Assembly: GCA_030616305.1 (NCBI GenBank)
Contig: JAUWXQ010000001.1
Coordinates: 1-40,498 of the forward strand
DNA from: Hadesarchaea archaeon
Lineage (GTDB): Archaea; Hadarchaeota; Hadarchaeia; Hadarchaeales; Hadarchaeaceae
Direction: 5' to 3'
Length of the DNA: 40,498 nt
In this document: positions 1-40,498 of the stretch, piece after piece
How positions within the stretch are numbered: position 1 is the stretch's first letter
How the letters are laid out: every line of letters begins with the position of its first letter
Program-made: the position numbers and the translations under genes
The notes under the pieces: generated by a model
The model's input: only the letters and a program-made list of their open reading frames with translations
Databases searched by the model: none
Told to the model about the DNA's origin: nothing

Positions 1-238
1 GGTCCATCGAATCAAAGTTAGTTTTCTCTTTATTAATAATGGGTAGCCAAAAAAGGATGAAAGATTCCCTCCACACAATCTCCCAGCAAAACAAAGTCCA
101 TGCCAAACGGAGGCAGAATTGGGCTTATTTTAGTTAATGGAGGCACGTACGGGCTTATTTACTGTTCACATGTGGGGAAACGTCAAAAAACTTAAAATTT
201 AACTTTTTTCGGGCTTAAAACCGTGGGCGCAATTACTA

Positions 239-3200
239 CTAATCCCCCACGTACTTGTAAACTGTACTTGGCTTGCCACGTCCAGCCGCAGGTTGTTTGA
301 CCTCCCCTGTGGGTTGTACAAGTCCTTTTTTAATTAATTTCTGAACGGTGTACCATGCGACGGTCTTCGAAGCGCCAGTTTCGCGCATGAGCTCTGGGAT
401 GGTGAACTCCTTATGGCCCCTGATTTCTCTGAAAATATCCGCGTCTTGAATGCTCATGCTGGAGAGCCCATGCTTGATCAGTTCTGATGTCGCATCCCCC
501 CGAGCTCGTCTAAGGCCAACCCAAGCCGCAGATATGGCCACCATCAACGCCACGCCCACGACGGCCAACACCGCGAGTGGTATTCCTTCGGCGGGCGTTG
601 CTTCCCCTTGCGGGGCTGCTGCCAGCTCCGCCATCACCGCGTACTCGCTCAGATGGTTAATCTGCACGGAGACGGTTTTCGCCACTTTGTCTACATTCCC
701 GCCAACGCGCTCCCAGTTCTCCGAGCTAGTACGACGGTATATTGCCAGATTATCCTCGCTTACTCCCTCTGGGAGCTCGTTTTCGTTGTATGGCAGAGTG
801 AGCATGGATGGGGTAGTGAAATTGGTGCCACTCGGCCCGATGTCGAAGATATGGCTCACCATGTTGTAACCAGGGAGGTTCTCGGGGGGTGCCTGGACGA
901 CAGTAACGGTCTTGTTTTCAGGAAGGGCATTCGGAGGCACTACCAGCACGTTAATAGTGACGTTGATTTCGATGATGTTTATGACAACAGTGCCGCCGGT
1001 CGAAGCAGGGATATTTTGGCTGACTTGGGCAGCTGGTACCCCAGAGGATGTTGCGCTGCTCGATCCGTATTGGGCATCGCCGACGAAGGATGCAATGATT
1101 GTCACCCGAGGGGTCGCGGCGGTGACGGTCGGGGCCGTGTACGTGACCGTGACCTGCCCCAACGCGTTAGTCGTCCCGCTCGATGGGCTGACGCTCCCCA
1201 AGGTCGCTGACCAAGTTATGGTCTTCCCCGCGAGTGGGTTGTTGCTGCCGTCTCTCAGCGTGGCGACTAGGGACTGAACTTGACCGGAATAGCCTGGATA
1301 AAGGGCAAATGTTTGAGGGGAAATCGACATGGTTGTTTCTCCTATGGTTATGGGTTCAATCGTTCCCGACGAGTTCCCGCTGCTAGACTGGTAGCTGGTG
1401 TTGCCAGCGAACGATGCGATTACTATTGCAGAGGCCTGGGTGGTAACCGTGGGTGCGGTGTAAGTGATCGAGGCCTTCCCTTCGGAATCCGTTGTGCTGC
1501 TTCCGAGGTGCACCGGCAGAGTCCAGTCATTATCAGACCCAGAAACCGCACTCCAGCTGATGGTCTTGCCGGCAAGAATATCGGGTGTAGCATTCTCTGC
1601 GGCCCACGTTGCGGTAAGGGTTGTGGACCCTCCGCTTTGAAGGGTGAAACTCGGGGGGGAGATCGAGAGACTCGTGGGGATCACCCCCGCTACAGTGATC
1701 GTGCCCGAAGAAGTCCCGCTGCTCTCTTGGTATTCATCGTCGCCTGCGAACGATGCCGTGATCGTCACCGAGGTCTGAGCGGTGACCGAAGGCGCGGTGT
1801 AGGTAACAGAGACTTGGCCGTAGGAATCAGTTGTGTCGCTCGAGGGGCTGACGCTTCCAGAGGTGGCGCTCCAGTTAATTAATTTATCTGCTAACCCCAC
1901 ATTCTCATCGTCGTAAAGGGTTGCGGTAAGGGTTGTGGACCCTCCGCTTTGAAGGGTGAAACTCGGGGGGGAGATCGAGAGACTCGTGGGGATCACCCCC
2001 GCTACAGTGATCGTGCCCGAAGAAGTCCCGCTACTCGACCCGTATTGACCGTCGCCAGCGAAGGATGCGGTTATCGTCACTGAGGTCTGAGCCGTGGCGG
2101 TCGGAGCGGTGTAGGTAACCGAGGCCTGTCCGCTCGGGTTAGTCGTGCCACTCGTGGCTGATAGACTACCAGCCGTTGCACTCCAAGTTATGCTTTTGCT
2201 AGGTACTGGATTGCCGTTCTCATCCTTCAGCGTGGCAGTCAGGGTTGTGGAATTGCCAGTCTGAAGGGTAAAGCTTGAGGGGGAAATTAAAAGCGAGGTA
2301 AATGTCGCAGCCCCCACCGGAGGCAGCTGAGTTGGTTGCGTAAATGGGTAGCGATCCCGATTATTACCGCCATGGATTAGGTAGGGGGTGTCTCCTATCC
2401 CGTCGCTACCGGGCAGGTCTTGGTTCTCCCCGTAAAATCTGTCCTCCCCGCCGTAATCGCCCCAGTAGTTGCCACCGGAAGGATAGCCGTTGTCCCAGTA
2501 ATTGGAGTTATCATCCCAAGCTTGGGATCCGTTGTTGCGGAGATTGTTATGGTAAATACGGTTGTTGTTCGAGTCGCTGAGATCTATCCCAATAACCCTA
2601 TTCGAACTCACTTCATTGTTCACAATAGTGTTGTTTGAAGAGTCAATGAGGCAGATTCCGCGATCGCTATTTGAACTCAAATTATTGTTTAAAATCGTGT
2701 TGTTTGGAGAATAGATGGAATAAATTCCATACTCGTTGTTCGATGAAGTATTGCCCTCAATAGTATTCATCGAAGAATGCGTGAGGTAGATTCCAAACCC
2801 GTTGTTCGGACCAACATTGTTATTTTTTACAGTAATGTTTGAAGATTCATCGAGGTCGATTCCAGTCGCTTTATTGTTAGATAAACCATTATTTTTTACA
2901 ATGCAATTTGAGGAAAAATAGAGTACAATCCCGCCGTGGTTATTGTTAAGAGTGCAGTACTCTACTCTTCCGTTCCAAACAGCGTTCAGGGTGATGCCAA
3001 CAGTAAAATAGGTTCTACCGTTTTCTACCAAGCAATTTCTGATGACAAAATAAGCACTCGTATGGCCTATCCAGATTCCGTGATCGCCTTCTGCACTGAT
3101 TACCCATCCCTCAATTATGTAAGGATCATTCGACGTCCCACTGCCGCTCACGACACCGTTTGCGCGTGTAAAGTCGCCATCGCTCCCGATGTATATGGGG

Positions 3201-3397
3201 GTGTGCGGGGTCAAAGCTGCCGCTCCGCCTGCCGACAGGCCCCCCAGCGGCTGCCCGGGGGACGCGGACATCACGGGGGTTGGAGCAAATATCAGCAAGC
3301 TGGAGAGGGCAACCATGGGCGATACGATTAGCATAAGAACTAGTGTCAGGGAACAGGCACGCTTGCTTCTTGAAGGAGATTTTGGCCCATGTCTCAT
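239..3397 (-). CDS. Large type I surface protein: signal peptide, right-handed parallel beta-helix (PbH1/NosD-like) repeats, about five Ig-like (Big-type) repeats, single TM helix, cytoplasmic C-terminal winged-helix domain
   Basis: 1052-aa ORF. N-terminal hydrophobic region LTLVLMLIVSPMVALSSLLIF. Asn-rich ~22-aa units (NNTIxNNxxSxNxxxGIxL) typical of a parallel beta-helix. Repeats of the form TLTATLxDxxGNPxxxKxITWSAT...VTYTAPT. TM segment IPLAVLAVVGVALMVAISAAWVGL followed by RRARGD. Tail FTIPELMRETGASKTVAWYTVQKLIKKGLV...GRGKPSTVYKYV looks like a wHTH. Confidence 0.8.
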   Translation of the reverse strand: MRHGPKSPSRSKRACSLTLVLMLIVSPMVALSSLLIFAPTPVMSASPGQPLGGLSAGGAAALTPHTPIYIGSDGDFTRANGVVSGSGTSNDPYIIEGWVISAEGDHGIWIGHTSAYFVIRNCLVENGRTYFTVGITLNAVWNGRVEYCTLNNNHGGIVLYFSSNCIVKNNGLSNNKATGIDLDESSNITVKNNNVGPNNGFGIYLTHSSMNTIEGNTSSNNEYGIYSIYSPNNTILNNNLSSNSDRGICLIDSSNNTIVNNEVSSNRVIGIDLSDSNNNRIYHNNLRNNGSQAWDDNSNYWDNGYPSGGNYWGDYGGEDRFYGENQDLPGSDGIGDTPYLIHGGNNRDRYPFTQPTQLPPVGAATFTSLLISPSSFTLQTGNSTTLTATLKDENGNPVPSKSITWSATAGSLSATSGTTNPSGQASVTYTAPTATAQTSVTITASFAGDGQYGSSSGTSSGTITVAGVIPTSLSISPPSFTLQSGGSTTLTATLYDDENVGLADKLINWSATSGSVSPSSDTTDSYGQVSVTYTAPSVTAQTSVTITASFAGDDEYQESSGTSSGTITVAGVIPTSLSISPPSFTLQSGGSTTLTATWAAENATPDILAGKTISWSAVSGSDNDWTLPVHLGSSTTDSEGKASITYTAPTVTTQASAIVIASFAGNTSYQSSSGNSSGTIEPITIGETTMSISPQTFALYPGYSGQVQSLVATLRDGSNNPLAGKTITWSATLGSVSPSSGTTNALGQVTVTYTAPTVTAATPRVTIIASFVGDAQYGSSSATSSGVPAAQVSQNIPASTGGTVVINIIEINVTINVLVVPPNALPENKTVTVVQAPPENLPGYNMVSHIFDIGPSGTNFTTPSMLTLPYNENELPEGVSEDNLAIYRRTSSENWERVGGNVDKVAKTVSVQINHLSEYAVMAELAAAPQGEATPAEGIPLAVLAVVGVALMVAISAAWVGLRRARGDATSELIKHGLSSMSIQDADIFREIRGHKEFTIPELMRETGASKTVAWYTVQKLIKKGLVQPTGEVKQPAAGRGKPSTVYKYVGD
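1609..2032. repeat. Two perfect 112-bp direct repeat copies (1609-1720 and 1921-2032), 312 bp apart, inside the Ig-repeat coding region
   Basis: Both copies read ttgcggtaagggttgtggaccctccgctttgaagggtgaaactcggggggg...gaagaagtcccgct. They encode the duplicated peptide GVIPTSLSISPPSFTLQSGGSTTLTAT. The flanking parts of each repeat unit are diverged. Confidence 0.9.
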
Positions 3398-3614
3398 CTT
3401 ATTCCCTCTCCGGCCCTCAAGCTAAGGAGCTCAAGATTTGGGGGCAGTGCTGGCTTTCACCTAGGAAACCTTCGGGCACTGATCCTATCATCTGCTTGAC
3501 CGCTTCGAGCCTTGCCATAATTTTTGGCCTCATTTCGCCCACCTCCAACAATTTTTCTTTCAGGGGCGCTGTTTCCATCTTCTCAGTTAAACTTATGTTG
3601 AGCGCCCCTTTTAA

Positions 3615-3760
3615 ATTTTGATTAAATTTAAACTTATTCCTTGCGGGCGATGACCAAGCTTGAAATTTAAACTTAACATTCGAATTTTTTAAAATGCTTA
3701 AAACTATTCCGTATTTCGATTAGGTGACTTATCTAGATTTTGATTAAAATTAATCTTATT
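3615..3760. promoter_or_regulatory. AT-rich upstream region of the surface-protein gene with a 24-bp direct repeat (3615-3638 and 3737-3760, 22/24 identical) and extra TTAAACTTA copies
   Basis: attttgattaaatttaaacttatt versus attttgattaaaattaatcttatt. aaatttaaactta recurs at 3663-3675 and ttaaactta at 3587-3595. Several TTTAAA TATA-like elements are present. Confidence 0.4.
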
Positions 3761-3764
3761 ACTT

Positions 3765-4676
3765 TCAAATCCACGGACCCAAAAATTGCCGTATGACGTG
3801 GCGGTAGCTTTTCCTCTCTTCTCTTTTGAGTTTGTATCCGTAGGTGAGGCCGACGACGATCCCTGTTAAGTGGGCAATGTTGGCAATGGAGCCTCCAGGA
3901 GCGAAGAACGCTAGGATTACCGATATGGCCCCGAAACCTACGGTGACCATCCAGAGGGGCATGGGGATGAAGAAAAACAGGAGGACGGGCAGCCGGGGAG
4001 CAAGGATGGTTAATGTTCCGAGAACTCCGAGAATGGCGCCGCTCGCCCCTAGGATCACGATGTCAGAGGGAATGAAGAGGAGCTGGACGGCCGTCGCCAA
4101 GATTCCGGCCCCCAAAAAGAGGTATAGGAACCTTCTCCTGCCTATCCTCATCTCAAGTGCCGGGCCGAAGAAGAAAAGGACCATCCCATTCACGAGCAAG
4201 TGCAGGAACCCCGCGTGGAGGAAGATCGATGTCAGGAGTGTCCAGGGTCTGGCGAGGACTGTTGCTTGGGAGGGCGTCAGGTAGTAAAGGAAAGTGCCGT
4301 GATCTCCAAGACGGTAGTACGCCGGCCCTAGCGCCACTTGGGCTATCAGTTGTACGATGAACGCAATGAAGATGACCAACAGGATGACCATACTCGCTTG
4401 GCGAAAGACGAAATCTCTCCAGAAGCTTGGCCGTTTCCTGGAAGAAGTGGGAGGCCTAATTTCGTATCGTATCTCCATAGGTGGAGGGGTCCATTCTGCC
4501 CTGCGTTCCGGAATTACATCTCGGGAGATTCGCTCTCGCTCAGGCGGCTTGACTTTTTTGAACTCCTTGCAGGAGTGATTTTCGGGGAGCCTGTGGGTGG
4601 GGCAAAAAGTTCCCCCACAGTACCTGCACTTAAAGGGCAGAGTAACTTCCTTACCGCAGACATCACAATTCGCCAT
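3765..4676 (-). CDS. Rhomboid-family intramembrane serine protease with an N-terminal AN1-type zinc finger
   Basis: Exact AN1 spacing C-x2-C-x9-C-x2-C-x4-C-x2-H-x5-H-x-C in CDVCGKEVTLPFKCRYCGGTFCPTHRLPENHSC. Rhomboid motifs FLHAGFLHLLVNG, GASGAILG (GxSG) and AHLTGIVVG. Start set at the ATG at 4676, preceded by GGTGA; the longer ORF reaches 4706. Confidence 0.85.
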   Translation of the reverse strand: MANCDVCGKEVTLPFKCRYCGGTFCPTHRLPENHSCKEFKKVKPPERERISRDVIPERRAEWTPPPMEIRYEIRPPTSSRKRPSFWRDFVFRQASMVILLVIFIAFIVQLIAQVALGPAYYRLGDHGTFLYYLTPSQATVLARPWTLLTSIFLHAGFLHLLVNGMVLFFFGPALEMRIGRRRFLYLFLGAGILATAVQLLFIPSDIVILGASGAILGVLGTLTILAPRLPVLLFFFIPMPLWMVTVGFGAISVILAFFAPGGSIANIAHLTGIVVGLTYGYKLKREERKSYRHVIRQFLGPWI

Positions 4677-4721
4677 TTTTTCACCCCGGTGGCCGATAAA
4701 TTCCAATTTGGTGGGCAGAAA

Positions 4722-5219
4722 TCAAAGTTTCTGCAGAGAGTTTTCAAAGTCCTTTACCCTGGGAGGCTTTCCCGGCGTGACGGTGTGTCCTTCCTTTCTC
4801 AAACGTGAGGCTTGTGACTTCACGCCACCCGGAAATTTTTCGTTCAGCCTACCCCCTACTTTGAGCACCCGCCAGTAGGGAGTTATCTGTTTCTTCCCAC
4901 TCTTTCGGTCCTCTTCTGCTGCTTCGGCCGAGATTCGAAGGAAAATTCCAGTCGTCATCGGGCAAGTAGAATCTGCATGAAAATCTTTTGCCAGTCGTTC
5001 CATGAGTTGGGTCACCACGACAAGTTTTCCTTTTTTGACTTTTCGGACTAATGCGTCAACAAGAAGAGGTGTTGCAACAAGCATCGTCTCAGACCCGAAT
5101 CTTTTTCTCATTTTCGGTGGGACCTTGACGACTTTGGGGTCTTGCTTTTTTTCCAGTTTCTCCCGCCAAGTTGTGCGCGATTTCCAAGTTATGCGCTTTT
5201 TCAAATAGCTTCCTCTCAC
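4722..5219 (-). CDS. MGMT/ATL-like (alkyltransferase-like DNA-binding domain) protein with a Lys-rich N-terminal extension
   Basis: 165-aa ORF with a GTG start overlapping the upstream stop (GTGA). TPYWRVLKVGGRLN...LRKEGHTV resembles the PWHRVV...G segment of MGMT-family (COG3695-type) proteins. No PCHR catalytic Cys. Confidence 0.45.
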   Translation of the reverse strand: MRGSYLKKRITWKSRTTWREKLEKKQDPKVVKVPPKMRKRFGSETMLVATPLLVDALVRKVKKGKLVVVTQLMERLAKDFHADSTCPMTTGIFLRISAEAAEEDRKSGKKQITPYWRVLKVGGRLNEKFPGGVKSQASRLRKEGHTVTPGKPPRVKDFENSLQKL

Positions 5220-6016
5220 TTCTTGCCACTTTTGACTTCATCGAACAATGCTTGTGCCTCCTTCGGAGTGGCGTTTTCGTGGATAATCGCGCGAATCGCT
5301 TTGGCCATCGCGACCGGGTGACTGTGTTGCCAGATATTGCGCCCTAGGTTCACGCCTATTGCGCCTTTCTGGATCCCATCGTGAATAAACTTGAATACCT
5401 CGAGCTCGGTCTCTACTTTGGGCCCGCCCGCCATGACCACTGGCACGGGACAGCCCCGAACGACTTTCTCGAAGCCTTCCTCGCAGTAGTACGTTTTTAC
5501 CACCCGCGCCCCCAGCTCTGCTGCTATCCTGCAGGCCAGGGCGAGATATCGGGCATCTCGCTTGCCCAGCTCCGTCCCCACGGCCGTGACCGCCATGGTC
5601 GGAATCCCGTACTCCTCGCACTCGTTGACGAGGTTCGAGAGGTTCAATAAGGTCTCGTGCTCGCGCTCGCTCCCCACAAAAATTGACATGGATACTGCGC
5701 TAGCATTCAGCCTTATCGCCTCCCTGACCGAGGTGGTGATCCCCTCGTGAGCAAGCTCCTCCTTTCTGGCCATGCTCGTGCCGCCAGATACCCGGAGTAT
5801 TACCGGTTTCGTGTTGTTTGGATCGACGCAGGAGCGGAGTATCCCTCGCGTCAGCATGATGGCGTCCACGTAGGGCAAGATGGGTTCGATGGTCTTGCCA
5901 GGCTCCTCCAGTTTGGTCGTGGGGCCCTGGAAGTACCCGTGGTCTATGGGCAGGAACATCGCCCTGCCGTCACTTTGAATCAGCTTTGCGAGTCTGTTTT
6001 TCATTCCCCATTCCAT
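5216..6016 (-). CDS. DhnA-type class I aldolase family protein (LsrF/FbaB-like)
   Basis: Motifs IDHGYFQGPTT, TRGILRS, VVKTYY, GCPVPVVMAGGPK and GRNIWQHSHPVAM are collinear with my memory of LsrF / class I FbaB-type aldolases. Confidence 0.8.
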   Translation of the reverse strand: MEWGMKNRLAKLIQSDGRAMFLPIDHGYFQGPTTKLEEPGKTIEPILPYVDAIMLTRGILRSCVDPNNTKPVILRVSGGTSMARKEELAHEGITTSVREAIRLNASAVSMSIFVGSEREHETLLNLSNLVNECEEYGIPTMAVTAVGTELGKRDARYLALACRIAAELGARVVKTYYCEEGFEKVVRGCPVPVVMAGGPKVETELEVFKFIHDGIQKGAIGVNLGRNIWQHSHPVAMAKAIRAIIHENATPKEAQALFDEVKSGKK

Positions 6017-6029
6017 ACCAACACTCCCT

Positions 6030-6242
6030 TCACTTTTCAGGTCTCACTATTAAATATCCTTTGTCGATCAGCCAGTAGTGGAACTCACGCGTGGTGTGTT
6101 TGCAATCGGTTTTGCATATTTGTCTCACCTTTTCGTACTCCTCAGAGCTAGGTTCTTTGGTGTTCAGCTCCAGTTGCACCGGGCACTTCACGTCCTTGCA
6201 GTACTCGCGTTTTTGGTACTCCACATAACCCTCAATCGGCAT
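6030..6242 (-). CDS. Small Cys-containing hypothetical protein
   Basis: 70-aa ORF immediately upstream of the aldolase on the same strand, with CKDVKC...CKTDC. No family recognised. Confidence 0.45.
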   Translation of the reverse strand: MPIEGYVEYQKREYCKDVKCPVQLELNTKEPSSEEYEKVRQICKTDCKHTTREFHYWLIDKGYLIVRPEK

Positions 6243-6321
6243 CGGTTCACCTCGGCCTCATACTTCGCACGGCTCTTTTTAAGCTTCAGCTATCTTTATT
6301 TTAAACCTTGAAGATAACTGG

Positions 6322-6432
6322 ATGATGGTGGGCAAAATGAGGGAGGAAACTAGAAAGATTTTGGTGCTGTTAGTTATCCTTCTTTTCATCCTTTCCGTGG
6401 CGATTCCGGCCCTCCTCGTATTGCTGCGGTAG
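6322..6432 (+). CDS. Possible 36-aa single-TM micropeptide (not in the ORF track)
   Basis: Hand translation gives MMVGKMREETRKILVLLVILLFILSVAIPALLVLLR, ending at the TAG at 6430-6432. The charged N-terminus plus hydrophobic helix is the only support. Confidence 0.2.
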   Translation: MMVGKMREETRKILVLLVILLFILSVAIPALLVLLR

Positions 6433-6435
6433 AAG

Positions 6436-6446
6436 CTTATTTTATC
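6436..6446 (+). promoter_or_regulatory. Putative archaeal TATA box for the tRNA gene
   Basis: cttattttatc is centred about 28 nt upstream of tRNA position 1 (6469). Confidence 0.4.
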
Positions 6447-6468
6447 TGGAAATAGAAAACTGAATTGT

Positions 6469-6546
6469 GCGGCCGTGGTCCAGCCTGGTTTAGGACTCAG
6501 GCCCTCCAAGCCTGTAGCGCGGGTTCAAATCCCGCCGGCCGCACCA
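6469..6546 (+). tRNA. tRNA-Gly (anticodon UCC) with genomically encoded CCA
   Basis: Hand-folded cloverleaf. Acceptor GCGGCCG/CGGCCGC. D-stem GTCC/GGAC. Anticodon stem CAGGC/GCCTG with loop CCTCCAA. T-arm GCGGG-TTCAAAT-CCCGC. Discriminator A, then CCA. G1-C72, C2-G71 and G3-C70 fit Gly identity. Confidence 0.85.
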
Positions 6547-6640
6547 AAATTTTGAAATCTGTACTGAGGGGACTTGTTCGGCAAAAGTCTTTAATAAACT
6601 CCAGTCTTCTTTTTCATTGGAGGATGACGTGTCAAGAGAC

Positions 6641-7228
6641 ATGATGAAAGTTGGCGGTATAGGCGCGATCATCTGCATGTTGGCAGCCATAGAAGGGATG
6701 GTGGCAATAATCATGCTTTGGGTCTCGCCAATAGACTATTTCTTCGCTGGAGCGCATATGGATTTCGGAGGCGGCATAGCTTGGGCGGTGGGTCTCGCGC
6801 TCATTTCTATTGGTGCGTTTGGTCTTTGGAAGCAGTACAAACATAAATTCTCACTTGTGATCGGTATAATGGGCATAGTAACAATGGCGCTTGGTTTGGT
6901 CGCAAGTATAATACTTTGGCTCGACGGTATGGCCATCACTTCTATAAGTGCGACGTTTGACTGGGGTTTCCCACTTCTAGACTTGATTGGCATAATAGGT
7001 ATCGTGTGGCTCGTGATTACTGGTGTGCTTTTTATTTTGCTAGGAGTCGCTTTGCTCCAACTAAAGGAAAGAACTGGTGTTAGGAGCGCAACGATGTTCA
7101 CAGGAGTTCTGACGCTAATCACAGGTGCCACGTATTGCGCAATAATTCCTTTTGGGTATCTGGCCCCTCAAGTACTGATGTTGATAACTATGATACTCTT
7201 GGCGTACGTGCTTTTCAAGGCGAAATGA
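6641..7228 (+). CDS. Polytopic membrane protein (paralogue of 7312-8106)
   Basis: Roughly six hydrophobic helices. Shares GVLFILLGVALLQLKERTG and FTGVLTLITGATYCAIIPF with the next gene. Start uncertain: TTG 6617, GTG 6629 after GGAGGA, or ATG 6641. Confidence 0.65.
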   Translation: MMKVGGIGAIICMLAAIEGMVAIIMLWVSPIDYFFAGAHMDFGGGIAWAVGLALISIGAFGLWKQYKHKFSLVIGIMGIVTMALGLVASIILWLDGMAITSISATFDWGFPLLDLIGIIGIVWLVITGVLFILLGVALLQLKERTGVRSATMFTGVLTLITGATYCAIIPFGYLAPQVLMLITMILLAYVLFKAK

Positions 7229-7311
7229 TTATCATTGGAAGAAACTAAGTCAGAACAACTTTCAGCATAAGGTTTTAATAACCCTCATCCTCCTTTTTTA
7301 TTGGGGATGAA

Positions 7312-8106
7312 TTGGCGGTAAGTAAAGCCGGTGCTGCTGGCTGTATACTTTTGATGCCCGCGCTTTTTATCACTCTTATCGCGGCTATCCTCACGTGGGT
7401 CGATCCCACAGTTCTCATTCTAAACCCCCTATGGTATGTGATAATTTTGATGATAGGGAGCATTATTCTTGACTTCGGTGTTCTGCTCATTGCCGTTGGT
7501 GCTATGAAACTTGGGAAAATTTACAAAGACGCGCTCTCGAAAGGGGCCGGTATACTTGGGTTGATAGCAGCGATGATTGGGCTAGTAGCGACGATACTCG
7601 TGCTGGTGGGAGCATTTGTCCCGGCTCTCACAGGAATCGCAGGCATACTGAATCTCGTGACGTTTATCATGTTCGGGGTGTTCTTTCTCCTACTCGGGAT
7701 TGCCTTCGTCATCTTGAGGGCTAAAACTGGTAAGACTGGGTTGGCGATGGCCACGGGCATCATGACCATAATCGCAGGCTCCATGTTTTGTTCGTTCGTT
7801 CTTAGCTTCATCGGTATCATAATACTCATCCCCGTAGCGATACTTGCAGCCATGCTTTTCCTAAAGGCAAAAGGAGGCGCACCGGAAGTTGGGGAAGTTA
7901 AGAAACTGGTAGTCCGTCCCGCAGTGGTGAAAGTGAAAAAGCGCATGAAACCGGAGGAAATAGAGGCAGAAGTCCACAAGTACGTCAAGGAACATCCAGA
8001 GGGAATCGATCTCGCGGAGTGCGCAAAGGGATTAGGAGTTTCTGAGGACGAGGTGGAGACGGCAGTTAACGCACTTGTGAAGAAGGGCAAGTTGGAGACG
8101 GGATAA
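7312..8106 (+). CDS. Polytopic membrane protein with a cytoplasmic Lys-rich linker and a C-terminal wHTH-like domain
   Basis: Paralogous to 6641-7228 (GVFFLLLGIAFVILRAKTGKTG, ATGIMTIIAGSMFCSFVLSF). C-terminus reads KKLVVRPAVVKVKK...EIEAEVHKYVKEHPEGIDLAECAKGLGVSEDEVETAVNALVKKGKLE. TTG start supported by alignment to the paralogue. Confidence 0.65.
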   Translation: MAVSKAGAAGCILLMPALFITLIAAILTWVDPTVLILNPLWYVIILMIGSIILDFGVLLIAVGAMKLGKIYKDALSKGAGILGLIAAMIGLVATILVLVGAFVPALTGIAGILNLVTFIMFGVFFLLLGIAFVILRAKTGKTGLAMATGIMTIIAGSMFCSFVLSFIGIIILIPVAILAAMLFLKAKGGAPEVGEVKKLVVRPAVVKVKKRMKPEEIEAEVHKYVKEHPEGIDLAECAKGLGVSEDEVETAVNALVKKGKLETG

Positions 8107-8214
8107 AACAGGGCATAATGGGTTTTGACTAAGCTGGATATCCTCAATTTGATTTCAACACAAACAACTTGAAAACTGTGATTTTCTCTAGACTGATCTA
8201 AAATTAGTTCCTTG

Positions 8215-8937
8215 TTATTTAGGCCGTACCTTTATTATTTTCTTTTCCTTGGTCGGCTTCACTTTTATTACTTTCTTTTCTTCCGCCGGTCGCACTTTTA
8301 TTACCTTGCGCTCCGCCGGCCGTACAATTAGTTTTTTGGGCTTCGTTAACCTTCCTTGGTAAATCCTTGTAACAATGCCCAAGGCCGCTACAGCCACGGA
8401 GACAAAGAACGTTGCAGTGAGAGACAGTGTCACGGGTGCGGTTATGGTCGCGTTGGTCCCGATTTGAATTGTGGATGTCGCAGACCCGCTAATGTATGGT
8501 ATACTGATATTAGTCTGTACTGCCCCTGCGGTTCCACCAGCCATTCCAGATATCACGCCAGGCAGCACATTGTTGAAAATAAAAGCCCCTATCACGAGCA
8601 TAGCTATGAGCATAATAATCATCCAGAACGTTCGCATCACTCCGAACCTGACCAAGTGCTTTCCCCACCAGGTCTTCGCAAACAGGGAACCCGCGATCAT
8701 GAGAGAGCCGGCGATTATCATGCTGATTTTGGCCGCCAGCAGGAAGAGCCCGATTAGGGAGGAACTAAGGGACTGTCCAAGGAAGGACGCGCTGAAATCG
8801 AAAGGCGACAGTCCTATCTCCATCGCACCCGTTCCGGCGGTGCCGATCCACCAAAAGCCCATGAAGGGCAGTGCGAGCATTAGTACGCCCGTGAGTAATC
8901 CGAACCAATTTATAGACTTTACAGTTAGTTCCATCAC
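8215..8937 (-). CDS. Polytopic membrane protein with a tandem Lys-rich C-terminal repeat tail
   Basis: 240-aa ORF with multiple hydrophobic helices. Tail reads KKLIVRPAERKVIKVRPAEEKKVIKVKPTKEKKIIKVRPK, about four 11-aa units encoded by ~33-nt DNA repeats at 8215-8340. 4-nt overlap with the upstream gene. Confidence 0.65.
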   Translation of the reverse strand: MMELTVKSINWFGLLTGVLMLALPFMGFWWIGTAGTGAMEIGLSPFDFSASFLGQSLSSSLIGLFLLAAKISMIIAGSLMIAGSLFAKTWWGKHLVRFGVMRTFWMIIMLIAMLVIGAFIFNNVLPGVISGMAGGTAGAVQTNISIPYISGSATSTIQIGTNATITAPVTLSLTATFFVSVAVAALGIVTRIYQGRLTKPKKLIVRPAERKVIKVRPAEEKKVIKVKPTKEKKIIKVRPK

Positions 8938-9488
8938 GGACCACCCATGCTTTCGCTCATCTGTATCTGAATGCTGAGACCGTAGAACTCGATTGTGATA
9001 CTGGCGTTCTCAAACCCCGGAGTAATGGTTGAGATGTCTCCACCGTGAACATTCATTATATGTTGGATTCCTTCGGTTGTGGGTTGTCCAACTATTGTGA
9101 TATTTGCGGTTCCATTGGCCAGGACCTCAACGCTTTCTTCTTCCATCTGTATTTGGGCCAAAACTACCCCCGGATGATCACCACAAGTCATGTTGCCTGA
9201 GAAATCGGTGATAGTCAATGAAAGATCTATGTTAGATTTGAAACTAACATCCATGCTAATCGAGCCAGTGTTGATATCGTATGTCAGATTCGAGAACGTA
9301 AAGTCCTCTATAGGCGTTCCACTGAATATCCCTCCTATTGAGTCTTGGATTTGGCCCATCTCCGCCTCGCTCGGCATCACGGCCGCCTGAATGTCCCAGT
9401 TGTGCATCCCCAACGCAATTAGGAAAGGCGCAATGAAGAGTAGGATTCCCAGCAATCTGAGGCTCCACTTGAGAGCTCCTTCTTTCAC
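8934..9488 (-). CDS. N-terminally anchored extracytoplasmic protein, function unknown
   Basis: 184-aa ORF with one N-terminal TM segment (LRLLGILLFIAPFLIALG). Translationally coupled to 8215-8937. Confidence 0.55.
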   Translation of the reverse strand: MKEGALKWSLRLLGILLFIAPFLIALGMHNWDIQAAVMPSEAEMGQIQDSIGGIFSGTPIEDFTFSNLTYDINTGSISMDVSFKSNIDLSLTITDFSGNMTCGDHPGVVLAQIQMEEESVEVLANGTANITIVGQPTTEGIQHIMNVHGGDISTITPGFENASITIEFYGLSIQIQMSESMGGP

Positions 9489-9530
9489 TTCGACCCCAGA
9501 TTAGGTCATCGCGGCGATTAAAAAACCTGT

Positions 9531-9800
9531 CTAACATGTTTTGGCTCGTCGGAACGTTCGGATCAGCTTCAGTTTCCCAGCGTGCTTGAGTGATTTCAGC
9601 TTGCGCTCACGTTTCATCGCTGCGCTGCGCGTTTCGAGAGACTCCCAGTAGACGAGTTCAAACGGTCGCCTTGCCTTGGTCGAGCGTACCATTCCTCGGT
9701 TATGCTGCGCCAAGCGATTTTTGAGGTCGGTGGTCTGCCCCGTGTAAAACTTACCGTCCTTCAGGCTCCTCAGGAAGTAAACGTAGTATGTCCCCGACAT
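9531..9800 (-). CDS. Stand-alone GIY-YIG nuclease-domain protein (UPF0213/COG2827-like)
   Basis: YYVYFLRS...GKFYTGQTTDLKNRLAQHN...E...RERKLK matches the GIY-YIG core. Start set at the internal ATG (MSGTYYVYF); the ORF track extends to 9884, overlapping the upstream gene's end. Confidence 0.75.
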   Translation of the reverse strand: MSGTYYVYFLRSLKDGKFYTGQTTDLKNRLAQHNRGMVRSTKARRPFELVYWESLETRSAAMKRERKLKSLKHAGKLKLIRTFRRAKTC

Positions 9801-9873
9801 CTCGCTCGCTTCAGAATAACCACGCACGCATAAACGATTGTCGGCGCGCGCATGGCCATTTTCATCTTTACTT

Positions 9874-11730
9874 TTAATTCTCAAGTAGGATCGTGTCGTT
9901 GAGTATTTCTATTTGGTAGAGTTTCGGATCCTTCCAAAGCTCCTGTGTCCTGTGAAGGACCCACAGGTATTCTCCGTCATGAGCTATGGCCTCGCCCCCA
10001 AACGCAGCAGCGTATATCTCACCGACCAACCCGCCATGCCTATCATACTTGTGGATGCCCCTGCCAGAAGGGGTCACCCAGAAATTCTCTCCGTCAAAAG
10101 TTATGCTTGCACCCCCTCCCTCTTCTAATTCAATAGTGCCGATCAGGTTGCCTTGCCTATCCACTTTGTAAAGAGGGGCCCCAGGCTGCTCTCGTCTCAA
10201 CCAATCGACAAGATACAGATATTCACCATCCCAGGCAATCCCGGAAGAGCCGCTCCCCATTTCAGGGATGTTGAACGAGGAGATGATTTCGCCGTTTGCT
10301 GGGTCGACCTCAAAAACTTTGAGCGCACTAAAGTCGTTGATCCACAAATGTTGACCATCGAAAGCGATACCGCGATCTTGAGCAATTCCAGGATTTGGGA
10401 AGGAAGCAACAATCGCACCGTTCTCTGGGTTCACCTTGATCAACTCGCCCCCGCCCGCGCAAGTGAATCGCCAAAGGTATTCTCCGTCCCAGGCCAGAGA
10501 CCAGCCAAACATCAAGTTCTCGCCTATTTTCTTGATTACCCTCCTCGTCTCATCCTCGTTATCGTAAATATATGGGAACATATCTTCAGGATCCCCAGGC
10601 GTGTATCCTAACTCGGTCTTTTTCACGTCTTGGTAATCGAAAACGAGTTCCGGAATGTCAACAACGCCATCAGTTAGGAATGGCTCATAAGGGACTTCCT
10701 GATCAGATTGGATATTTTCCCCGATGTTGGCGCTATCCACAGTGCTCCACCAATTATTCTCCACATCAAGCTGCTGCATGGAAAAGGCTTGTAAATTTAT
10801 CTCTGTATTGTTGTATATGTCGTTATTGTGGGCTGTGAGCCAGCTGCCCTCAGATATGATGCCAATCTTGTTATTTTTTATTTCGTTAAAAATGAGGTTA
10901 CCCTTAGTTTCGACGATAAAGTGTAACCCCTCCTCGGAATTATTCTCTATTAGGTTATGTTTCAGGTTAACTTCGCTGTAGTCGTCAAATGTTATGCCAA
11001 ATATATTGTTCGCAACCACGTTATTCTCTAAAGTAGCTTTCGTCGCCTCACCGTGAATTCCCGCCCCTTGGTTGTTTTCGATTCTATTGCACCTGATGAC
11101 GACGTTCTCGTTGAACTGCTCCATCGCGATTCCATTGAAACCGGTTCCGTAAATCGTGTTGTTCTCTATGGTCGGATTTGAACGTTCCATGTAAATTCCT
11201 TCGGCGGTTATCCATCGGACGATCGAGTTCGCCACCGTGCCAGAAGAGGTCCAGAACTGGATGCCGATGTAAGCGTATTCAACGATAGAATATTTGATTA
11301 TGTTGTTGTGTCTGCTATCGCTGATAAAAATCCCTTCCCAATCTCCATTGATCGGCTCGGATGCGTCAGACTTAAACCAGATCGGTTCTTCCGGGGTGCC
11401 GATTGCTTTCAGAACGCCGCCGTTGATTTGCAGGCTACCTTTATCCGGGTTTTTGTAATCTCGAGAGTACATGAACTTGACTACGGTTCCTGGCTCGATG
11501 GTAAGTGTCACATTCTCGGGAACTTCGACCCATGAGACAAAAATTTCCCCCGACCAAGTTTCATCATGCTTAAGCGTGCCCGCTTTTGTCACCATCCCAG
11601 GCAGCTCGTTTTCCGACGGCCCTGGTGCTCCCTCGGGCGCTTCCCTCAGCACGAGGTAAACGCCGCCGCCGGCAAGGGCGAGAATGAGCACGAGCATGAC
11701 AATCAGAAGTTTCTGATTCATCTGTACCAA
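9874..11730 (-). CDS. Secreted or anchored protein: N-terminal parallel beta-helix repeats plus a C-terminal beta-propeller-like repeat domain
   Basis: Signal/anchor LLIVMLVLILALAGGGVYLVL. Beta-helix units (NNxIxxNxxxGI). Five copies of a G[IL]A[WFH]DG[EQ]xLW-type motif: SLAWDGEYLW, GIAFDGQHLW, GIAWDGEYLY, ITFDGENFW, IAHDGEYLW. Confidence 0.75.
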   Translation of the reverse strand: MVQMNQKLLIVMLVLILALAGGGVYLVLREAPEGAPGPSENELPGMVTKAGTLKHDETWSGEIFVSWVEVPENVTLTIEPGTVVKFMYSRDYKNPDKGSLQINGGVLKAIGTPEEPIWFKSDASEPINGDWEGIFISDSRHNNIIKYSIVEYAYIGIQFWTSSGTVANSIVRWITAEGIYMERSNPTIENNTIYGTGFNGIAMEQFNENVVIRCNRIENNQGAGIHGEATKATLENNVVANNIFGITFDDYSEVNLKHNLIENNSEEGLHFIVETKGNLIFNEIKNNKIGIISEGSWLTAHNNDIYNNTEINLQAFSMQQLDVENNWWSTVDSANIGENIQSDQEVPYEPFLTDGVVDIPELVFDYQDVKKTELGYTPGDPEDMFPYIYDNEDETRRVIKKIGENLMFGWSLAWDGEYLWRFTCAGGGELIKVNPENGAIVASFPNPGIAQDRGIAFDGQHLWINDFSALKVFEVDPANGEIISSFNIPEMGSGSSGIAWDGEYLYLVDWLRREQPGAPLYKVDRQGNLIGTIELEEGGGASITFDGENFWVTPSGRGIHKYDRHGGLVGEIYAAAFGGEAIAHDGEYLWVLHRTQELWKDPKLYQIEILNDTILLEN

Positions 11731-11790
11731 AATTAAGAGCGAATTTTCTCCTCTTATAAATAACCTTCACCCAAAGCCCCGGCGGGAAAA

Positions 11791-12150
11791 ATGGACGAGA
11801 AAGGACAGTTGATGGGAGTCCCGATAAAATTGGTGATGGCTCTTGTGATCGGCACGATGACGATGGGAGTGCTGATGCAGTTCGTGGGGACGGCCGAGCG
11901 AACCGTGCTGCGGGACATGGACGTGGCTTTTACCAAAACAGACGGCGGTGACCTTGGAGTCCAAATTTCAGACGCACAAAGTGGCGAGGAGTTGGGGGGT
12001 GCTACTATCGTTGTCACATATCCGGGAGGCATGATTGCAGAAACTCTCAGTGCGAACGATGACGACCACACATTCTACAACATACTACCCCGTGGCACTG
12101 ATATTGCAGTAGTCACCGTACGTGTGACGCGAAATGGCTACATCCCATGA
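11791..12150 (+). CDS. Archaeal type IV prepilin-like protein (class III signal peptide)
   Basis: MDEKGQLMGVPIKLVMALVIGTMTMGVLM has a KG/Q cleavage-type motif followed by a hydrophobic helix, as in euryarchaeal pilins. Small beta-rich C-terminal domain. Confidence 0.55.
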   Translation: MDEKGQLMGVPIKLVMALVIGTMTMGVLMQFVGTAERTVLRDMDVAFTKTDGGDLGVQISDAQSGEELGGATIVVTYPGGMIAETLSANDDDHTFYNILPRGTDIAVVTVRVTRNGYIP

Positions 12151-12164
12151 TAAAGTGGGAACTT

Positions 12165-12179
12165 ACCTGAATTTTAACT
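12165..12179. repeat. Left terminal inverted repeat of the island
   Basis: acctgaattttaact; its reverse complement agttaaaattcaggt matches agtgaaaattcaggt at 29983-29997 in 14 of 15 positions. Confidence 0.5.
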
Positions 12180-12195
12180 TTCCGCTTAGTCAGAG

Positions 12196-12981
12196 CTATG
12201 CTAGGTTAAAAGGCTGAGGTGGAGCCCAAACTTTGAATTTCTTCAAATATTCTTTTCTCAAATCCTCCACTTTTTCATCCAACGTCCCCGCTATCTCGCC
12301 GAACCTTTTTACAGTCTTGTCGCTCCCCAAAGAATTCACGATTTTTTTATGAAGTAAGTCAGAAATAGCGGTGGGGAACCTAACATCATATCCACCCCCA
12401 CCAAATTCTACGGGGCATTGTGCGAGAATATTTTTGACAGCTAGATCGTTGAATATAAATGACTCTAAGGGAATCTCCCTACCATCTATATTGACCAATA
12501 TACTGGGGCGTTTATGAAACTTCTCCAAGATTGCAGTGCAGTGCTCTTTAAAGCCTAGTTCCGCGCTTATAACCTGATGATTTTCCTTTGTGAATTCCTC
12601 AAAGACAATACGTGCTTTGGTCCTCAACTGATCTAGGCTTTTGCTGGTCTCCTCCTGATACTCGGACAAAGAGGAGATGAGCAAACTTGCTTTGTGGGAA
12701 AAAGTTCGGTAAAAAATTTTCTTTACGAACCACCTCTTTTCGAGTTCCCCAACTATCCTCTTCAAGGGGAATATCTCTATACCCATATCATAGCCTGCGG
12801 CATGAGCTCCAACACCAAACCTTTTTCTGAAAGAGTTCCAATTTTTAAGATACAATCCAAAAGATACGACATCATTTTCAACTTTATCAAGAAATGCTCT
12901 TTTTTCATCCACCAATGAGTAGAGAGCTGTAAACGAAGTAGCTATTGCCACTATTCCCATAATCAAAATTTCAATGCCCAT
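12196..12981 (-). CDS. N-terminally membrane-anchored hypothetical protein
   Basis: 261-aa ORF with TM segment MGIEILIMGIVAIATSFTALYSLV and a cytoplasmic helical domain. Last gene of the integrase-led minus-strand string. Confidence 0.55.
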   Translation of the reverse strand: MGIEILIMGIVAIATSFTALYSLVDEKRAFLDKVENDVVSFGLYLKNWNSFRKRFGVGAHAAGYDMGIEIFPLKRIVGELEKRWFVKKIFYRTFSHKASLLISSLSEYQEETSKSLDQLRTKARIVFEEFTKENHQVISAELGFKEHCTAILEKFHKRPSILVNIDGREIPLESFIFNDLAVKNILAQCPVEFGGGGYDVRFPTAISDLLHKKIVNSLGSDKTVKRFGEIAGTLDEKVEDLRKEYLKKFKVWAPPQPFNLA

Positions 12982-13021
12982 GAAACTCGCGCCTCGGAGT
13001 TAAGTTCTGGCCCGAGTGCTA

Positions 13022-13447
13022 CTAAGATTTTTGTGTTGTCCGCAAGTATCCGCCAGCCTTAACCGACATATGGATTAAAAGCCCGTACCTTTTCGTGAAG
13101 TCATACTGCTCTCGTGAGATGTATACTATATTGCAAACGGGTGTTGGGTTGCGAGTGTGAGTAGAAAAGCACTCTGGAGAGTCATGATACTCAATTCCCC
13201 CCACGCCAATGCGAGTCGCTGGAATGTGCCATTCAACGACCCGCCCGCCTTCTCTATTGAATTCGCCAAACAGCTTCGCCATTTCTTCTTTCAGCTCGCT
13301 TTCTTTGTCAACGGGTATCCTCGCCACCGCTTTCTCGATTACAACGTCCTCATCTCTTTCAAGCGCCTCTTTGGTCATCCTGAGCACGATATCCTTAGGA
13401 TTCTCGTTCGTCCACTCCCTACCACCATTAGAAAACAGTAAAGGCAT
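13022..13447 (-). CDS. Hypothetical protein
   Basis: 141-aa ORF starting 19 nt downstream of the integrase stop. No recognisable motif. Confidence 0.5.
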   Translation of the reverse strand: MPLLFSNGGREWTNENPKDIVLRMTKEALERDEDVVIEKAVARIPVDKESELKEEMAKLFGEFNREGGRVVEWHIPATRIGVGGIEYHDSPECFSTHTRNPTPVCNIVYISREQYDFTKRYGLLIHMSVKAGGYLRTTQKS

Positions 13448-13466
13448 TTATTTCACTTCTCTAACT

Positions 13467-14876
13467 TCATTTATCTTCTGGACTTAATAATTCTTTCCGC
13501 ATCATGTCCTTCAGCGCCCTGCTCAGGGCTTTCACCTGATCCTCCTCGTTCCCGACGATTGCTCGGTGGGGTTCGCTGAGTGCCTCCCGCGTCAGGACTT
13601 TCTCAGGGTCAAGCCCCCAAGCTCGAACTATCTCCTTAAGCGCTTCTATCTTTGAGAGGCTCGTTTTGGGTCTTATCGATAGTCCGGACGCAACGTAGAT
13701 ACCTCGAATGAACTCGATGCCTTTCATGTCGATGTCGTGGTAAGTCGAGATTGTGTGTCCCATCATGTACTCAATGTAATCGCGATCCACACCCAGAGCC
13801 GAGAGTTGAGTTCGAAAGAATTTGCGTATCGAGTGTGCTCTAAGCTTGTATCTCCTTCTGGAACTGCTTGATATTACCCCCGCTTTTCTGTAGAGCGCGT
13901 GGACTGTGTTGTAAATCTGTTTGGGCGTTACTGGTGTCACCTTCGCGCGATGCTTGTTCCTGATGATCGGGCTCTCATCGGTTATCACCTCAGGTGGGAT
14001 TCCCCTTACAACGACATATCCATCCGAGCAGTGGTACTCCCTCATGGTTCCGCGCCGCCTCGCGTCCAGATACGCTTTTATATACTCAACGGCTTCCCTG
14101 CCGAGAAATGTGTCGTAATCGTGATACTTTCCCTTGGTGATTTCGGCCTCCACGTGCACATGTATCGGTATTATCCCCTTTTCCAAGTCATCCCTGATGT
14201 GTCGGTACTTCAGCTTCGCCAGCGTGCCTATTCGAAACCCCCCAAGGGCCAAGCACAAGACTATGACTTTGTCCCTCAGGTCTGCGAGATCTATGACCTT
14301 TTGGAGTTCTTCAGGTTTCGGGGCCCTGTCCTCGTATTTGACTACCCTCCTGAGCTTGTACGGTAGCTTCGGCTCCAGTTTGTTAGTTGAGTAAAAGGTC
14401 TTCACCCCTTTGACGTAGGAGCTGATCGTGCATGGGGCAAGCCCATCTGCCTTTAGCCCTCCAATGAAATCGTCGATCAGCTTGGAGTGCTCTTCTATCT
14501 TTTTCAAGTTCGGCAGGCTGTCCGCATCCTTGCACTCTCGAATAAGGTCATCCGGCTCTCGCCCGGTCCACCTGCAGAACAGGCACACGCTCCACACATA
14601 GTTGCGTAGGGTGTATCGGCTTGAGGTCAACCCGCGCCTCAGGTATTTTGCCATCTCAAATAGGCTTTGGTTGCGACAGGCAAACGGTATCAAGTTTGGA
14701 GTATTCTCCAACAAACTTTCGATTATGTAGTTGTACACGTCTTCTTCCCCACGACCAATACCGGCGGGGAGTTCTATGGTGATGGGCTTGTTGAGCTTGT
14801 AGCCGTTTGAGCTGTGCGTCAGCTCCCGAATAGTCACTCCTTTTTCCTCGCTACAAACGCATTGTGCATTTTCCAT
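13467..14876 (-). CDS. Tyrosine recombinase / phage-type integrase
   Basis: ALGGFRIGTLAKL (Arg I), RAHSIRKFF (H-x-x-R), MGHTISTYH (His) and a downstream Tyr (IRGIY). N-terminal SAM-like core-binding region. Confidence 0.85.
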   Translation of the reverse strand: MENAQCVCSEEKGVTIRELTHSSNGYKLNKPITIELPAGIGRGEEDVYNYIIESLLENTPNLIPFACRNQSLFEMAKYLRRGLTSSRYTLRNYVWSVCLFCRWTGREPDDLIRECKDADSLPNLKKIEEHSKLIDDFIGGLKADGLAPCTISSYVKGVKTFYSTNKLEPKLPYKLRRVVKYEDRAPKPEELQKVIDLADLRDKVIVLCLALGGFRIGTLAKLKYRHIRDDLEKGIIPIHVHVEAEITKGKYHDYDTFLGREAVEYIKAYLDARRRGTMREYHCSDGYVVVRGIPPEVITDESPIIRNKHRAKVTPVTPKQIYNTVHALYRKAGVISSSSRRRYKLRAHSIRKFFRTQLSALGVDRDYIEYMMGHTISTYHDIDMKGIEFIRGIYVASGLSIRPKTSLSKIEALKEIVRAWGLDPEKVLTREALSEPHRAIVGNEEDQVKALSRALKDMMRKELLSPEDK

Positions 14877-14964
14877 TTTATCGCCTGTGTGCTAAAGCAT
14901 ACATACATAATTATGAGGAGAAGTATTTAAGCGTGCTGGCATAACAACATGCTGGTGTTTAAGC

Positions 14965-15105
14965 ATGGGACGGATGACAATCGAACTTCCGGACGAGCTG
15001 GATCGCGAGTTTCGGGTGAAAGTTGTAAAGGAATACGGGGGAAAGAAAGGGGCCCTCGGCGATGCCATCCAGGAAGCCGTTAAGCTGTGGTTAAAAAAGA
15101 AGTAA
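14965..15105 (+). CDS. Ribbon-helix-helix (CopG/Arc-type) small DNA-binding protein (not in the ORF track)
   Basis: Hand translation gives MGRMTIELPDELDREFRVKVVKEYGGKKGALGDAIQEAVKLWLKKK, a beta-strand plus two-helix pattern. Lies directly upstream of and divergent from the integrase. Confidence 0.6.
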   Translation: MGRMTIELPDELDREFRVKVVKEYGGKKGALGDAIQEAVKLWLKKK

Positions 15106-15112
15106 CTCATTA

Positions 15113-15406
15113 TCATACCCTACTCAGCTTGAGTATGTCGGGCCGCAGGACCACTAGGCCTGTCGTTCGCTGTTTTGCATTTTCTAATGGCTCTGTAAAT
15201 CTCTCCCACACAATTTTGATGTAATCGCTGTTTTCCTCGGCAAGCCACCCGACCGTTTCTCTCACGCATGGCCCATGGGGATCAGGATAAACATCTTTGA
15301 AGAGAACGTGGTCTTTGTAGCGAATATAAACAACATCACCGACTTTCAATCTGAATCCCAGTTGAGTAAAGGTAACCTTGCTGTTTGAGCTTTGTGAAAA
15401 TTCCAA
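15113..15406 (-). CDS. Hypothetical small protein
   Basis: 97-aa ORF, beta-rich (VGDVVYIRYKDHVLFKD). No family recognised. Confidence 0.45.
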   Translation of the reverse strand: MEFSQSSNSKVTFTQLGFRLKVGDVVYIRYKDHVLFKDVYPDPHGPCVRETVGWLAEENSDYIKIVWERFTEPLENAKQRTTGLVVLRPDILKLSRV

Positions 15407-15661
15407 TTTTTTGGAATTTTAGAAATCCTCAAGACTTCAAAAGTTGATTACTTTTTCAAGGGAGGAAAAACTCATGCTATTTAAAACCACGCGAAATCTT
15501 TTTAAGAAAAGGATGATTCGGTCAGCCTTGCCTGAGCGTATCATACTGACCATAAATATTTTTCGCAAACCTTTAAATAATCATCATACTCTCTGTGGTT
15601 TTCTGCGATTTTTTTCTTGGTGGAATTACTGCATCATACAAAACAGAATACGGGTGAAAAA

Positions 15662-16885
15662 ATGATAATGGATATGGAATACTATAAGGCTCTGGAGAAA
15701 GAAGTGGAGAAAGAATTGGACGAACTCTTCAGCGACGACGAAAAAGAACTGCCCGAGCCAGAGGATATTTCTAAAGAAGTTAGTGGAAACTCTGGTCACG
15801 GTTCCTCACCTGAAAAAACCGATGTTCCAAAACCTGACGAAAAAAGCGACCGAGGTGTTGCCATATACCTGCGGGTCAGCACCGACCGGCAGGCAGAACA
15901 CGGGTACAGCCTTCAGGACCAAGAGGAGAGGCTGAGAGAAGAGGCACGGAGGAGGGGTTTTGCCCGTCTCTACAAAGTCGAGGATGCGGGCGAGTCGGGG
16001 ACAAACTTTGAGAGGAAGGGGCTGAGCGAGATTCTCCAGCTGGCTACTGGAAGAAAGATAGACACGGTTCTCGTGACGAGCCTCGACAGGATAGGGAGAG
16101 ATCTGATTGAGTCCCTCCATTATGCCCGTATGCTCCGGGAACTCGGAGTCAAAATTGCGGCGATGAGCGGGGAGACCGACATAGCGACGGAGGAGGGCCT
16201 CATGTATGCAACGATACAATTCCTTTCGGCGGAGCTAGAAAACAAGAGGAGGACTAAAACCTCGATTGCGGGCAGAGTTCAGAGCTTCAAACAAAAGCAC
16301 TGGAACAAACCCGTACCAAAGGGATACCTGAAAAAAGCGGACGGCTGGATAGAAAAGGACCCACGATGGGAACAGGTCATCAAAGACGTGTTCAAACTAT
16401 TTTTAGAGACTGGGAACTACCAAACCGTAAAGCACGTGATAAACGAGGAGCACAAAGAAACCCTGCCAAAACCCCTGACGCGCCAGCAGGTAAGGCAGAT
16501 AATATGTGATCCGGTATATGTTGGCAGGCCCCAGTACTCTGGGAAAGCCTCGAAAAAGGAGTTTGGAAGGGACATCACCGTGGAGGATTTGGCCCTAGCA
16601 TATGTGGATCAGAACACTTTTGAACGGGCTCGGGAGATATCCAAAAAAATTAAAGAAAAATACTCCCGCGGAAAGGAAAATGTAATCAATGCAGGGGAGC
16701 TCGTTAAGAAGTTCGGATCTACAATCTTGGAGGAAATCCCGCACATCGCCGTCATGTGTCCAGAGTGCGGAGAGAGGATGGTTAGGAATGGCACGAAAAT
16801 ACTCGACGGTTGCATCGTTCAGAACTACCTCTGTAGAAGTTGTAACAGACAGTGGAGACCTTGCAAAGAATGGGTAGGTCGGTAA
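15662..16885 (+). CDS. Large serine recombinase (resolvase domain + recombinase domain + C-terminal zinc ribbon)
   Basis: VAIYLRVSTDRQAEHGYSLQDQ (catalytic Ser), SLDRIGRD, a recombinase-domain region, and CPECGERM...CRSCNRQW. ATG at 15662 preceded by GGGTGA; the ORF track starts at 15617. Confidence 0.85.
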   Translation: MIMDMEYYKALEKEVEKELDELFSDDEKELPEPEDISKEVSGNSGHGSSPEKTDVPKPDEKSDRGVAIYLRVSTDRQAEHGYSLQDQEERLREEARRRGFARLYKVEDAGESGTNFERKGLSEILQLATGRKIDTVLVTSLDRIGRDLIESLHYARMLRELGVKIAAMSGETDIATEEGLMYATIQFLSAELENKRRTKTSIAGRVQSFKQKHWNKPVPKGYLKKADGWIEKDPRWEQVIKDVFKLFLETGNYQTVKHVINEEHKETLPKPLTRQQVRQIICDPVYVGRPQYSGKASKKEFGRDITVEDLALAYVDQNTFERAREISKKIKEKYSRGKENVINAGELVKKFGSTILEEIPHIAVMCPECGERMVRNGTKILDGCIVQNYLCRSCNRQWRPCKEWVGR

Positions 16886-16909
16886 AGATAGCCGACCTTC
16901 AATAAGCGT

Positions 16910-18400
16910 TTACGCCTTCCGAAGGCTTGTACAATTAGAAACAAGCCAGTCCTTCACGAACATCGCCGCTTTACAGTCGTCCTCGTTGTAGTTGACAATC
17001 TTCTGGAGTTTTGCCTTGTTTTTCTCTGGATCTTGGAGGTAACTGAGATAGTAGGCGATAGACTCTAGCGCAGTAACATCTTTGTGCCGCCATTGGAAAC
17101 CAAGACAGGTTGCCACCTCCTTCAGTCCGTTCCCGTAAGTTGGGAAAGCAAATGCAGTTGTGGCGTCCTTGTAAAGGTCCCTCATGTTGTCAAAAATCAT
17201 TTTTTCCGTTCTTACATCCATGCCATAGGTCTCAATAAGGCCCCTGAGGCGGGTTCGATCGTGATGGTGCCAGTGGTAAATGATGAAATCCTTTGCCTTC
17301 TGGACCCACTTCACGAATTGGTGGAACATCGCTTCCTCGTTGTCCAGAGTTTGAGCGAGGAAAGGGGTATAGGTGACCGTACTATTTTTCCTCACCAGAA
17401 CGCCTATGAGATAGTCTATGTCAATGAGTTGCGTGTCCCCAAGCTGTTGGCCGGTGTCCTCAAAGTCTAGGAAAATCTCCGTCCTCTTTGAGGGAAAATC
17501 CACCGATCCAATCTGGATTGGTTTTCCGCAGGCCAGGGCCTTTGCACATGTCACGAATTTGTTGGCGGTGGGCTTCCCGATACCGCGTATTTTTGCAAGG
17601 TCTGCCACTGATGCCGTAGCCAGATCCTGAACGGTTCTGTAGCCTACAGTGGCCAACCTCTCTTTGCGAGCAGGCCCAACGCCACTGACAAGCGAGACAT
17701 CACTACGCTTTTTCGCCTCCTCGTTACAGTAGGTTTCCCAAGGCCAATCGCAGGCACCGTATGTGGGTTCGACGGGTCTGCCACGCAAAATCTGTCTGAC
17801 CTCTTCAATGATATTCATCAACTTATTTTCATCATAAGGGCACTTGGAGACCACACCGTCCCGGTTGATCACGAAATAGGAGTTTGGCGTGAATCCTTGT
17901 ATCTTCCCCAGAAGATAGTTGTAGTAAGCCGTCGGTAGTAAGTGGTGATCTTTAATGTTTTTTGCTAACTTGACATCTTTTACCGTATAATGGTATCTGC
18001 CAAAAACCGAGGATGCAGACTTATCCTTCTCCAAGATGTCGGGAACGCCAAAGAGTCCCTCTGGTAAAAAGTAGAGTGGACCACCATGGATTGCCTTCAC
18101 GCCTTTCTTCATGCCCTCTAGAACCTTCCTAAAACCGTCCTTTGGATCCACGTATTCTAACGGGACCATCCCTGGATAAGCTTCCTTTACAACCGCCTCC
18201 TCGTGGTCTTTGGCCTGCGCAAACAGCATCTTGTGGAAATCTGTTATGGGGTCCTTCTTCTCCTCAGGAACAAAGTTTTCGCAATAGACTAAGAAAGGGG
18301 ATTTTACGTACTGATAGATAGTAGTTGCGGAAATCCTTATGTCAGTTTTCTCACCAAGGCACGACTCGTAGAGTTTTTGGATATCCATTTGTAATTCCAC
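16910..18400 (-). CDS. TM0106-family RecB-like nuclease (PD-(D/E)xK + HhH + RNase H-like exonuclease-like domain)
   Basis: GVPDILEK...YTVKDVKLAK (D...DxK) then YYNYLL. HhH repeats GVGPARKERL / IRGIGKPTANKF. IFLDFEDTG, YHWHHHDRTRL and YNEDDCKA resemble the C-terminal RNase H-fold module of this family. Confidence 0.75.
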   Translation of the reverse strand: MELQMDIQKLYESCLGEKTDIRISATTIYQYVKSPFLVYCENFVPEEKKDPITDFHKMLFAQAKDHEEAVVKEAYPGMVPLEYVDPKDGFRKVLEGMKKGVKAIHGGPLYFLPEGLFGVPDILEKDKSASSVFGRYHYTVKDVKLAKNIKDHHLLPTAYYNYLLGKIQGFTPNSYFVINRDGVVSKCPYDENKLMNIIEEVRQILRGRPVEPTYGACDWPWETYCNEEAKKRSDVSLVSGVGPARKERLATVGYRTVQDLATASVADLAKIRGIGKPTANKFVTCAKALACGKPIQIGSVDFPSKRTEIFLDFEDTGQQLGDTQLIDIDYLIGVLVRKNSTVTYTPFLAQTLDNEEAMFHQFVKWVQKAKDFIIYHWHHHDRTRLRGLIETYGMDVRTEKMIFDNMRDLYKDATTAFAFPTYGNGLKEVATCLGFQWRHKDVTALESIAYYLSYLQDPEKNKAKLQKIVNYNEDDCKAAMFVKDWLVSNCTSLRKA

Positions 18401-18411
18401 ACAACATTTGT

Positions 18412-18570
18412 CTATGAAAGATAAGGGTCCAAATAAAATTTTCCCCTCTGCTTGAAGCTCATCCCAAAATCCAAAAATATCTTCTTGTCGTCATCCTCCA
18501 GCAGGATCTTGTTTCCACCGATTTCATTGATGCCACCATAGAAAGTCAATTTTGTAATCATCGGTTTCAT
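18412..18570 (-). pseudogene. 52-codon stub of a metallo-beta-lactamase / beta-CASP (RNase J / aCPSF-like) gene N-terminus
   Basis: Hand translation gives MKPMITKLTFYGGINEIGGNKILLEDDDKKIFLDFGMSFKQRGKFYLDPYLS then a stop. It ends before the HxHxDH motif. Its ATG overlaps the upstream stop (ATGA). Confidence 0.6.
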
Positions 18571-19169
18571 CTCATGCTTTCTAATTCCTTTTTATTAGAA
18601 TAGACTTTCACATCCCTTTGGTTACTTAACCATTTTCTATACTCTTCTTCAAACTCAAACTTTTCTCGGGTTGATAGAAAAATAATGTACCGACCCGAGG
18701 CAGGGGAAGTTACCTCCCTTTTGAGTTTATCGAAAAGATATTCCATCTCATCTTTCCACCCACTATCTGTTTTGTTAAGTTTCGTTTCAATTCCAATGCT
18801 CAATGGCACCCGCTTTAAATCCTCTCCGTCTTTTGGGAAATTTCGGCTATTTGGATACAGTATTGCGATATCCAATCTCCCATGCGTTTCTTTTTTAGCA
18901 TTGCCACGTTTGTATTTCTCCTTTGTAATTTTCTCCCTAACCAGCAAAATCAGATCTCTTCCATCTTTTGTCTTAGCGAAAAGCATGTTTTCTTTTTGAA
19001 GCTCATTGGCAAGAATGTAGTAAAGCAATTCCTGAAACTGTTGTTCATTCCCGAACTTTTCTTGATTTTTGCTGAAGTAACCTATCGCTTGTTCGATGCT
19101 CCTTTCTACAATTTCTCGTAGCTTTCTATCGATCTCGCCCACGTCGCCGTAGAAGGTCAAAGTCGTCAT
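18567..19169 (-). CDS. PD-(D/E)xK-like nuclease-fold protein
   Basis: 200-aa ORF. GRLDIAILY...LSIGIETKLN fits D-x(n)-E-x-K. The N-terminus MTTLTFYGDVGEI mimics the MBL stub's N-terminus. Confidence 0.55.
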   Translation of the reverse strand: MTTLTFYGDVGEIDRKLREIVERSIEQAIGYFSKNQEKFGNEQQFQELLYYILANELQKENMLFAKTKDGRDLILLVREKITKEKYKRGNAKKETHGRLDIAILYPNSRNFPKDGEDLKRVPLSIGIETKLNKTDSGWKDEMEYLFDKLKREVTSPASGRYIIFLSTREKFEFEEEYRKWLSNQRDVKVYSNKKELESMR

Positions 19170-19401
19170 CGTTCATTTCTATGGGCTTGAAAGATATACT
19201 AATTTTGTTTGAGGGAAAATAAAACGGATGACATGAGCGCGGCGGGTGATAACTGGTGAGGTGTATCCTCCAAACCCCGCCGCAAGGCCCAGAACCATCT
19301 TCCAAATTTCCAATTGGAGGCTGGAAACTTGAGGAGGACTGGGCCACGGGATACTCGGAGAAAGGGTAAAAAAAGGTTGAGGTTCAGTTAAAGGGGAGAG
19401 C

Positions 19402-19596
19402 ATGAACTACCGCGAACTCAAGGAGCTTGCGAGGCGTGCCGATCGGGCAAAGGGTGAGGAGCGCAAGCGGTTAGTGGAGACGCTGATCCAAGAGCTACCC
19501 GCGCTGGACCCGTTTGAGGGTTGTGATGAATTCACGATTTGGCTTGCGAAACTGGTGGCGAGGGTGAAGTGGTATGACGCCCAAGGGCTATCCTGA
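19402..19596 (+). CDS. Small helical hypothetical protein whose 3' end carries repeat copy 1
   Basis: 64-aa ORF ending ...TIWLAKLVARVKWYDAQGLS. Confidence 0.4.
   Translation: MNYRELKELARRADRAKGEERKRLVETLIQELPALDPFEGCDEFTIWLAKLVARVKWYDAQGLS
19540..19572. repeat. 33-bp perfect direct repeat, copy 1
   Basis: tggcttgcgaaactggtggcgagggtgaagtgg, identical to 20213-20245. Confidence 0.9.
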
Positions 19597-19678
19597 GGGT
19601 GAGCATGGCCTATTAGTAAGGGGATTAAGTAAGATGTTGATACTTGCATCGATGGCGAACAAGGGATGGTGAAATCGT

Positions 19679-20158
19679 ATGGTTAGAGAGGAAGTCCCCC
19701 AGAAATGGATTGTCGTTGATGACGAGCTTGTTGAAAAAATCAAGCGGGTCATCGACTTCGCATTGGTGTATGAAACCGCGACCCGTGGAAAGCGAAAGCT
19801 TGGAATCACCGCAGAGGTGGGTGAGATTCTAGTTTGTCATCAGTTTGGACTTCGCCTGATGTCGAATGTTCGTTCTGAAGGATTTGACGCGCTTGACGGC
19901 GATGGGAAGCGGGTTCAAATTAAGACCCGTCGGAGCGAAACAAAAGGTTTACCACGGGATGTTGGCCGGGTAGGTCAGTTTTCGAAACATCCATTCGACT
20001 ATGCGATGCTAGTGCTCTTGGATCATGATTACAAACTCTGTGAAGTTTGGCGGGCAGAGTATGACAACCTACTACCAATTATCGGGAAGGAGAAGAAACG
20101 GAACCCTCACATATCATCGTTTAAACGTGTGGCAAAAAGGATCTTCCCTCCGAGTTAG
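19679..20158 (+). CDS. Small PD-(D/E)xK-like nuclease (restriction-endonuclease-like fold), no adjacent methyltransferase
   Basis: AEVGEILVCHQFG...EGFDALDGDGKRVQIKTRR fits E...D...QIK. Appears homologous to the 178-aa protein at 22623-23159. Confidence 0.55.
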   Translation: MVREEVPQKWIVVDDELVEKIKRVIDFALVYETATRGKRKLGITAEVGEILVCHQFGLRLMSNVRSEGFDALDGDGKRVQIKTRRSETKGLPRDVGRVGQFSKHPFDYAMLVLLDHDYKLCEVWRAEYDNLLPIIGKEKKRNPHISSFKRVAKRIFPPS

Positions 20159-20212
20159 GAATCGGACTTTCACCCATCAATCAGTTCGATGGCTTCAGCG
20201 AGGGGGCGGTGT

Positions 20213-20245
20213 GGCTTGCGAAACTGGTGGCGAGGGTGAAGTGGG
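20213..20245. repeat. 33-bp perfect direct repeat, copy 2
   Basis: Identical to 19540-19572. Sits in a 26-codon mini-ORF, MASAEGAVWLAKLVARVKWVDVSEFN (20189-20269). Confidence 0.9.
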
Positions 20246-20297
20246 TTGATGTTAGCGAGTTTAATTAGAGATTTAGATATAATTGAGGTCGGTAAAA

Positions 20298-20681
20298 ATG
20301 GACTCCAAGGGTTTAGACGAACACGGATTTAAAGGATGGCATCCATTAAACAAAATTACTGTTTCAGATGTTCCCTACAAACAAGGGGGTGTTTACGCAA
20401 TTAGACTAAAAACCGCTTTGGAAAGAAAGATAGGCAAGTCTGATATTCTTTATGTCGGTTCTTCTGATAATCTGAAGAGACGAATTTTTGGGAACTATCT
20501 GGGTGGCGTTGGTGGAAAAACTACTCAAAGAATCCACAAATTGTTGTTTGAAGAAGGGTATTCAAAAAGGACAGAAATTAGTTGGGCTATTACTGAAAAT
20601 TTTAGAGAACTGGAAAAAGACTTGAGGATAGGGTATTTACGGGAACATAAGGAGTTACCGCCTTGGAATAAACAATTGTGA
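20298..20681 (+). CDS. GIY-YIG-like nuclease-domain protein
   Basis: GGVYAIRL...DILYVGSSDNLKRRI...E fits GIY / YIG / Arg / Glu. ATG at 20298; the track starts at TTG 20283. Confidence 0.6.
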   Translation: MDSKGLDEHGFKGWHPLNKITVSDVPYKQGGVYAIRLKTALERKIGKSDILYVGSSDNLKRRIFGNYLGGVGGKTTQRIHKLLFEEGYSKRTEISWAITENFRELEKDLRIGYLREHKELPPWNKQL

Positions 20682-20797
20682 GGGTTGGTATCAAGTGAAA
20701 CTGAAGTGGGGCGATGCGGGCGGGATTTCGACTGGTTTGAAGCGTGAGTTATTCCCTAAAATCGTGCGGAGATAAGGCTGAAAGATAAAATTTGCAT

Positions 20798-21466
20798 TCA
20801 CTCATCTGCGGGTGCCGGCGTTTTTTGTGGATATGAACATATGTCTTCAATTGAGCACTGGTGGCACTTGGGTAGCTTGGGCCTGCAAACGATGTTCGCA
20901 AAGTCCAGCATGGCCAAATTAAGTTCTCGCCCCTTGTTTTTAGGTAGCAAGCTTTCTACAAAAGACCATATGTTTTGATCTGCCCTTGCGCGTATCTTTT
21001 TTGATTTTACTTGAAAAACCCTCCCCACAACTCGTATGGTGTTCGTATCGACCAGAGGCAAGGGTTTGTTGCAAGCCAAACAGAGCACAGCATTCGCAGT
21101 ATATTCCCCTACGCCCGGGATCCTCTTCAGCTCTTCGACATCCATTGGAATTTTTCCGCGATGTTTTTCTAATAGGTATCCTGCCACCCTGATTAAGAGC
21201 GGGGAGCGCTTTTTCTGCATCCCCAGCGGTTCTATTATCCCCTCCAGCTCGGAAGTGTCGGCTTCCGCCAGTGCCTTGGGGTTGGGGTATTTTTTTACCA
21301 GCTTTCTAAAAATTTTATTTACTTGATTTCTTGTCGTTTTTCTCAGCAACATCTCTGCCAGCAAAATTTTGTACGGATTTTTTGTTTCCCTCCAAGGGAA
21401 CCTAAGAAAATTCCTGCGGTGCCATCGCAAAAGTCTTTTAGCAAATATTTTCTGTCGGTTTTCCAT
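20798..21466 (-). CDS. HhH-GPD DNA glycosylase with a 4Fe-4S loop, Mig/MutY-like (putative T:G mismatch glycosylase)
   Basis: HhH motif LKRIPGVGEYTANAVLCLA with Tyr where EndoIII has the catalytic Lys. VDTNTIRVVGRV carries the catalytic Asp. CRPKLPKCHQCSIEDIC fits C-x6-C-x2-C-x5-C. An alternative start at 21520 would overlap the upstream gene. Confidence 0.8.
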   Translation of the reverse strand: MENRQKIFAKRLLRWHRRNFLRFPWRETKNPYKILLAEMLLRKTTRNQVNKIFRKLVKKYPNPKALAEADTSELEGIIEPLGMQKKRSPLLIRVAGYLLEKHRGKIPMDVEELKRIPGVGEYTANAVLCLACNKPLPLVDTNTIRVVGRVFQVKSKKIRARADQNIWSFVESLLPKNKGRELNLAMLDFANIVCRPKLPKCHQCSIEDICSYPQKTPAPADE

Positions 21467-21503
21467 TTTTATCGCCTCTGCGGAAGACAGCACGAGAATA
21501 AAA

Positions 21504-22547
21504 TCAAAGGGGTTGGGCAAACCAGCTTGTGGTCCTTTCTATCCCCCCGAATCTTTTTTCAATGTCGCCCAGCTGTTCTTCAAAGTAGGTCTGAAATGCT
21601 TCTCTGTAATCGGAGAACTTGCCGTATTTGGGCGGTAGCCCGCTTCTTTTAGAGAGCGCCCCACTTTTTATTCTTGGCAATGGGACATTCGGGATAATCT
21701 TTTGGTTTTTCACGGCCGAAGAAACGAATTCGCTCCAATTAGTGCTTTTTTCGAGCCTTTTGAGCGAAAATCCTACATTTTCTCTAACCTCGGCACCAAA
21801 CCATGAGGGGTCGTCGGGGTCAAAGAGCTCTGTTTCACCACCGAAATAGAAACCTCCGTTTTTCCCGAATTTTTCATCAAGATCCGCCCGCGCCTTTTTT
21901 CTATCCGGGGCGTCACCGGAATAGGTATTAACCACATTTTGAACGTCGACCCACGAAGCGAATCCACAGATTTTGCACGGTATTTTATCCACTTTTTCCA
22001 CAACTTCGCTGACTTTCTCCACCCACTCTTTGGTCATTTTTCTTTTAACTTCCGGCACGTTCTCCGCTAGAAAAATGAAGTGCTCATCTGGGAGGCCCAC
22101 CCACACCGCCACGTAAGCATCGTACGGCCTCCGTCTTACCGAAGATGCGGATATCAACAGCCATTTTTGATCTCTTCTAACCTCCTTAACGTCGATCCAA
22201 AATTTCGCCGGCTCCCAGTCTCCTTTTATCTTCATAGCGACCAGGTCTGGAAGGTACATCCCACTGTAAAAATCTGCAATTCCGACTTCTGTGAGGATTT
22301 GCAAGTCAAACCTGCTCTTGAGAAACAATCTAAAAGCTTCCTCTGCGATTTTGCCGTAGATAAAGTTTTCGACAAATTCGCCAAGCGTCCTCATGCGCCC
22401 GCCCGCCATCCCGCTGTACTTTGTTATCTTATCAGCAAGGTACGCGTAAGAAGTGAATCCGATGATTTCCAGATATTTCTCCTTTTCTACAAATACTTCT
22501 GTGCTGGTCGGCGTGCTCTCTATTTCTTCCAACGACCCTACTTTCAT
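21504..22547 (-). CDS. PD-(D/E)xK nuclease-like protein with an uncharacterised C-terminal domain
   Basis: GKIAEEAF...YLPDLVAM...FWIDVKEVRR fits E / PD / DxK. 347 aa. Directly upstream of the glycosylase on the same strand. Confidence 0.55.
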   Translation of the reverse strand: MKVGSLEEIESTPTSTEVFVEKEKYLEIIGFTSYAYLADKITKYSGMAGGRMRTLGEFVENFIYGKIAEEAFRLFLKSRFDLQILTEVGIADFYSGMYLPDLVAMKIKGDWEPAKFWIDVKEVRRDQKWLLISASSVRRRPYDAYVAVWVGLPDEHFIFLAENVPEVKRKMTKEWVEKVSEVVEKVDKIPCKICGFASWVDVQNVVNTYSGDAPDRKKARADLDEKFGKNGGFYFGGETELFDPDDPSWFGAEVRENVGFSLKRLEKSTNWSEFVSSAVKNQKIIPNVPLPRIKSGALSKRSGLPPKYGKFSDYREAFQTYFEEQLGDIEKRFGGIERTTSWFAQPL

Positions 22548-22622
22548 GTGGCTCTATCCACTTTAGTGGTCCCCCGCAAGCTATAAAGTCTGTTTTTGCA
22601 ACAATTAGACTAGGTCGATAAA

Positions 22623-23159
22623 GTGCCCAGGGAAGAGACAATAGAAATTATTGTACGCAACAAAACCGCAACAGCGAGAATCAGAAAGTGGCACAGAAGA
22701 GACATAAAAATCTTGAGGAAAGCTCTTCATAATTGGGGTAATTTGGTAAAATTTTTGAAGAAATATGCAAGTCGCAGGACAAATCTTCCTGAACTCATTA
22801 GTGAGGCGTTGTTCTGTATTTATACTGGTTCTGTTCAAGTTTTGGACGTGAAGAATGTTGGCAAAGGGTTTGACTGTTATAACGAAAAAACCAAAAAAAC
22901 ACAGCAGATCAAAGGCTCTTCAAGAAGAGATTCGCCTTCCAGTTTTGGCCCGCATGAAAAATTTGATGAAGTGTATTGGGTTGTAATCGAGGAAACAAAT
23001 AGTAGGTTCAAATTTGAAATTTATAAATTGTCAAAGAAAAGCGTTGTAACTCATCCAAGTTTCCGGCCACTTGCTCGGGAGGGCAGAAGACCAAGATTTC
23101 TTCTCTTGGATATCGTTAGGGACAAAAAGCTAAGGCCCATAGCAAAAGGATACATCTAG
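22623..23159 (+). CDS. Small PD-(D/E)xK-like protein, candidate cognate type II restriction endonuclease
   Basis: ELISEALFCIYTG...KGFDCYNEKTKKTQQIKGSS...SSFGP. Convergent with the C5-methyltransferase and 3 nt from it. GTG start. Confidence 0.5.
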   Translation: MPREETIEIIVRNKTATARIRKWHRRDIKILRKALHNWGNLVKFLKKYASRRTNLPELISEALFCIYTGSVQVLDVKNVGKGFDCYNEKTKKTQQIKGSSRRDSPSSFGPHEKFDEVYWVVIEETNSRFKFEIYKLSKKSVVTHPSFRPLAREGRRPRFLLLDIVRDKKLRPIAKGYI

Positions 23160-23162
23160 ATT

Positions 23163-24557
23163 TCATTTGCACCGGTTTAGGGTATCTTTAACCAGCAAAG
23201 CTATGGTTTTGCTGGCAAGGGGAGGAACAGCTTCACCTATCTGCCTGCGCACTTCTGAAGGACTGCCCTTGAAAAGAAAATCGTCGGGGAACGTTTGAAT
23301 CCTCGCCCTCTCCCTATTTGTTAATTTTTGTCTATCTCTTCTGTAGTGATAGCCCCAAGTCCCCCCGCCACCCCTGGCTATGATCGTTGGCGACGGCTTC
23401 AGCGGGTGAATTCGGCGGTATATGTTGCTCATGAGCCCCGTTACTTCGTGCGAGGTTCCTCTCACGAACTCGTGGTTTTCTCCAGGCGGAATAAAGCCCA
23501 TCCTTTTTTTAATGGCTTCTTTTTCGTTGAGTATCTGGTGGGTGTTGTCTTCCAAGACTAAATCGTTAACAGGCTTCTTCCAGTAGCCCGATTCTTTTAG
23601 AACTTCTTCGTGTTTTTTCATGACATCTTCTTTTATTTTTTCGTTGATGGAAGTCGAAAGGCCGTTCACAAAAAGGTAGTCGTGCCATATCTCGAGCCTG
23701 TATTTGCTCCACACGTTTGGGAAATACTGATTGCTTCTAATAGACGATATTTTTTCTGATATATCGCCATATTCTCTCATTAGTTCTTTATAGTCTTCTT
23801 CCAGCTGATCAAGCGTTTTTCCTGAAAATACTTCAATGGGCGTAATGGGGAATGAACAAAGTAAATTTGGCCCCAGCAACTCCTCGCTTATCTTTTGTTC
23901 CAGTCCCAGCAAATCAAATTTTTTTGCCATGTCTTTTCTTATCCCGATTATTATAATCCGCTCTCTCTGCTGGGGCGCCCCAAGCTTGGAAAAGTTGGCA
24001 ACGGAAGAGAATAATAATTTGTAGCTCTCCTGCCCGTTATTGTTTTTTGCTGTTTCAACGGATTTCCTGTGGTTTTTCCACATCTCGCGCCAGCTTAAGT
24101 TAAGGTTTTCGAAGTCCTCAACAATTTTTCTAAAGGCTAGGCCACCGTTTACAGAAGTGAGACCTTTCACATTCTCGAAAACGAACATCTTTGGCTGTAG
24201 GGCGACCAAGGCACGCACAAAATGGACATAGAGCCTGCCTCTTTTTACACCGATTCCTTTCCGCTTTTCGGAGCCCCTGATCAAAGAAAAATCCTGGCAG
24301 GGCGGACCGCCGGTAACCACATCTATTTCTTTAGAGCACAAGCTAGAAAAATCGACTTGCTCCACATCGCCGGTAAAAAAACTGCCTTCGGTGGCCTTGG
24401 GATCCTGTGTAATTTTCAATCCAAATCTGCCCGAAAAAGTCTCGGCAGAGGGGCGATACAAGTCGTTGGCCCAAACGACCCTGAACTTTTCTGTGAGTTC
24501 AAACCCCAAGTCGAGGCCACCACATCCGCTGAACAGAGAAACTATGTTGAATTTCAT
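23163..24557 (-). CDS. DNA (cytosine-5)-methyltransferase
   Basis: Motif I SLFSGCGGLDLGF, motif IV GGPPCQDFS, motif VI ENVKGL, motif VIII QQRERIIIIG, motifs IX/X TFPDDF...RRQIGEAVPP. Long variable region between motifs VIII and IX. Confidence 0.9.
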   Translation of the reverse strand: MKFNIVSLFSGCGGLDLGFELTEKFRVVWANDLYRPSAETFSGRFGLKITQDPKATEGSFFTGDVEQVDFSSLCSKEIDVVTGGPPCQDFSLIRGSEKRKGIGVKRGRLYVHFVRALVALQPKMFVFENVKGLTSVNGGLAFRKIVEDFENLNLSWREMWKNHRKSVETAKNNNGQESYKLLFSSVANFSKLGAPQQRERIIIIGIRKDMAKKFDLLGLEQKISEELLGPNLLCSFPITPIEVFSGKTLDQLEEDYKELMREYGDISEKISSIRSNQYFPNVWSKYRLEIWHDYLFVNGLSTSINEKIKEDVMKKHEEVLKESGYWKKPVNDLVLEDNTHQILNEKEAIKKRMGFIPPGENHEFVRGTSHEVTGLMSNIYRRIHPLKPSPTIIARGGGGTWGYHYRRDRQKLTNRERARIQTFPDDFLFKGSPSEVRRQIGEAVPPLASKTIALLVKDTLNRCK

Positions 24558-24617
24558 TTCAGCCCCACCGCATACCGCTTGTCACTTCGATCCAGCAACC
24601 CACGGTCATCCTCTCGA

Positions 24618-24884
24618 TTATTTGACTATCTCCCATCCGGACTTTTTGTTGCAGTAGATAAGGAACTCCTTTTGCATGACGTTTTGCACGCATCTGAGCC
24701 TGTGCTTCCATTCTGGCTGGTGCGTGGGGGTCACTGCATAGTGAGTACATTTCTCGTGGTCGTTGCAGTACCCCGGACATCTCTTTTTGATAATTTTGTA
24801 AAGTTGAGGCGTTGTTTTGGGGCTGTCTCGGAGGGCCCTTAATATCTCCCCCCTGAACCGCTTGGTTCGTTTGTTCATGTGCAC
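24618..24884 (-). CDS. Small winged-helix protein (Mrr_N-like wHTH) with a Cys/His cluster
   Basis: RGEILRALRDSPKTTPQLYKIIKK...EWKHRLRCVQNVMQKEFLI...KSGWEI resembles Mrr N-terminal-type wHTH. CPGYCNDHEKCTH insert. Lies between the recombinase and the methyltransferase. Confidence 0.5.
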   Translation of the reverse strand: MHMNKRTKRFRGEILRALRDSPKTTPQLYKIIKKRCPGYCNDHEKCTHYAVTPTHQPEWKHRLRCVQNVMQKEFLIYCNKKSGWEIVK

Positions 24885-25942
24885 ACCAACGACTCTTTTT
24901 GCTTGTTGGTAAAACCACTTTTGGTGAAGGGCCCATATGACCGCGTGAGAGGGGGCGCCGTAAGTCGTTTTCCTTGATTACCTCCCTCTGCCTCCTTTAG
25001 AAGCTCAAAGTACTCATTGAATATTCTGTCTATTTTCGCCTTCCTCCTGTCATCGGGCATCGGCGACCTCTTGGCTCCGCCGTCCTTGAACCTGTGCATA
25101 GTTTTGGTCGCCTTCTCGAAAAGCTCGTCTTTAATGATCCTACACTCCTCAATAACATCATCGACACCGGCAACTCTATAGGCTCCGGTGTAAAGCTCGT
25201 TAGCTAATACGTCCCTCACGGCTCTGGAATTCCACGGTTTGCCTTTTTTCGTCAAAATGTTCTCTTTGTTAAGCTCGAAAGCGACCTGATCAATCGACCT
25301 GTTTTTTACATACCTTTTGAAGATCCGCCGGACGAGCCTGGCCTCTTTCTTGTTTACCTTGAGTCCCCCATCTTCCGTCTTGTCGTAACCCAGCGGAGGG
25401 TGATCGTTTGGCCATTTGTGTTGTTTTGCGAGCGCGAACATCCCCATCCTCGCCCTCTCTCCGATCAGCTCACGCTCGAGTTCGGCCACCGACGCCAGAT
25501 TCCTGTAGTTGAACCTTCCCACCGAGGTCGTAGTGTCTATATACTCAGTGACGCTACAGAGCCCCACCCCCCACTCGCGGAGCTGTCTTTCCACATTCAC
25601 GAGGTCCACAAGCGACCGACAGAACCTATCGAGTTTCCAAAAGATGATCACATCAAATGCCCCTGCTTTGGCCCGCTCCAGCATCATCTGGAACTTCGGC
25701 CTTTCGATAGTTCCCCCGCTCACGCCGTCCTCCTTGAACACGTAGCTCGCTCTCCATCCTTTCTTGTCGCAGTAGTCCCAGCACCGCCTGATTTGCTCCT
25801 CCATGCTGTAGCCGAACCTCTGGTTTGGGGAGGAGGTTCTCGCGTAGATGGCGGCGAGCACTGCGTTTTTCTCGTCTCTTTTGTTTTCAGTTCTGGTAAA
25901 TATTGCAGTACAAATTTCCTGCTCAGCTTTAGCTCCGGCCAT
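24875..25942 (-). CDS. Serine recombinase (resolvase catalytic domain + recombinase domain)
   Basis: AAIYARTSSPNQRFGYSMEEQ (catalytic Ser), KLDRFCRS, PLGYDK...ARLVRRIFKRY. ATG at 25942 preceded by GGAGAGAGG; the track starts at 25969. Confidence 0.85.
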   Translation of the reverse strand: MAGAKAEQEICTAIFTRTENKRDEKNAVLAAIYARTSSPNQRFGYSMEEQIRRCWDYCDKKGWRASYVFKEDGVSGGTIERPKFQMMLERAKAGAFDVIIFWKLDRFCRSLVDLVNVERQLREWGVGLCSVTEYIDTTTSVGRFNYRNLASVAELERELIGERARMGMFALAKQHKWPNDHPPLGYDKTEDGGLKVNKKEARLVRRIFKRYVKNRSIDQVAFELNKENILTKKGKPWNSRAVRDVLANELYTGAYRVAGVDDVIEECRIIKDELFEKATKTMHRFKDGGAKRSPMPDDRRKAKIDRIFNEYFELLKEAEGGNQGKRLTAPPLTRSYGPFTKSGFTNKQKESLVCT

Positions 25943-26533
25943 TCCTCTCTCCTGTATGCTTAAGCACACAAGAGTGTATATGCTAAAGAGTATTTAAATG
26001 TTTTATAATTGTCCGTAACCAAAATCCCAAGGTGAACCCCCCACTACCACTGCAGCAGCTCCAAGGGGGCCTGAGAAACGGCAACAAGATGTTTGAGTTA
26101 AACATAGCTCCCCCCACATCGCTTGCGAAGTTGAATAACGCCCCCACAAAGAGGAGCATAGAAAATCCACATTCGTTTCAGTGTTGCCCTCACAGAAGAT
26201 ACTGATAAGAAAGGAAGCATTAAAAACATTAAGACATTGTGTTATTAATGTTGTTACATGAAGTTGCGCAGGGGGTTATCAAAGGAAATTGGAGGATTTA
26301 TGGTGGATGAAGAAATCAAGAAATGGGCAGAAAATGCTGAAAAAGGAATTGAACTGGGAAAACCTGCCTATATTGTGAAAAGCGATATTACCTCCAACAG
26401 TTCAAACAAACGAACTCACACATCGATGAAAGTTATTCCAACGTCGCACCCTACCCGCTTGAGATGCTCCATGAGATTTAAAGGCAAATCGCTCCCAACT
26501 TCCAAATTTGCAAATTGAGAGGTGCGAGGGAGT

Positions 26534-27298
26534 ATGAGTGAGATAATCAAAAAAGTGAGAAAGCGTGACGGTAGCATAGTCGACTTCGATCAAGAGCAGA
26601 TAACCAATGCCATCTTCAAAGCCGCCATCGAGGTCGGGGGGGGGCGAAACAGGAGGATCGTGGAAAGGCTGTCTGATGAGGTCGTCAGAGTTTTGGAGGA
26701 AAAATACGCGGGCACGATCCCGGGAGTCAAGGACATTCAGGATGTCATTGAAACGGTCCTGATTGAGCATGGCCACGCGAGGACAGCGAAAGCTTTCATC
26801 CTCTACCGAACAAGAGAATCCCAAATGTTGTCACTGGGTGCAGATAAACCCAAAGTATTTGTGGTTTATGGGCATAATCGAGATACTCTTTCTAAGTTAG
26901 AATTAACGCTTCGCCAAATAGGGGCTGAACCACTGATTTTTAATCAATTACCTACATCCGGTTCTCAAACAATTATTGAAATATTAGAAGAGAATATCCC
27001 GAAAGCTGACGCAATAGTGGTTCTACTAACACCTGACGACGAGGGCAGGAAACGGAACAGCGATGCAAAACTGGAACCTCGAGCCCGCCAGAATACTTTA
27101 ATAGAAGCAGGTTATGCTGTGATTTCGCAGCGTAAGAAAAGTATCCTAATTTCTCTTGGTGGTGTAAAAATTCCAACTGACTTTGATGGCATCTATAAAG
27201 TAGAAGATTTGCAGTGGTCTGATACAGTTGCTTTTCATGTTGCAAAGCGTTTACAAAATATGGGACTAAAGGTTGATCCAACAAAAGCTATTAGATAA
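26534..27298 (+). CDS. ATP-cone domain fused to a TIR-like (Cap12/PycTIR-type) effector domain
   Basis: N-terminus: IIKKVRKRDGSIVDFDQEQITNAIFKA...DIQDVIETVLIEHGHARTAKAFILYRTRE, ATP-cone as in NrdD/NrdR. C-terminus: KVFVVYGHNRD, VVLLTPDDEG, PRARQNTLIEAGYA and KIPTDFDGIY match the family described as predicted nucleotide-binding protein containing TIR-like domain. ATG at 26534 after GAGGTG/GGGAG; the track starts at GTG 26522. Confidence 0.75.
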   Translation: MSEIIKKVRKRDGSIVDFDQEQITNAIFKAAIEVGGGRNRRIVERLSDEVVRVLEEKYAGTIPGVKDIQDVIETVLIEHGHARTAKAFILYRTRESQMLSLGADKPKVFVVYGHNRDTLSKLELTLRQIGAEPLIFNQLPTSGSQTIIEILEENIPKADAIVVLLTPDDEGRKRNSDAKLEPRARQNTLIEAGYAVISQRKKSILISLGGVKIPTDFDGIYKVEDLQWSDTVAFHVAKRLQNMGLKVDPTKAIR

Positions 27299-27436
27299 GA
27301 CTAATCGTTTTAACAATAAATTTGGGATGATCGATAAACTGGCCAGCCCCTTTCTGATCATCAATGTATCTCTAGTGCTACTCGCAAGCTTCGGGTTCTG
27401 GAGTGAATGCCTAAGTTCACTTTGGTTTCAAACCTT

Positions 27437-27658
27437 TCAGCGCGATCTTCTGCTACTCAAAAGCTTGTTGAGTTCTTCCCTGTGAACCTTCAGCCATCTG
27501 AGTTCGTCCACAAACTCGTATTTTTTGTCCAGGTATTCCTTCACAGCTTTGACGAACGCTTGCGCGACACTTCTCTCATTCCCATTTTCGACCTCTTCCC
27601 TTACTCTAGTGTAGACGTCTACAGGGACGGTCACACATTTCTGTCCGGGTTGGGGCAT
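27437..27658 (-). CDS. Ribbon-helix-helix-like small regulator
   Basis: KCVTVPVDVYTRVREEVENGNERSVAQAFVKAVKEYL fits a strand-helix-helix pattern. Divergent from the wHTH gene across a palindromic operator. Confidence 0.5.
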   Translation of the reverse strand: MPQPGQKCVTVPVDVYTRVREEVENGNERSVAQAFVKAVKEYLDKKYEFVDELRWLKVHREELNKLLSSRRSR

Positions 27659-27674
27659 TTTTACTCCTCCATTA

Positions 27675-27738
27675 AACTGTTAATTAACAGTTAAATATAT
27701 AGGTGTCTCCTCGTTAAATTAACTGTTATAAAACTGTT
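27675..27738. promoter_or_regulatory. Operator-like cluster: an 18-bp perfect palindrome plus two direct AACTGTT half-sites
   Basis: aactgttaattaacagtt (27675-27692) is self-complementary. aactgtt recurs at 27721-27727 and 27732-27738, 11 bp apart. Lies in the divergent intergenic region next to the TATA-like ttaaatatata. Confidence 0.6.
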
Positions 27739-27772
27739 GGAGGACGGCGAAAGTTGTTAAAAAGGTGAAAAA

Positions 27773-28129
27773 ATGGCGATCGACTTGGGAGGAAGCCGAC
27801 AAATGCGAATAAACCATATCGCGACTTGCAATCGGGTGAAGCTAGAGCTTTTGAAAGCGTCGAAGGGCAAACTATTTTCAATCAGTGCCCTTGCTGAAAA
27901 AACAGGGTTTGATTGGCACACAGTGAAAAAATGTATCGAGGAAGACATAGGAGAAGAGTTGGATGGGCGGTTGTCCAGAACCACTACAAATGGACAGGAG
28001 ATATTTTTCGTGGAGCCACTGGCCTGTGACGTGTTGTCTAGAGCCGAACAAAAAGCAAAAGAAGAACGGAAGTTAGGGCTGGCAGAAGAGATAGGATCTG
28101 TACGGGGGAGATACTGCTCGGTATCGTAG
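27773..28129 (+). CDS. Winged-helix/HTH-like DNA-binding protein
   Basis: 118-aa ORF. KGKLFSISALAEKTGFDWHTVKKCIEE looks like an HTH. Charged C-terminal helix. Confidence 0.5.
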   Translation: MAIDLGGSRQMRINHIATCNRVKLELLKASKGKLFSISALAEKTGFDWHTVKKCIEEDIGEELDGRLSRTTTNGQEIFFVEPLACDVLSRAEQKAKEERKLGLAEEIGSVRGRYCSVS

Positions 28130-28130
28130 A

Positions 28131-28439
28131 GTGATAACTTTTACGGAGGTGTTTGAGGTGAAGTCATACAGAAGACAAGTTGAGAGTATACCTGATGGTG
28201 ACACCTTTGAAATATACAGAAGGATTCAAGGTTCAAACAAAATTAGATTAGCCAATGTCGATGCGCCGGCAGGAAATACGAGATCTGGCAAAAAGGCAAC
28301 GAATACTCTAAAAGGGATGATAGAGGACAGAACCGTAACCATAAGGCCCGTTGCGAGAGACCGATACGGCAGAATTGTGGCGGAAGTGTTTGCGGATCGA
28401 AAAAACGTAAATCGGAGAATGAGAGAAAAAGGATACTAA
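28131..28439 (+). CDS. Staphylococcal-nuclease (SNase/thermonuclease)-like domain protein, minimal size
   Basis: IPDGDTFEI...KIRLANVDAPAGNTRSGKKATNTLKGMI...RDRYGRIVAEVF...VNRRMREKGY is collinear with the SNase core. DAPE reads DAPA here. GTG start 1 nt after the upstream stop. Confidence 0.65.
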   Translation: MITFTEVFEVKSYRRQVESIPDGDTFEIYRRIQGSNKIRLANVDAPAGNTRSGKKATNTLKGMIEDRTVTIRPVARDRYGRIVAEVFADRKNVNRRMREKGY

Positions 28440-28485
28440 ACGAAGAGGATAAATACTTTCCTTACTTATTTTTTAATGTGTCCAT

Positions 28486-29166
28486 GTGATCGTCTCGTGC
28501 AGAATATTTAAACTGGAAAAAGTTTATCCGCTAAAAGAACTGCAAAAAAAGCTCCGAAAAAAAGGAATTATAGAGAAAGTTAGATTCAAAACGAATGGGA
28601 GGATTTTAAAATTACTTACTTTTATTGATGATGTTATTATGAAAGAAAATGATCTTCATGGATCGGTTAGTTATGAATCCCCTTTGCCAATTTTGCAGGC
28701 AGACGGTACAATAGAATGGGTTAAAGAGGCAATCAAAGTTAAGTTTGTTTTTGCTCCCTTTGGGAATTCAATATTTTTTATCCCATTCGGTTCGAACGCA
28801 GAGAGTGCGGCGACAAAGATGAATAACGCAATTTTTAAGGCCGATACGATCCTGAAGCAAGCATTTTCATCGGATATGATTGAAAGGTTCCTGAGTCAAA
28901 ACCCACATATATGGAAGAGTGGCAGGTGGGCTGGGCTCAATATACCAGGCATTTCAAAAGCGGCTTTAGCGGGCGCAGACTTATTGCGATCACCGGACTC
29001 TAGGAGGTATGACGTACATGGACACAAGAGCTTCGCTCTTGTAACATTAAAAGAAAATGGGTGGACGATAGGACTAAGCCAAAAAGGAGTAGTCGTTTTT
29101 TATTCCGAAGTAAGCAAAGAAGAGATATTACAATTTGTAAAAAGTAAGATCTTTTCTCTGCTGTAA
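28486..29166 (+). CDS. Hypothetical protein (start uncertain)
   Basis: 226-aa ORF from a GTG, same strand as the wHTH and SNase-like genes. No motif recognised. Confidence 0.45.
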   Translation: MIVSCRIFKLEKVYPLKELQKKLRKKGIIEKVRFKTNGRILKLLTFIDDVIMKENDLHGSVSYESPLPILQADGTIEWVKEAIKVKFVFAPFGNSIFFIPFGSNAESAATKMNNAIFKADTILKQAFSSDMIERFLSQNPHIWKSGRWAGLNIPGISKAALAGADLLRSPDSRRYDVHGHKSFALVTLKENGWTIGLSQKGVVVFYSEVSKEEILQFVKSKIFSLL

Positions 29167-29184
29167 AAACATTAATTATCGACA

Positions 29185-29883
29185 TTAAAGGTATACTGTG
29201 ATCATCTTTCGCAATATTGATGCGACATTTTGGTCTATGTTACCATAAGCTATTATTTTATCTCCAAATAGGTCAATCGAGTACTTATCTTCAATTTTCG
29301 CGGCGAGGGAGCTTAACTCAAGTCCGGATAAGACTCCTGTTAACTCATATATGTTTTTCAGCTCACAAACCAGACTTCTTTTCTCAAACTTTGCGTCCTT
29401 AATAACCTTTCTTAGACATTCTTCTATCTTCTCCGCCGCCGTTACCAAGTCTAAAATGTGGCCAACAAATTCTTTGTATCCACATAACGCTGTAAGATTC
29501 GCATCTATTCCTGAAATAATTACTTTATCTCCCATAGGTTCGAAAGCAAGCATGACTTCAGCATCTATCTCAGTTTTACCGCTTTCGAAATTAAATTTAA
29601 AATCCTCCCCCCGAGGCTCTAATTCGAAACCTTCGTTTTTTAGCTCCTTTTTAATAGACTCCTTAATTTCATTAAGAATTAAATTCTCATCGGTCAAATC
29701 ATTTGTTTTAGTCGTTAAAATCGTTTTGATATGCGGATTTCTAATGATTTTACTAAGCCATTTTTTGCGGTACTTTATTCTAAATCGCAATTCCGGGCCA
29801 GCAAAAAGTTCAACGAGTACATACACTACAAAAGAGATAATTATCCCAGTTGCAATCACTATCAAAATTTCAGAAATTCCCAT
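29185..29883 (-). CDS. N-terminally membrane-anchored hypothetical protein
   Basis: 232-aa ORF with TM segment MGISEILIVIATGIIISFVVYVLV and a cytoplasmic mixed alpha/beta domain. Last gene before the right island end. Confidence 0.55.
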   Translation of the reverse strand: MGISEILIVIATGIIISFVVYVLVELFAGPELRFRIKYRKKWLSKIIRNPHIKTILTTKTNDLTDENLILNEIKESIKKELKNEGFELEPRGEDFKFNFESGKTEIDAEVMLAFEPMGDKVIISGIDANLTALCGYKEFVGHILDLVTAAEKIEECLRKVIKDAKFEKRSLVCELKNIYELTGVLSGLELSSLAAKIEDKYSIDLFGDKIIAYGNIDQNVASILRKMITVYL

Positions 29884-29982
29884 TTTTATCCTCTCTCATA
29901 TTGTATGTCGCATAAATACATTAATTGCTTTTCAAGGGAGAAGGCACTTTTTTCTCCTTTGACGCATTCTATAGGCTTAATC

Positions 29983-29997
29983 AGTGAAAATTCAGGT
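29983..29997. repeat. Right terminal inverted repeat of the island
   Basis: agtgaaaattcaggt; see 12165-12179. Confidence 0.5.
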
Positions 29998-30057
29998 CCA
30001 AACATGCTTTTCCCCATGGGAAGCCCAAGCTGCGGTCGAAAGGTAGTGGGACTAACT

Positions 30058-30468
30058 ATGCGGCGCGAGAGCGTGGGCGTGGAATCCCTACCCGTAGTGC
30101 TACTACTCGGCGCGATGTTAGGGGCGAGCACCTTGGCGATAGGGGTCGCTTGCCTCGACCAGGCGCAAAGGCTCGGCAATCGGCAGCGGGCGATAGACGG
30201 TTTCAACCTCTTCGTCGAGCGGGCCCGGATGCTCAGCGCGGGAGGAGTGGGCAGTATTCAACTTGTCGAGCTTGAGCTTGGCGAGAGTTCAATCATCTTG
30301 GACGGGAAATTCGTGCAGCTCGTGATGGATGGAGAAGTCATAAGGAGCGATGTCCTCCTCCTGCCAATTTCTGCTCCTGAGCCTCAACTAGGTAGCGGCA
30401 GTTATCTCATCGAGCTCAAGCGCGGGGCAGATGGAAGGTGCTTCCTAGAGCTACGGTGGTTTGAGTGA
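30058..30468 (+). CDS. Prepilin-like protein (N-terminal hydrophobic helix)
   Basis: MRRESVGVESLPVVLLLGAMLGASTLAIGVACL. The start was chosen to exclude the AT-rich island DNA; the track ORF starts at 29731. Confidence 0.5.
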   Translation: MRRESVGVESLPVVLLLGAMLGASTLAIGVACLDQAQRLGNRQRAIDGFNLFVERARMLSAGGVGSIQLVELELGESSIILDGKFVQLVMDGEVIRSDVLLLPISAPEPQLGSGSYLIELKRGADGRCFLELRWFE

Positions 30469-30890
30469 ACGACCAGGGGCTACTAGCCAGTTTCTTGCTC
30501 TGTAAAATCGGCGTCGCGCTAGCGGCTTTGGCCTTCCTCGGGGTGGCTCTGTCGATGCACGCGAGCCTCGGGCGCCTCGCCGAGCGAGAGGACCTAACTC
30601 AACTCGCTGATGCCATCGCTGGCGCCATCGAGGCCGCAGATTCCCTGCCCGGTGAAGCTGAGATGTGGAGAGGCCTGCCAGCAGTTCCTCAGCAGTTCGA
30701 GGTGGTGGTGACGGGTGAGCGAGGCAGCGGGGTGCAGGTGGTTCGTGTGCACGTTATCGCGGAGGACGAGGTCGAGCGCGTGCTCATGCTTACAAACCAA
30801 GTGAACGGGGGGGAGTTCACGCTCACGATGAAAAACCCGCGCGAAATTCATCTCAGAAAAGCTGACGCGATTCAGCTGGAGTTGGTGTAA
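30465..30890 (+). CDS. Prepilin-like / pilus-associated protein
   Basis: GTG start overlapping the upstream stop (GTGA). MNDQGLLASFLLCKIGVALAALAFLGVAL. Confidence 0.5.
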   Translation: MNDQGLLASFLLCKIGVALAALAFLGVALSMHASLGRLAEREDLTQLADAIAGAIEAADSLPGEAEMWRGLPAVPQQFEVVVTGERGSGVQVVRVHVIAEDEVERVLMLTNQVNGGEFTLTMKNPREIHLRKADAIQLELV

Positions 30891-31331
30891 GTGGGATTTT
30901 CGGTTGGCGAAGATTTATTTTCGGTTCTAGTCGTCACAGGACTTGTCGTCGTGTTCGTCGCTGCCTTGACTCATTCCTACCACGTTTATGTGGAGCGGCG
31001 GAACGCATCCGAGGATTTCGACCTAGCACTCGATATCGCCGAACGACTCAGGGACCAAGTACTCATGGGGCAGGGCGACCAGCTTGGGCTGCTGGAACTC
31101 TCGCACGAACGACTTGAAAATTATTCCCGAATTTTGGTCCTGCAAGGGATAAACCTGCGAGTTGAAGTTAGGACCCTTGAGGGAGAACTCCTTTTCGCCC
31201 ACGGCTCCGAGCCAAACGCGCTTGAAGGGTATTTCTCACCGCCCGTCGGAGTTGCTCTACCTGTTATCGTGGCCCAAGACCAGAGCTCGGCGGCCCCATG
31301 TGCGCTCTCGGTACGGGTATGGAGAGGTTAG
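30891..31331 (+). CDS. Prepilin-like protein
   Basis: GTG start directly after the upstream TAA. MGFSVGEDLFSVLVVTGLVVVFVAAL. Confidence 0.5.
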   Translation: MGFSVGEDLFSVLVVTGLVVVFVAALTHSYHVYVERRNASEDFDLALDIAERLRDQVLMGQGDQLGLLELSHERLENYSRILVLQGINLRVEVRTLEGELLFAHGSEPNALEGYFSPPVGVALPVIVAQDQSSAAPCALSVRVWRG

Positions 31332-32003
31332 ATGGAGGAACGAGGATTCGGATACATCGCGGATATGCTCGTCTTCGCCCTCCTGCTCTCTACTGCCACC
31401 CTACTGCTGGCGGGGGCGAGCCCGGTTGACCCAAGGGCTGATAGCACCCGGTATGCCTCCAGCTTCGCGCAGAGCACCCTGCGTTCGCTCCAGAACACGA
31501 CTGCCGACCAGTTCGGTGGTTTCGGATACGAGTTCAGCACGTCTGAATGGGGCCTCTCAGTGACCGAAGGTTCGGCGAGACGTGAACTGCGCCACAAGAC
31601 CCTCGCACAGTTGCTCGCTGAGGATGCCCTTCTCAACCTGCGCGTGGAGGCAAGGGGTGCAGACTTCACGCTCCCGCAGCCAAATCAAGATATGAACGAG
31701 GAACTCAAGGGATTTCTCAAGTCAGCGCTGGATCGAATAATCGGCGGACGCTTCAGCTACCGCCTGCGTGCGAGGGCCGAACCCATCGGCCTAGAATTTG
31801 CACGAGTTCACTTCGAAACCGAGATAGAGGATTTAGCCCAAGCTAGAACCCAGCTTTGCTCCGAGACCATGATGCTCTCGTTGCCGGCATCGGAGGAGGA
31901 GCTAACGCGGCGCATCGAGGAAATGTTGGACATTGACTTGTTCGGGCAGGATTTGGAGGTTGACCCCATCATCGAAGTGACTTTGGAGCTGTGGTCGCGA
32001 TGA
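31332..32003 (+). CDS. Prepilin-like protein
   Basis: MEERGFGYIADMLVFALLLSTATLLLAG has RG/F then a hydrophobic helix. Abuts the upstream stop. Confidence 0.55.
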   Translation: MEERGFGYIADMLVFALLLSTATLLLAGASPVDPRADSTRYASSFAQSTLRSLQNTTADQFGGFGYEFSTSEWGLSVTEGSARRELRHKTLAQLLAEDALLNLRVEARGADFTLPQPNQDMNEELKGFLKSALDRIIGGRFSYRLRARAEPIGLEFARVHFETEIEDLAQARTQLCSETMMLSLPASEEELTRRIEEMLDIDLFGQDLEVDPIIEVTLELWSR

Positions 32004-33997
32004 GGGAGCGGGGATTCATGCCGTTCAGCGCCGCGGGTGCCCTCATAGTGCTGCTCGTGCTCGGGATGGTCGGCCATGCTGCATGGTCGAGGCATCAGCG
32101 CTCGCTTGGCATTGTGGACGACATCTCGGACTCGGCGCTCCTGACGACTGCTGCAGGGATCCAAGGCGATCTAAAAGCCGCCCTGAAGCACGCTGTTTAC
32201 CAAGCGCTCTGGGAGGTGAGCAAGCGTGCAGACGACTACAGTGATACTCCCAGGAAGCGCGCCATCGAGCAGCTCGCAACCGCGTATTTTGCCGAGCGCG
32301 TGGCCGAAATCGGGCCGGCCTATACGTACCACGACTCGCGCGTCGAGCTGGATGTGCCGGACTCAAGCGCATGGCCCAGCATAGATCTTGAAGAAATCGA
32401 AGGAGGGTACGTACTGGCGCGGGTGGAGCTACCGGAAGGGACCAGACTAAGACTCAGGTCCCGTGACAATTCCCTCTCACTCGTGCTTTCGCTAGGATAC
32501 ATTGAAGTGTTCGTCGACTCCCGTTACTTCCTGCTCCAGGAGCGCATGGGCGAGTTCGTGGAAAGGCGCGGCGATATCTGCACTTGGTGGGGGATAGCGG
32601 AATACCTCTCAGCCTGGGGCGGGGCGTGGCTGGGCGGAAAGGTGGAGCTCAGCGATTCCCGCAGCCAAGCGTTCTTTGAAACTGCTTGGGCCATCCATGA
32701 GTTCAATACATTTGGCTCCTCCGACTACTGGGCGGCAGCGGAAGGGTTGATTGGTGCGATGGGTGTGGGTGGGGCAGGTGGTCTGCTCACTGAGTTGAAT
32801 AATCGCACCGTTGTGGTCACGCCAATCCGCGCCGCCGACGTGGACAGCATGTGTGGTTACATCGACCGTGCTCTCGGCGCTATTGGGGGTGCGACGGCCC
32901 GCCTAGAAGAAACGAAAAGATATGTCGGGCTGGCGAGGGATGCAGCAGCACGGCTCTCCGAGAACGTCGAAAATTTGGAAGAGGTGTTGGAAGACATCCG
33001 TGGGTTGCTCAGGAACGCTATCGAAAGCGTTGTGGATGCGCGAGGTGAAATTTCCGATGTGGATGAGCAGTTCGACCAATTGCTGGAATTCATCACCGAA
33101 TCCGCGCCGAACGATGTGGTGATGGCCGCCTTATACCAGAGCCTCACATCTCGGACGCTAGACGCGGGTTATCCCTCTTTGGAGGAGCAGGTGGAGTGGG
33201 GAGTAGAGGGGGCCTTGGCGAAACTCTCACAGCTGGAACGGGCCATAACCAACGCCTCAGCGGAACTCGCCGCCGGTGGACTAGGGGCCTTGCTGGACGG
33301 GCTTCTCGAGCAGGTCACAACTTCAACCGAAGGCCTGCTCTCCGAACCTAGCTCGCAACGATGGGTCACGTTCACGAGCTACGAGGGAGATCCGCCCCAA
33401 CCCATTGAGGAAAGAGCACCTGTTTACATTGACGATGAAATCAGCGGGACGATTGGCGCGCTGAAACTCGTGTTGGAAGGAGCGAAAGGCAGCCTCAACG
33501 AAATGAAGCAGCTCTCGCAATCCTACGAGCCAGTTCCCGCCGAGCTCCAAGAATTCGAGATCAGTGAAGAATTGAGTTCGAGGTTGGGGGAGAGCCCGCT
33601 GGAGTTCGACATCGACCGTGAGGAGTTTTACGAACTCCTGCCTCTCGCGCCGATCAATCCATCGCCCGGGCTCTCGGTCTTCCACGAGTTCGATGTGAGG
33701 AGCATAACTCACAGACGCGAGGATCCCGCTGGTTGGTTCGGCTCCCCCACCGCAACGCCCATCCCTCTCTGGTTCATAGGAGTCACACTCTGGTGGGGGC
33801 AGTGGGAGACCACGCTTGAGATGGAGTCCGGGGCAACCGAGAAGATATTCGACTTTGATAACCCTACGCTGCCGCGTCTTCACGGAACCGACTATGTCCA
33901 CAAATCGCTCGCGTACCGGTGGGAAATGCCCGAGGAGCCATTCAGGATAAGAGTTGTGGTAATCAGCCTGAGACCGTTTTTGATATCATGTAGGTAG
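31991..33997 (+). CDS. Large prepilin-like / pilus-associated protein
   Basis: MVAMRERGFMPFSAAGALIVLLVLGMVG has the same RG/F motif. 668 aa, acidic, helical middle region. 13-nt overlap with the upstream gene. Confidence 0.55.
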   Translation: MVAMRERGFMPFSAAGALIVLLVLGMVGHAAWSRHQRSLGIVDDISDSALLTTAAGIQGDLKAALKHAVYQALWEVSKRADDYSDTPRKRAIEQLATAYFAERVAEIGPAYTYHDSRVELDVPDSSAWPSIDLEEIEGGYVLARVELPEGTRLRLRSRDNSLSLVLSLGYIEVFVDSRYFLLQERMGEFVERRGDICTWWGIAEYLSAWGGAWLGGKVELSDSRSQAFFETAWAIHEFNTFGSSDYWAAAEGLIGAMGVGGAGGLLTELNNRTVVVTPIRAADVDSMCGYIDRALGAIGGATARLEETKRYVGLARDAAARLSENVENLEEVLEDIRGLLRNAIESVVDARGEISDVDEQFDQLLEFITESAPNDVVMAALYQSLTSRTLDAGYPSLEEQVEWGVEGALAKLSQLERAITNASAELAAGGLGALLDGLLEQVTTSTEGLLSEPSSQRWVTFTSYEGDPPQPIEERAPVYIDDEISGTIGALKLVLEGAKGSLNEMKQLSQSYEPVPAELQEFEISEELSSRLGESPLEFDIDREEFYELLPLAPINPSPGLSVFHEFDVRSITHRREDPAGWFGSPTATPIPLWFIGVTLWWGQWETTLEMESGATEKIFDFDNPTLPRLHGTDYVHKSLAYRWEMPEEPFRIRVVVISLRPFLISCR

Positions 33998-34351
33998 TGC
34001 AACGATTAATTTCTGAAGGTCGATAACACGTTTACTCAATTTTTCAAGCTCAACTTTGATTAACTCCATCTCGCGGGAAACTGAACTCATGCGCAGCGAA
34101 ACATTTTCCAGTGCTTCATCCAACTCGATTCTAAAAATACTCTGAACCTCTTTTGCTAAGCGTGAAGGCTGCGGCTCGAGTCCTGCATCATGAAACTCGG
34201 CCGCCACGCGATCGATGAGGAGCTGCACTTGGTCCCCAGGGATGCCGACACCTGAAAGCACGTCATAGATCTCGTAAGGTGGATATCCTGCACGCATCAT
34301 AGAACGAATGATGTCGGATGTGGTCAGGCTTGGCCCCAATAGTCCCGTCAA
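33986..34351 (-). CDS. Hypothetical coiled-coil protein
   Basis: 121-aa ORF with an apparent TTG start. C-terminal heptad-like segment EMELIKVELEKLSKRVIDLQKL. Confidence 0.4.
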   Translation of the reverse strand: MTGLLGPSLTTSDIIRSMMRAGYPPYEIYDVLSGVGIPGDQVQLLIDRVAAEFHDAGLEPQPSRLAKEVQSIFRIELDEALENVSLRMSSVSREMELIKVELEKLSKRVIDLQKLIVALPT

Positions 34352-34465
34352 GGCTTTGTGTGCGGGTTGTTTATAAAGGGAAAACAGCCCTACTCTTTAC
34401 TTTTTGACACGAGTTTAATTTAATATGAGCCACCGCAAAGATTAAACTGGAGGAACCTGGGCTCG

Positions 34466-34996
34466 ATGGTCAGATATCTCATCCGTGGTCTAATTGATGG
34501 TTCTCTGTCCACGCTTGGTATAGTTATCGGCGCTAGTGTCGCTATCGGACTAAGCCAGGAAGCAACACGAATTATTGTAGCAGCCGGAATTGGAGGTGGA
34601 ATCGCGAATGGACTCTCAAATATCGTCGGAGCATTCGCAGCCGAGAAAACCGTTGCTCACAAGGAACTAGAGAGTGTCGAACGAGCAATGCTCAAACGTG
34701 GCGCGATCAAGAACAGCAAGTTATACAGAAAGACAGAGGAGAGGATCCTCTCGAGTAGCGTGATAGATGGGTTGGCGACAATCGGCGGGTCGATAATCCC
34801 CGTACTGCCGTTTTTCATTCTGCCCGCGCTTCTAGCGTTGGGGTGGTCAGTAGCTGTGACACTCGCGCTCTTCTTCTCCCTCGGGATCTACATCGGCAAG
34901 GTCTCAAGGGAAAACCTCGCGCTTTCAGGCTTTAAGATGGTATTGTTTGCCGGAGCGACCGCGGGAATCGCTGCTCTGATAAAGATAGTTATGTGA
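34466..34996 (+). CDS. VIT1/CCC1-like family membrane protein
   Basis: RGLIDGSLSTLGIVIGASVA at the N-terminus plus C-terminal TM helices, typical of short archaeal VIT-family proteins. Confidence 0.6.
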   Translation: MVRYLIRGLIDGSLSTLGIVIGASVAIGLSQEATRIIVAAGIGGGIANGLSNIVGAFAAEKTVAHKELESVERAMLKRGAIKNSKLYRKTEERILSSSVIDGLATIGGSIIPVLPFFILPALLALGWSVAVTLALFFSLGIYIGKVSRENLALSGFKMVLFAGATAGIAALIKIVM

Positions 34997-34999
34997 TGT

Positions 35000-35242
35000 C
35001 TAGGTCTTCCGCCAGAGAATTTCGCCTCGTACTTCTATTTGCAATATGCGATGGTAGGGGATTTCAACCTCTCCCTCGGGCGAAACCACACGCATGAAGC
35101 CGCGTCCGAGTTTTAGGATTTCCGCACCCTCGACCGCACGTTTGTCGTCGGGGGCATCTCGGTGAATGATAGTCACCTTGGCGCTCCGTAGCTCGCTCGC
35201 GCCACCCCACTTCAGCTTGTTCAAGACCTCGCGCGGCCCCAT
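35000..35242 (-). CDS. DUF504 / MJ1316-type (RNA cyclic-end recognition domain) protein
   Basis: VLNKLKW...VTIIHRD...IPYHRILQIEVRGEILWRK. ATG at 35242; the TTG alternative is at 35263. Confidence 0.65.
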   Translation of the reverse strand: MGPREVLNKLKWGGASELRSAKVTIIHRDAPDDKRAVEGAEILKLGRGFMRVVSPEGEVEIPYHRILQIEVRGEILWRKT

Positions 35243-35283
35243 TGAATCAATCAGATTTGTCAAGGTAAGTATTTGAAATATTA

Positions 35284-35826
35284 TTACTCGCCGCTGTCCG
35301 ACTCACCCATCACGTAAAGGTAAATATTGTATTTTTCGTCCACTTTTGTAGGCGCCCATCCTTTGAATCGCCAGCGATGGGAGACGATTCGAGCACCTCG
35401 CTTGAGCTCTTGCGTGAGTTTTTTCTTCAATTTTTTGTTTCCCTGCGGTGAGAGGTAAACGGCAACGACATCTGCATCTCGGAGGCTGTGTTTGTAAAGA
35501 TCCCCCCAGATAAACTTCACCGAACTCCCGATCCTCCCCGCAGCGATTTTTAATTTGCCCAGCAAGGCCAAAAATGGATTTATCTCTATGCCGACCGAGG
35601 TGGCCCGAAATTTCCTCGCTGCAGCTATTGCTATCCTGCCATCTCCCGAGCCCAAATCGTAAACCTTCTCGCCTGGTTTGACCTCTGCGATCTCCATCAT
35701 CTTGCGCACGGTTTTCATCGGAGTTGGAGACCATATCGCCCCAGCGAAGAACGAAGCGACTAAGGAGAACAGTAGGATGAAAGAGATGAAAAGTAGCAAG
35801 AGCGCGATGAGCCACATGTGTTTCAC
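35284..35826 (-). CDS. Class I SAM-dependent methyltransferase with an N-terminal TM anchor
   Basis: Motif I VYDLGSGDGRIAIAAA. Hydrophobic N-terminus WLIALLLLFISFILLFSLV. 4-nt overlap with the upstream MBL gene. Confidence 0.7.
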   Translation of the reverse strand: MKHMWLIALLLLFISFILLFSLVASFFAGAIWSPTPMKTVRKMMEIAEVKPGEKVYDLGSGDGRIAIAAARKFRATSVGIEINPFLALLGKLKIAAGRIGSSVKFIWGDLYKHSLRDADVVAVYLSPQGNKKLKKKLTQELKRGARIVSHRWRFKGWAPTKVDEKYNIYLYVMGESDSGE

Positions 35827-36479
35827 CTGAGATCAAAGGCGATTTTAGCCATTTTCAGAATGTGTTCATGAGCGTTCTCCTCGGTGATAGGTCCGTGTCC
35901 GGGATACATCTTTTGCACTTTTAGTTTTGCCAACCGCATTATTGAATTATGAATCGCTTCTGCATTACCAGTTGGCAAGTCAACGCGGCCAATACCCTCA
36001 CTGAAAATTGTATCACCAGAGAACAAGAGTTGCTGGTTTGGTTCAAATAAGCTGATGCTACCTGCAGTGTGGCCAGGAGTATGGAGGACTTGTAACGTAA
36101 GTTCACCAAGCTTGATTAAATCACCCTCGCGAAGCTCGCGCGATACTTCAATAGGTTCAAGTATTTTCCTGCCAAATAAGCTCCCTACAAGCATGATGAT
36201 TTGGTCACCTTTTCGGAGCAACTCAGCCTCGAGCTCGTGAATAGCCATCTCGCAACCTGCTGCCTTGACGAAGTCATGGTCGCCTCCTGCGTGGTCGTAG
36301 TGACAGTGGGTGTTGATGAGGAGTTCTATGTCGTTTGGCTTTAGATTGAATTTGCCCATATTTCGCGTGACCGTTTCAAAGTTCATACCAGTTCCAGCAT
36401 CGATGAGCGCGATGACCTCGTCGATGATCAGATAAATGTTTGAGTCGAATCCCAAGCCGCCGATTTGATGGATTTGCAT
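35823..36479 (-). CDS. MBL-fold metallo-hydrolase (glyoxalase II-like)
   Basis: THCHYDHAGG (HxHxDH), HTPGHTAGS and the distal GH of PGHG. Confidence 0.8.
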   Translation of the reverse strand: MQIHQIGGLGFDSNIYLIIDEVIALIDAGTGMNFETVTRNMGKFNLKPNDIELLINTHCHYDHAGGDHDFVKAAGCEMAIHELEAELLRKGDQIIMLVGSLFGRKILEPIEVSRELREGDLIKLGELTLQVLHTPGHTAGSISLFEPNQQLLFSGDTIFSEGIGRVDLPTGNAEAIHNSIMRLAKLKVQKMYPGHGPITEENAHEHILKMAKIAFDLR

Positions 36480-36498
36480 TGAACCACACTAGTTAAAA

Positions 36499-37590
36499 TT
36501 AATGTTCAAGATTCTGCAGCCCTACCTCTTTAGCGATTTCTAGGGCCTTTCCGTACTCCTCGGAGGTTATGTGCCTGTTTATTTCGGGATATTTATCTGC
36601 CATGTAACAAGGGCGGTATTGATCCATTATGTTCGTTCTGACCATCGGGCCCAAATTATCGACTATCCACTTCAAAATCGGTTTTGTGCAGCACTCGACA
36701 TGATTGGGCATGACTAGGTGTCTAATTATGAGCTCGGAATCAGCGAACGCCAGCCGGTGGTTCCGCGCGACTATTTCGAGATATTTCGGCACTTTTGAAT
36801 AACGAAGTGCACAACTATTTTGATACCATTTGAAATCGGTAAGATAAACATCTTGAGTGCCAAATAGAAGCTTAGCGGCCTCAAGGCTATAGTACATATT
36901 GGAATTCCACACTGAACTGAGACTTACTTCACATTCGTTTAGCGTTTCTAAAATCGTGTGCAAATTAGGGTCAGGGTTACCACCAACAAAGTTTACGTTT
37001 CTTGCTCCATTTTTTCTTGCTTCTTCAGTAAGTTTAGCCAACGTTTTTGGTGAAACTTCGACCCCAGACTCAGGAAACTGGCTGATGTCCCAATTTTGGC
37101 AGAACTGACACTTGAACGTACAACCATTGAAGAAAATTGTATAAGATGGCACCAAAACACTTTCTTCCCCATGATGCATGAACTCTGAAGCTATCCGAGA
37201 CCGTTCGCCTACCCCGCACACACCGGTCTTTCCGGCTGTCCGATCGACTCCGCACCGTCGCTCGCAGAAGTGGCAGGATTTTAAAATTCTCTTGGCAAGT
37301 TCTACTTTCAGGTCGAGTAGCGAAACATCGGGCTGTTTCAGCTCTTCAAGCTTTACCTTCCCTTCATCGATGCGCGAGAGCAATCTGCGGAACTCTTTCA
37401 ATCCCCGCTCGTGAGCACGCCAGAGTTCCTCATCGCTTGTTGATAAATCAATCTTCACCTCCACACGTTTACACACGAGAAAACGTGCCGGAAGCTTACC
37501 TTCCATGACAGCGAAATAGCGAGCCAGAGACTTGCGCGCCTTTTTATCGTGAAGCACCGCCGCCGCATCCGGCCTGAAAACCCGCCACAT
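36499..37590 (-). CDS. Radical SAM protein, PflX-like (pyruvate formate-lyase activase homologue)
   Basis: GCTFKCQFCQNWDIS fits CxxxCxxC. ATG at 37590 (MWRVFRP) avoids overlap with prs; the track starts at 37710. Confidence 0.75.
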   Translation of the reverse strand: MWRVFRPDAAAVLHDKKARKSLARYFAVMEGKLPARFLVCKRVEVKIDLSTSDEELWRAHERGLKEFRRLLSRIDEGKVKLEELKQPDVSLLDLKVELAKRILKSCHFCERRCGVDRTAGKTGVCGVGERSRIASEFMHHGEESVLVPSYTIFFNGCTFKCQFCQNWDISQFPESGVEVSPKTLAKLTEEARKNGARNVNFVGGNPDPNLHTILETLNECEVSLSSVWNSNMYYSLEAAKLLFGTQDVYLTDFKWYQNSCALRYSKVPKYLEIVARNHRLAFADSELIIRHLVMPNHVECCTKPILKWIVDNLGPMVRTNIMDQYRPCYMADKYPEINRHITSEEYGKALEIAKEVGLQNLEH

Positions 37591-37648
37591 GGAGATACCT
37601 AACACAATATTTAAAGAAGTTGGTCTAAAGAATTGCGAAGGAGCTCCT

Positions 37649-38515
37649 ATGTTAGTCGTAGCAGGTTCGGCCTCGCCCAAACTCTCGGCCCGTGTAGCGA
37701 AGCAATTCAAATGTCAGCTGGTTAGACCCACGCTGTGGCGCTTCCCTGACGGCGAGCTTTACACACGGATACCCACCGAGTTGAATGGCGAGCACGCGTT
37801 GGTCGTTCAGTCGACATGCTATCCTCAAAACGACAACCTAGTCGAGCTTTGCTTCTTGCTCGGGGCTGCCAAGGATTTAGGGGCCGAGCGTGTTACCGCA
37901 ATCGTGCCATATCTCGCCTACGCTCGACAGGACAAGCAATTCAAGCCGGGGGAGGCAATAAGCATCCGCACGGTGTGCAAGTTGATCGAGCATGCGGGAG
38001 CTGACGATTTCATAACTGTCGATGTGCACCAGGAGGAGGTCACAAGAAACTTCTCGATTCCCGCCTACAACCTCACTGCGATGCCCTTGTTGGGCCGGTA
38101 CCTCAACGGGCTCAAACTCAAAAACCCTGTTGTCATAGGCGCGGACCGAGGGGCGAGCGAGCGTGCCAAGCAAATCGCGCTGGAAATGGGGGTCGAGTAC
38201 GATCACCTCGAAAAGCAAAGGGTTACCCCTGAAAAGGTCGTCACCCAACCCAAGCGCCTGAGTGTGGCCAACCGAGATGTGGTGATTGTTGACGATATCA
38301 TCAGCACGGGGGGGACCATCATAGAGGCGGCTAAAATCCTTCGGCGTCAGCATGCACGTGGTATTTACCCTGCTTGTACTCACCCCGTGCTTGCTGGGAA
38401 GGCCCTCCAGAGAATTCGGGCCGCAGGGATCAAACAGGTGATCGCTACCGACACCATAGAACATCGGGTGAGCGCGGTTTCGGTCGCACCCCTGATCGCC
38501 AACGTGATTCACTAG
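37649..38515 (+). CDS. prs: Ribose-phosphate pyrophosphokinase
   Basis: MLVVAGSASPKLS...RFPDGELYTRI and the PRPP loop VVIVDDIISTGGTIIEAA. ATG at 37649 preceded by GAAGGAG. Confidence 0.9.
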   Translation: MLVVAGSASPKLSARVAKQFKCQLVRPTLWRFPDGELYTRIPTELNGEHALVVQSTCYPQNDNLVELCFLLGAAKDLGAERVTAIVPYLAYARQDKQFKPGEAISIRTVCKLIEHAGADDFITVDVHQEEVTRNFSIPAYNLTAMPLLGRYLNGLKLKNPVVIGADRGASERAKQIALEMGVEYDHLEKQRVTPEKVVTQPKRLSVANRDVVIVDDIISTGGTIIEAAKILRRQHARGIYPACTHPVLAGKALQRIRAAGIKQVIATDTIEHRVSAVSVAPLIANVIH

Positions 38516-38524
38516 GGTCTTATC

Positions 38525-39562
38525 ATGCAAAGGTTAATGTTCGTGCTTTCAGGGGAGCACCCGACGCTCCCGGCAGCTGAGGCCGTGGCCGCCATCCAAG
38601 CTGAACATCGGGCATTTAAAATTGTCGAACAGCTCGACCAAGTGTTGATAGCCGAGACCAAGGCAAATCCAGGGTCTATTGCTTCCCGCTTGGCGATGTC
38701 TCGGGGGATATGTCTTCACCTGTGCACATCGGACGCCACCGAAGAGGAAATGCTAAGTGCAGTGGGGAGCTCAGACATAGTCGACTTGATTCCGCATGGC
38801 AAGAGCTTCGCCGTCCACATCAAACGCGTGCGAAGGAGCGCCCCCTCCATCGACACACTCGGGCTCTCGAAGCGACTCGCTGAACTCGTGGTGGGGGAAG
38901 TCGAGTTCAAGGTGGACTTAGCGCACCCAGACGTCGAGCTTCTAGGCGTGTTAACAGGTGAGCGGTGCGTGTTTGGAATAACTGCCGCGCGGGTGGATCG
39001 AAGCCAATTCATAAAACGCCACCCGACTTCTAGACCTGCTTTTCACCCGAGCACCCTCCCTCCCGCATTCGCTCGCTGCATGGTCAACTTAGCTAGGACC
39101 TCTCGTAGAGGTACCCTCCTAGATCCGTTCTGTGGGGTCGGTGGGATCCTGCTCGAGGGAGGGCTGATCGGGGCGAAGCTAGTGGGTATAGACATCGAGC
39201 GAGAGATGATCGATGGAGCCCGCCGTAATCTCGAGGCCATCGGAATAAAGGACTTCCAGCTCATGGTGGGGGACGCGCGTAAGCTCCCTGCACTTGAGGT
39301 GGACGCAATTGTGACCGATCCACCGTATGGCCGCCAAGCTACGACTGGCGGGGCTAGATTGGAGGATCTCTACAAGGAGGCGTTGCCATCGATGGCCGGG
39401 GTGCTCAAACGCAGAGGATATCTGTGTGTGACCTCACCCGCCGAGCTAGAACTCGAGGACATTGCCAACGGAGCCGGGCTGCGGAAGATAGAGCGTCATG
39501 AACAACGGGTGCATCGGAGCTTAACGCGGCGGATTTACGTATTTAGGAGGAAGAAAGGATGA
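38525..39562 (+). CDS. trm11: THUMP-domain tRNA (guanine-N2)-methyltransferase, archaeal Trm-G10/Trm11 type
   Basis: N-terminal THUMP-like half. DPFCGVGGILLEG (motif I) and VTDPPYGR (motif IV). Confidence 0.75.
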   Translation: MQRLMFVLSGEHPTLPAAEAVAAIQAEHRAFKIVEQLDQVLIAETKANPGSIASRLAMSRGICLHLCTSDATEEEMLSAVGSSDIVDLIPHGKSFAVHIKRVRRSAPSIDTLGLSKRLAELVVGEVEFKVDLAHPDVELLGVLTGERCVFGITAARVDRSQFIKRHPTSRPAFHPSTLPPAFARCMVNLARTSRRGTLLDPFCGVGGILLEGGLIGAKLVGIDIEREMIDGARRNLEAIGIKDFQLMVGDARKLPALEVDAIVTDPPYGRQATTGGARLEDLYKEALPSMAGVLKRRGYLCVTSPAELELEDIANGAGLRKIERHEQRVHRSLTRRIYVFRRKKG

Positions 39563-40470
39563 GGCTGGTTTTCCTCGGCACGAGTGGAAGTATTCCGACC
39601 GTCCAGCGAGGATTGCCTGCGATTGCCTTGAAGCGCGAGCGGGAACTCCTCCTCTTCGACTGCGCTGAGGGGACGCAACGCCAGATGGCCAGAGCAAAAC
39701 TCAGTCCCATGAAGATCGATGCAATTTTCATAACCCATTTGCACGGCGACCACTTCCTAGGGCTCGCGGGACTCGTCCAGACGATGTCGTTGATGGACCG
39801 CACGCGACCGCTCGAGGTCTACTGTCCTGCGGGCGAACGCGACCGGATCGAGAGATACCTCCAGATACCCCACTACACCCTCACCTTCGATGTTGAGGTG
39901 CACGAGCTGGAGCCCGGGGCCGAGCTCCGCCGCAAGGGCTACCGAATCCTGACATCCGATGTCGACCACCCAGTGCCCTCCCTTGCTTACGCACTGGTGG
40001 AAGACGAACGGGCCGGCCGCTTAGATCCCGAGCGAGCGGTGGCTTTGGGGGTGAAACCTGGTCCGGATTTTTCGCGCCTCAAATCAGGAGAAACCCTCAA
40101 GTTGCGCAGCGGGCAGGTGGTAAAACCTGAGCAGGTGATGGGCCCTCCACGGCCGGGACGGAAAGTGGTTTATGTGGGAGATACGGGATTCAGCAAGCAA
40201 CTCATCGAGCTTGCCAAGGGAGCCGATGTACTGATCCACGACTGTATGCTCGCAGATGATTTAGCTGATAAGGCCGCCGAGAGCGCTCACTCAACTCCCA
40301 AAGGGGCAGCTGAAATCGCGAAGCGTGCGGAGGTGAAAAGGCTCGTGCTCTTTCACATAAGCTCGAGATACGAAGACGATTCCGTACTCCTCGAGCAAGC
40401 GCGACAGGTCTTTCCGAACACGGTGGTGGCGCGCGACCTCATGGTGCTCGAATTGCCGCTTCATAAGTAG
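39559..40470 (+). CDS. rnz: Ribonuclease Z (tRNA 3' endonuclease)
   Basis: LVFLGTSGSIPT, FDCAEGTQRQM, ITHLHGDHFLGLAGL, and C-terminal H...D motifs. 4-nt overlap with trm11. Confidence 0.9.
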   Translation: MRLVFLGTSGSIPTVQRGLPAIALKRERELLLFDCAEGTQRQMARAKLSPMKIDAIFITHLHGDHFLGLAGLVQTMSLMDRTRPLEVYCPAGERDRIERYLQIPHYTLTFDVEVHELEPGAELRRKGYRILTSDVDHPVPSLAYALVEDERAGRLDPERAVALGVKPGPDFSRLKSGETLKLRSGQVVKPEQVMGPPRPGRKVVYVGDTGFSKQLIELAKGADVLIHDCMLADDLADKAAESAHSTPKGAAEIAKRAEVKRLVLFHISSRYEDDSVLLEQARQVFPNTVVARDLMVLELPLHK

Positions 40471-40498
40471 AGGGGCTCAGCTGGAGAGTAAGTTCATC

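What the first reader, a model, noticed from the sequence alone, without database searches (positions are those of the whole stretch)
12165..29997. About 17.8-kb AT-rich island with 14/15-nt terminal inverted repeats appears to split a prepilin-like operon
Seen in the sequence:
- The + strand prepilin-like gene ends at 12150.
- The next + strand prepilin-like genes begin near 30058.
- Everything between is compositionally different (by eye clearly more AT-rich) and carries recombinases and defence cargo.
- In the intergenic DNA at the two edges, acctgaattttaact (12165-12179) is the reverse complement, with one mismatch, of agtgaaaattcaggt (29983-29997).

Inverted rather than direct terminal repeats are what the P and P' half-sites of a large-serine-recombinase attP would leave at attL and attR. 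The island encodes two serine recombinases. Removing the island would leave about 70 bp between the pilin genes.

I also see gcttagtcag (12184-12193) and gcttaatcag (29975-29984) as a weak direct match.
Basis: partly seen in the sequence, partly recalled or inferred. Interest (0 to 1): 0.6.

Follow-up and report, generated by a model that had tools for sequence, protein, structure and literature searches.

The report
Mobile defence island splitting archaeal pilin gene
A 17.9-kb mobile island carrying anti-virus genes has inserted precisely into the end of a pilin-like gene of a Hadarchaeota archaeon; it belongs to a previously unremarked family of archaeal islands that each carry one tyrosine and two serine recombinases.

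Summary

**Insertion.** Four related Hadarchaeota contigs have the 119-aa pilin-like gene directly followed by the 30058 gene, so the site is empty there. The island is not in intergenic DNA. It sits inside the last codons of the pilin-like gene, between two copies of CCCATG (12144-12149 and 30013-30018). The displaced gene end survives at 30017-30046.

**Inverted repeat.** Each arm lies exactly 15 nt inside a junction.

**Sister islands.**
- Two further islands sit at the same codon in other genomes.
- A related island sits 4 kb downstream in the same operon of another genome.
- Two of the three, with both ends in hand, show the same layout: a 7-bp core, 13-15 nt of spacer, then a 13-16 nt inverted arm. 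The third has only its pilin-side end, which matches.

**Backbone.** These islands share two serine recombinases (LSR1 and LSR2), a 64-aa gene and a tyrosine integrase, around variable defence cargo.

**Which enzyme.** The target site follows the tyrosine-integrase type. It does not follow serine-recombinase relatedness: LSR1 proteins 88% identical sit at different sites. This is inference.

**Earlier scan notes.** Notes from other genomes describe bacterial pilin genes hit by serine-integrase islands.

The parts
11791..12150 (+). Pilin-like host gene, truncated by the insertion (119 aa; the restored form would be 128 aa)
   Evidence: ORF. Homologues in L002, L003, L005 and Ga0315309 continue with W-E-G-Q-V-A-V-G-stop. 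There is no Pfam or NCBIfam hit, so 'pilin-like' rests on the hydrophobic N-terminus and on the DUF7284 neighbour.
12144..12149 (.). attL copy of the 6-bp core CCCATG (crossover region)
   Evidence: It is identical to 30013-30018. Relatives with an empty site hold a single copy, CCCGTG or CCCCTG.
12150..12164 (.). P' inner spacer ATAAAGTGGGAACTT. It supplies in-frame stops (TGA TAA) and holds the conserved TAAAG.
   Evidence: TAAAG directly follows the core in all four islands with a known pilin-side end: WIN, Z2680, Z17 and Ga.
12165..12179 (.).
   Evidence: 14/15 inverted match to 29983-29997. It lies 15 nt from the core, the same offset as the right arm. It matches the Z2680 arm at 13/15 positions and the Z17 arm at 10/15.
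12196..12981 (-). 261-aa protein of unknown function (hydrophobic N-terminus by eye)
   Evidence: ORF. No Pfam, PHROG or NCBIfam hit. Not related to the 232-aa end protein.
13022..13447 (-). 141-aa protein of unknown function
   Evidence: ORF. No family hit.
13467..14876 (-). Type-A tyrosine integrase, the favoured integrase of the island
   Evidence: PF00589, E=1.9e-11. R215, H348-x-x-R351 and Y379 are invariant in alignment A1, and H374 is conserved in 6 of 7 sequences. It is 67-69% identical to the integrases of Z17 and Z2680, which sit at the same site. Homologues in viral contigs abut tRNA genes.
14892..15406 (-). Two small genes (74 aa and 97 aa) upstream of and co-oriented with the integrase; candidate accessory factors
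   Evidence: The 97-aa gene is conserved next to the integrase in 5 IMG/VR contigs and in L050 and L052. Comparable to the SNJ2 Orf2/Orf3-Int operon (PMC5861418). The accessory role is inferred.
15617..16885 (+). LSR1: serine recombinase with Resolvase and Recombinase domains and a short 4-Cys C-terminus
   Evidence: PF00239 7.5e-26 and PF07508 4.3e-8. About 25 close homologues. In six sister islands it lies directly upstream of a tyrosine integrase. It is inverted here relative to that order.
16910..18400 (-). 496-aa Cas4/RecB-like + HhH + RNase-H-like nuclease (cargo)
   Evidence: PF13482 and PF14520. Weak PADLOC Cas4 hit.
19402..19596 (+). 64-aa backbone gene of unknown function
   Evidence: 61-72% identical copies in the Ga0315309 and WJOW islands. 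No Pfam hit.
19679..20681 (+). DUF6998 / methyl-directed REase-like gene and a GIY-YIG gene (cargo)
   Evidence: Pfam. PADLOC mREase_II, 1.2e-13.
20798..24557 (.). HhH-GPD glycosylase, a 347-aa protein, a Bsp6I-like REase and a C5 DNA methyltransferase: a type II R-M module (cargo)
   Evidence: Pfam. PADLOC REase_II, 7.6e-16. HhH-GPD plus MTase also lie next to LSR2 in Z17.
24875..25969 (-). LSR2: serine recombinase with Resolvase and Recombinase domains and no zinc ribbon
   Evidence: PF00239 2.1e-34 and PF07508 1.8e-16. More than 1000 homologues of about 305-330 aa at 60-74% identity; the few that carry a source name are from Hadesarchaea, Bathyarchaeia and Odinarchaeia.
26522..27298 (+). 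ATP-cone fused to a CAP12/PycTIR-type TIR domain (candidate defence gene PDC-S35)
   Evidence: Pfam. PADLOC PDC-S35, 3.4e-33.
27773..29883 (.). 118-aa protein, SNase-like 102-aa protein, 226-aa protein (+ strand) and a 232-aa protein (- strand)
   Evidence: PF00565. The 118-aa + SNase pair is about 62% identical to L052 3682-4348. The others have no hit.
29983..29997 (.).
29998..30012 (.). P inner spacer CCAAACATGCTTTTC (GCTTT is the inverted partner of AAAG)
30013..30018 (.). attR copy of the core CCCATG
30017..30046 (+). Displaced 3' end of the pilin-like gene (W-E-A-Q-A-A-V-E-R-stop)
   Evidence: The joined flanks give one open frame that aligns colinearly with three relatives.
30058..33997 (+). 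Downstream genes of the operon (136, 141, 146, 223 and 668 aa)
   Evidence: ORFs. DUF7284 hit on the 223-aa protein. Syntenic in L002, L003, L005, Ga0315309 and Z17.

Best explanation
Window 12150-30012 is a 17,863-bp integrative mobile element of the 'cryptic integrated element / defence island' kind.

**How it got there.** It entered a Hadarchaeota chromosome by conservative site-specific recombination between a dyad-symmetric attP and the codons I-P-W near the 3' end of a pilin-like gene. The exchange took place within the shared CCCATG.

**What it did to the host.**
- The insertion cuts off the last nine codons of the gene.
- The island supplies an immediate stop codon.
- It places 17.9 kb between the gene and the rest of its operon.

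**The repeats.** Each lies 15 nt from the core. They are most likely recombinase-binding sites.

**The enzyme.** I infer that the type-A tyrosine integrase (13467-14876) made the insertion, perhaps helped by the two small upstream genes.

**The serine recombinases.** LSR1 and LSR2 are conserved backbone genes of this island family. Their role here is unknown. Candidates are multimer resolution, inversion or module shuffling.

**Shown versus inferred.**
- Shown: the insertion, its exact junctions, the symmetric arms, the recurrence at the same codon and the shared backbone.
- Inferred: which enzyme acts, and whether the island can still excise.
For: **Empty sites.** L002, L003, L005 and Ga0315309 have the pilin-like gene directly followed by the next gene. 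The joined window flanks align colinearly with three of them and restore one open frame.

**Independent insertions at the same codon.**
- Z17 and Z2680 carry islands at the same codon.
- The window's host is closer to the empty-site genomes (p141 78-86% identical) than to Z17 (50%).
- The short Z2680 flank closely resembles the flanks of L003 and L005 by eye.

**Common geometry.** WIN has a 6-bp core and Z17 and Ga each have a 7-bp core. Each is followed by 13-15 nt of spacer and then a 13-16 nt inverted arm. The arms sit at equal offsets from both junctions, and at most 0.2% of shuffles match this.

**Evidence for the tyrosine integrase.**
- All three islands at the pilin site carry type-A integrases (67-92% identical). 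The island at the other site (Ga) carries an unrelated type B.
- Arm spacing is 36 bp in the two type-A islands with both ends known (WIN, Z17) and 33 bp in type B.
- LSR1 similarity ignores the site. Z2680 and WJOW are 88% identical but sit at different sites. Z17 and Z2680 share a site at only 51%.
- LSR2 of Z17 is closer to Ga's (78%) than to the window's (71%).
- The integrase gene ends 22 nt from the arm in Z17. Its stop codon lies inside the arm in Ga.
- The catalytic R, HxxR and Y are intact.
- Viral homologues of the type-A integrase abut tRNA genes in two contigs.
- Identical cores of 6-7 bp fit the overlap region that tyrosine recombinases need (review PMC8371274).

**Precedent.** Archaeal elements are known that insert into 3' ends of protein genes with short att sites and bring a new stop codon (PMC6563490).
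Against: - No excised circle or empty-site read was seen. The tools for sequencing runs and genomes were closed.
- Pattern scans for an intact attP found none in viral contigs. The 23 hits in metagenome contigs were all unrelated hairpins.
- In the window the integrase lies 1.3 kb from attL, with two genes in between.
- The arms lie 15 nt from the core, which is further out than the core-type sites of well-studied tyrosine recombinases.
- The inner motif GCTTT...TAAAGC is shared between Z17 (type A) and Ga (type B), whose integrases are unrelated. That points to a conserved factor such as LSR1 or LSR2.
- Within type A, arm and spacer similarity does not track integrase identity. WIN and Z2680 arms match 13/15 at 69% integrase identity, while Z17 and Z2680 match 10/15 at 92%.
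- A fourth type-A integrase locus (L050, 62-66% identical) has no pilin gene nearby.
- The sample is small: three insertions at the pilin site and one at the other site.
Confidence: 0.6

Rival explanations
1. One reading: a serine recombinase of the island made the insertion. This could be LSR1 alone, or LSR1 plus LSR2 acting as a Ccr-like pair. The inverted repeats would be the outer motifs of the P and P' half-sites, and exchange would occur at a central dinucleotide inside CCCATG.
For: - attP is dyad-symmetric with arms 33-36 bp apart, and the dyad axis falls on C|A of CCCATG. From memory, this resembles Bxb1 and phiC31 attP sites, which have outer inverted motifs.
- LSR1, LSR2 and the inner GCTTT/AAAGC dyad are the features conserved across islands whose tyrosine integrases are unrelated.
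- The best NCBIfam matches are XisF and CcrA/B/C, which are element-excision recombinases. SCC elements also insert at the 3' end of a gene with short direct repeats and terminal inverted repeats.
- LSR1 always lies in the att-proximal operon.
Against: - There is no PF13408 zinc-ribbon/coiled-coil in either protein. LSR2 has no zinc ribbon at all.
- NCBIfam scores are far below the cut-offs (99 against 375; 138 against 900).
- The genes lie 3.5 and 4 kb from the island ends.
- LSR1 proteins that are 88% identical sit at different sites, while islands at the same site have LSR1 only 43-57% identical.
- Cores of 6-7 identical bp in three of three islands are more than the 2 bp a serine recombinase needs.
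Confidence: 0.2
2. A two-enzyme module. The LSR1-then-tyrosine-integrase operon acts on a composite att site: inner conserved dyad for the serine enzyme, outer arms for the tyrosine enzyme. One enzyme would integrate and the other would excise, resolve or set direction.
For: - LSR1 lies directly upstream of a tyrosine integrase in six islands, across two unrelated integrase families. The genes overlap by 1 nt in WJOW and ERR.
- The att site has two layers. The outer arms differ between integrase types. The inner motif is conserved across types.
Against: - I know of no precedent and found none in the papers read.
- The window's own island has broken the operon, because LSR1 is inverted away from the integrase, yet its att sites look intact.
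- The inner motif is short. Part of it (TAA) could be conserved simply as a stop codon.
Confidence: 0.12
3. A transposon with about 30-bp imperfect terminal inverted repeats and a 6-bp target-site duplication, moved by an unrecognised transposase.
For: - The termini ATAAAG...ACCTGAATTTTAACT and its inverted partner match at 19/30 positions.
- CCCATG is duplicated at both ends.
Against: - No DDE, Cas1 or other transposase domain was found in any island ORF.
- Three insertions at the very same codon in different genomes point to site-specific recombination.
- The duplicated length varies: 6 bp in the window and 7 bp in Z17 and Ga.
Confidence: 0.03

Closest known systems
Archaeal cryptic integrated elements with non-suicidal (pNOB8-type) tyrosine integrases, as catalogued in Thaumarchaeota (Krupovic et al. 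2019, PMC6563490)
   Same: - The integrase gene is left intact by integration.
- The att repeats are short.
- Insertion is into the 3'-distal part of a protein-coding gene, and the element brings a new stop codon.
- Borders were verified by empty sites in relatives.
- Most cargo is of unknown or defence function.
   Different: - The host phylum is Hadarchaeota.
- Two serine recombinases are conserved alongside the integrase.
- Inverted arms of 13-16 nt are set 13-15 nt from the core.
- A pilus operon is used repeatedly as the target.
SNJ2-type integrase operon of haloarchaeal pleolipoviruses (Wang et al. 2018, PMC5861418)
   Same: A tyrosine integrase is co-transcribed with two small genes. 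Here a 97-aa and a 74-aa gene precede the integrase, and the 97-aa gene is conserved in viral relatives.
   Different: - SNJ2 targets tRNA-Met with a 14-bp core.
- No sequence relationship was shown.
- The accessory role of the small genes here is untested.
Large serine integrases (phiC31, Bxb1, TP901-1, A118) and their attP sites
   Same: - The catalytic domain is closest to that of TP901-1 integrase, and a Recombinase domain is present.
- attP is dyad-symmetric with outer inverted motifs (comparison from memory).
   Different: - There is no zinc-ribbon/coiled-coil domain.
- The proteins are short, about 310 and 420-495 aa.
- The genes are not next to the att site in the window.
- The target does not follow these proteins.
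SCCmec and its CcrA/CcrB recombinase pair
   Same: - There are two LSR-type recombinases on one island.
- Insertion is at the 3' end of a chromosomal gene.
- There are short direct repeats and inverted repeats at the ends.
- CcrB is the best NCBIfam hit for LSR2.
   Different: - The scores are far below the family cut-offs.
- The two genes lie 8 kb apart, not in an operon.
- The host is an archaeon.
- A tyrosine integrase is also present and better explains the choice of site.

Membership tests
Integrative element moved by a tyrosine integrase (non-suicidal, pNOB8-like class) | Tyrosine recombinase with catalytic R...HxxR...Y | tested here: met
   PF00589 hit. R215, H348, R351 and Y379 are invariant in alignment A1.
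Integrative element moved by a tyrosine integrase (non-suicidal, pNOB8-like class) | Direct repeat (att core) at both junctions, with a single copy at empty sites | tested here: met
   CCCATG at 12144-12149 and 30013-30018. One copy in L002, L003, L005 and Ga0315309.
Integrative element moved by a tyrosine integrase (non-suicidal, pNOB8-like class) | Integrase gene not split by integration | tested here: met
   The 469-aa ORF is intact and full-length against its homologues.
Integrative element moved by a tyrosine integrase (non-suicidal, pNOB8-like class) | Target site co-varies with the integrase lineage | tested here: met
   Three type-A islands sit at the pilin codon and the type-B island sits elsewhere. 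The sample is small, and L050 (62-66% identical) is not at a pilin gene.
Integrative element moved by a tyrosine integrase (non-suicidal, pNOB8-like class) | Excision to a circle carrying attP and a restored attB | not testable with these tools
attP pattern scans found nothing relevant.
Large serine integrase (phiC31/Bxb1 type) element | Resolvase catalytic domain plus Recombinase domain | tested here: met
   PF00239 and PF07508 in both proteins.
Large serine integrase (phiC31/Bxb1 type) element | Zinc-ribbon domain with embedded coiled-coil (PF13408) | tested here: not met
   No PF13408 hit in LSR1, LSR2 or their close homologues, although distant bacterial hits carry it. LSR1 has only a short 4-Cys motif.
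Large serine integrase (phiC31/Bxb1 type) element | Integrase gene adjacent to attP, and target that follows the integrase lineage | tested here: not met
   The genes lie 3.5 and 4 kb from the ends. LSR1 at 88% identity sits at different sites, and islands at the same site have LSR1 at 43-57% identity.
Large serine integrase (phiC31/Bxb1 type) element | Dyad-symmetric attP with a 2-bp central crossover | tested here: inconclusive
   The dyad is present and its axis falls on C|A. The cleavage positions are unknown.
SCC-like element with a Ccr recombinase pair | Proteins reach the CcrA/CcrB family thresholds and are encoded as an adjacent pair | tested here: not met
   Scores of 72-138 bits against cut-offs of 700-900. 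The genes are 8 kb apart.
TIR/TSD transposon or casposon | DDE transposase or Cas1 encoded in the element | tested here: not met
   None found by Pfam or PHROGs across the island ORFs.
Defence island cargo | Recognised anti-virus systems | tested here: met
   Type II REase with C5 MTase, an mREase-like gene and PDC-S35 (ATP-cone + TIR). These are family matches, and function was not tested.

The most novel reading that the evidence does not exclude
The conserved pairing of LSR1 directly upstream of a tyrosine integrase is a two-enzyme integration/excision module. It would act on one composite attachment site, with the serine enzyme reading the inner GCTTT/AAAGC dyad and the tyrosine enzyme reading the outer arms. 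One recombinase family would then set direction for, or reverse, the reaction of the other. These islands may also preferentially disrupt a pilus operon, which could be a virus receptor, while delivering defence genes.
Probability: 0.12. Interest if true: 0.8.

Novelty: new variant of a known kind. Interest (0 to 1): 0.48.

Why it matters
**State of knowledge.** A 2021 review states that archaeal serine recombinases have been seen only in transposons and were 'never fully investigated' (PMC8371274).

**What this locus offers.**
- It provides base-exact att sites with occupied and empty alleles.
- Together with six sister islands, it defines a modular archaeal island family with a recurring three-recombinase backbone.
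- A direct bench test of which enzyme does what is now possible.

**Possible wider interest.**
- The recombinases come from poorly sampled archaeal phyla and might have novel specificities.
- Four islands interrupt the same pilus operon while bringing restriction-modification and TIR-type defence genes. Loss of a surface filament and gain of defence may be linked. That link is speculation.

Tried and rejected
**Searches that found nothing useful**
- Exact-protein look-up of the 119-aa gene: not on record.
- The Logan contig L001 starts at window 30385 and misses the junction.
- A pattern scan for an intact attP (arm, 26-46 nt, arm) gave 0 hits in viral contigs. It gave 23 hits in metagenome contigs. 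All were unrelated hairpins with no island genes nearby.
- LSR1 and LSR2 have no relatives in IMG/VR.
- A profile scan of viral contigs added only one more integrase locus.

**Ideas tested and dropped**
- The two end proteins (261 aa and 232 aa) are not homologues.
- No att pair could be defined for the WJOW island. The DAOW, ERR and L050 islands have only one end, or none, in hand.
- No convincing attP-like dyad lies downstream of the integrase in the viral contigs.
- No Omega-like small gene lies upstream of LSR2 in the window, unlike in the sister islands.
- Similarity between attB and the attP arms in Ga0315309 (a 7-mer and a 9/10 match) is within chance by a rough count.

Full report
**1. 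What is in the window**

The window comes from a Hadarchaeota (Hadesarchaea) genome. The closest public contigs are labelled Hadesarchaea, Hodarchaeaceae and Hadarchaeota.

- The + strand ORF 11791-12150 (119 aa) has a hydrophobic N-terminus.
- From ATG 30058 a run of + strand genes follows (136, 141, 146, 223 and 668 aa).
- One of these, the 223-aa protein, hits DUF7284. The others hit nothing.
- 'Pilin-like' is therefore plausible but rests on N-terminal shape and context.

Between them lie about 25 ORFs:
- a tyrosine integrase (13467-14876, - strand);
- two Resolvase+Recombinase-domain proteins, LSR1 (15617-16885) and LSR2 (24875-25969);
- a Cas4/RecB-like nuclease;
- a methyl-directed REase-like gene;
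- a GIY-YIG gene;
- an HhH-GPD glycosylase;
- a Bsp6I-like REase with a C5 methyltransferase;
- an ATP-cone/TIR protein matching the candidate defence family PDC-S35;
- an SNase-like protein.

No viral structural genes, replication genes or transposase genes were recognised.

**2. The observation**

- The 14/15 inverted repeat is real. Only 0.05% of shuffles of the two short edge stretches reach it. The window holds no other close copy.
- GC is 0.451 in the island, 0.545 to the right and 0.502 to the left. The compositional contrast is therefore clear on one side only.
- The weak direct match GCTTAGTCAG/GCTTAATCAG is at chance level, with 12.5% of shuffles reaching it.

**3. Empty sites and exact junctions**

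A scan with the 668-aa protein found contigs L002, L003 and L005. They are 73-82% identical in DNA over the operon. In each, the pilin-like gene is directly followed by the homologue of the 30058 gene.

At base level the relatives read ...GGCTACATCCCGTGGGAAGGGCAGGTCGCGGTGGGGTAG, then 7 nt, then ATG.
- The window's left side follows this up to ...GGCTACATCCCATG and then departs.
- The right side rejoins at CCCATGGGAAGCC...TAG.
- The island therefore lies between two copies of CCCATG (12144-12149 and 30013-30018), inside the gene's last codons.
- The displaced end (W-E-A-Q-A-A-V-E-R-stop) sits at 30017-30046.
- Joining 12149 to 30019 restores a 128-codon frame that aligns colinearly with the relatives. 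It leaves 11 nt before ATG 30058.

The reconstructed attP is AGTGAAAATTCAGGT, then 15 nt, CCCATG, 15 nt, then ACCTGAATTTTAACT.

**4. A family of islands**

Homologues of LSR2 are very numerous. There are more than 1000, of about 305-330 aa and 60-74% identical; the few that carry a source name are from Hadesarchaea, Bathyarchaeia and Odinarchaeia. Homologues of LSR1 are few, about 25. Their contigs show a recurring layout: LSR2, then variable cargo, then LSR1, then a tyrosine integrase, then host DNA. The cargo includes R-M systems, HATPase proteins and HhH-GPD. This layout was seen in:
- WJOW01000002 (Hadesarchaea);
- Ga0315309_1000550;
- ZHAO22 scaffold_17 (Z17);
- ZHAO22 scaffold_2680 (Z2680);
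- DAOWGS010000069;
- an ERR15087765 contig.

A 64-aa gene (window 19402-19596) is also shared with two of these islands, Ga0315309 and WJOW.

Three of these islands are informative about sites:

- **Ga0315309.** The contig is syntenic with the window's flanks. Its pilin site is empty, which makes a fourth empty allele. Its own 14-kb island sits in the 3' part of the homologue of the window's 668-aa gene. That island lies between two copies of CTGGGGG. The arms ACCTCCCACTATCAGA and TCTGATAGTGGGATGT each lie 13 nt inside.
- **Z17.** A 24-kb island sits at exactly the window's codon. The left end reads GGCTACATCCCGTGG, TAAAGCTCGCACTT, ACCCGACTTTTTA. The right end reads TAAAAAGTCGGGT, TTATCGCAGCTTTCC, CCCGTGG. 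The arms match 13/13 and are 36 bp apart, as in the window.
- **Z2680.** This island is at the same codon with nearly the window's sequence: GGCTACATCCCGTG, ATAAAGTAGGAACTT, ACCTGTATTTTTACT. Only the pilin-side end is on the contig.

In the three islands with both ends in hand, the best inverted match within the terminal 60 nt lies at equal offsets from the two junctions. At most 0.2% of shuffles match this.

Host proteins place the window nearer to the empty-site genomes than to Z17. The short Z2680 flank closely resembles those of L003 and L005 by eye. The occupied sites therefore reflect separate insertions rather than one inherited event.

**5. Which recombinase**

Inverted half-sites at attL and attR are expected for both recombinase families, so the repeat alone does not decide. 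The comparative data favour the tyrosine integrase:

- **Integrase type follows the site.** The three islands at the pilin codon have type-A integrases (67-92% identical). Ga, WJOW, DAOW and ERR have an unrelated type B (42-71% identical among themselves). Ga is at another site, and WJOW, DAOW and ERR have no pilus genes nearby.
- **LSR1 cuts across this.** Z2680 and WJOW are 88% identical, and Z17 and DAOW 76%. The same-site islands share only 43-57%.
- **LSR2 also cuts across it.** LSR2 of Z17 is nearer to Ga's than to the window's.
- **Spacing.** Arm spacing is 36 bp in the two type-A islands with both ends known (WIN, Z17) and 33 bp in type B.
- **Position.** The integrase is the gene nearest the att site. 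It ends 22 nt away in Z17, and its stop codon lies inside the arm in Ga.
- **Integrity.** Its catalytic residues are intact.
- **Relatives.** Homologues in viral contigs lack LSRs and abut tRNA genes in two contigs.
- **Core length.** Cores of 6-7 identical bp fit the overlap region of tyrosine recombinases.
- **LSR domains.** Neither LSR has the zinc-ribbon/coiled-coil domain typical of phage serine integrases.

Points against the tyrosine integrase:
- The arms lie further from the core than classical core-type sites.
- The inner motif GCTTT...TAAAGC is shared by Z17 (type A) and Ga (type B).
- Within type A, site similarity does not follow integrase identity.
- In the window the integrase is 1.3 kb from attL.
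- The sample is small.

I put the tyrosine integrase at about 0.6, a serine recombinase at about 0.2, and a cooperative two-enzyme module at about 0.12.

**6. Comparison with known systems**

- The closest described kind is the archaeal 'cryptic integrated element'. It has a non-suicidal tyrosine integrase, a short att site and insertion into the 3'-distal part of a protein gene, and it brings a new stop codon (PMC6563490).
- The integrase preceded by small genes recalls the SNJ2 operon (PMC5861418).
- The differences are the conserved pair of serine recombinases, the LSR1-integrase operon found across two unrelated integrase families, the set-back inverted arms and the repeated hits on one pilus operon.
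- A 2021 review says archaeal serine recombinases were seen only in transposons and never investigated. I found no paper describing this island family. A limited search cannot exclude one.

**7. Verdict**

This is a real, precisely bounded integrative defence island. The mechanism is partly right: the repeats are attP half-site arms. I rate it a new variant of a known kind, of moderate interest.

**Limits.** No read-level test of excision or whole-genome census was possible.

Noticed in passing
window 9874-11730: The 618-aa beta-helix/NosD-like gene between the GIY-YIG gene and the pilin-like gene is absent from L002 and L003. Z17 has three oxidoreductase genes at that spot instead. This is a second variable locus right beside the island's target.
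   Followed up: partly
window 19535-19577 and 20207-20249: A 43-nt direct repeat (91% identical) brackets the DUF6998/mREase-like gene, giving a cassette-like layout inside the island.
   Followed up: no
window 15089-16885; L052 7091-9234: LSR1 is inverted in the window relative to the order LSR1, small gene, integrase, att seen in six sister islands. Z2680 has two copies of the 97-aa-like gene flanking LSR1 in opposite orientation. Recombination between such copies could have inverted the segment.
   Followed up: partly
window 12148-12153; Z17, Z2680 and Ga0315309 left junctions: Every island places an in-frame stop (TGA TAA, or TAA) immediately after the core, through a conserved TAAAG. The truncated host gene therefore always ends at the junction.
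   Followed up: partly
window 19402-19596; WJOW merged 15018-15200 and 28741-28956: A 64-aa gene of unknown function is conserved at 61-72% identity in the Ga0315309 and WJOW islands. It occurs twice on the WJOW contig, which suggests tandem or neighbouring islands there.
   Followed up: no
L039 9751-9888, L036 9764-9901: A 45-aa ribbon-helix-helix (Omega-repressor-like) gene is transcribed divergently from LSR2 in sister islands. This recalls the resolvase/omega pairing of inc18 plasmids. No counterpart was found upstream of LSR2 in the window.
   Followed up: partly
window 6469-6546: A tRNA-Gly(TCC) gene lies in a lower-GC stretch (2.5-12 kb) left of the island. I did not examine whether another element sits there.
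   Followed up: no
L008 and L011, 8688-11248: Two IMG/VR contigs carry two tandem type-A tyrosine integrase genes, 45-48% identical to the window's.
   Followed up: no

Follow-up and report, generated by a model that had tools for sequence, protein, structure and literature searches.

The nuclease genes that follow one another in this part of a 40,498-nucleotide stretch of Hadesarchaea DNA (contig JAUWXQ010000001.1; the whole stretch is referred to below as the window) are separated by pieces of a single tiny protein-coding gene, here called S. All three junctions of the array derive from S, the same anatomy recurs in related genomes with turnover of the cargo, and neither an integron integrase nor an attC fold was found at the array. 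We consider it probable (at roughly 0.6) that S is a hot spot of recombination and insertion inside a mosaic mobile defence island and that the array arose by means of S-derived homology. The idea of a cassette array, put forward in the sequence-only reading, is partly supported by these results, with a mechanism that we infer. Hadarchaeota are uncultured archaea of the deep subsurface, and to our knowledge almost nothing is known about gene exchange among their genomes. The locus family described here offers a concrete case of a site that time and again gains, stacks, and swaps single nuclease and defence genes, and the leftovers of S make its history of exchange readable. If short homology alone drives this exchange, the loci would parallel, in archaea, both the defence hot spots of bacteria and the mobility of restriction genes with long target duplication; if, instead, the invariant terminal motif described below is the site of a recombinase, they would represent a cassette system of a new kind. 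In both cases, variable defence cargo in Hadarchaeota can be searched for simply by means of S and the motif.

The features of the array, which shows the layout of junction, nuclease, junction, nuclease, and junction originally described, are as follows.

19402-19596, plus strand: intact S, 64 aa, with three predicted helices (HMM, homologues, pN/pS, and structure model)
19540-19572, plus strand: copy 1 of a 33-mer, S codons 47-57 (WLAKLVARVKW; exact match and position in the gene)
19679-20158, plus strand: cargo 1, a predicted 159-aa PD-QxK nuclease, DUF6998 (Pfam PF22522; BisI-family homologue)
20167-20268, plus strand: 5'-truncated relic of a second S allele, codons ~32-64 and stop, ...LSPINQFDGFSEGAVWLAKLVARVKWVDVSEFN* (HMM and tblastn)
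20212-20244, plus strand: copy 2 of the 33-mer, relic codons 47-57 (exact match)
20298-20681, plus strand: cargo 2, a predicted small GIY-YIG nuclease (Pfam GIY-YIG, E=4.8e-6)
20695-20729, plus strand: third S-derived piece, with the terminal motif GAAGT-GGGGCGATGCGGGCGGGATTTC at 20703-20729 (S codons ~56-64)

The intact S of the window scores 131.5 bits against the HMM of its family. Because the family comprises 50 homologues, mostly of exactly 64 aa, and shows a pN/pS of 0.28 over 16 loci, we judge S to be a real gene, and it is a conserved accessory gene of Hadarchaeota and MSBL1. It is carried in the mobile and defence islands of Hadarchaeota, and the island around the present array includes genes for a tyrosine recombinase and two serine recombinases (15617-16885 and 24875-25969) along with restriction-modification and TIR genes. 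Some genomes have several copies (six matches in G028; two copies 13 kb apart in JABUBO010000001). The structure model consists of three helices (pLDDT 72), and its comparison with the PDB yielded no fold match at E<1; searches of Pfam and NCBIfam retrieved no family match for S. Neither S nor the terminal motif was found in viral contigs, plasmids, or phages. At other loci, a gene for a 126-aa membrane protein lies upstream of S as a partner, which a search of this genome did not recover.

The 33-mer, TGGCTTGCGAAACTGGTGGCGAGGGTGAAGTGG, was first noticed as a perfect direct repeat and read as a conserved junction. An exact match occurs just twice in the window and nowhere else in the whole 877-kb genome, with no copies expected in shuffled windows, and the second copy occupies 20212-20244 rather than 20213-20245, as had been given. 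As claimed, the two copies bracket the gene for the 159-aa nuclease, and recombination between them would leave the 64-aa ORF intact. The view of the 33-mer as a dedicated repeat does not hold, however, as it is coding sequence of the 64-aa gene, most readily understood as the block for the conserved third helix (codons 47-57), and its edges coincide with variable positions of the S protein (codons 41-46 and 58-63). Constraint on the 33-mer at the DNA level across the family was rejected by the identity at synonymous codons, which is 0.48 in codons 47-57 versus 0.49 elsewhere. Independent S genes match it at 30 to 32 of the 33 positions, and since the best of them, that of locus L030, reaches 32/33, it is only slightly surprising that two alleles should match perfectly. 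The 26-codon mini-ORF proposed to run from the ATG at 20189 through copy 2 does not exist: this ATG lies in another frame, which reads MASARGRCGLRNWWRG*, and the first start codon in the frame of copy 2 is the GTG at 20209. An assembly artefact was likewise rejected, as a chimeric join at a common 33-mer would delete the insert instead of duplicating it, and two of the three junctions were found again in independent samples.

The description of the DNA around the two copies as dissimilar is correct at the nucleotide level alone: intact S and the relic are 44% identical in codons 38-46 (hand count), and the tails beyond the two copies are 33% identical. In frame, by contrast, copy 2 runs on as an S relic. 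Positions 32-63 of the S HMM align to 20167-20262 with 45.9 bits against a control maximum of 9.6; tblastn recovers the same relic with E=1.2e-6, and it shares 88% nucleotide identity over 78 nt with the functional S of L030. Between the window and locus L074, the pN/pS of the relic is 0.26, a value resting on 12 substitutions (binomial p about 0.02, hand calculation), and functional S has a value of 0.34. Such a value, like that of functional S, is the pattern that conversion from intact copies would give.

At the left junction of the window, intact S is followed by an 82-nt spacer and then by the DUF6998 gene. The unit formed by this gene and the relic, including their junction, is common to L074 and L075 at 82% identity; relative to the 33-mer, L074 has seven differences, clustered in the first 18 nt, and no S was detected within 282 nt upstream of it. 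The unit of an S tail and the GIY-YIG gene (20228-20706) is shared at 85% nucleotide identity with L077, the locus of the closest homologue of cargo 2. Since both units have been kept in these other loci, we take the cargo-relic units to be old and independent.

Cargo 1 is best described as a homologue of the BisI family of m5C-dependent restriction enzymes, with a putative activity of that kind. It matches Eco15I (8q5m) with E=3.2e-10 over residues 43-149 and NhoI with E=0.6, and its predicted active-site motif is VQIK; the catalytic motif of Eco15I is QIK (PMC11347163). Cargo 1 thus shows, in place of the usual (D/E)xK motif, the QIK form, and membership in the family is indicated by homology to its characterised members together with the PD-QxK motif. 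Its 224 homologues are spread across bacteria and archaea, with the closest DUF6998 relatives occurring in unrelated contexts in bacteria. Some 2.5 kb from cargo 1 lie a Bsp6I-like (GCNGC-type) restriction gene and then a C5-methyltransferase gene, a combination that would be strange if the target of cargo 1 were GCNGC in its methylated form. The gene after copy 2 had been taken for a GIY-YIG nuclease, an assignment that the Pfam match upholds; cargo 2 is 127 aa long from the ATG at 20298 or 132 aa long from a TTG at 20283.

A degenerate third copy of the repeat had been proposed at 20695-20716 as the 33-mer minus about 12 nt. The two align with 73% identity over 26 nt, comparable to many chance families, and the S profile does not detect this segment; the copy is thus not significant under an alignment statistic, an outcome that the sequence-only reading had itself named as refuting. 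It is the 3' end of a third S allele and marks the distal end of the cargo stack. The third copy is real in this other sense, as it overlaps a 27-nt motif, GAAGTGGGGCGATGCGGGCGGGGTTTC (20703-20729), that recurs in 12 independent loci. Intact S genes in L078 and L079 end natively in this motif, which matches codons ~56-64 of the 'KWGDAGGVS*' allele of S. In each of the 12 loci, at most one of 21 nt is mismatched (6 mismatches over all 252 nt), and the motif has a single copy per locus, either downstream of S (L023, L024, L027, L029, L030, L034, L053, and L012) or without S (L067, L069, L071, and L072), where its neighbours include an HNH gene (by eye) along with further genes that are uncharacterised. 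In 6/9 cases inspected by eye, it lies 9-48 nt past the stop codon of a co-oriented cargo gene. No inverted or second direct partner of the motif within the loci rises above shuffled controls, and neither the motif nor the junctions have an Rfam match or an ARAGORN tRNA prediction; the best local match of the motif to the 27 tRNAs of the genome covers only 10 of its 27 nt. The near invariance of the motif, at a pS of 0.72 among functional S genes, is more than a decaying relic would maintain, and this conservation hints at a sequence-specific function beyond the S-homology model.

Comparison of about 40 independent S loci revealed that the order of S, unrelated cargo, and relic or terminal motif recurs in more than 10 of them (L020, L023, L024, L027, L029, L030, L034, L044, L046, L047, and L053). 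The cargo includes BisI-like, GIY-YIG, VRR-NUC, HNH, HEPN, Zn-ribbon, and rhomboid types. The question of whether different genes sit between the copies in relatives was answered positively: eight loci have S, non-homologous cargo, and the terminal motif, and no pair among the eight S-to-motif cargo segments compared is similar in nucleotides. L030 and L053 share both flanks, with S on the left and, at 87% identity, the motif and an RHH-like gene (by eye) on the right, and between these common flanks the former has a Zn-ribbon gene and the latter a VRR-NUC gene. The cargo is set off by short spacers (29-91 nt), and roughly 20/25 of the first downstream genes are co-oriented with S (hand count). 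Cargo is also found inverted, as with the Zn-ribbon gene, on the plus strand in L030 and the minus strand in L046, and the cargo of L034 and L027, both on the minus strand. A search of the cargo segments for a conserved site or fold was negative.

The overlap between S pieces across loci ranges from 0 to 33 codons, and the relics get shorter step by step downstream. Where S pieces are duplicated elsewhere, they come from diverged alleles and have only short identical blocks in common, that of L044 being 13 nt long and in the same place as the start of the 33-mer. As the S-side breakpoints in other loci are scattered over codons 20-58, there is no conserved single crossover site. The comparisons lend no support to the earlier proposal that the 33-mer itself is where recombination adds and removes cargo. 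None of the 40 related genomes has a DNA-level relative of the island, an empty-site or deletion allele of this locus, or a collinear arrangement with a single repeat copy; with 0/40 relatives sharing the island at the DNA level, gain or loss at the 33-mer has gone unobserved.

The window thus contains an intact S, then the 5'-truncated relic of a second allele, and then the last ~9 codons of a third, and we suggest that the array was built up as single genes were inserted, one after another, into the 3' part of S. Each insertion would leave a working S upstream and push the older S remnant downstream, and many further lineages have unrelated genes of the nuclease, HEPN, and Zn-ribbon types at the same spot. 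Cargo may arrive or be exchanged by recombination, with stretches derived from S serving as portable homology, through homologous or homeologous recombination or through short-homology joining. The relics might be kept S-like by gene conversion from intact S. The perfect 33-mer could simply reflect two alleles that agree in the 11 residues encoded; a short conversion tract may have made the copies identical, though conversion is not required. Finally, cargo 1 could be lost through recombination of the direct repeats, with an intact S remaining. A Campbell-type single crossover inside the 33-mer is disfavoured, as the tail of the L074 relic matches the tail after copy 2 and not that after copy 1.

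The array was originally said to lack an integron integrase and attC-like folds, and both statements were confirmed. No integron integrase, which would be a tyrosine recombinase with the extra domain specific to IntI, adjoins it: the closest tyrosine recombinase, encoded on the minus strand at 13467-14876, lies 4.5 kb from the array; its NF040815 score of 64.7 bits falls short of the cut-off of 220, and TIGR02249 gives no match. When each of the three junctions was folded as DNA, once per strand, the z-scores were -0.3, -3.5, +2.7, +0.1, -0.2, and +2.6; attC-like folding was rejected, as the single stable junction fold is not conserved in L074, the gaps between cargo and motif elsewhere are only 9-48 nt, and Rfam has no match. 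Integrons have been reported in 3-4% of Hadarchaeota genomes (Ghaly et al., 10.1101/2022.02.06.479319). The array resembles integrons (10.1101/2022.02.06.479319) in having mostly co-oriented single-gene cargo stacked past a fixed platform, with turnover between relatives, but differs in the absence of an adjoining IntI and of attC hairpins, in the inversion of some cargo, and in junctions that are coding-sequence relics.

A dedicated cassette system of a non-integron kind would account for the array if the S 3' end and the motif formed an attachment site at which a site-specific recombinase, the island's own or another, inserts and excises single-gene cassettes. The hyperconserved, single-copy motif, its placement shortly after the stop of co-oriented cargo, its S-less occurrences beside the HNH and other genes, and the prevailing co-orientation with S are all consistent with this, as are the recombinase genes near S in the window, in L031 (serine), and in L049 (tyrosine). 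Nevertheless, the S-side breakpoints are spread widely, cargo occurs in both orientations and has no conserved site or fold, the motif lacks a partner copy, and no recombinase consistently adjoins S, so that we regard such a system as rather unlikely. The fuller claim, that the S 3' end and the 27-nt motif are the attachment site of an undescribed archaeal gene-cassette system that stacks nuclease or defence genes, with the motif conserved through binding by a recombinase or by the S protein itself, we hold to be unlikely. Another possible origin lies in free-standing homing endonuclease genes, whose products would cut intact S alleles so that the genes are copied in during repair. Single-gene insertions of GIY-YIG, HNH, and PD-(D/E)xK nucleases in or beside one conserved gene, with a patchy presence in relatives, recall such elements, and the GIY-YIG, HNH, and VRR-NUC cargo belongs to fitting families. 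The BisI-like, HEPN, and Zn-ribbon cargo does not, and together with rhomboid makes a set too diverse for all to target S; moreover, the closest DUF6998 relatives lie in those unrelated bacterial contexts, the insertion points vary, and the duplicated S pieces come from different alleles. The polymorphism seen is the replacement of cargo between L030 and L053. Homing is a distinctly improbable source of the array.

Long target duplication is known from 46-bp repeats over gene 3' ends and from restriction systems of Types I-IV (PMC2853133), and the survey by Nobusato, Furuta, and Kobayashi recovered 0 archaeal cases (PMC2853133). Here, a BisI-like gene would have entered S and duplicated 33 bp of its target. 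As in those examples (PMC2853133), a restriction-type gene lies without transposase or integrase in a short insert (639 bp and one gene, within the limit of 20 kb), flanked by a direct repeat of more than 30 bp over the 3' end of a resident gene, and deletion or amplification of the insert through the repeats could follow. The criteria of that survey further call for an insert with both an R and an M gene and for a related genome whose empty site has one copy of the repeat; the present insert has only a Type IV-like R gene, and the 40 relatives provide no empty site for comparison. The 33-mer also lies within longer, diverged S segments from different alleles, flanks that a fresh duplication would not give, and the DUF6998-relic junction predates the split from L074, which is without an upstream S. 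Unlike in the known cases, the same target gene has been hit repeatedly, with many cargo types and in many lineages, and we consider such an origin improbable. Finally, no mechanism might be involved and two decaying S paralogues might flank an unrelated gene by coincidence, given the near identity of independent alleles to the 33-mer and the multiple S copies of some genomes. That S pieces flank cargo in so many independent loci, that the relics are progressively shorter downstream, that cargo-relic units are common to separate samples, and that one swap of cargo between conserved flanks is documented make coincidence highly improbable.

A hot spot built on S-derived homology has partial parallels in other mobile elements. 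In tandem islands at the 3' ends of tRNA and other genes, serial insertions likewise restore an intact gene and leave displaced 3' fragments as direct repeats. Each unit of those islands has its own integrase and an identical att core, whereas the units here are single nuclease genes of 0.45-0.65 kb without an integrase of their own, the breakpoints vary, and the target is an accessory, multi-copy 64-aa protein-coding gene. In the P2/P4-type and core-gene hot spots of enterobacteria, the flanks are conserved and recombination within them exchanges the highly variable defence or nuclease genes that they enclose. In the S loci, by contrast, a 64-codon gene that is itself disrupted and rebuilt, with relics left behind, forms one flank, and the other is only the 27-nt motif.

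A 33-mer, TGGCTTGCGAAACTGGTGGCGAGGGTGAAGTGG, occurs exactly at 19540-19572 (copy 1) and 20212-20244 (copy 2). The sequence-only reading had recovered this pair with copy 1 in place and copy 2 one base too high, and because of that shift it assigned copy 2 to a mini-ORF from the ATG at 20189, which lies in another frame and gives MASARGRCGLRNWWRG*; the sole start preceding the WLAKLVARVKW frame of copy 2 is the GTG at 20209. The genes that it described between and after the copies are as claimed. No third site with up to three mismatches is present elsewhere in the window (0 expected from shuffles), and the search that it proposed across the rest of the genome (877 kb, 58 contigs) returned no additional copy. 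The array and the recombinases of the surrounding mosaic island are as follows.

Features of the array and island
13467-14876: tyrosine recombinase
15617-16885: large serine recombinase
19402-19596 (+): gene S, 64-aa ORF, containing copy 1
19679-20158 (+): cargo 1, Pfam DUF6998 nuclease gene
20167-20268 (+): 5'-truncated S relic, containing copy 2
20283/20298-20681 (+): cargo 2, GIY-YIG (Pfam)
20703-20729 (+): terminal motif
24875-25969: large serine recombinase

S is a real, conserved gene, with 50 homologues, mostly of exactly 64 aa (the named ones from Hadesarchaea and MSBL1), and a pN/pS of 0.28 across 16 loci. It is accessory: strong matches are found in 6 of 61 related genomes, its own counted, and several genomes have more than one copy or fragment of it. 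Its neighbors at other loci are restriction-modification genes or serine recombinases, and in genome G012 it directly follows mre11-rad50. The AlphaFold model has three helices (pLDDT 72) with no fold match in the PDB. The 33-mer covers codons 47-57 of S, which encode the core of helix 3, and the identity breaks off at either edge owing to the variability of the family at codons 41-46 and 58-63. Synonymous-codon identity across the family is 0.48 in the 33-mer versus 0.49 elsewhere in S, so that the 33-mer is under no special DNA-level constraint family-wide, and the best matches in independent loci reach 32/33 (L030) and 30/33 (L023, L024, and L031), with 33/33 in 0 of 171 independent pairs. 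The perfect repeat is thus attributable to homology of two alleles encoding the same 11 residues, a match that gene conversion may have sharpened, rather than to a dedicated repeat element. The earlier cassette-like reading was right in part; what forms the junction is a small gene that has been broken and remade.

Translation of 20167-20268 in frame yields LSPINQFDGFSEGAVWLAKLVARVKWVDVSEFN*, which matches positions 32-63 of the S family HMM with 45.9 bits (best reversed-sequence control, 9.6) and is recovered by tblastn at an E value of 1.2e-6; by this profile match, copy 2 sits in the relic of a second S allele that has lost its 5' part. The nearest DUF6998 loci, L074 and L075 from two different samples, align to 19679-20263 with 82% identity, spanning the DUF6998 gene, the junction, and the relic; they are unrelated upstream and have no S within 282 nt upstream of DUF6998. 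L077, the closest GIY-YIG locus, matches 20228-20706 with 85% identity, a span that starts at about relic codon 52, crosses the GIY-YIG gene, and ends on the base preceding the terminal motif; it differs on both flanks. The relic tail is where these units overlap, and both are old, independent modules.

In L074, the counterpart of the 33-mer is 26/33 identical, with 7/7 differences within the first 18 nt. The relic differs between the window and L074 by six synonymous and six non-synonymous changes, a pN/pS of 0.26 (0.34 for functional S), with about 2.5 synonymous changes expected under neutrality (p ~0.02, a hand calculation on very few events). This ratio fits repeated gene conversion from intact S copies; alternatively, the relic could be translated. 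No start codon or frame relation to DUF6998 common to the window and L074 was found. The 3' end of DUF6998 carries an A5 run in the window (20128-20160) and an A8 run in L074 (735-760); the relic lies in the -1 frame in the window and in frame after a single TAG in L074, and no consistent route for its translation emerged from the two. As single-stranded DNA, the copy 2 junction (20160-20297, +) folds at -18.1 kcal/mol (z=-3.5, better than 200/200 shuffles); this pairing is not kept in L074, and the other two window junctions do not fold.

The degenerate third copy proposed at 20695-20716 does not hold as a derivative of the 33-mer: it aligns over 26 nt with 73% identity, as do many other families, and so stands at chance level, and it is not detected by the S profile. 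This region is instead contained in a 27-nt terminal motif, GAAGT-GGGGCGATGCGGGCGGGATTTC (in full, GAAGTGGGGCGATGCGGGCGGGGTTTC), which reads K-W-G-D-A-G-G-V-S-stop, the length of the S family C terminus (KWxDxxxxS*), and with which the intact S genes of L078 and L079 natively end. The third copy therefore comes from a third S allele, whose tail it is. The motif recurs on the same strand 3' of S with 0-1 mismatches in its 21-nt core in L023, L024/L028, L027, L029, L030, L034, and L053, and in more divergent form (3 mismatches) downstream of an S fragment in L012. Without S nearby, it is found on contig 23 of the same genome (L067) and three times in genome G023. With 6 mismatches in 252 core nt over 12 loci, against a pS of 0.72 in functional S genes, its conservation is far above that expected of a relic and that of functional S genes. 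There is one motif per locus, the flanking genes differ among loci on both sides, and no direct or inverted partner was found in any of them. It matches no tRNA fragment or Rfam family, and neither it nor S was found in IMG/VR, PLSDB, or INPHARED. The contig 23 motif (3836-3856; L067:~1502-1503) has one mismatch, no S fragment nearby, and lies 345 nt 3' of a 233-aa gene that by eye is HNH-like.

The S profile and the terminal motif were run against about 40 S-bearing loci, dereplicated and drawn from genomes and metagenomes, and gave the following arrangements.

Arrangements at comparison loci, with terminal motif positions in parentheses
L029: S, 133-aa ORF, motif (4660)
L053: frameshifted S, VRR-NUC, motif (5022)
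L030: S, Zn-ribbon gene, motif (1156)
L023: S, 194-aa ORF and rhomboid-domain gene, motif (7741)
L034: S, 219-aa minus-strand ORF (PD-(D/E)xK-like by eye, no Pfam hit), motif (1158)
L027: S, HEPN gene and one more, inverted, motif (1692)
L024: S, 172 nt without a gene, motif (829)
L047: S(1-20), 157-aa ORF, S(18-62)
L044: S(2-46), two ORFs, S(38-55)
L046: S(7-47), inverted Zn-ribbon gene, S(25-55)
L020: S(1-33) fused to 229-aa ORF, S(26-46)
L037: S, HNH
L035: S, HEPN
L067, L069, L071, L072: motif (1502; 1503; 115; 590-617, -)

No two S-to-motif cargo segments have nucleotide similarity, so the earlier question of whether different genes sit between copies in relatives is answered in the affirmative. 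The clearest evidence for a cargo swap between conserved flanks comes from L030 and L053, which have in common the S flank, the terminal motif, and a right-hand 58-aa ORF (RHH-like by eye), with 87% identity over the 82 nt of right flank available, and carry different cargo. About nine loci have isolated S fragments only, indicating that S is often broken; S-side breakpoints range from codon 20 to 58.

All three window junctions can be traced to S by these comparisons, and S emerges as a recurrent site of insertion and cargo turnover with variable insertion points. We propose that cargo would move linked to S fragments and be integrated or exchanged when S-derived homologous stretches recombine, and that gene conversion would keep the relics S-like. 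The duplicated S pieces of several loci are different alleles with only short identical blocks in common, 33 nt in the window and 13 nt at the same position in L044. Recombination between the direct repeats could delete cargo 1 cleanly and would leave a predicted 64-aa S ending VDVSEFN*, in line with the intact small ORF anticipated earlier. The S locus is a variation on known kinds of insertion hot spot, here in a little-studied archaeal phylum.

A dedicated site-specific system acting on the terminal motif would account for its invariance, but the scattered breakpoints and inverted cargo make it unlikely. As had been noted, there is no integron integrase (the nearest tyrosine recombinase scores 64.7 bits versus an IntI cutoff of 220) and no attC fold at the window junctions. 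The repeat and the insert size agree with the formal criteria for insertion with long target duplication, as known for restriction genes (PMC2853133); the sequence adjoining the repeats is, however, from a different S allele and no empty site is known, rendering this mode improbable. Homing by the inserted nucleases fares slightly worse, the cargo being too heterogeneous, and coincidence is very improbable. The L074 comparison disfavors a simple Campbell-type crossover inside the 33-mer, and the geometry, together with the finding of two of the junctions in independent samples, excludes an assembly artifact.

At several loci, a gene for a protein of ~120-150 aa (M..KRLILTPGDFLARRFDEGY...), by eye a membrane protein, precedes S and overlaps it with its end (L024:88-468, L025:5615-6004, L039:5624-6004, L040:3005-3460, and L053:3131-3487). 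It matches no Pfam or NCBIfam family, and a search of the window's own genome did not recover it; L053 has two genes, one of them GIY-YIG, inserted between this gene and S. Within the window, a 52-codon stub (18412-18570, -), by eye like the N terminus of an MBL/beta-CASP-type gene with no Pfam hit, matches six related genomes at the DNA level, and the 200-aa ORF just upstream (18567-19169, -) begins with a similar MTTLTFYGDVGEI; the pair has the look of a further insertion in which the beginning of the target gene was copied. A 63-codon ORF (15475-15666, +) reading MLFKTTRNLFKKRMIRSALPERII..., which immediately precedes a serine recombinase ORF in a different frame, resembles the N termini of 451-480-aa ORFs about 3 kb from S (L031:9742-11184 and L049:8547-9902).

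The island also encodes a C5 methyltransferase, a Bsp6I-like endonuclease, an HhH-GPD glycosylase, and an ATP-cone-TIR protein. The cargo 1 protein matches the solved BisI-family enzyme Eco15I (E=3.2e-10) and, weakly, NhoI, and has VQIK at the position of the Eco15I QIK, the form that the (D/E)xK motif takes in that active site (PMC11347163). The DUF6998 family comprises 224 homologues, including ones from Chloroflexi, Dehalococcoidales, and Acidobacteriota; more distant ones, such as L073, have no adjoining S relic. BisI enzymes cut GCNGC only with methylated cytosines. The BisI-family gene (19679-20158) lies ~2.5 kb from a stretch (22623-24557) in which the Bsp6I-like endonuclease gene (Pfam RE_Bsp6I) comes first and the C5 methyltransferase gene next; if this methylase modifies GCNGC, the BisI-like and Bsp6I-like nucleases would need opposite methylation in one cell.

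Follow-up and report, generated by a model that had tools for sequence, protein, structure and literature searches.

A recent fusion of an NrdD-type ATP-cone to a CAP12/PycTIR-type TIR-like domain on a hadarchaeal genomic island

In this study, we identified a gene of a Hadesarchaea archaeon that joins an NrdD-type ATP-cone, in frame, to a CAP12/PycTIR-type TIR-like domain. The gene is almost certainly a young chimera, in which a 432-bp nrdG-nrdD fragment took the place of the TPR-coding section in a free-standing TIR gene of the PDC-S35 type. A function as a nucleotide-pool-sensing defence protein appears plausible from the analysis and is put forward tentatively; NAD+ depletion and the sensing of nucleotide pools are what we infer. 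As the best explanation of origin and function together, this account has a probability somewhat short of even. The features of the locus are given below, with positions in the window, which is the whole stretch of 40,498 nucleotides that was analysed:

12100..29700, no strand: low-GC island carrying the chimera, about 17.6 kb (synteny with locus L024, GC profile, Pfam, PADLOC)
26300..26518, + strand: 72-codon leader ORF (84% nt identity to the start of the P0003 gene, first 80 nt, locus L002)
26383..26386, no strand: left recombination junction between ancestral codon 27 and nrdG, out of frame (end of the L002 homology)
26384..26533, + strand: 3' end of nrdG (RNR activase), co-captured and now a pseudogene fragment (alignment to NrdG of locus L005)
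26534..27298, + strand: chimeric ORF, NrdD-type ATP-cone and CAP12/PycTIR-type TIR-like domain in frame (ORF list, Pfam, AF2, Foldseek, Logan contig)
26534..26808, + strand: nrdD-derived part, residues 1-~92, an ATP-cone with its native start codon (70% nt identity to L005 nrdD)
26636..26644, + strand: G9 homopolymer in the cone ORF, encoding Gly35-37 (sequence, column statistics)
26806..26814, no strand: right recombination junction between nrdD codon ~92/93 and the TIR module, in frame (ends of the homologies)
26825..26827, + strand: Met98 codon, aligned with the first Met of TIR-only members of ~155 aa that stand alone (N-termini of P0006, P0016, P0023 and P0094)
26852..27202, + strand: TIR-like domain, residues 107-223 (matches to Pfam PF10137 and Cap12/PycTIR profiles)
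27104-27106, + strand: codon of Glu191, presumed catalytic (Cap12/PycTIR alignment)

The chimeric ORF starts at 26522 (GTG) or 26534 (ATG) and ends at 27298 on the + strand, and from the ATG it encodes 254 aa followed by a stop. It is intact and has its own ATG, with a GGGAG/GAGGTG motif 5' of it. The motifs quoted in the first-pass annotation (VRKRDGSIVDFDQEQITNAI, AKAFILYRTRE, KVFVVYGHN, LLTPDD, RARQNTLIEAGY, IPTDFDG) were all located in the 254-aa translation. Its reading of two domains in one polypeptide was borne out by profile HMMs, both above their cut-offs: ATP-cone PF03477 matched residues 6-95 (E 2.6e-20, 73.2 bits vs a cut-off of 25.8), and CAP12-PCTIR_TIR PF10137 matched residues 107-223 (E 3.1e-26, 92.2 bits vs a cut-off of 24.7; model positions 1-115 of 119). 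The AF2 model, for which an alignment built with trimmed cones (A3) was the input, reached a mean pLDDT of 89.8, and Foldseek led from it to RNR cones and to the TIR of SfSTING, in agreement with that reading. Both junctions are also covered by a Logan contig from run SRR14872661, which is 100% identical to window positions 25741-27529 (1789 nt). Because this is an independent assembly, made with a different assembler from that of the MAG, the chimeric gene is not a MAG assembly artefact.

The cone is modelled with confidence over residues 1-90 (10-residue block means 86-96), and its fold matches the ATP-cones of 5im3, 5olk and 8p28 (E~1e-7); by sequence, the cone matches in the PDB were 5olk, 5im3 and 8p23. 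The NrdD cones P0109, P0113, P0219 and P0036 share 66-68% aa identity with it. Neither the RNR catalytic barrel nor the NrdR zinc ribbon is present in the protein, and the RNR models of NCBIfam match residues 4-98 only, far under their cut-offs; the RNR-derived part is confined to the first ~92 residues. By our motif mapping, K10/R11/R92, Q69, the D70-R92 pair and I77/K86/I89/L90 are kept. The first three correspond to K9/R10/K91 of E. coli, which are the phosphate ligands of site 1 (PMC11447812), and the last four match residues of the cone-cone interface of LbNrdB (PMC5794259), again by our own mapping.

A sequence-only search of the PDB misses the TIR half, for which a family profile is required. 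With this profile, we found matches to Cap12 (7un8, E 9e-10; 9lmq, E 7.5e-9) and to PycTIR (8jsj, E 1.7e-7). Foldseek aligned the TIR half with SfSTING (7un8_A) at an rmsd of 3.0 A over 143 columns (probability 1.00), and further matches were 9lmq, the SPARTA TIR and the SARM1 TIR. In the profile alignment, Glu191 falls on the Glu of NVVFEFG (Cap12) and NVHLEFG (PycTIR), and it is invariant across the family alignments. We take its equivalent to be E84 of SfSTING, the catalytic residue. A conserved catalytic Glu is described for the CAP12/PycTIR clade (bioRxiv 10.64898/2026.04.30.722052). No deviation was seen at 54 conserved family columns; judged from its sequence, the TIR half is fully canonical.

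The origin of the gene can be read from the DNA. The ancestor was a free-standing TIR-like effector gene of the PDC-S35 type whose N-terminal region consisted of TPRs, as in the relative P0003, and it was located on the mobile low-GC island of a Hadarchaeota genome. The segment coding for the TPRs, which measures about 524 bp in the relative, was exchanged for a 432-bp piece of a class III RNR operon from a GC-richer donor genome. The left junction is out of frame and left behind a leader ORF of 72 codons and the dead tail of nrdG. The right junction fell in frame, a few codons past the ILYR end of the cone and just 5' of the TIR module, so that translation from nrdD's own start gives a cone-TIR protein. 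We found DNA homology to the TPR-TIR gene at L002 only at 26304-26383 (84%) and 26815-27289 (78%), and the cone-coding DNA occupies the exact place of the TPR region in P0003, the closest relative.

Of nrdG, the captured fragment holds ~47 codons from the 3' end, which are now interrupted by a stop; of nrdD, it holds codons 1-~93. The 5' end of nrdD at L005 is 70% identical in nucleotides from the ATG to window position 26808. The nrdG fragment's own frame runs over 26386-26541, with an in-frame TAA at 26479-26481, and at its end the stop and the cone ATG overlap, which is the arrangement of intact nrdG-nrdD operons (the two genes overlap in L005-L007, and NrdD proteins with 66-68% aa identity to the cone come from such overlapping genes). 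Its translation, YYLQQFKQTNSHIDESYSNVAPYPLEMLHEI before the internal stop and RQIAPNFQICKLRG after it, gives a gap-free alignment with the C-terminal 46 residues of L005 NrdG (48% identity, E 1e-15). The earlier statement that the gene is not near nrd genes has to be corrected, as the 150 nt directly 5' of it are this nrdG fragment. On the left side, positions 26303-26383 of the leader ORF are what remains of the 5' end of the ancestral TPR-TIR gene, its first 27 codons, after which the ORF continues out of frame into nrdG. It is preceded by a GGAGGA Shine-Dalgarno-like motif, its peptide VDEEIKKWAENAEKGIELGKPAYIVKS can be compared with MDDEIKKWVENAEKGIELDKPAYVLKS at the start of the P0003 gene (L002), and it is called as a gene in the Logan contig.

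The L002 homology stops at 26383, and the NrdG frame, (R)YYLQQF, begins at 26383/26386. At the right junction, about 12-18 nt 5' of the TIR module's own ATG, nrdD homology stops at 26808 and similarity to the L002, L003 and L004 TIR genes begins at 26811-26815, so that the junction lies within ~6 nt of the point where these three closest TIR genes diverge from the window. GC3 is 0.64 in the cone, comparable to the host core genes (0.48-0.72), and 0.27 in the TIR part (26816-27298), the lowest value in the window; the relatives are homogeneous in GC3 (0.35-0.36 vs 0.23-0.33). Since this compositional break is unameliorated, the swap is recent. The fusion is a product of recent illegitimate recombination, with scars on both sides. 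Whatever its function, the locus documents with unusual clarity how a defence protein gained an N-terminal domain: the donor operon fragment, both junctions, what is left of the original gene start and the break in composition can all still be read.

The TIR family itself is already known. Five PADLOC models of PDC-S35, which is listed as a candidate single-gene defence, match the chimera (E 3.5e-33 to 5e-28); our literature search found no paper on PDC-S35 and no published defence phenotype, and the databases annotate the family only as 'nucleotide-binding protein'. The TIR modules of the relatives P0002-P0004 are 74-78% identical in aa (75-84% in nt) to that of the chimera. P0010, P0020 and P0016 are, like the chimera, solitary genes without a cyclase, and members that consist of the TIR only also occur as solitary genes. 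In these relatives the N-terminal region is joined at the same point as in the chimera, whose N-terminus is an RNR ATP-cone, whereas theirs are TPR (P0003 and P0010), REC, AbiJ_NTD3, lipoyl or unassigned regions, or nothing. The three closest TIR genes thus carry other N-termini at the same joining point, with different or no Pfam assignments and no detectable mutual DNA similarity. The common family of ~290 aa has an N-terminal domain unrelated to the cone: a hidden cone was considered there (PADLOC PDLC05003 matches query residues 42-252, and plasmid matches begin at ~35) and was rejected at an hhalign probability of 1.1%. We also observed a second singleton chimera, in which this TIR module follows a lipoyl domain, and there, too, GC3 breaks between the two parts. 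It suggests that the capture of housekeeping 5' fragments recurs in PDC-S35-type TIR genes.

The chimera is carried on a low-GC island that is missing from the sole syntenic Hadarchaeota relative available, the Hadarchaeales locus L024, where homologues of the window ORFs 11754-12071 and 29731-30468 are adjacent. As the first-pass annotation had described, the island is rich in recombinases and holds a restriction-modification (RM) module and nucleases. Pfam and PADLOC identified a tyrosine integrase alongside two serine recombinases, a C5 MTase with a Bsp6I-like REase that make up a type II RM module, a nicking-endonuclease-like HhH-GPD protein, and methyl-directed-REase-like, Cas4-like/RNase_H_2 and SNase genes. 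No convincing att-type direct repeats were found around the island. The same scans of the ~43 window ORFs revealed no CD-NTase, Pycsar cyclase, SAVED, STING or cNMP-binding domain, consistent with the earlier view that the window holds neither a cyclase nor a second-messenger sensor.

The chimera can be compared with the two known systems of this TIR family. Cap12 (the TIR-STING effector of CBASS; SfSTING 7UN8, 9LMQ) belongs to the same Pfam TIR family and presumably shares the logic by which a ligand-driven oligomerising domain switches on the TIR NADase. However, sequence identity to Cap12 is only about 20%, the chimera has no STING domain and no cyclic-dinucleotide signal, and the domain that is its candidate ligand binder stands at the N-terminus, where the ligands would be ordinary adenine nucleotides; the CD-NTase and the STING or SAVED component of CBASS are absent from the protein and the ~43 ORFs. 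PycTIR, the Pycsar effector (8JSJ), is of the same TIR family (PADLOC PycTIR model, E 5.8e-6 on the chimera) and likewise has an N-terminal sensor and a C-terminal TIR. In the chimera, the N-terminal domain is an ATP-cone and not a cNMP-binding domain, and no PycC cyclase is found in the window. With the class III RNR NrdD (Prevotella copri, 8P28), the chimera shares the native nrdD start and the upstream nrdG tail. The KRDG hairpin, the Q69-D70 pair, R92 and the alpha3/alpha4 interface residues of NrdD cones are kept; unlike the cones of NrdD, NrdR and Leeuwenhoekiella NrdB, this cone is detached from any RNR or Zn-ribbon domain.

We searched for further cone-TIR fusions at several levels. 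An exhaustive phmmer search of 1.84 billion representative proteins gave no other protein with both halves among its top 150 matches, and in a word-indexed full-length search the query alone carried both Pfam domains. A cone-only search reached a best identity of 66%, or 76% across a 58-residue fragment, and the 120 proteins listed of 3490 TIR-profile matches all had PF10137 only. No second fusion appeared in scans of genomes, metagenomes and viral contigs (three collections); these negative results cover fusions that score at or above about 85 bits. Pfam analysis of 56 related cone proteins yielded NRDD, RNR-N, NrdR and PRK as the only partners, plus a weak nSTAND3/AAA_16 match that is probably a P-loop cross-match of a uridine-kinase fusion. 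A phage match (H16), whose alignment seemed to extend past the cone and into the TIR half, was an ordinary phage NrdD. Within the reach of these searches, the cone-TIR fusion is a singleton and not an established 'system', and the proposal of a candidate single-gene system appears overstated. In line with the earlier remark that no defence system of this architecture is known, the literature search gave no relevant paper in which the ATP-cone is connected with TIR, with defence or with anti-phage activity.

The known role of ATP-cones to date is to regulate RNRs and the repressor NrdR, and we also find them fused to domains of the uridine-kinase family (PF00485). TIR NADases of the CAP12/PycTIR clade have been studied with cyclic-nucleotide sensors. 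The product of the chimeric gene would be an abortive-infection-type NADase, a functional reading that we offer as a possibility well below even, in which the cone would gate TIR oligomerisation. On binding an adenine nucleotide (dATP or the dATP/ATP ratio being the likeliest signal), the cones would associate with each other by way of the alpha3/alpha4 interface, which is retained, and the gathered TIR domains would hydrolyse NAD+ via Glu191. The cone would take the role of the STING domain, the cNMP-binding domain or the TPR region and would read the nucleotide pool directly. Pool sensing is plausible because cones oligomerise upon dATP binding, as seen in NrdB and NrdD (PMC5794259, PMC11226230), and because such TIRs fire on oligomerisation: the CAP12/Pycsar TIRs become active NADases through it (bioRxiv 10.64898/2026.04.30.722052). 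The oligomerisation of NrdR is also controlled by nucleotide binding (PMC5794259, PMC11226230, PMC9110341). The earlier suggestion that the cone replaces a sensor is literally right at the DNA level, where the TPR region was exchanged, and its nucleotide-pool part is what we infer. That the locus encodes a working immune TIR NADase, switched on by dATP/ATP-dependent self-association of the cone with no dedicated second messenger, is possible but less likely than not.

If a cone-gated TIR is real, immune effectors could be wired straight to the dATP/ATP pool, which viruses are expected to perturb, and this would be a compact, testable protein of 254 aa. It would be the first defence protein to read the deoxynucleotide pool via an ATP-cone, as far as our searches show, and the birth of a sensor-effector pairing could be reconstructed base by base.

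The strongest alternative, a serious one that we place a little under the combined account of origin and function, is that the fusion is an evolutionary accident. Here the in-frame cone would be a passive or decaying passenger that senses no nucleotide, and the locus would be an inactivated defence gene or would work only via a TIR-only product from Met98. The state of the cone is in keeping with such an accident. Compared with 119 relatives, it deviates at five strongly conserved columns (K22Q, E66K, A43V, K74T and an inserted Gly), and of the 120 cones only a group of 9, this one included, deviates so strongly. The column of K22 is K/R in 116 of the 119 related cones, and its equivalent, E. 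coli K21 by our motif mapping, holds the site-2 triphosphate (PMC11447812). The column of E66 is Glu in all 119, and G36 is absent from 118 of them. The last cone helix is cut after ILYR, and the junction thereby removed the equivalents of Arg87 and Arg91 of PcNrdD, which neutralise triphosphates and bridge cones (PMC11226230). A degenerate-DNA search of JGI metagenomes for VKDIQDVIET, as natural cones with K66 and T74 would have it, gave one match (L091) in a non-cone context, which we regard as chance. As far as sequence patterns can tell, a deviant cone beside a perfectly conserved TIR fits unconstrained drift of the cone.

Further points in favour of an accident are that the fusion is a singleton among the top or listed matches of all searches and that its left junction is out of frame. 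Unameliorated composition and surviving scars mark the event as recent, so selection has had little time to test the fusion, and for so young a gene an intact ORF says little on selection. Since solitary TIR-only genes exist with their start aligned to Met98, the cone may be dispensable, and the TIR could be under selection independently of the fusion. The lipoyl-TIR singleton points to captures of housekeeping 5' fragments as frequent by-products. However, the right junction is in frame, a few codons from both domain boundaries, and lies where the three closest relatives, each with a different N-terminus, part from the window. Relatives carry an SD-like motif before the ATG of the TIR module, GGAGAAG (L002), GGAGGAG (L003) or CAGGAGAA (L004), and the window reads ACAAGAGAA at the same site before Met98. 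Because this internal motif was lost at the junction, and with the cone keeping its own start signals, the fused product is favoured. If the deviations of the cone arose after the capture with the gene under no selection, ~6 deviations would be expected in the 54 conserved columns of the TIR, against the zero observed. Moreover, a deregulated TIR is toxic in a characterised relative (bioRxiv 10.64898/2026.04.30.722052), so that a tolerated fusion is probably regulated or silent.

Compared with pool sensing by the cone, it is improbable that the cone acts as bait, co-assembling with viral or host RNR or NrdR-like cones so that a viral RNR would trigger the TIR. Pairing of cones through alpha3/alpha4 is documented for NrdB, NrdA and NrdD (PMC5794259, PMC11226230), the interface residues are kept here, and phages do encode cone-bearing RNRs, for example a phage NrdD. 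Such a bait is purely inferential, with no example of the mechanism in our literature search, and NrdD of the host itself would trigger the TIR constantly; moreover, the fusion is a singleton. Less probable still is a metabolic enzyme, in which a flavodoxin/NDT-like TIR domain would process a nucleotide- or NAD-related metabolite under ATP/dATP feedback through the cone, as fusions of ATP-cones to metabolic enzymes such as uridine kinase (proteins with PF00485 and PF03477) and the bare 'nucleotide-binding protein' annotation might suggest. Around the gene are RM genes of a mobile, low-GC island and not genes of nucleotide metabolism, and the cone replaced a TPR region within a member of a candidate defence family. 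Cap12 and PycTIR, the nearest homologues to have been characterised, are immune NADases, and the fusion is conserved in no lineage. An assembler's joining of a cone and a TIR from different genomes, an idea invited by the metagenome-assembled source contig and the sharp compositional break at the junctions, is the least credible of all, as there is no long shared repeat at the junctions, the Logan contig runs unbroken across them, and the insert is flanked on both sides by one ancestral gene, which a mis-join would not yield.

The ORF at 26534-27298 had been described in the first-pass annotation as an ATP-cone fused to a CAP12/PycTIR-type TIR-like domain, and this observation is confirmed. 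The features of the locus are as follows.

26300-26518: leader ORF of 72 codons with a good GGAGGA motif, left by the out-of-frame left junction
26383/84: left junction, out of frame
26522 (GTG) or 26534 (ATG) to 27298, plus strand: cone-TIR ORF, 254 aa from the ATG
26636-26644: G9 homopolymer inside the cone coding region, encoding GGG; 118/119 related cones have GG (+3 expansion)
26806-26814: right junction, in frame
26825-26827: Met98 codon, aligned with the start Met of the ~155-aa TIR-only proteins P0006, P0016, P0023 and P0094
27437-27658, minus strand: 73-aa ORF convergent to the TIR gene, beginning MPQPGQKCVTVPVDVYTRVREEV, with no Pfam or PADLOC match

All motifs quoted in that annotation are present in the 254-aa product translated from the ATG, and both domains score far above the curated Pfam cut-offs (ATP-cone PF03477, residues 6-95, E 2.6e-20; CAP12-PCTIR_TIR PF10137, residues 107-223, E 3.1e-26). 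Matches to the ribonucleotide reductase (RNR) models of NCBIfam are confined to residues 4-98. The structural check it had proposed gave the same picture: an AlphaFold2 model built from an alignment that mixed cones with TIR-only relatives (mean pLDDT 89.8) recovered by Foldseek in the PDB both RNR ATP-cones (5im3, 5olk, 8p28, 9d3x; E about 1e-7 to 1e-5) and the SfSTING/Cap12 TIR (7un8_A, rmsd 3.0 Å over 143 columns), with further matches to a second Cap12 (9lmq), SPARTA TIRs and SARM1 TIRs. A Logan contig from run SRR14872661 encodes the same protein, is 100% identical to window positions 25741-27529 and spans both junctions. The gene is not an assembly artefact.

The TIR half is related to known effectors. 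Its profile matches Cap12 (E 9e-10 and 7.5e-9) and PycTIR (E 1.7e-7) by sequence, and Glu191 is aligned to the Glu of the NV(V/H)(F/L)EFG motif in both. Compared with 75 relatives, the TIR part has no rare residue at 54 conserved columns (natural median 2). Five models of the PADLOC candidate single-gene system PDC-S35 were matched, with E down to 3.5e-33. Relatives in this family are solitary genes amid housekeeping genes, with highly diverse N-termini (TPR, REC, AbiJ_NTD3, a lipoyl domain, unassigned regions or none). The nearest, P0002, P0003 and P0004, share 74-78% identity over the C-terminal ~155 residues but carry other N-termini in place of the cone.

At the DNA level, the TIR module is 82-84% identical among the window, L003 and L004, and the L002 module is 75-78% identical to these three. 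Similarity of all three relatives' loci to the window is lost within a few nucleotides of one point (26811-26815) and ends again at the stop codon; among themselves, it reaches only some 10-30 nt further upstream. This shared breakpoint sits just upstream of the conserved ATG of the module. In the relatives, this ATG is preceded by a Shine-Dalgarno-like motif of the GGAGG/AGGAG type (GGAGAAG, GGAGGAG or CAGGAGAA), so that the TIR module resembles a stand-alone cassette equipped with a ribosome-binding site. The junction in the window put ACAAGAGAA in place of that motif before Met98, which favours a start at the cone's ATG, giving the fused product.

The remainder of the gene almost certainly derives from an nrdG-nrdD fragment joined to such a TIR gene, as the aligned DNA indicates. 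The leader ORF starts with VDEEIKKWAENAEKGIELGKPAYIVKS, the N-terminus of the 359-aa TPR-TIR protein P0003. Only two blocks of the P0003 gene in L002 align with the window: the first 80 nt match 26304-26383 (84%) and the last 472 nt match 26815-27289 (78%). The ~524-nt TPR-coding middle has been replaced in the window by 432 nt (26384-~26815). The first 150 nt of this insert, in their own frame, read YYLQQFKQTNSHIDESYSNVAPYPLEMLHEI*RQIAPNFQICKLRG, and this translation gives an ungapped alignment with the C-terminal 46 residues of NrdG, the RNR activase, of L005 (48% identity, E 1e-15), whose gene adjoins the closest NrdD gene. This remnant has one in-frame stop and no indel; the stop codon that ends it overlaps the ATG of the cone, an overlap also seen in intact nrdG-nrdD operons. 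Over the 275 nt that follow, up to 26808, nucleotide identity to the 5' end of L005 nrdD is 70%. These matches show the capture of a single fragment, comprising the 3' end of nrdG and the first ~93 codons of nrdD. The gene had been placed away from nrd genes and in a recombinase-rich island; the island context holds, and the former statement does not, since the 150 nt directly upstream are an nrdG remnant. The proposal that the cone replaces a sensor stands for the DNA, where cone sequence occupies the place of the TPR-coding middle. Among full-length NrdD proteins, the closest is P0109 (L005-L007). Its nrdD gene contains an intein bearing a LAGLIDADG domain and adjoins nrdG and a dCMP deaminase gene, with a 4-nt nrdG/nrdD overlap.

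The GC3 of the cone (0.64) is typical of host core genes in the window (0.48-0.72), whereas that of the TIR part (0.27) is the lowest in the window; the three closest relatives show no such break between N-terminal and TIR parts (0.35-0.36 vs 0.23-0.33). This contrast, together with the nrdG remnant with its one stop and no indel, shows that the capture is evolutionarily recent. The fragment came from a genome richer in GC, of the kind that the present host has. No donor of the cone was found in protein searches, where the best cone identity anywhere was 66-76%. As for the host, Hadarchaeota MAG proteins match the aldolase near the cone-TIR gene at 84-89% identity, and the rhomboid gene beside it is syntenic.

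No second cone-TIR protein was found among the top matches when 1.84e9 representatives were searched exhaustively with phmmer, among the matches listed in word-indexed searches, or in scans of genome, metagenome and viral contigs, and no paper in the literature searched links ATP-cones to TIR domains or anti-phage defence. The protein is an unreported domain architecture of a known effector kind, caught just after formation. A second singleton chimera, P0015 (L092, 184-963), has this TIR module behind an N-terminal lipoyl domain that comes from a 2-oxoacid dehydrogenase E2. Its GC3 contrast (0.69 vs 0.41) and GC-rich flanks on both sides make the module look like a foreign piece there, and P0015 suggests that this family has taken up 5' fragments of housekeeping genes more than once. 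The ~290-aa proteobacterial members, which are common, were considered as hidden-cone proteins and rejected, as their N-terminal domain is unrelated (hhalign probability 1%). Separately, four proteins of 410-490 aa (P0194, P0179, P0186, P0146) combine an NrdD-like ATP-cone with a long C-terminal region that Pfam leaves unassigned, and usually contain a further, degenerate cone. They could be divergent fragments of NrdD or members of a cone-bearing family that is as yet uncharacterised.

The main rival to a working sensor sees the cone as a mere passenger, passive or decaying, with the gene inactive or a TIR-only product at work, and this is a serious possibility, short of an even chance. The cone is 66-68% identical to NrdD cones and has five rare states at conserved columns when compared with 119 related cones, namely K22Q (K/R in 116/119), E66K (Glu in 119/119), A43V, K74T and an extra Gly36 inside the G9 run. 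Five or more such states occur in just 8/119 natural cones, the most deviant of which include several tandem-cone proteins. By our own motif mapping, K22 is the counterpart of E. coli NrdA K21, the residue that holds the second nucleotide's triphosphate (PMC11447812), and the right junction removed the equivalents of PcNrdD Arg87 and Arg91 (PMC11226230). By the same mapping, K10/R11/R92 are kept, corresponding to the E. coli site-1 phosphate ligands K9/R10/K91, as are the alpha3/alpha4 residues through which dATP induces a cone-cone interface in LbNrdB (PMC5794259). Q69 and the D70-R92 pair are also kept. The cone is folded in the model and partly canonical, but either drifting or changing. 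Slippage or phase variation at the G9 tract could potentially turn the fusion off.

The functional reading, an NAD+-consuming abortive-infection effector gated by the cone, is about as likely as this rival and likewise short of an even chance. In NrdA, NrdB, NrdD and NrdR, ATP-cones switch oligomerisation in response to nucleotides (PMC5794259, PMC11226230, PMC9110341). Oligomerisation turns TIRs of the CAP12/Pycsar clade into active NADases, and a deregulated TIR domain is toxic (bioRxiv 10.64898/2026.04.30.722052). A cone would therefore be a mechanistically sensible substitute for STING, cNMP-binding or TPR sensors, and dATP or the dATP/ATP ratio would be its most likely signal. The locus offers a testable nucleotide-sensing hypothesis and a sensor swap recorded base by base; its interest is tempered by its being one young instance with a predicted function.

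Pfam and PADLOC supported the recombinase-rich island with an RM module and nucleases described earlier, and found no cyclase, SAVED, STING or cNMP domain among about 43 window ORFs, in line with the first reading. Homologues of ORFs 11754-12071 and 29731-30468 adjoin each other in one Hadarchaeales locus (L024), which indicates that about 12.1-29.7 kb of the window is an insertion; it coincides with a low-GC stretch. The island holds one tyrosine integrase, two serine recombinases, an SNase and the following genes.

16910-18400, minus strand: 496-aa Cas4-like/RNase_H_2/HhH protein (N-terminal Cas4-like match weak, PADLOC E 7.5e-5; RNase_H_2 PF13482)
19679-20158: DUF6998, methyl-directed REase-like protein (PADLOC E 1e-13), after the first copy of a 43-nt repeat
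20283-20681: ORF with no match, after the second copy
20798-21520 (minus), 22623-23159 (plus) and 23163-24557 (minus), taken together: HhH-GPD protein beside a C5 cytosine MTase and a Bsp6I-like REase

The MTase is of type II (PADLOC E 1e-138), and PADLOC assigns the HhH-GPD protein to its 'Type II nicking endonuclease' model (E 2e-45); this trio looks like an RM module accompanied by a mismatch-repair protein. The direct repeat copies (19535-19577 and 20207-20249) are 91% identical, each upstream of one of the two adjacent ORFs. The 73-aa ORF at 27437-27658 resembles a ribbon-helix-helix protein by eye. Furthermore, after tRNA-Gly(TCC) at 6469-6546, two ORFs (6617-8106) have no homologue in the Hadarchaeota loci examined and may be a second small insertion beside this tRNA gene.
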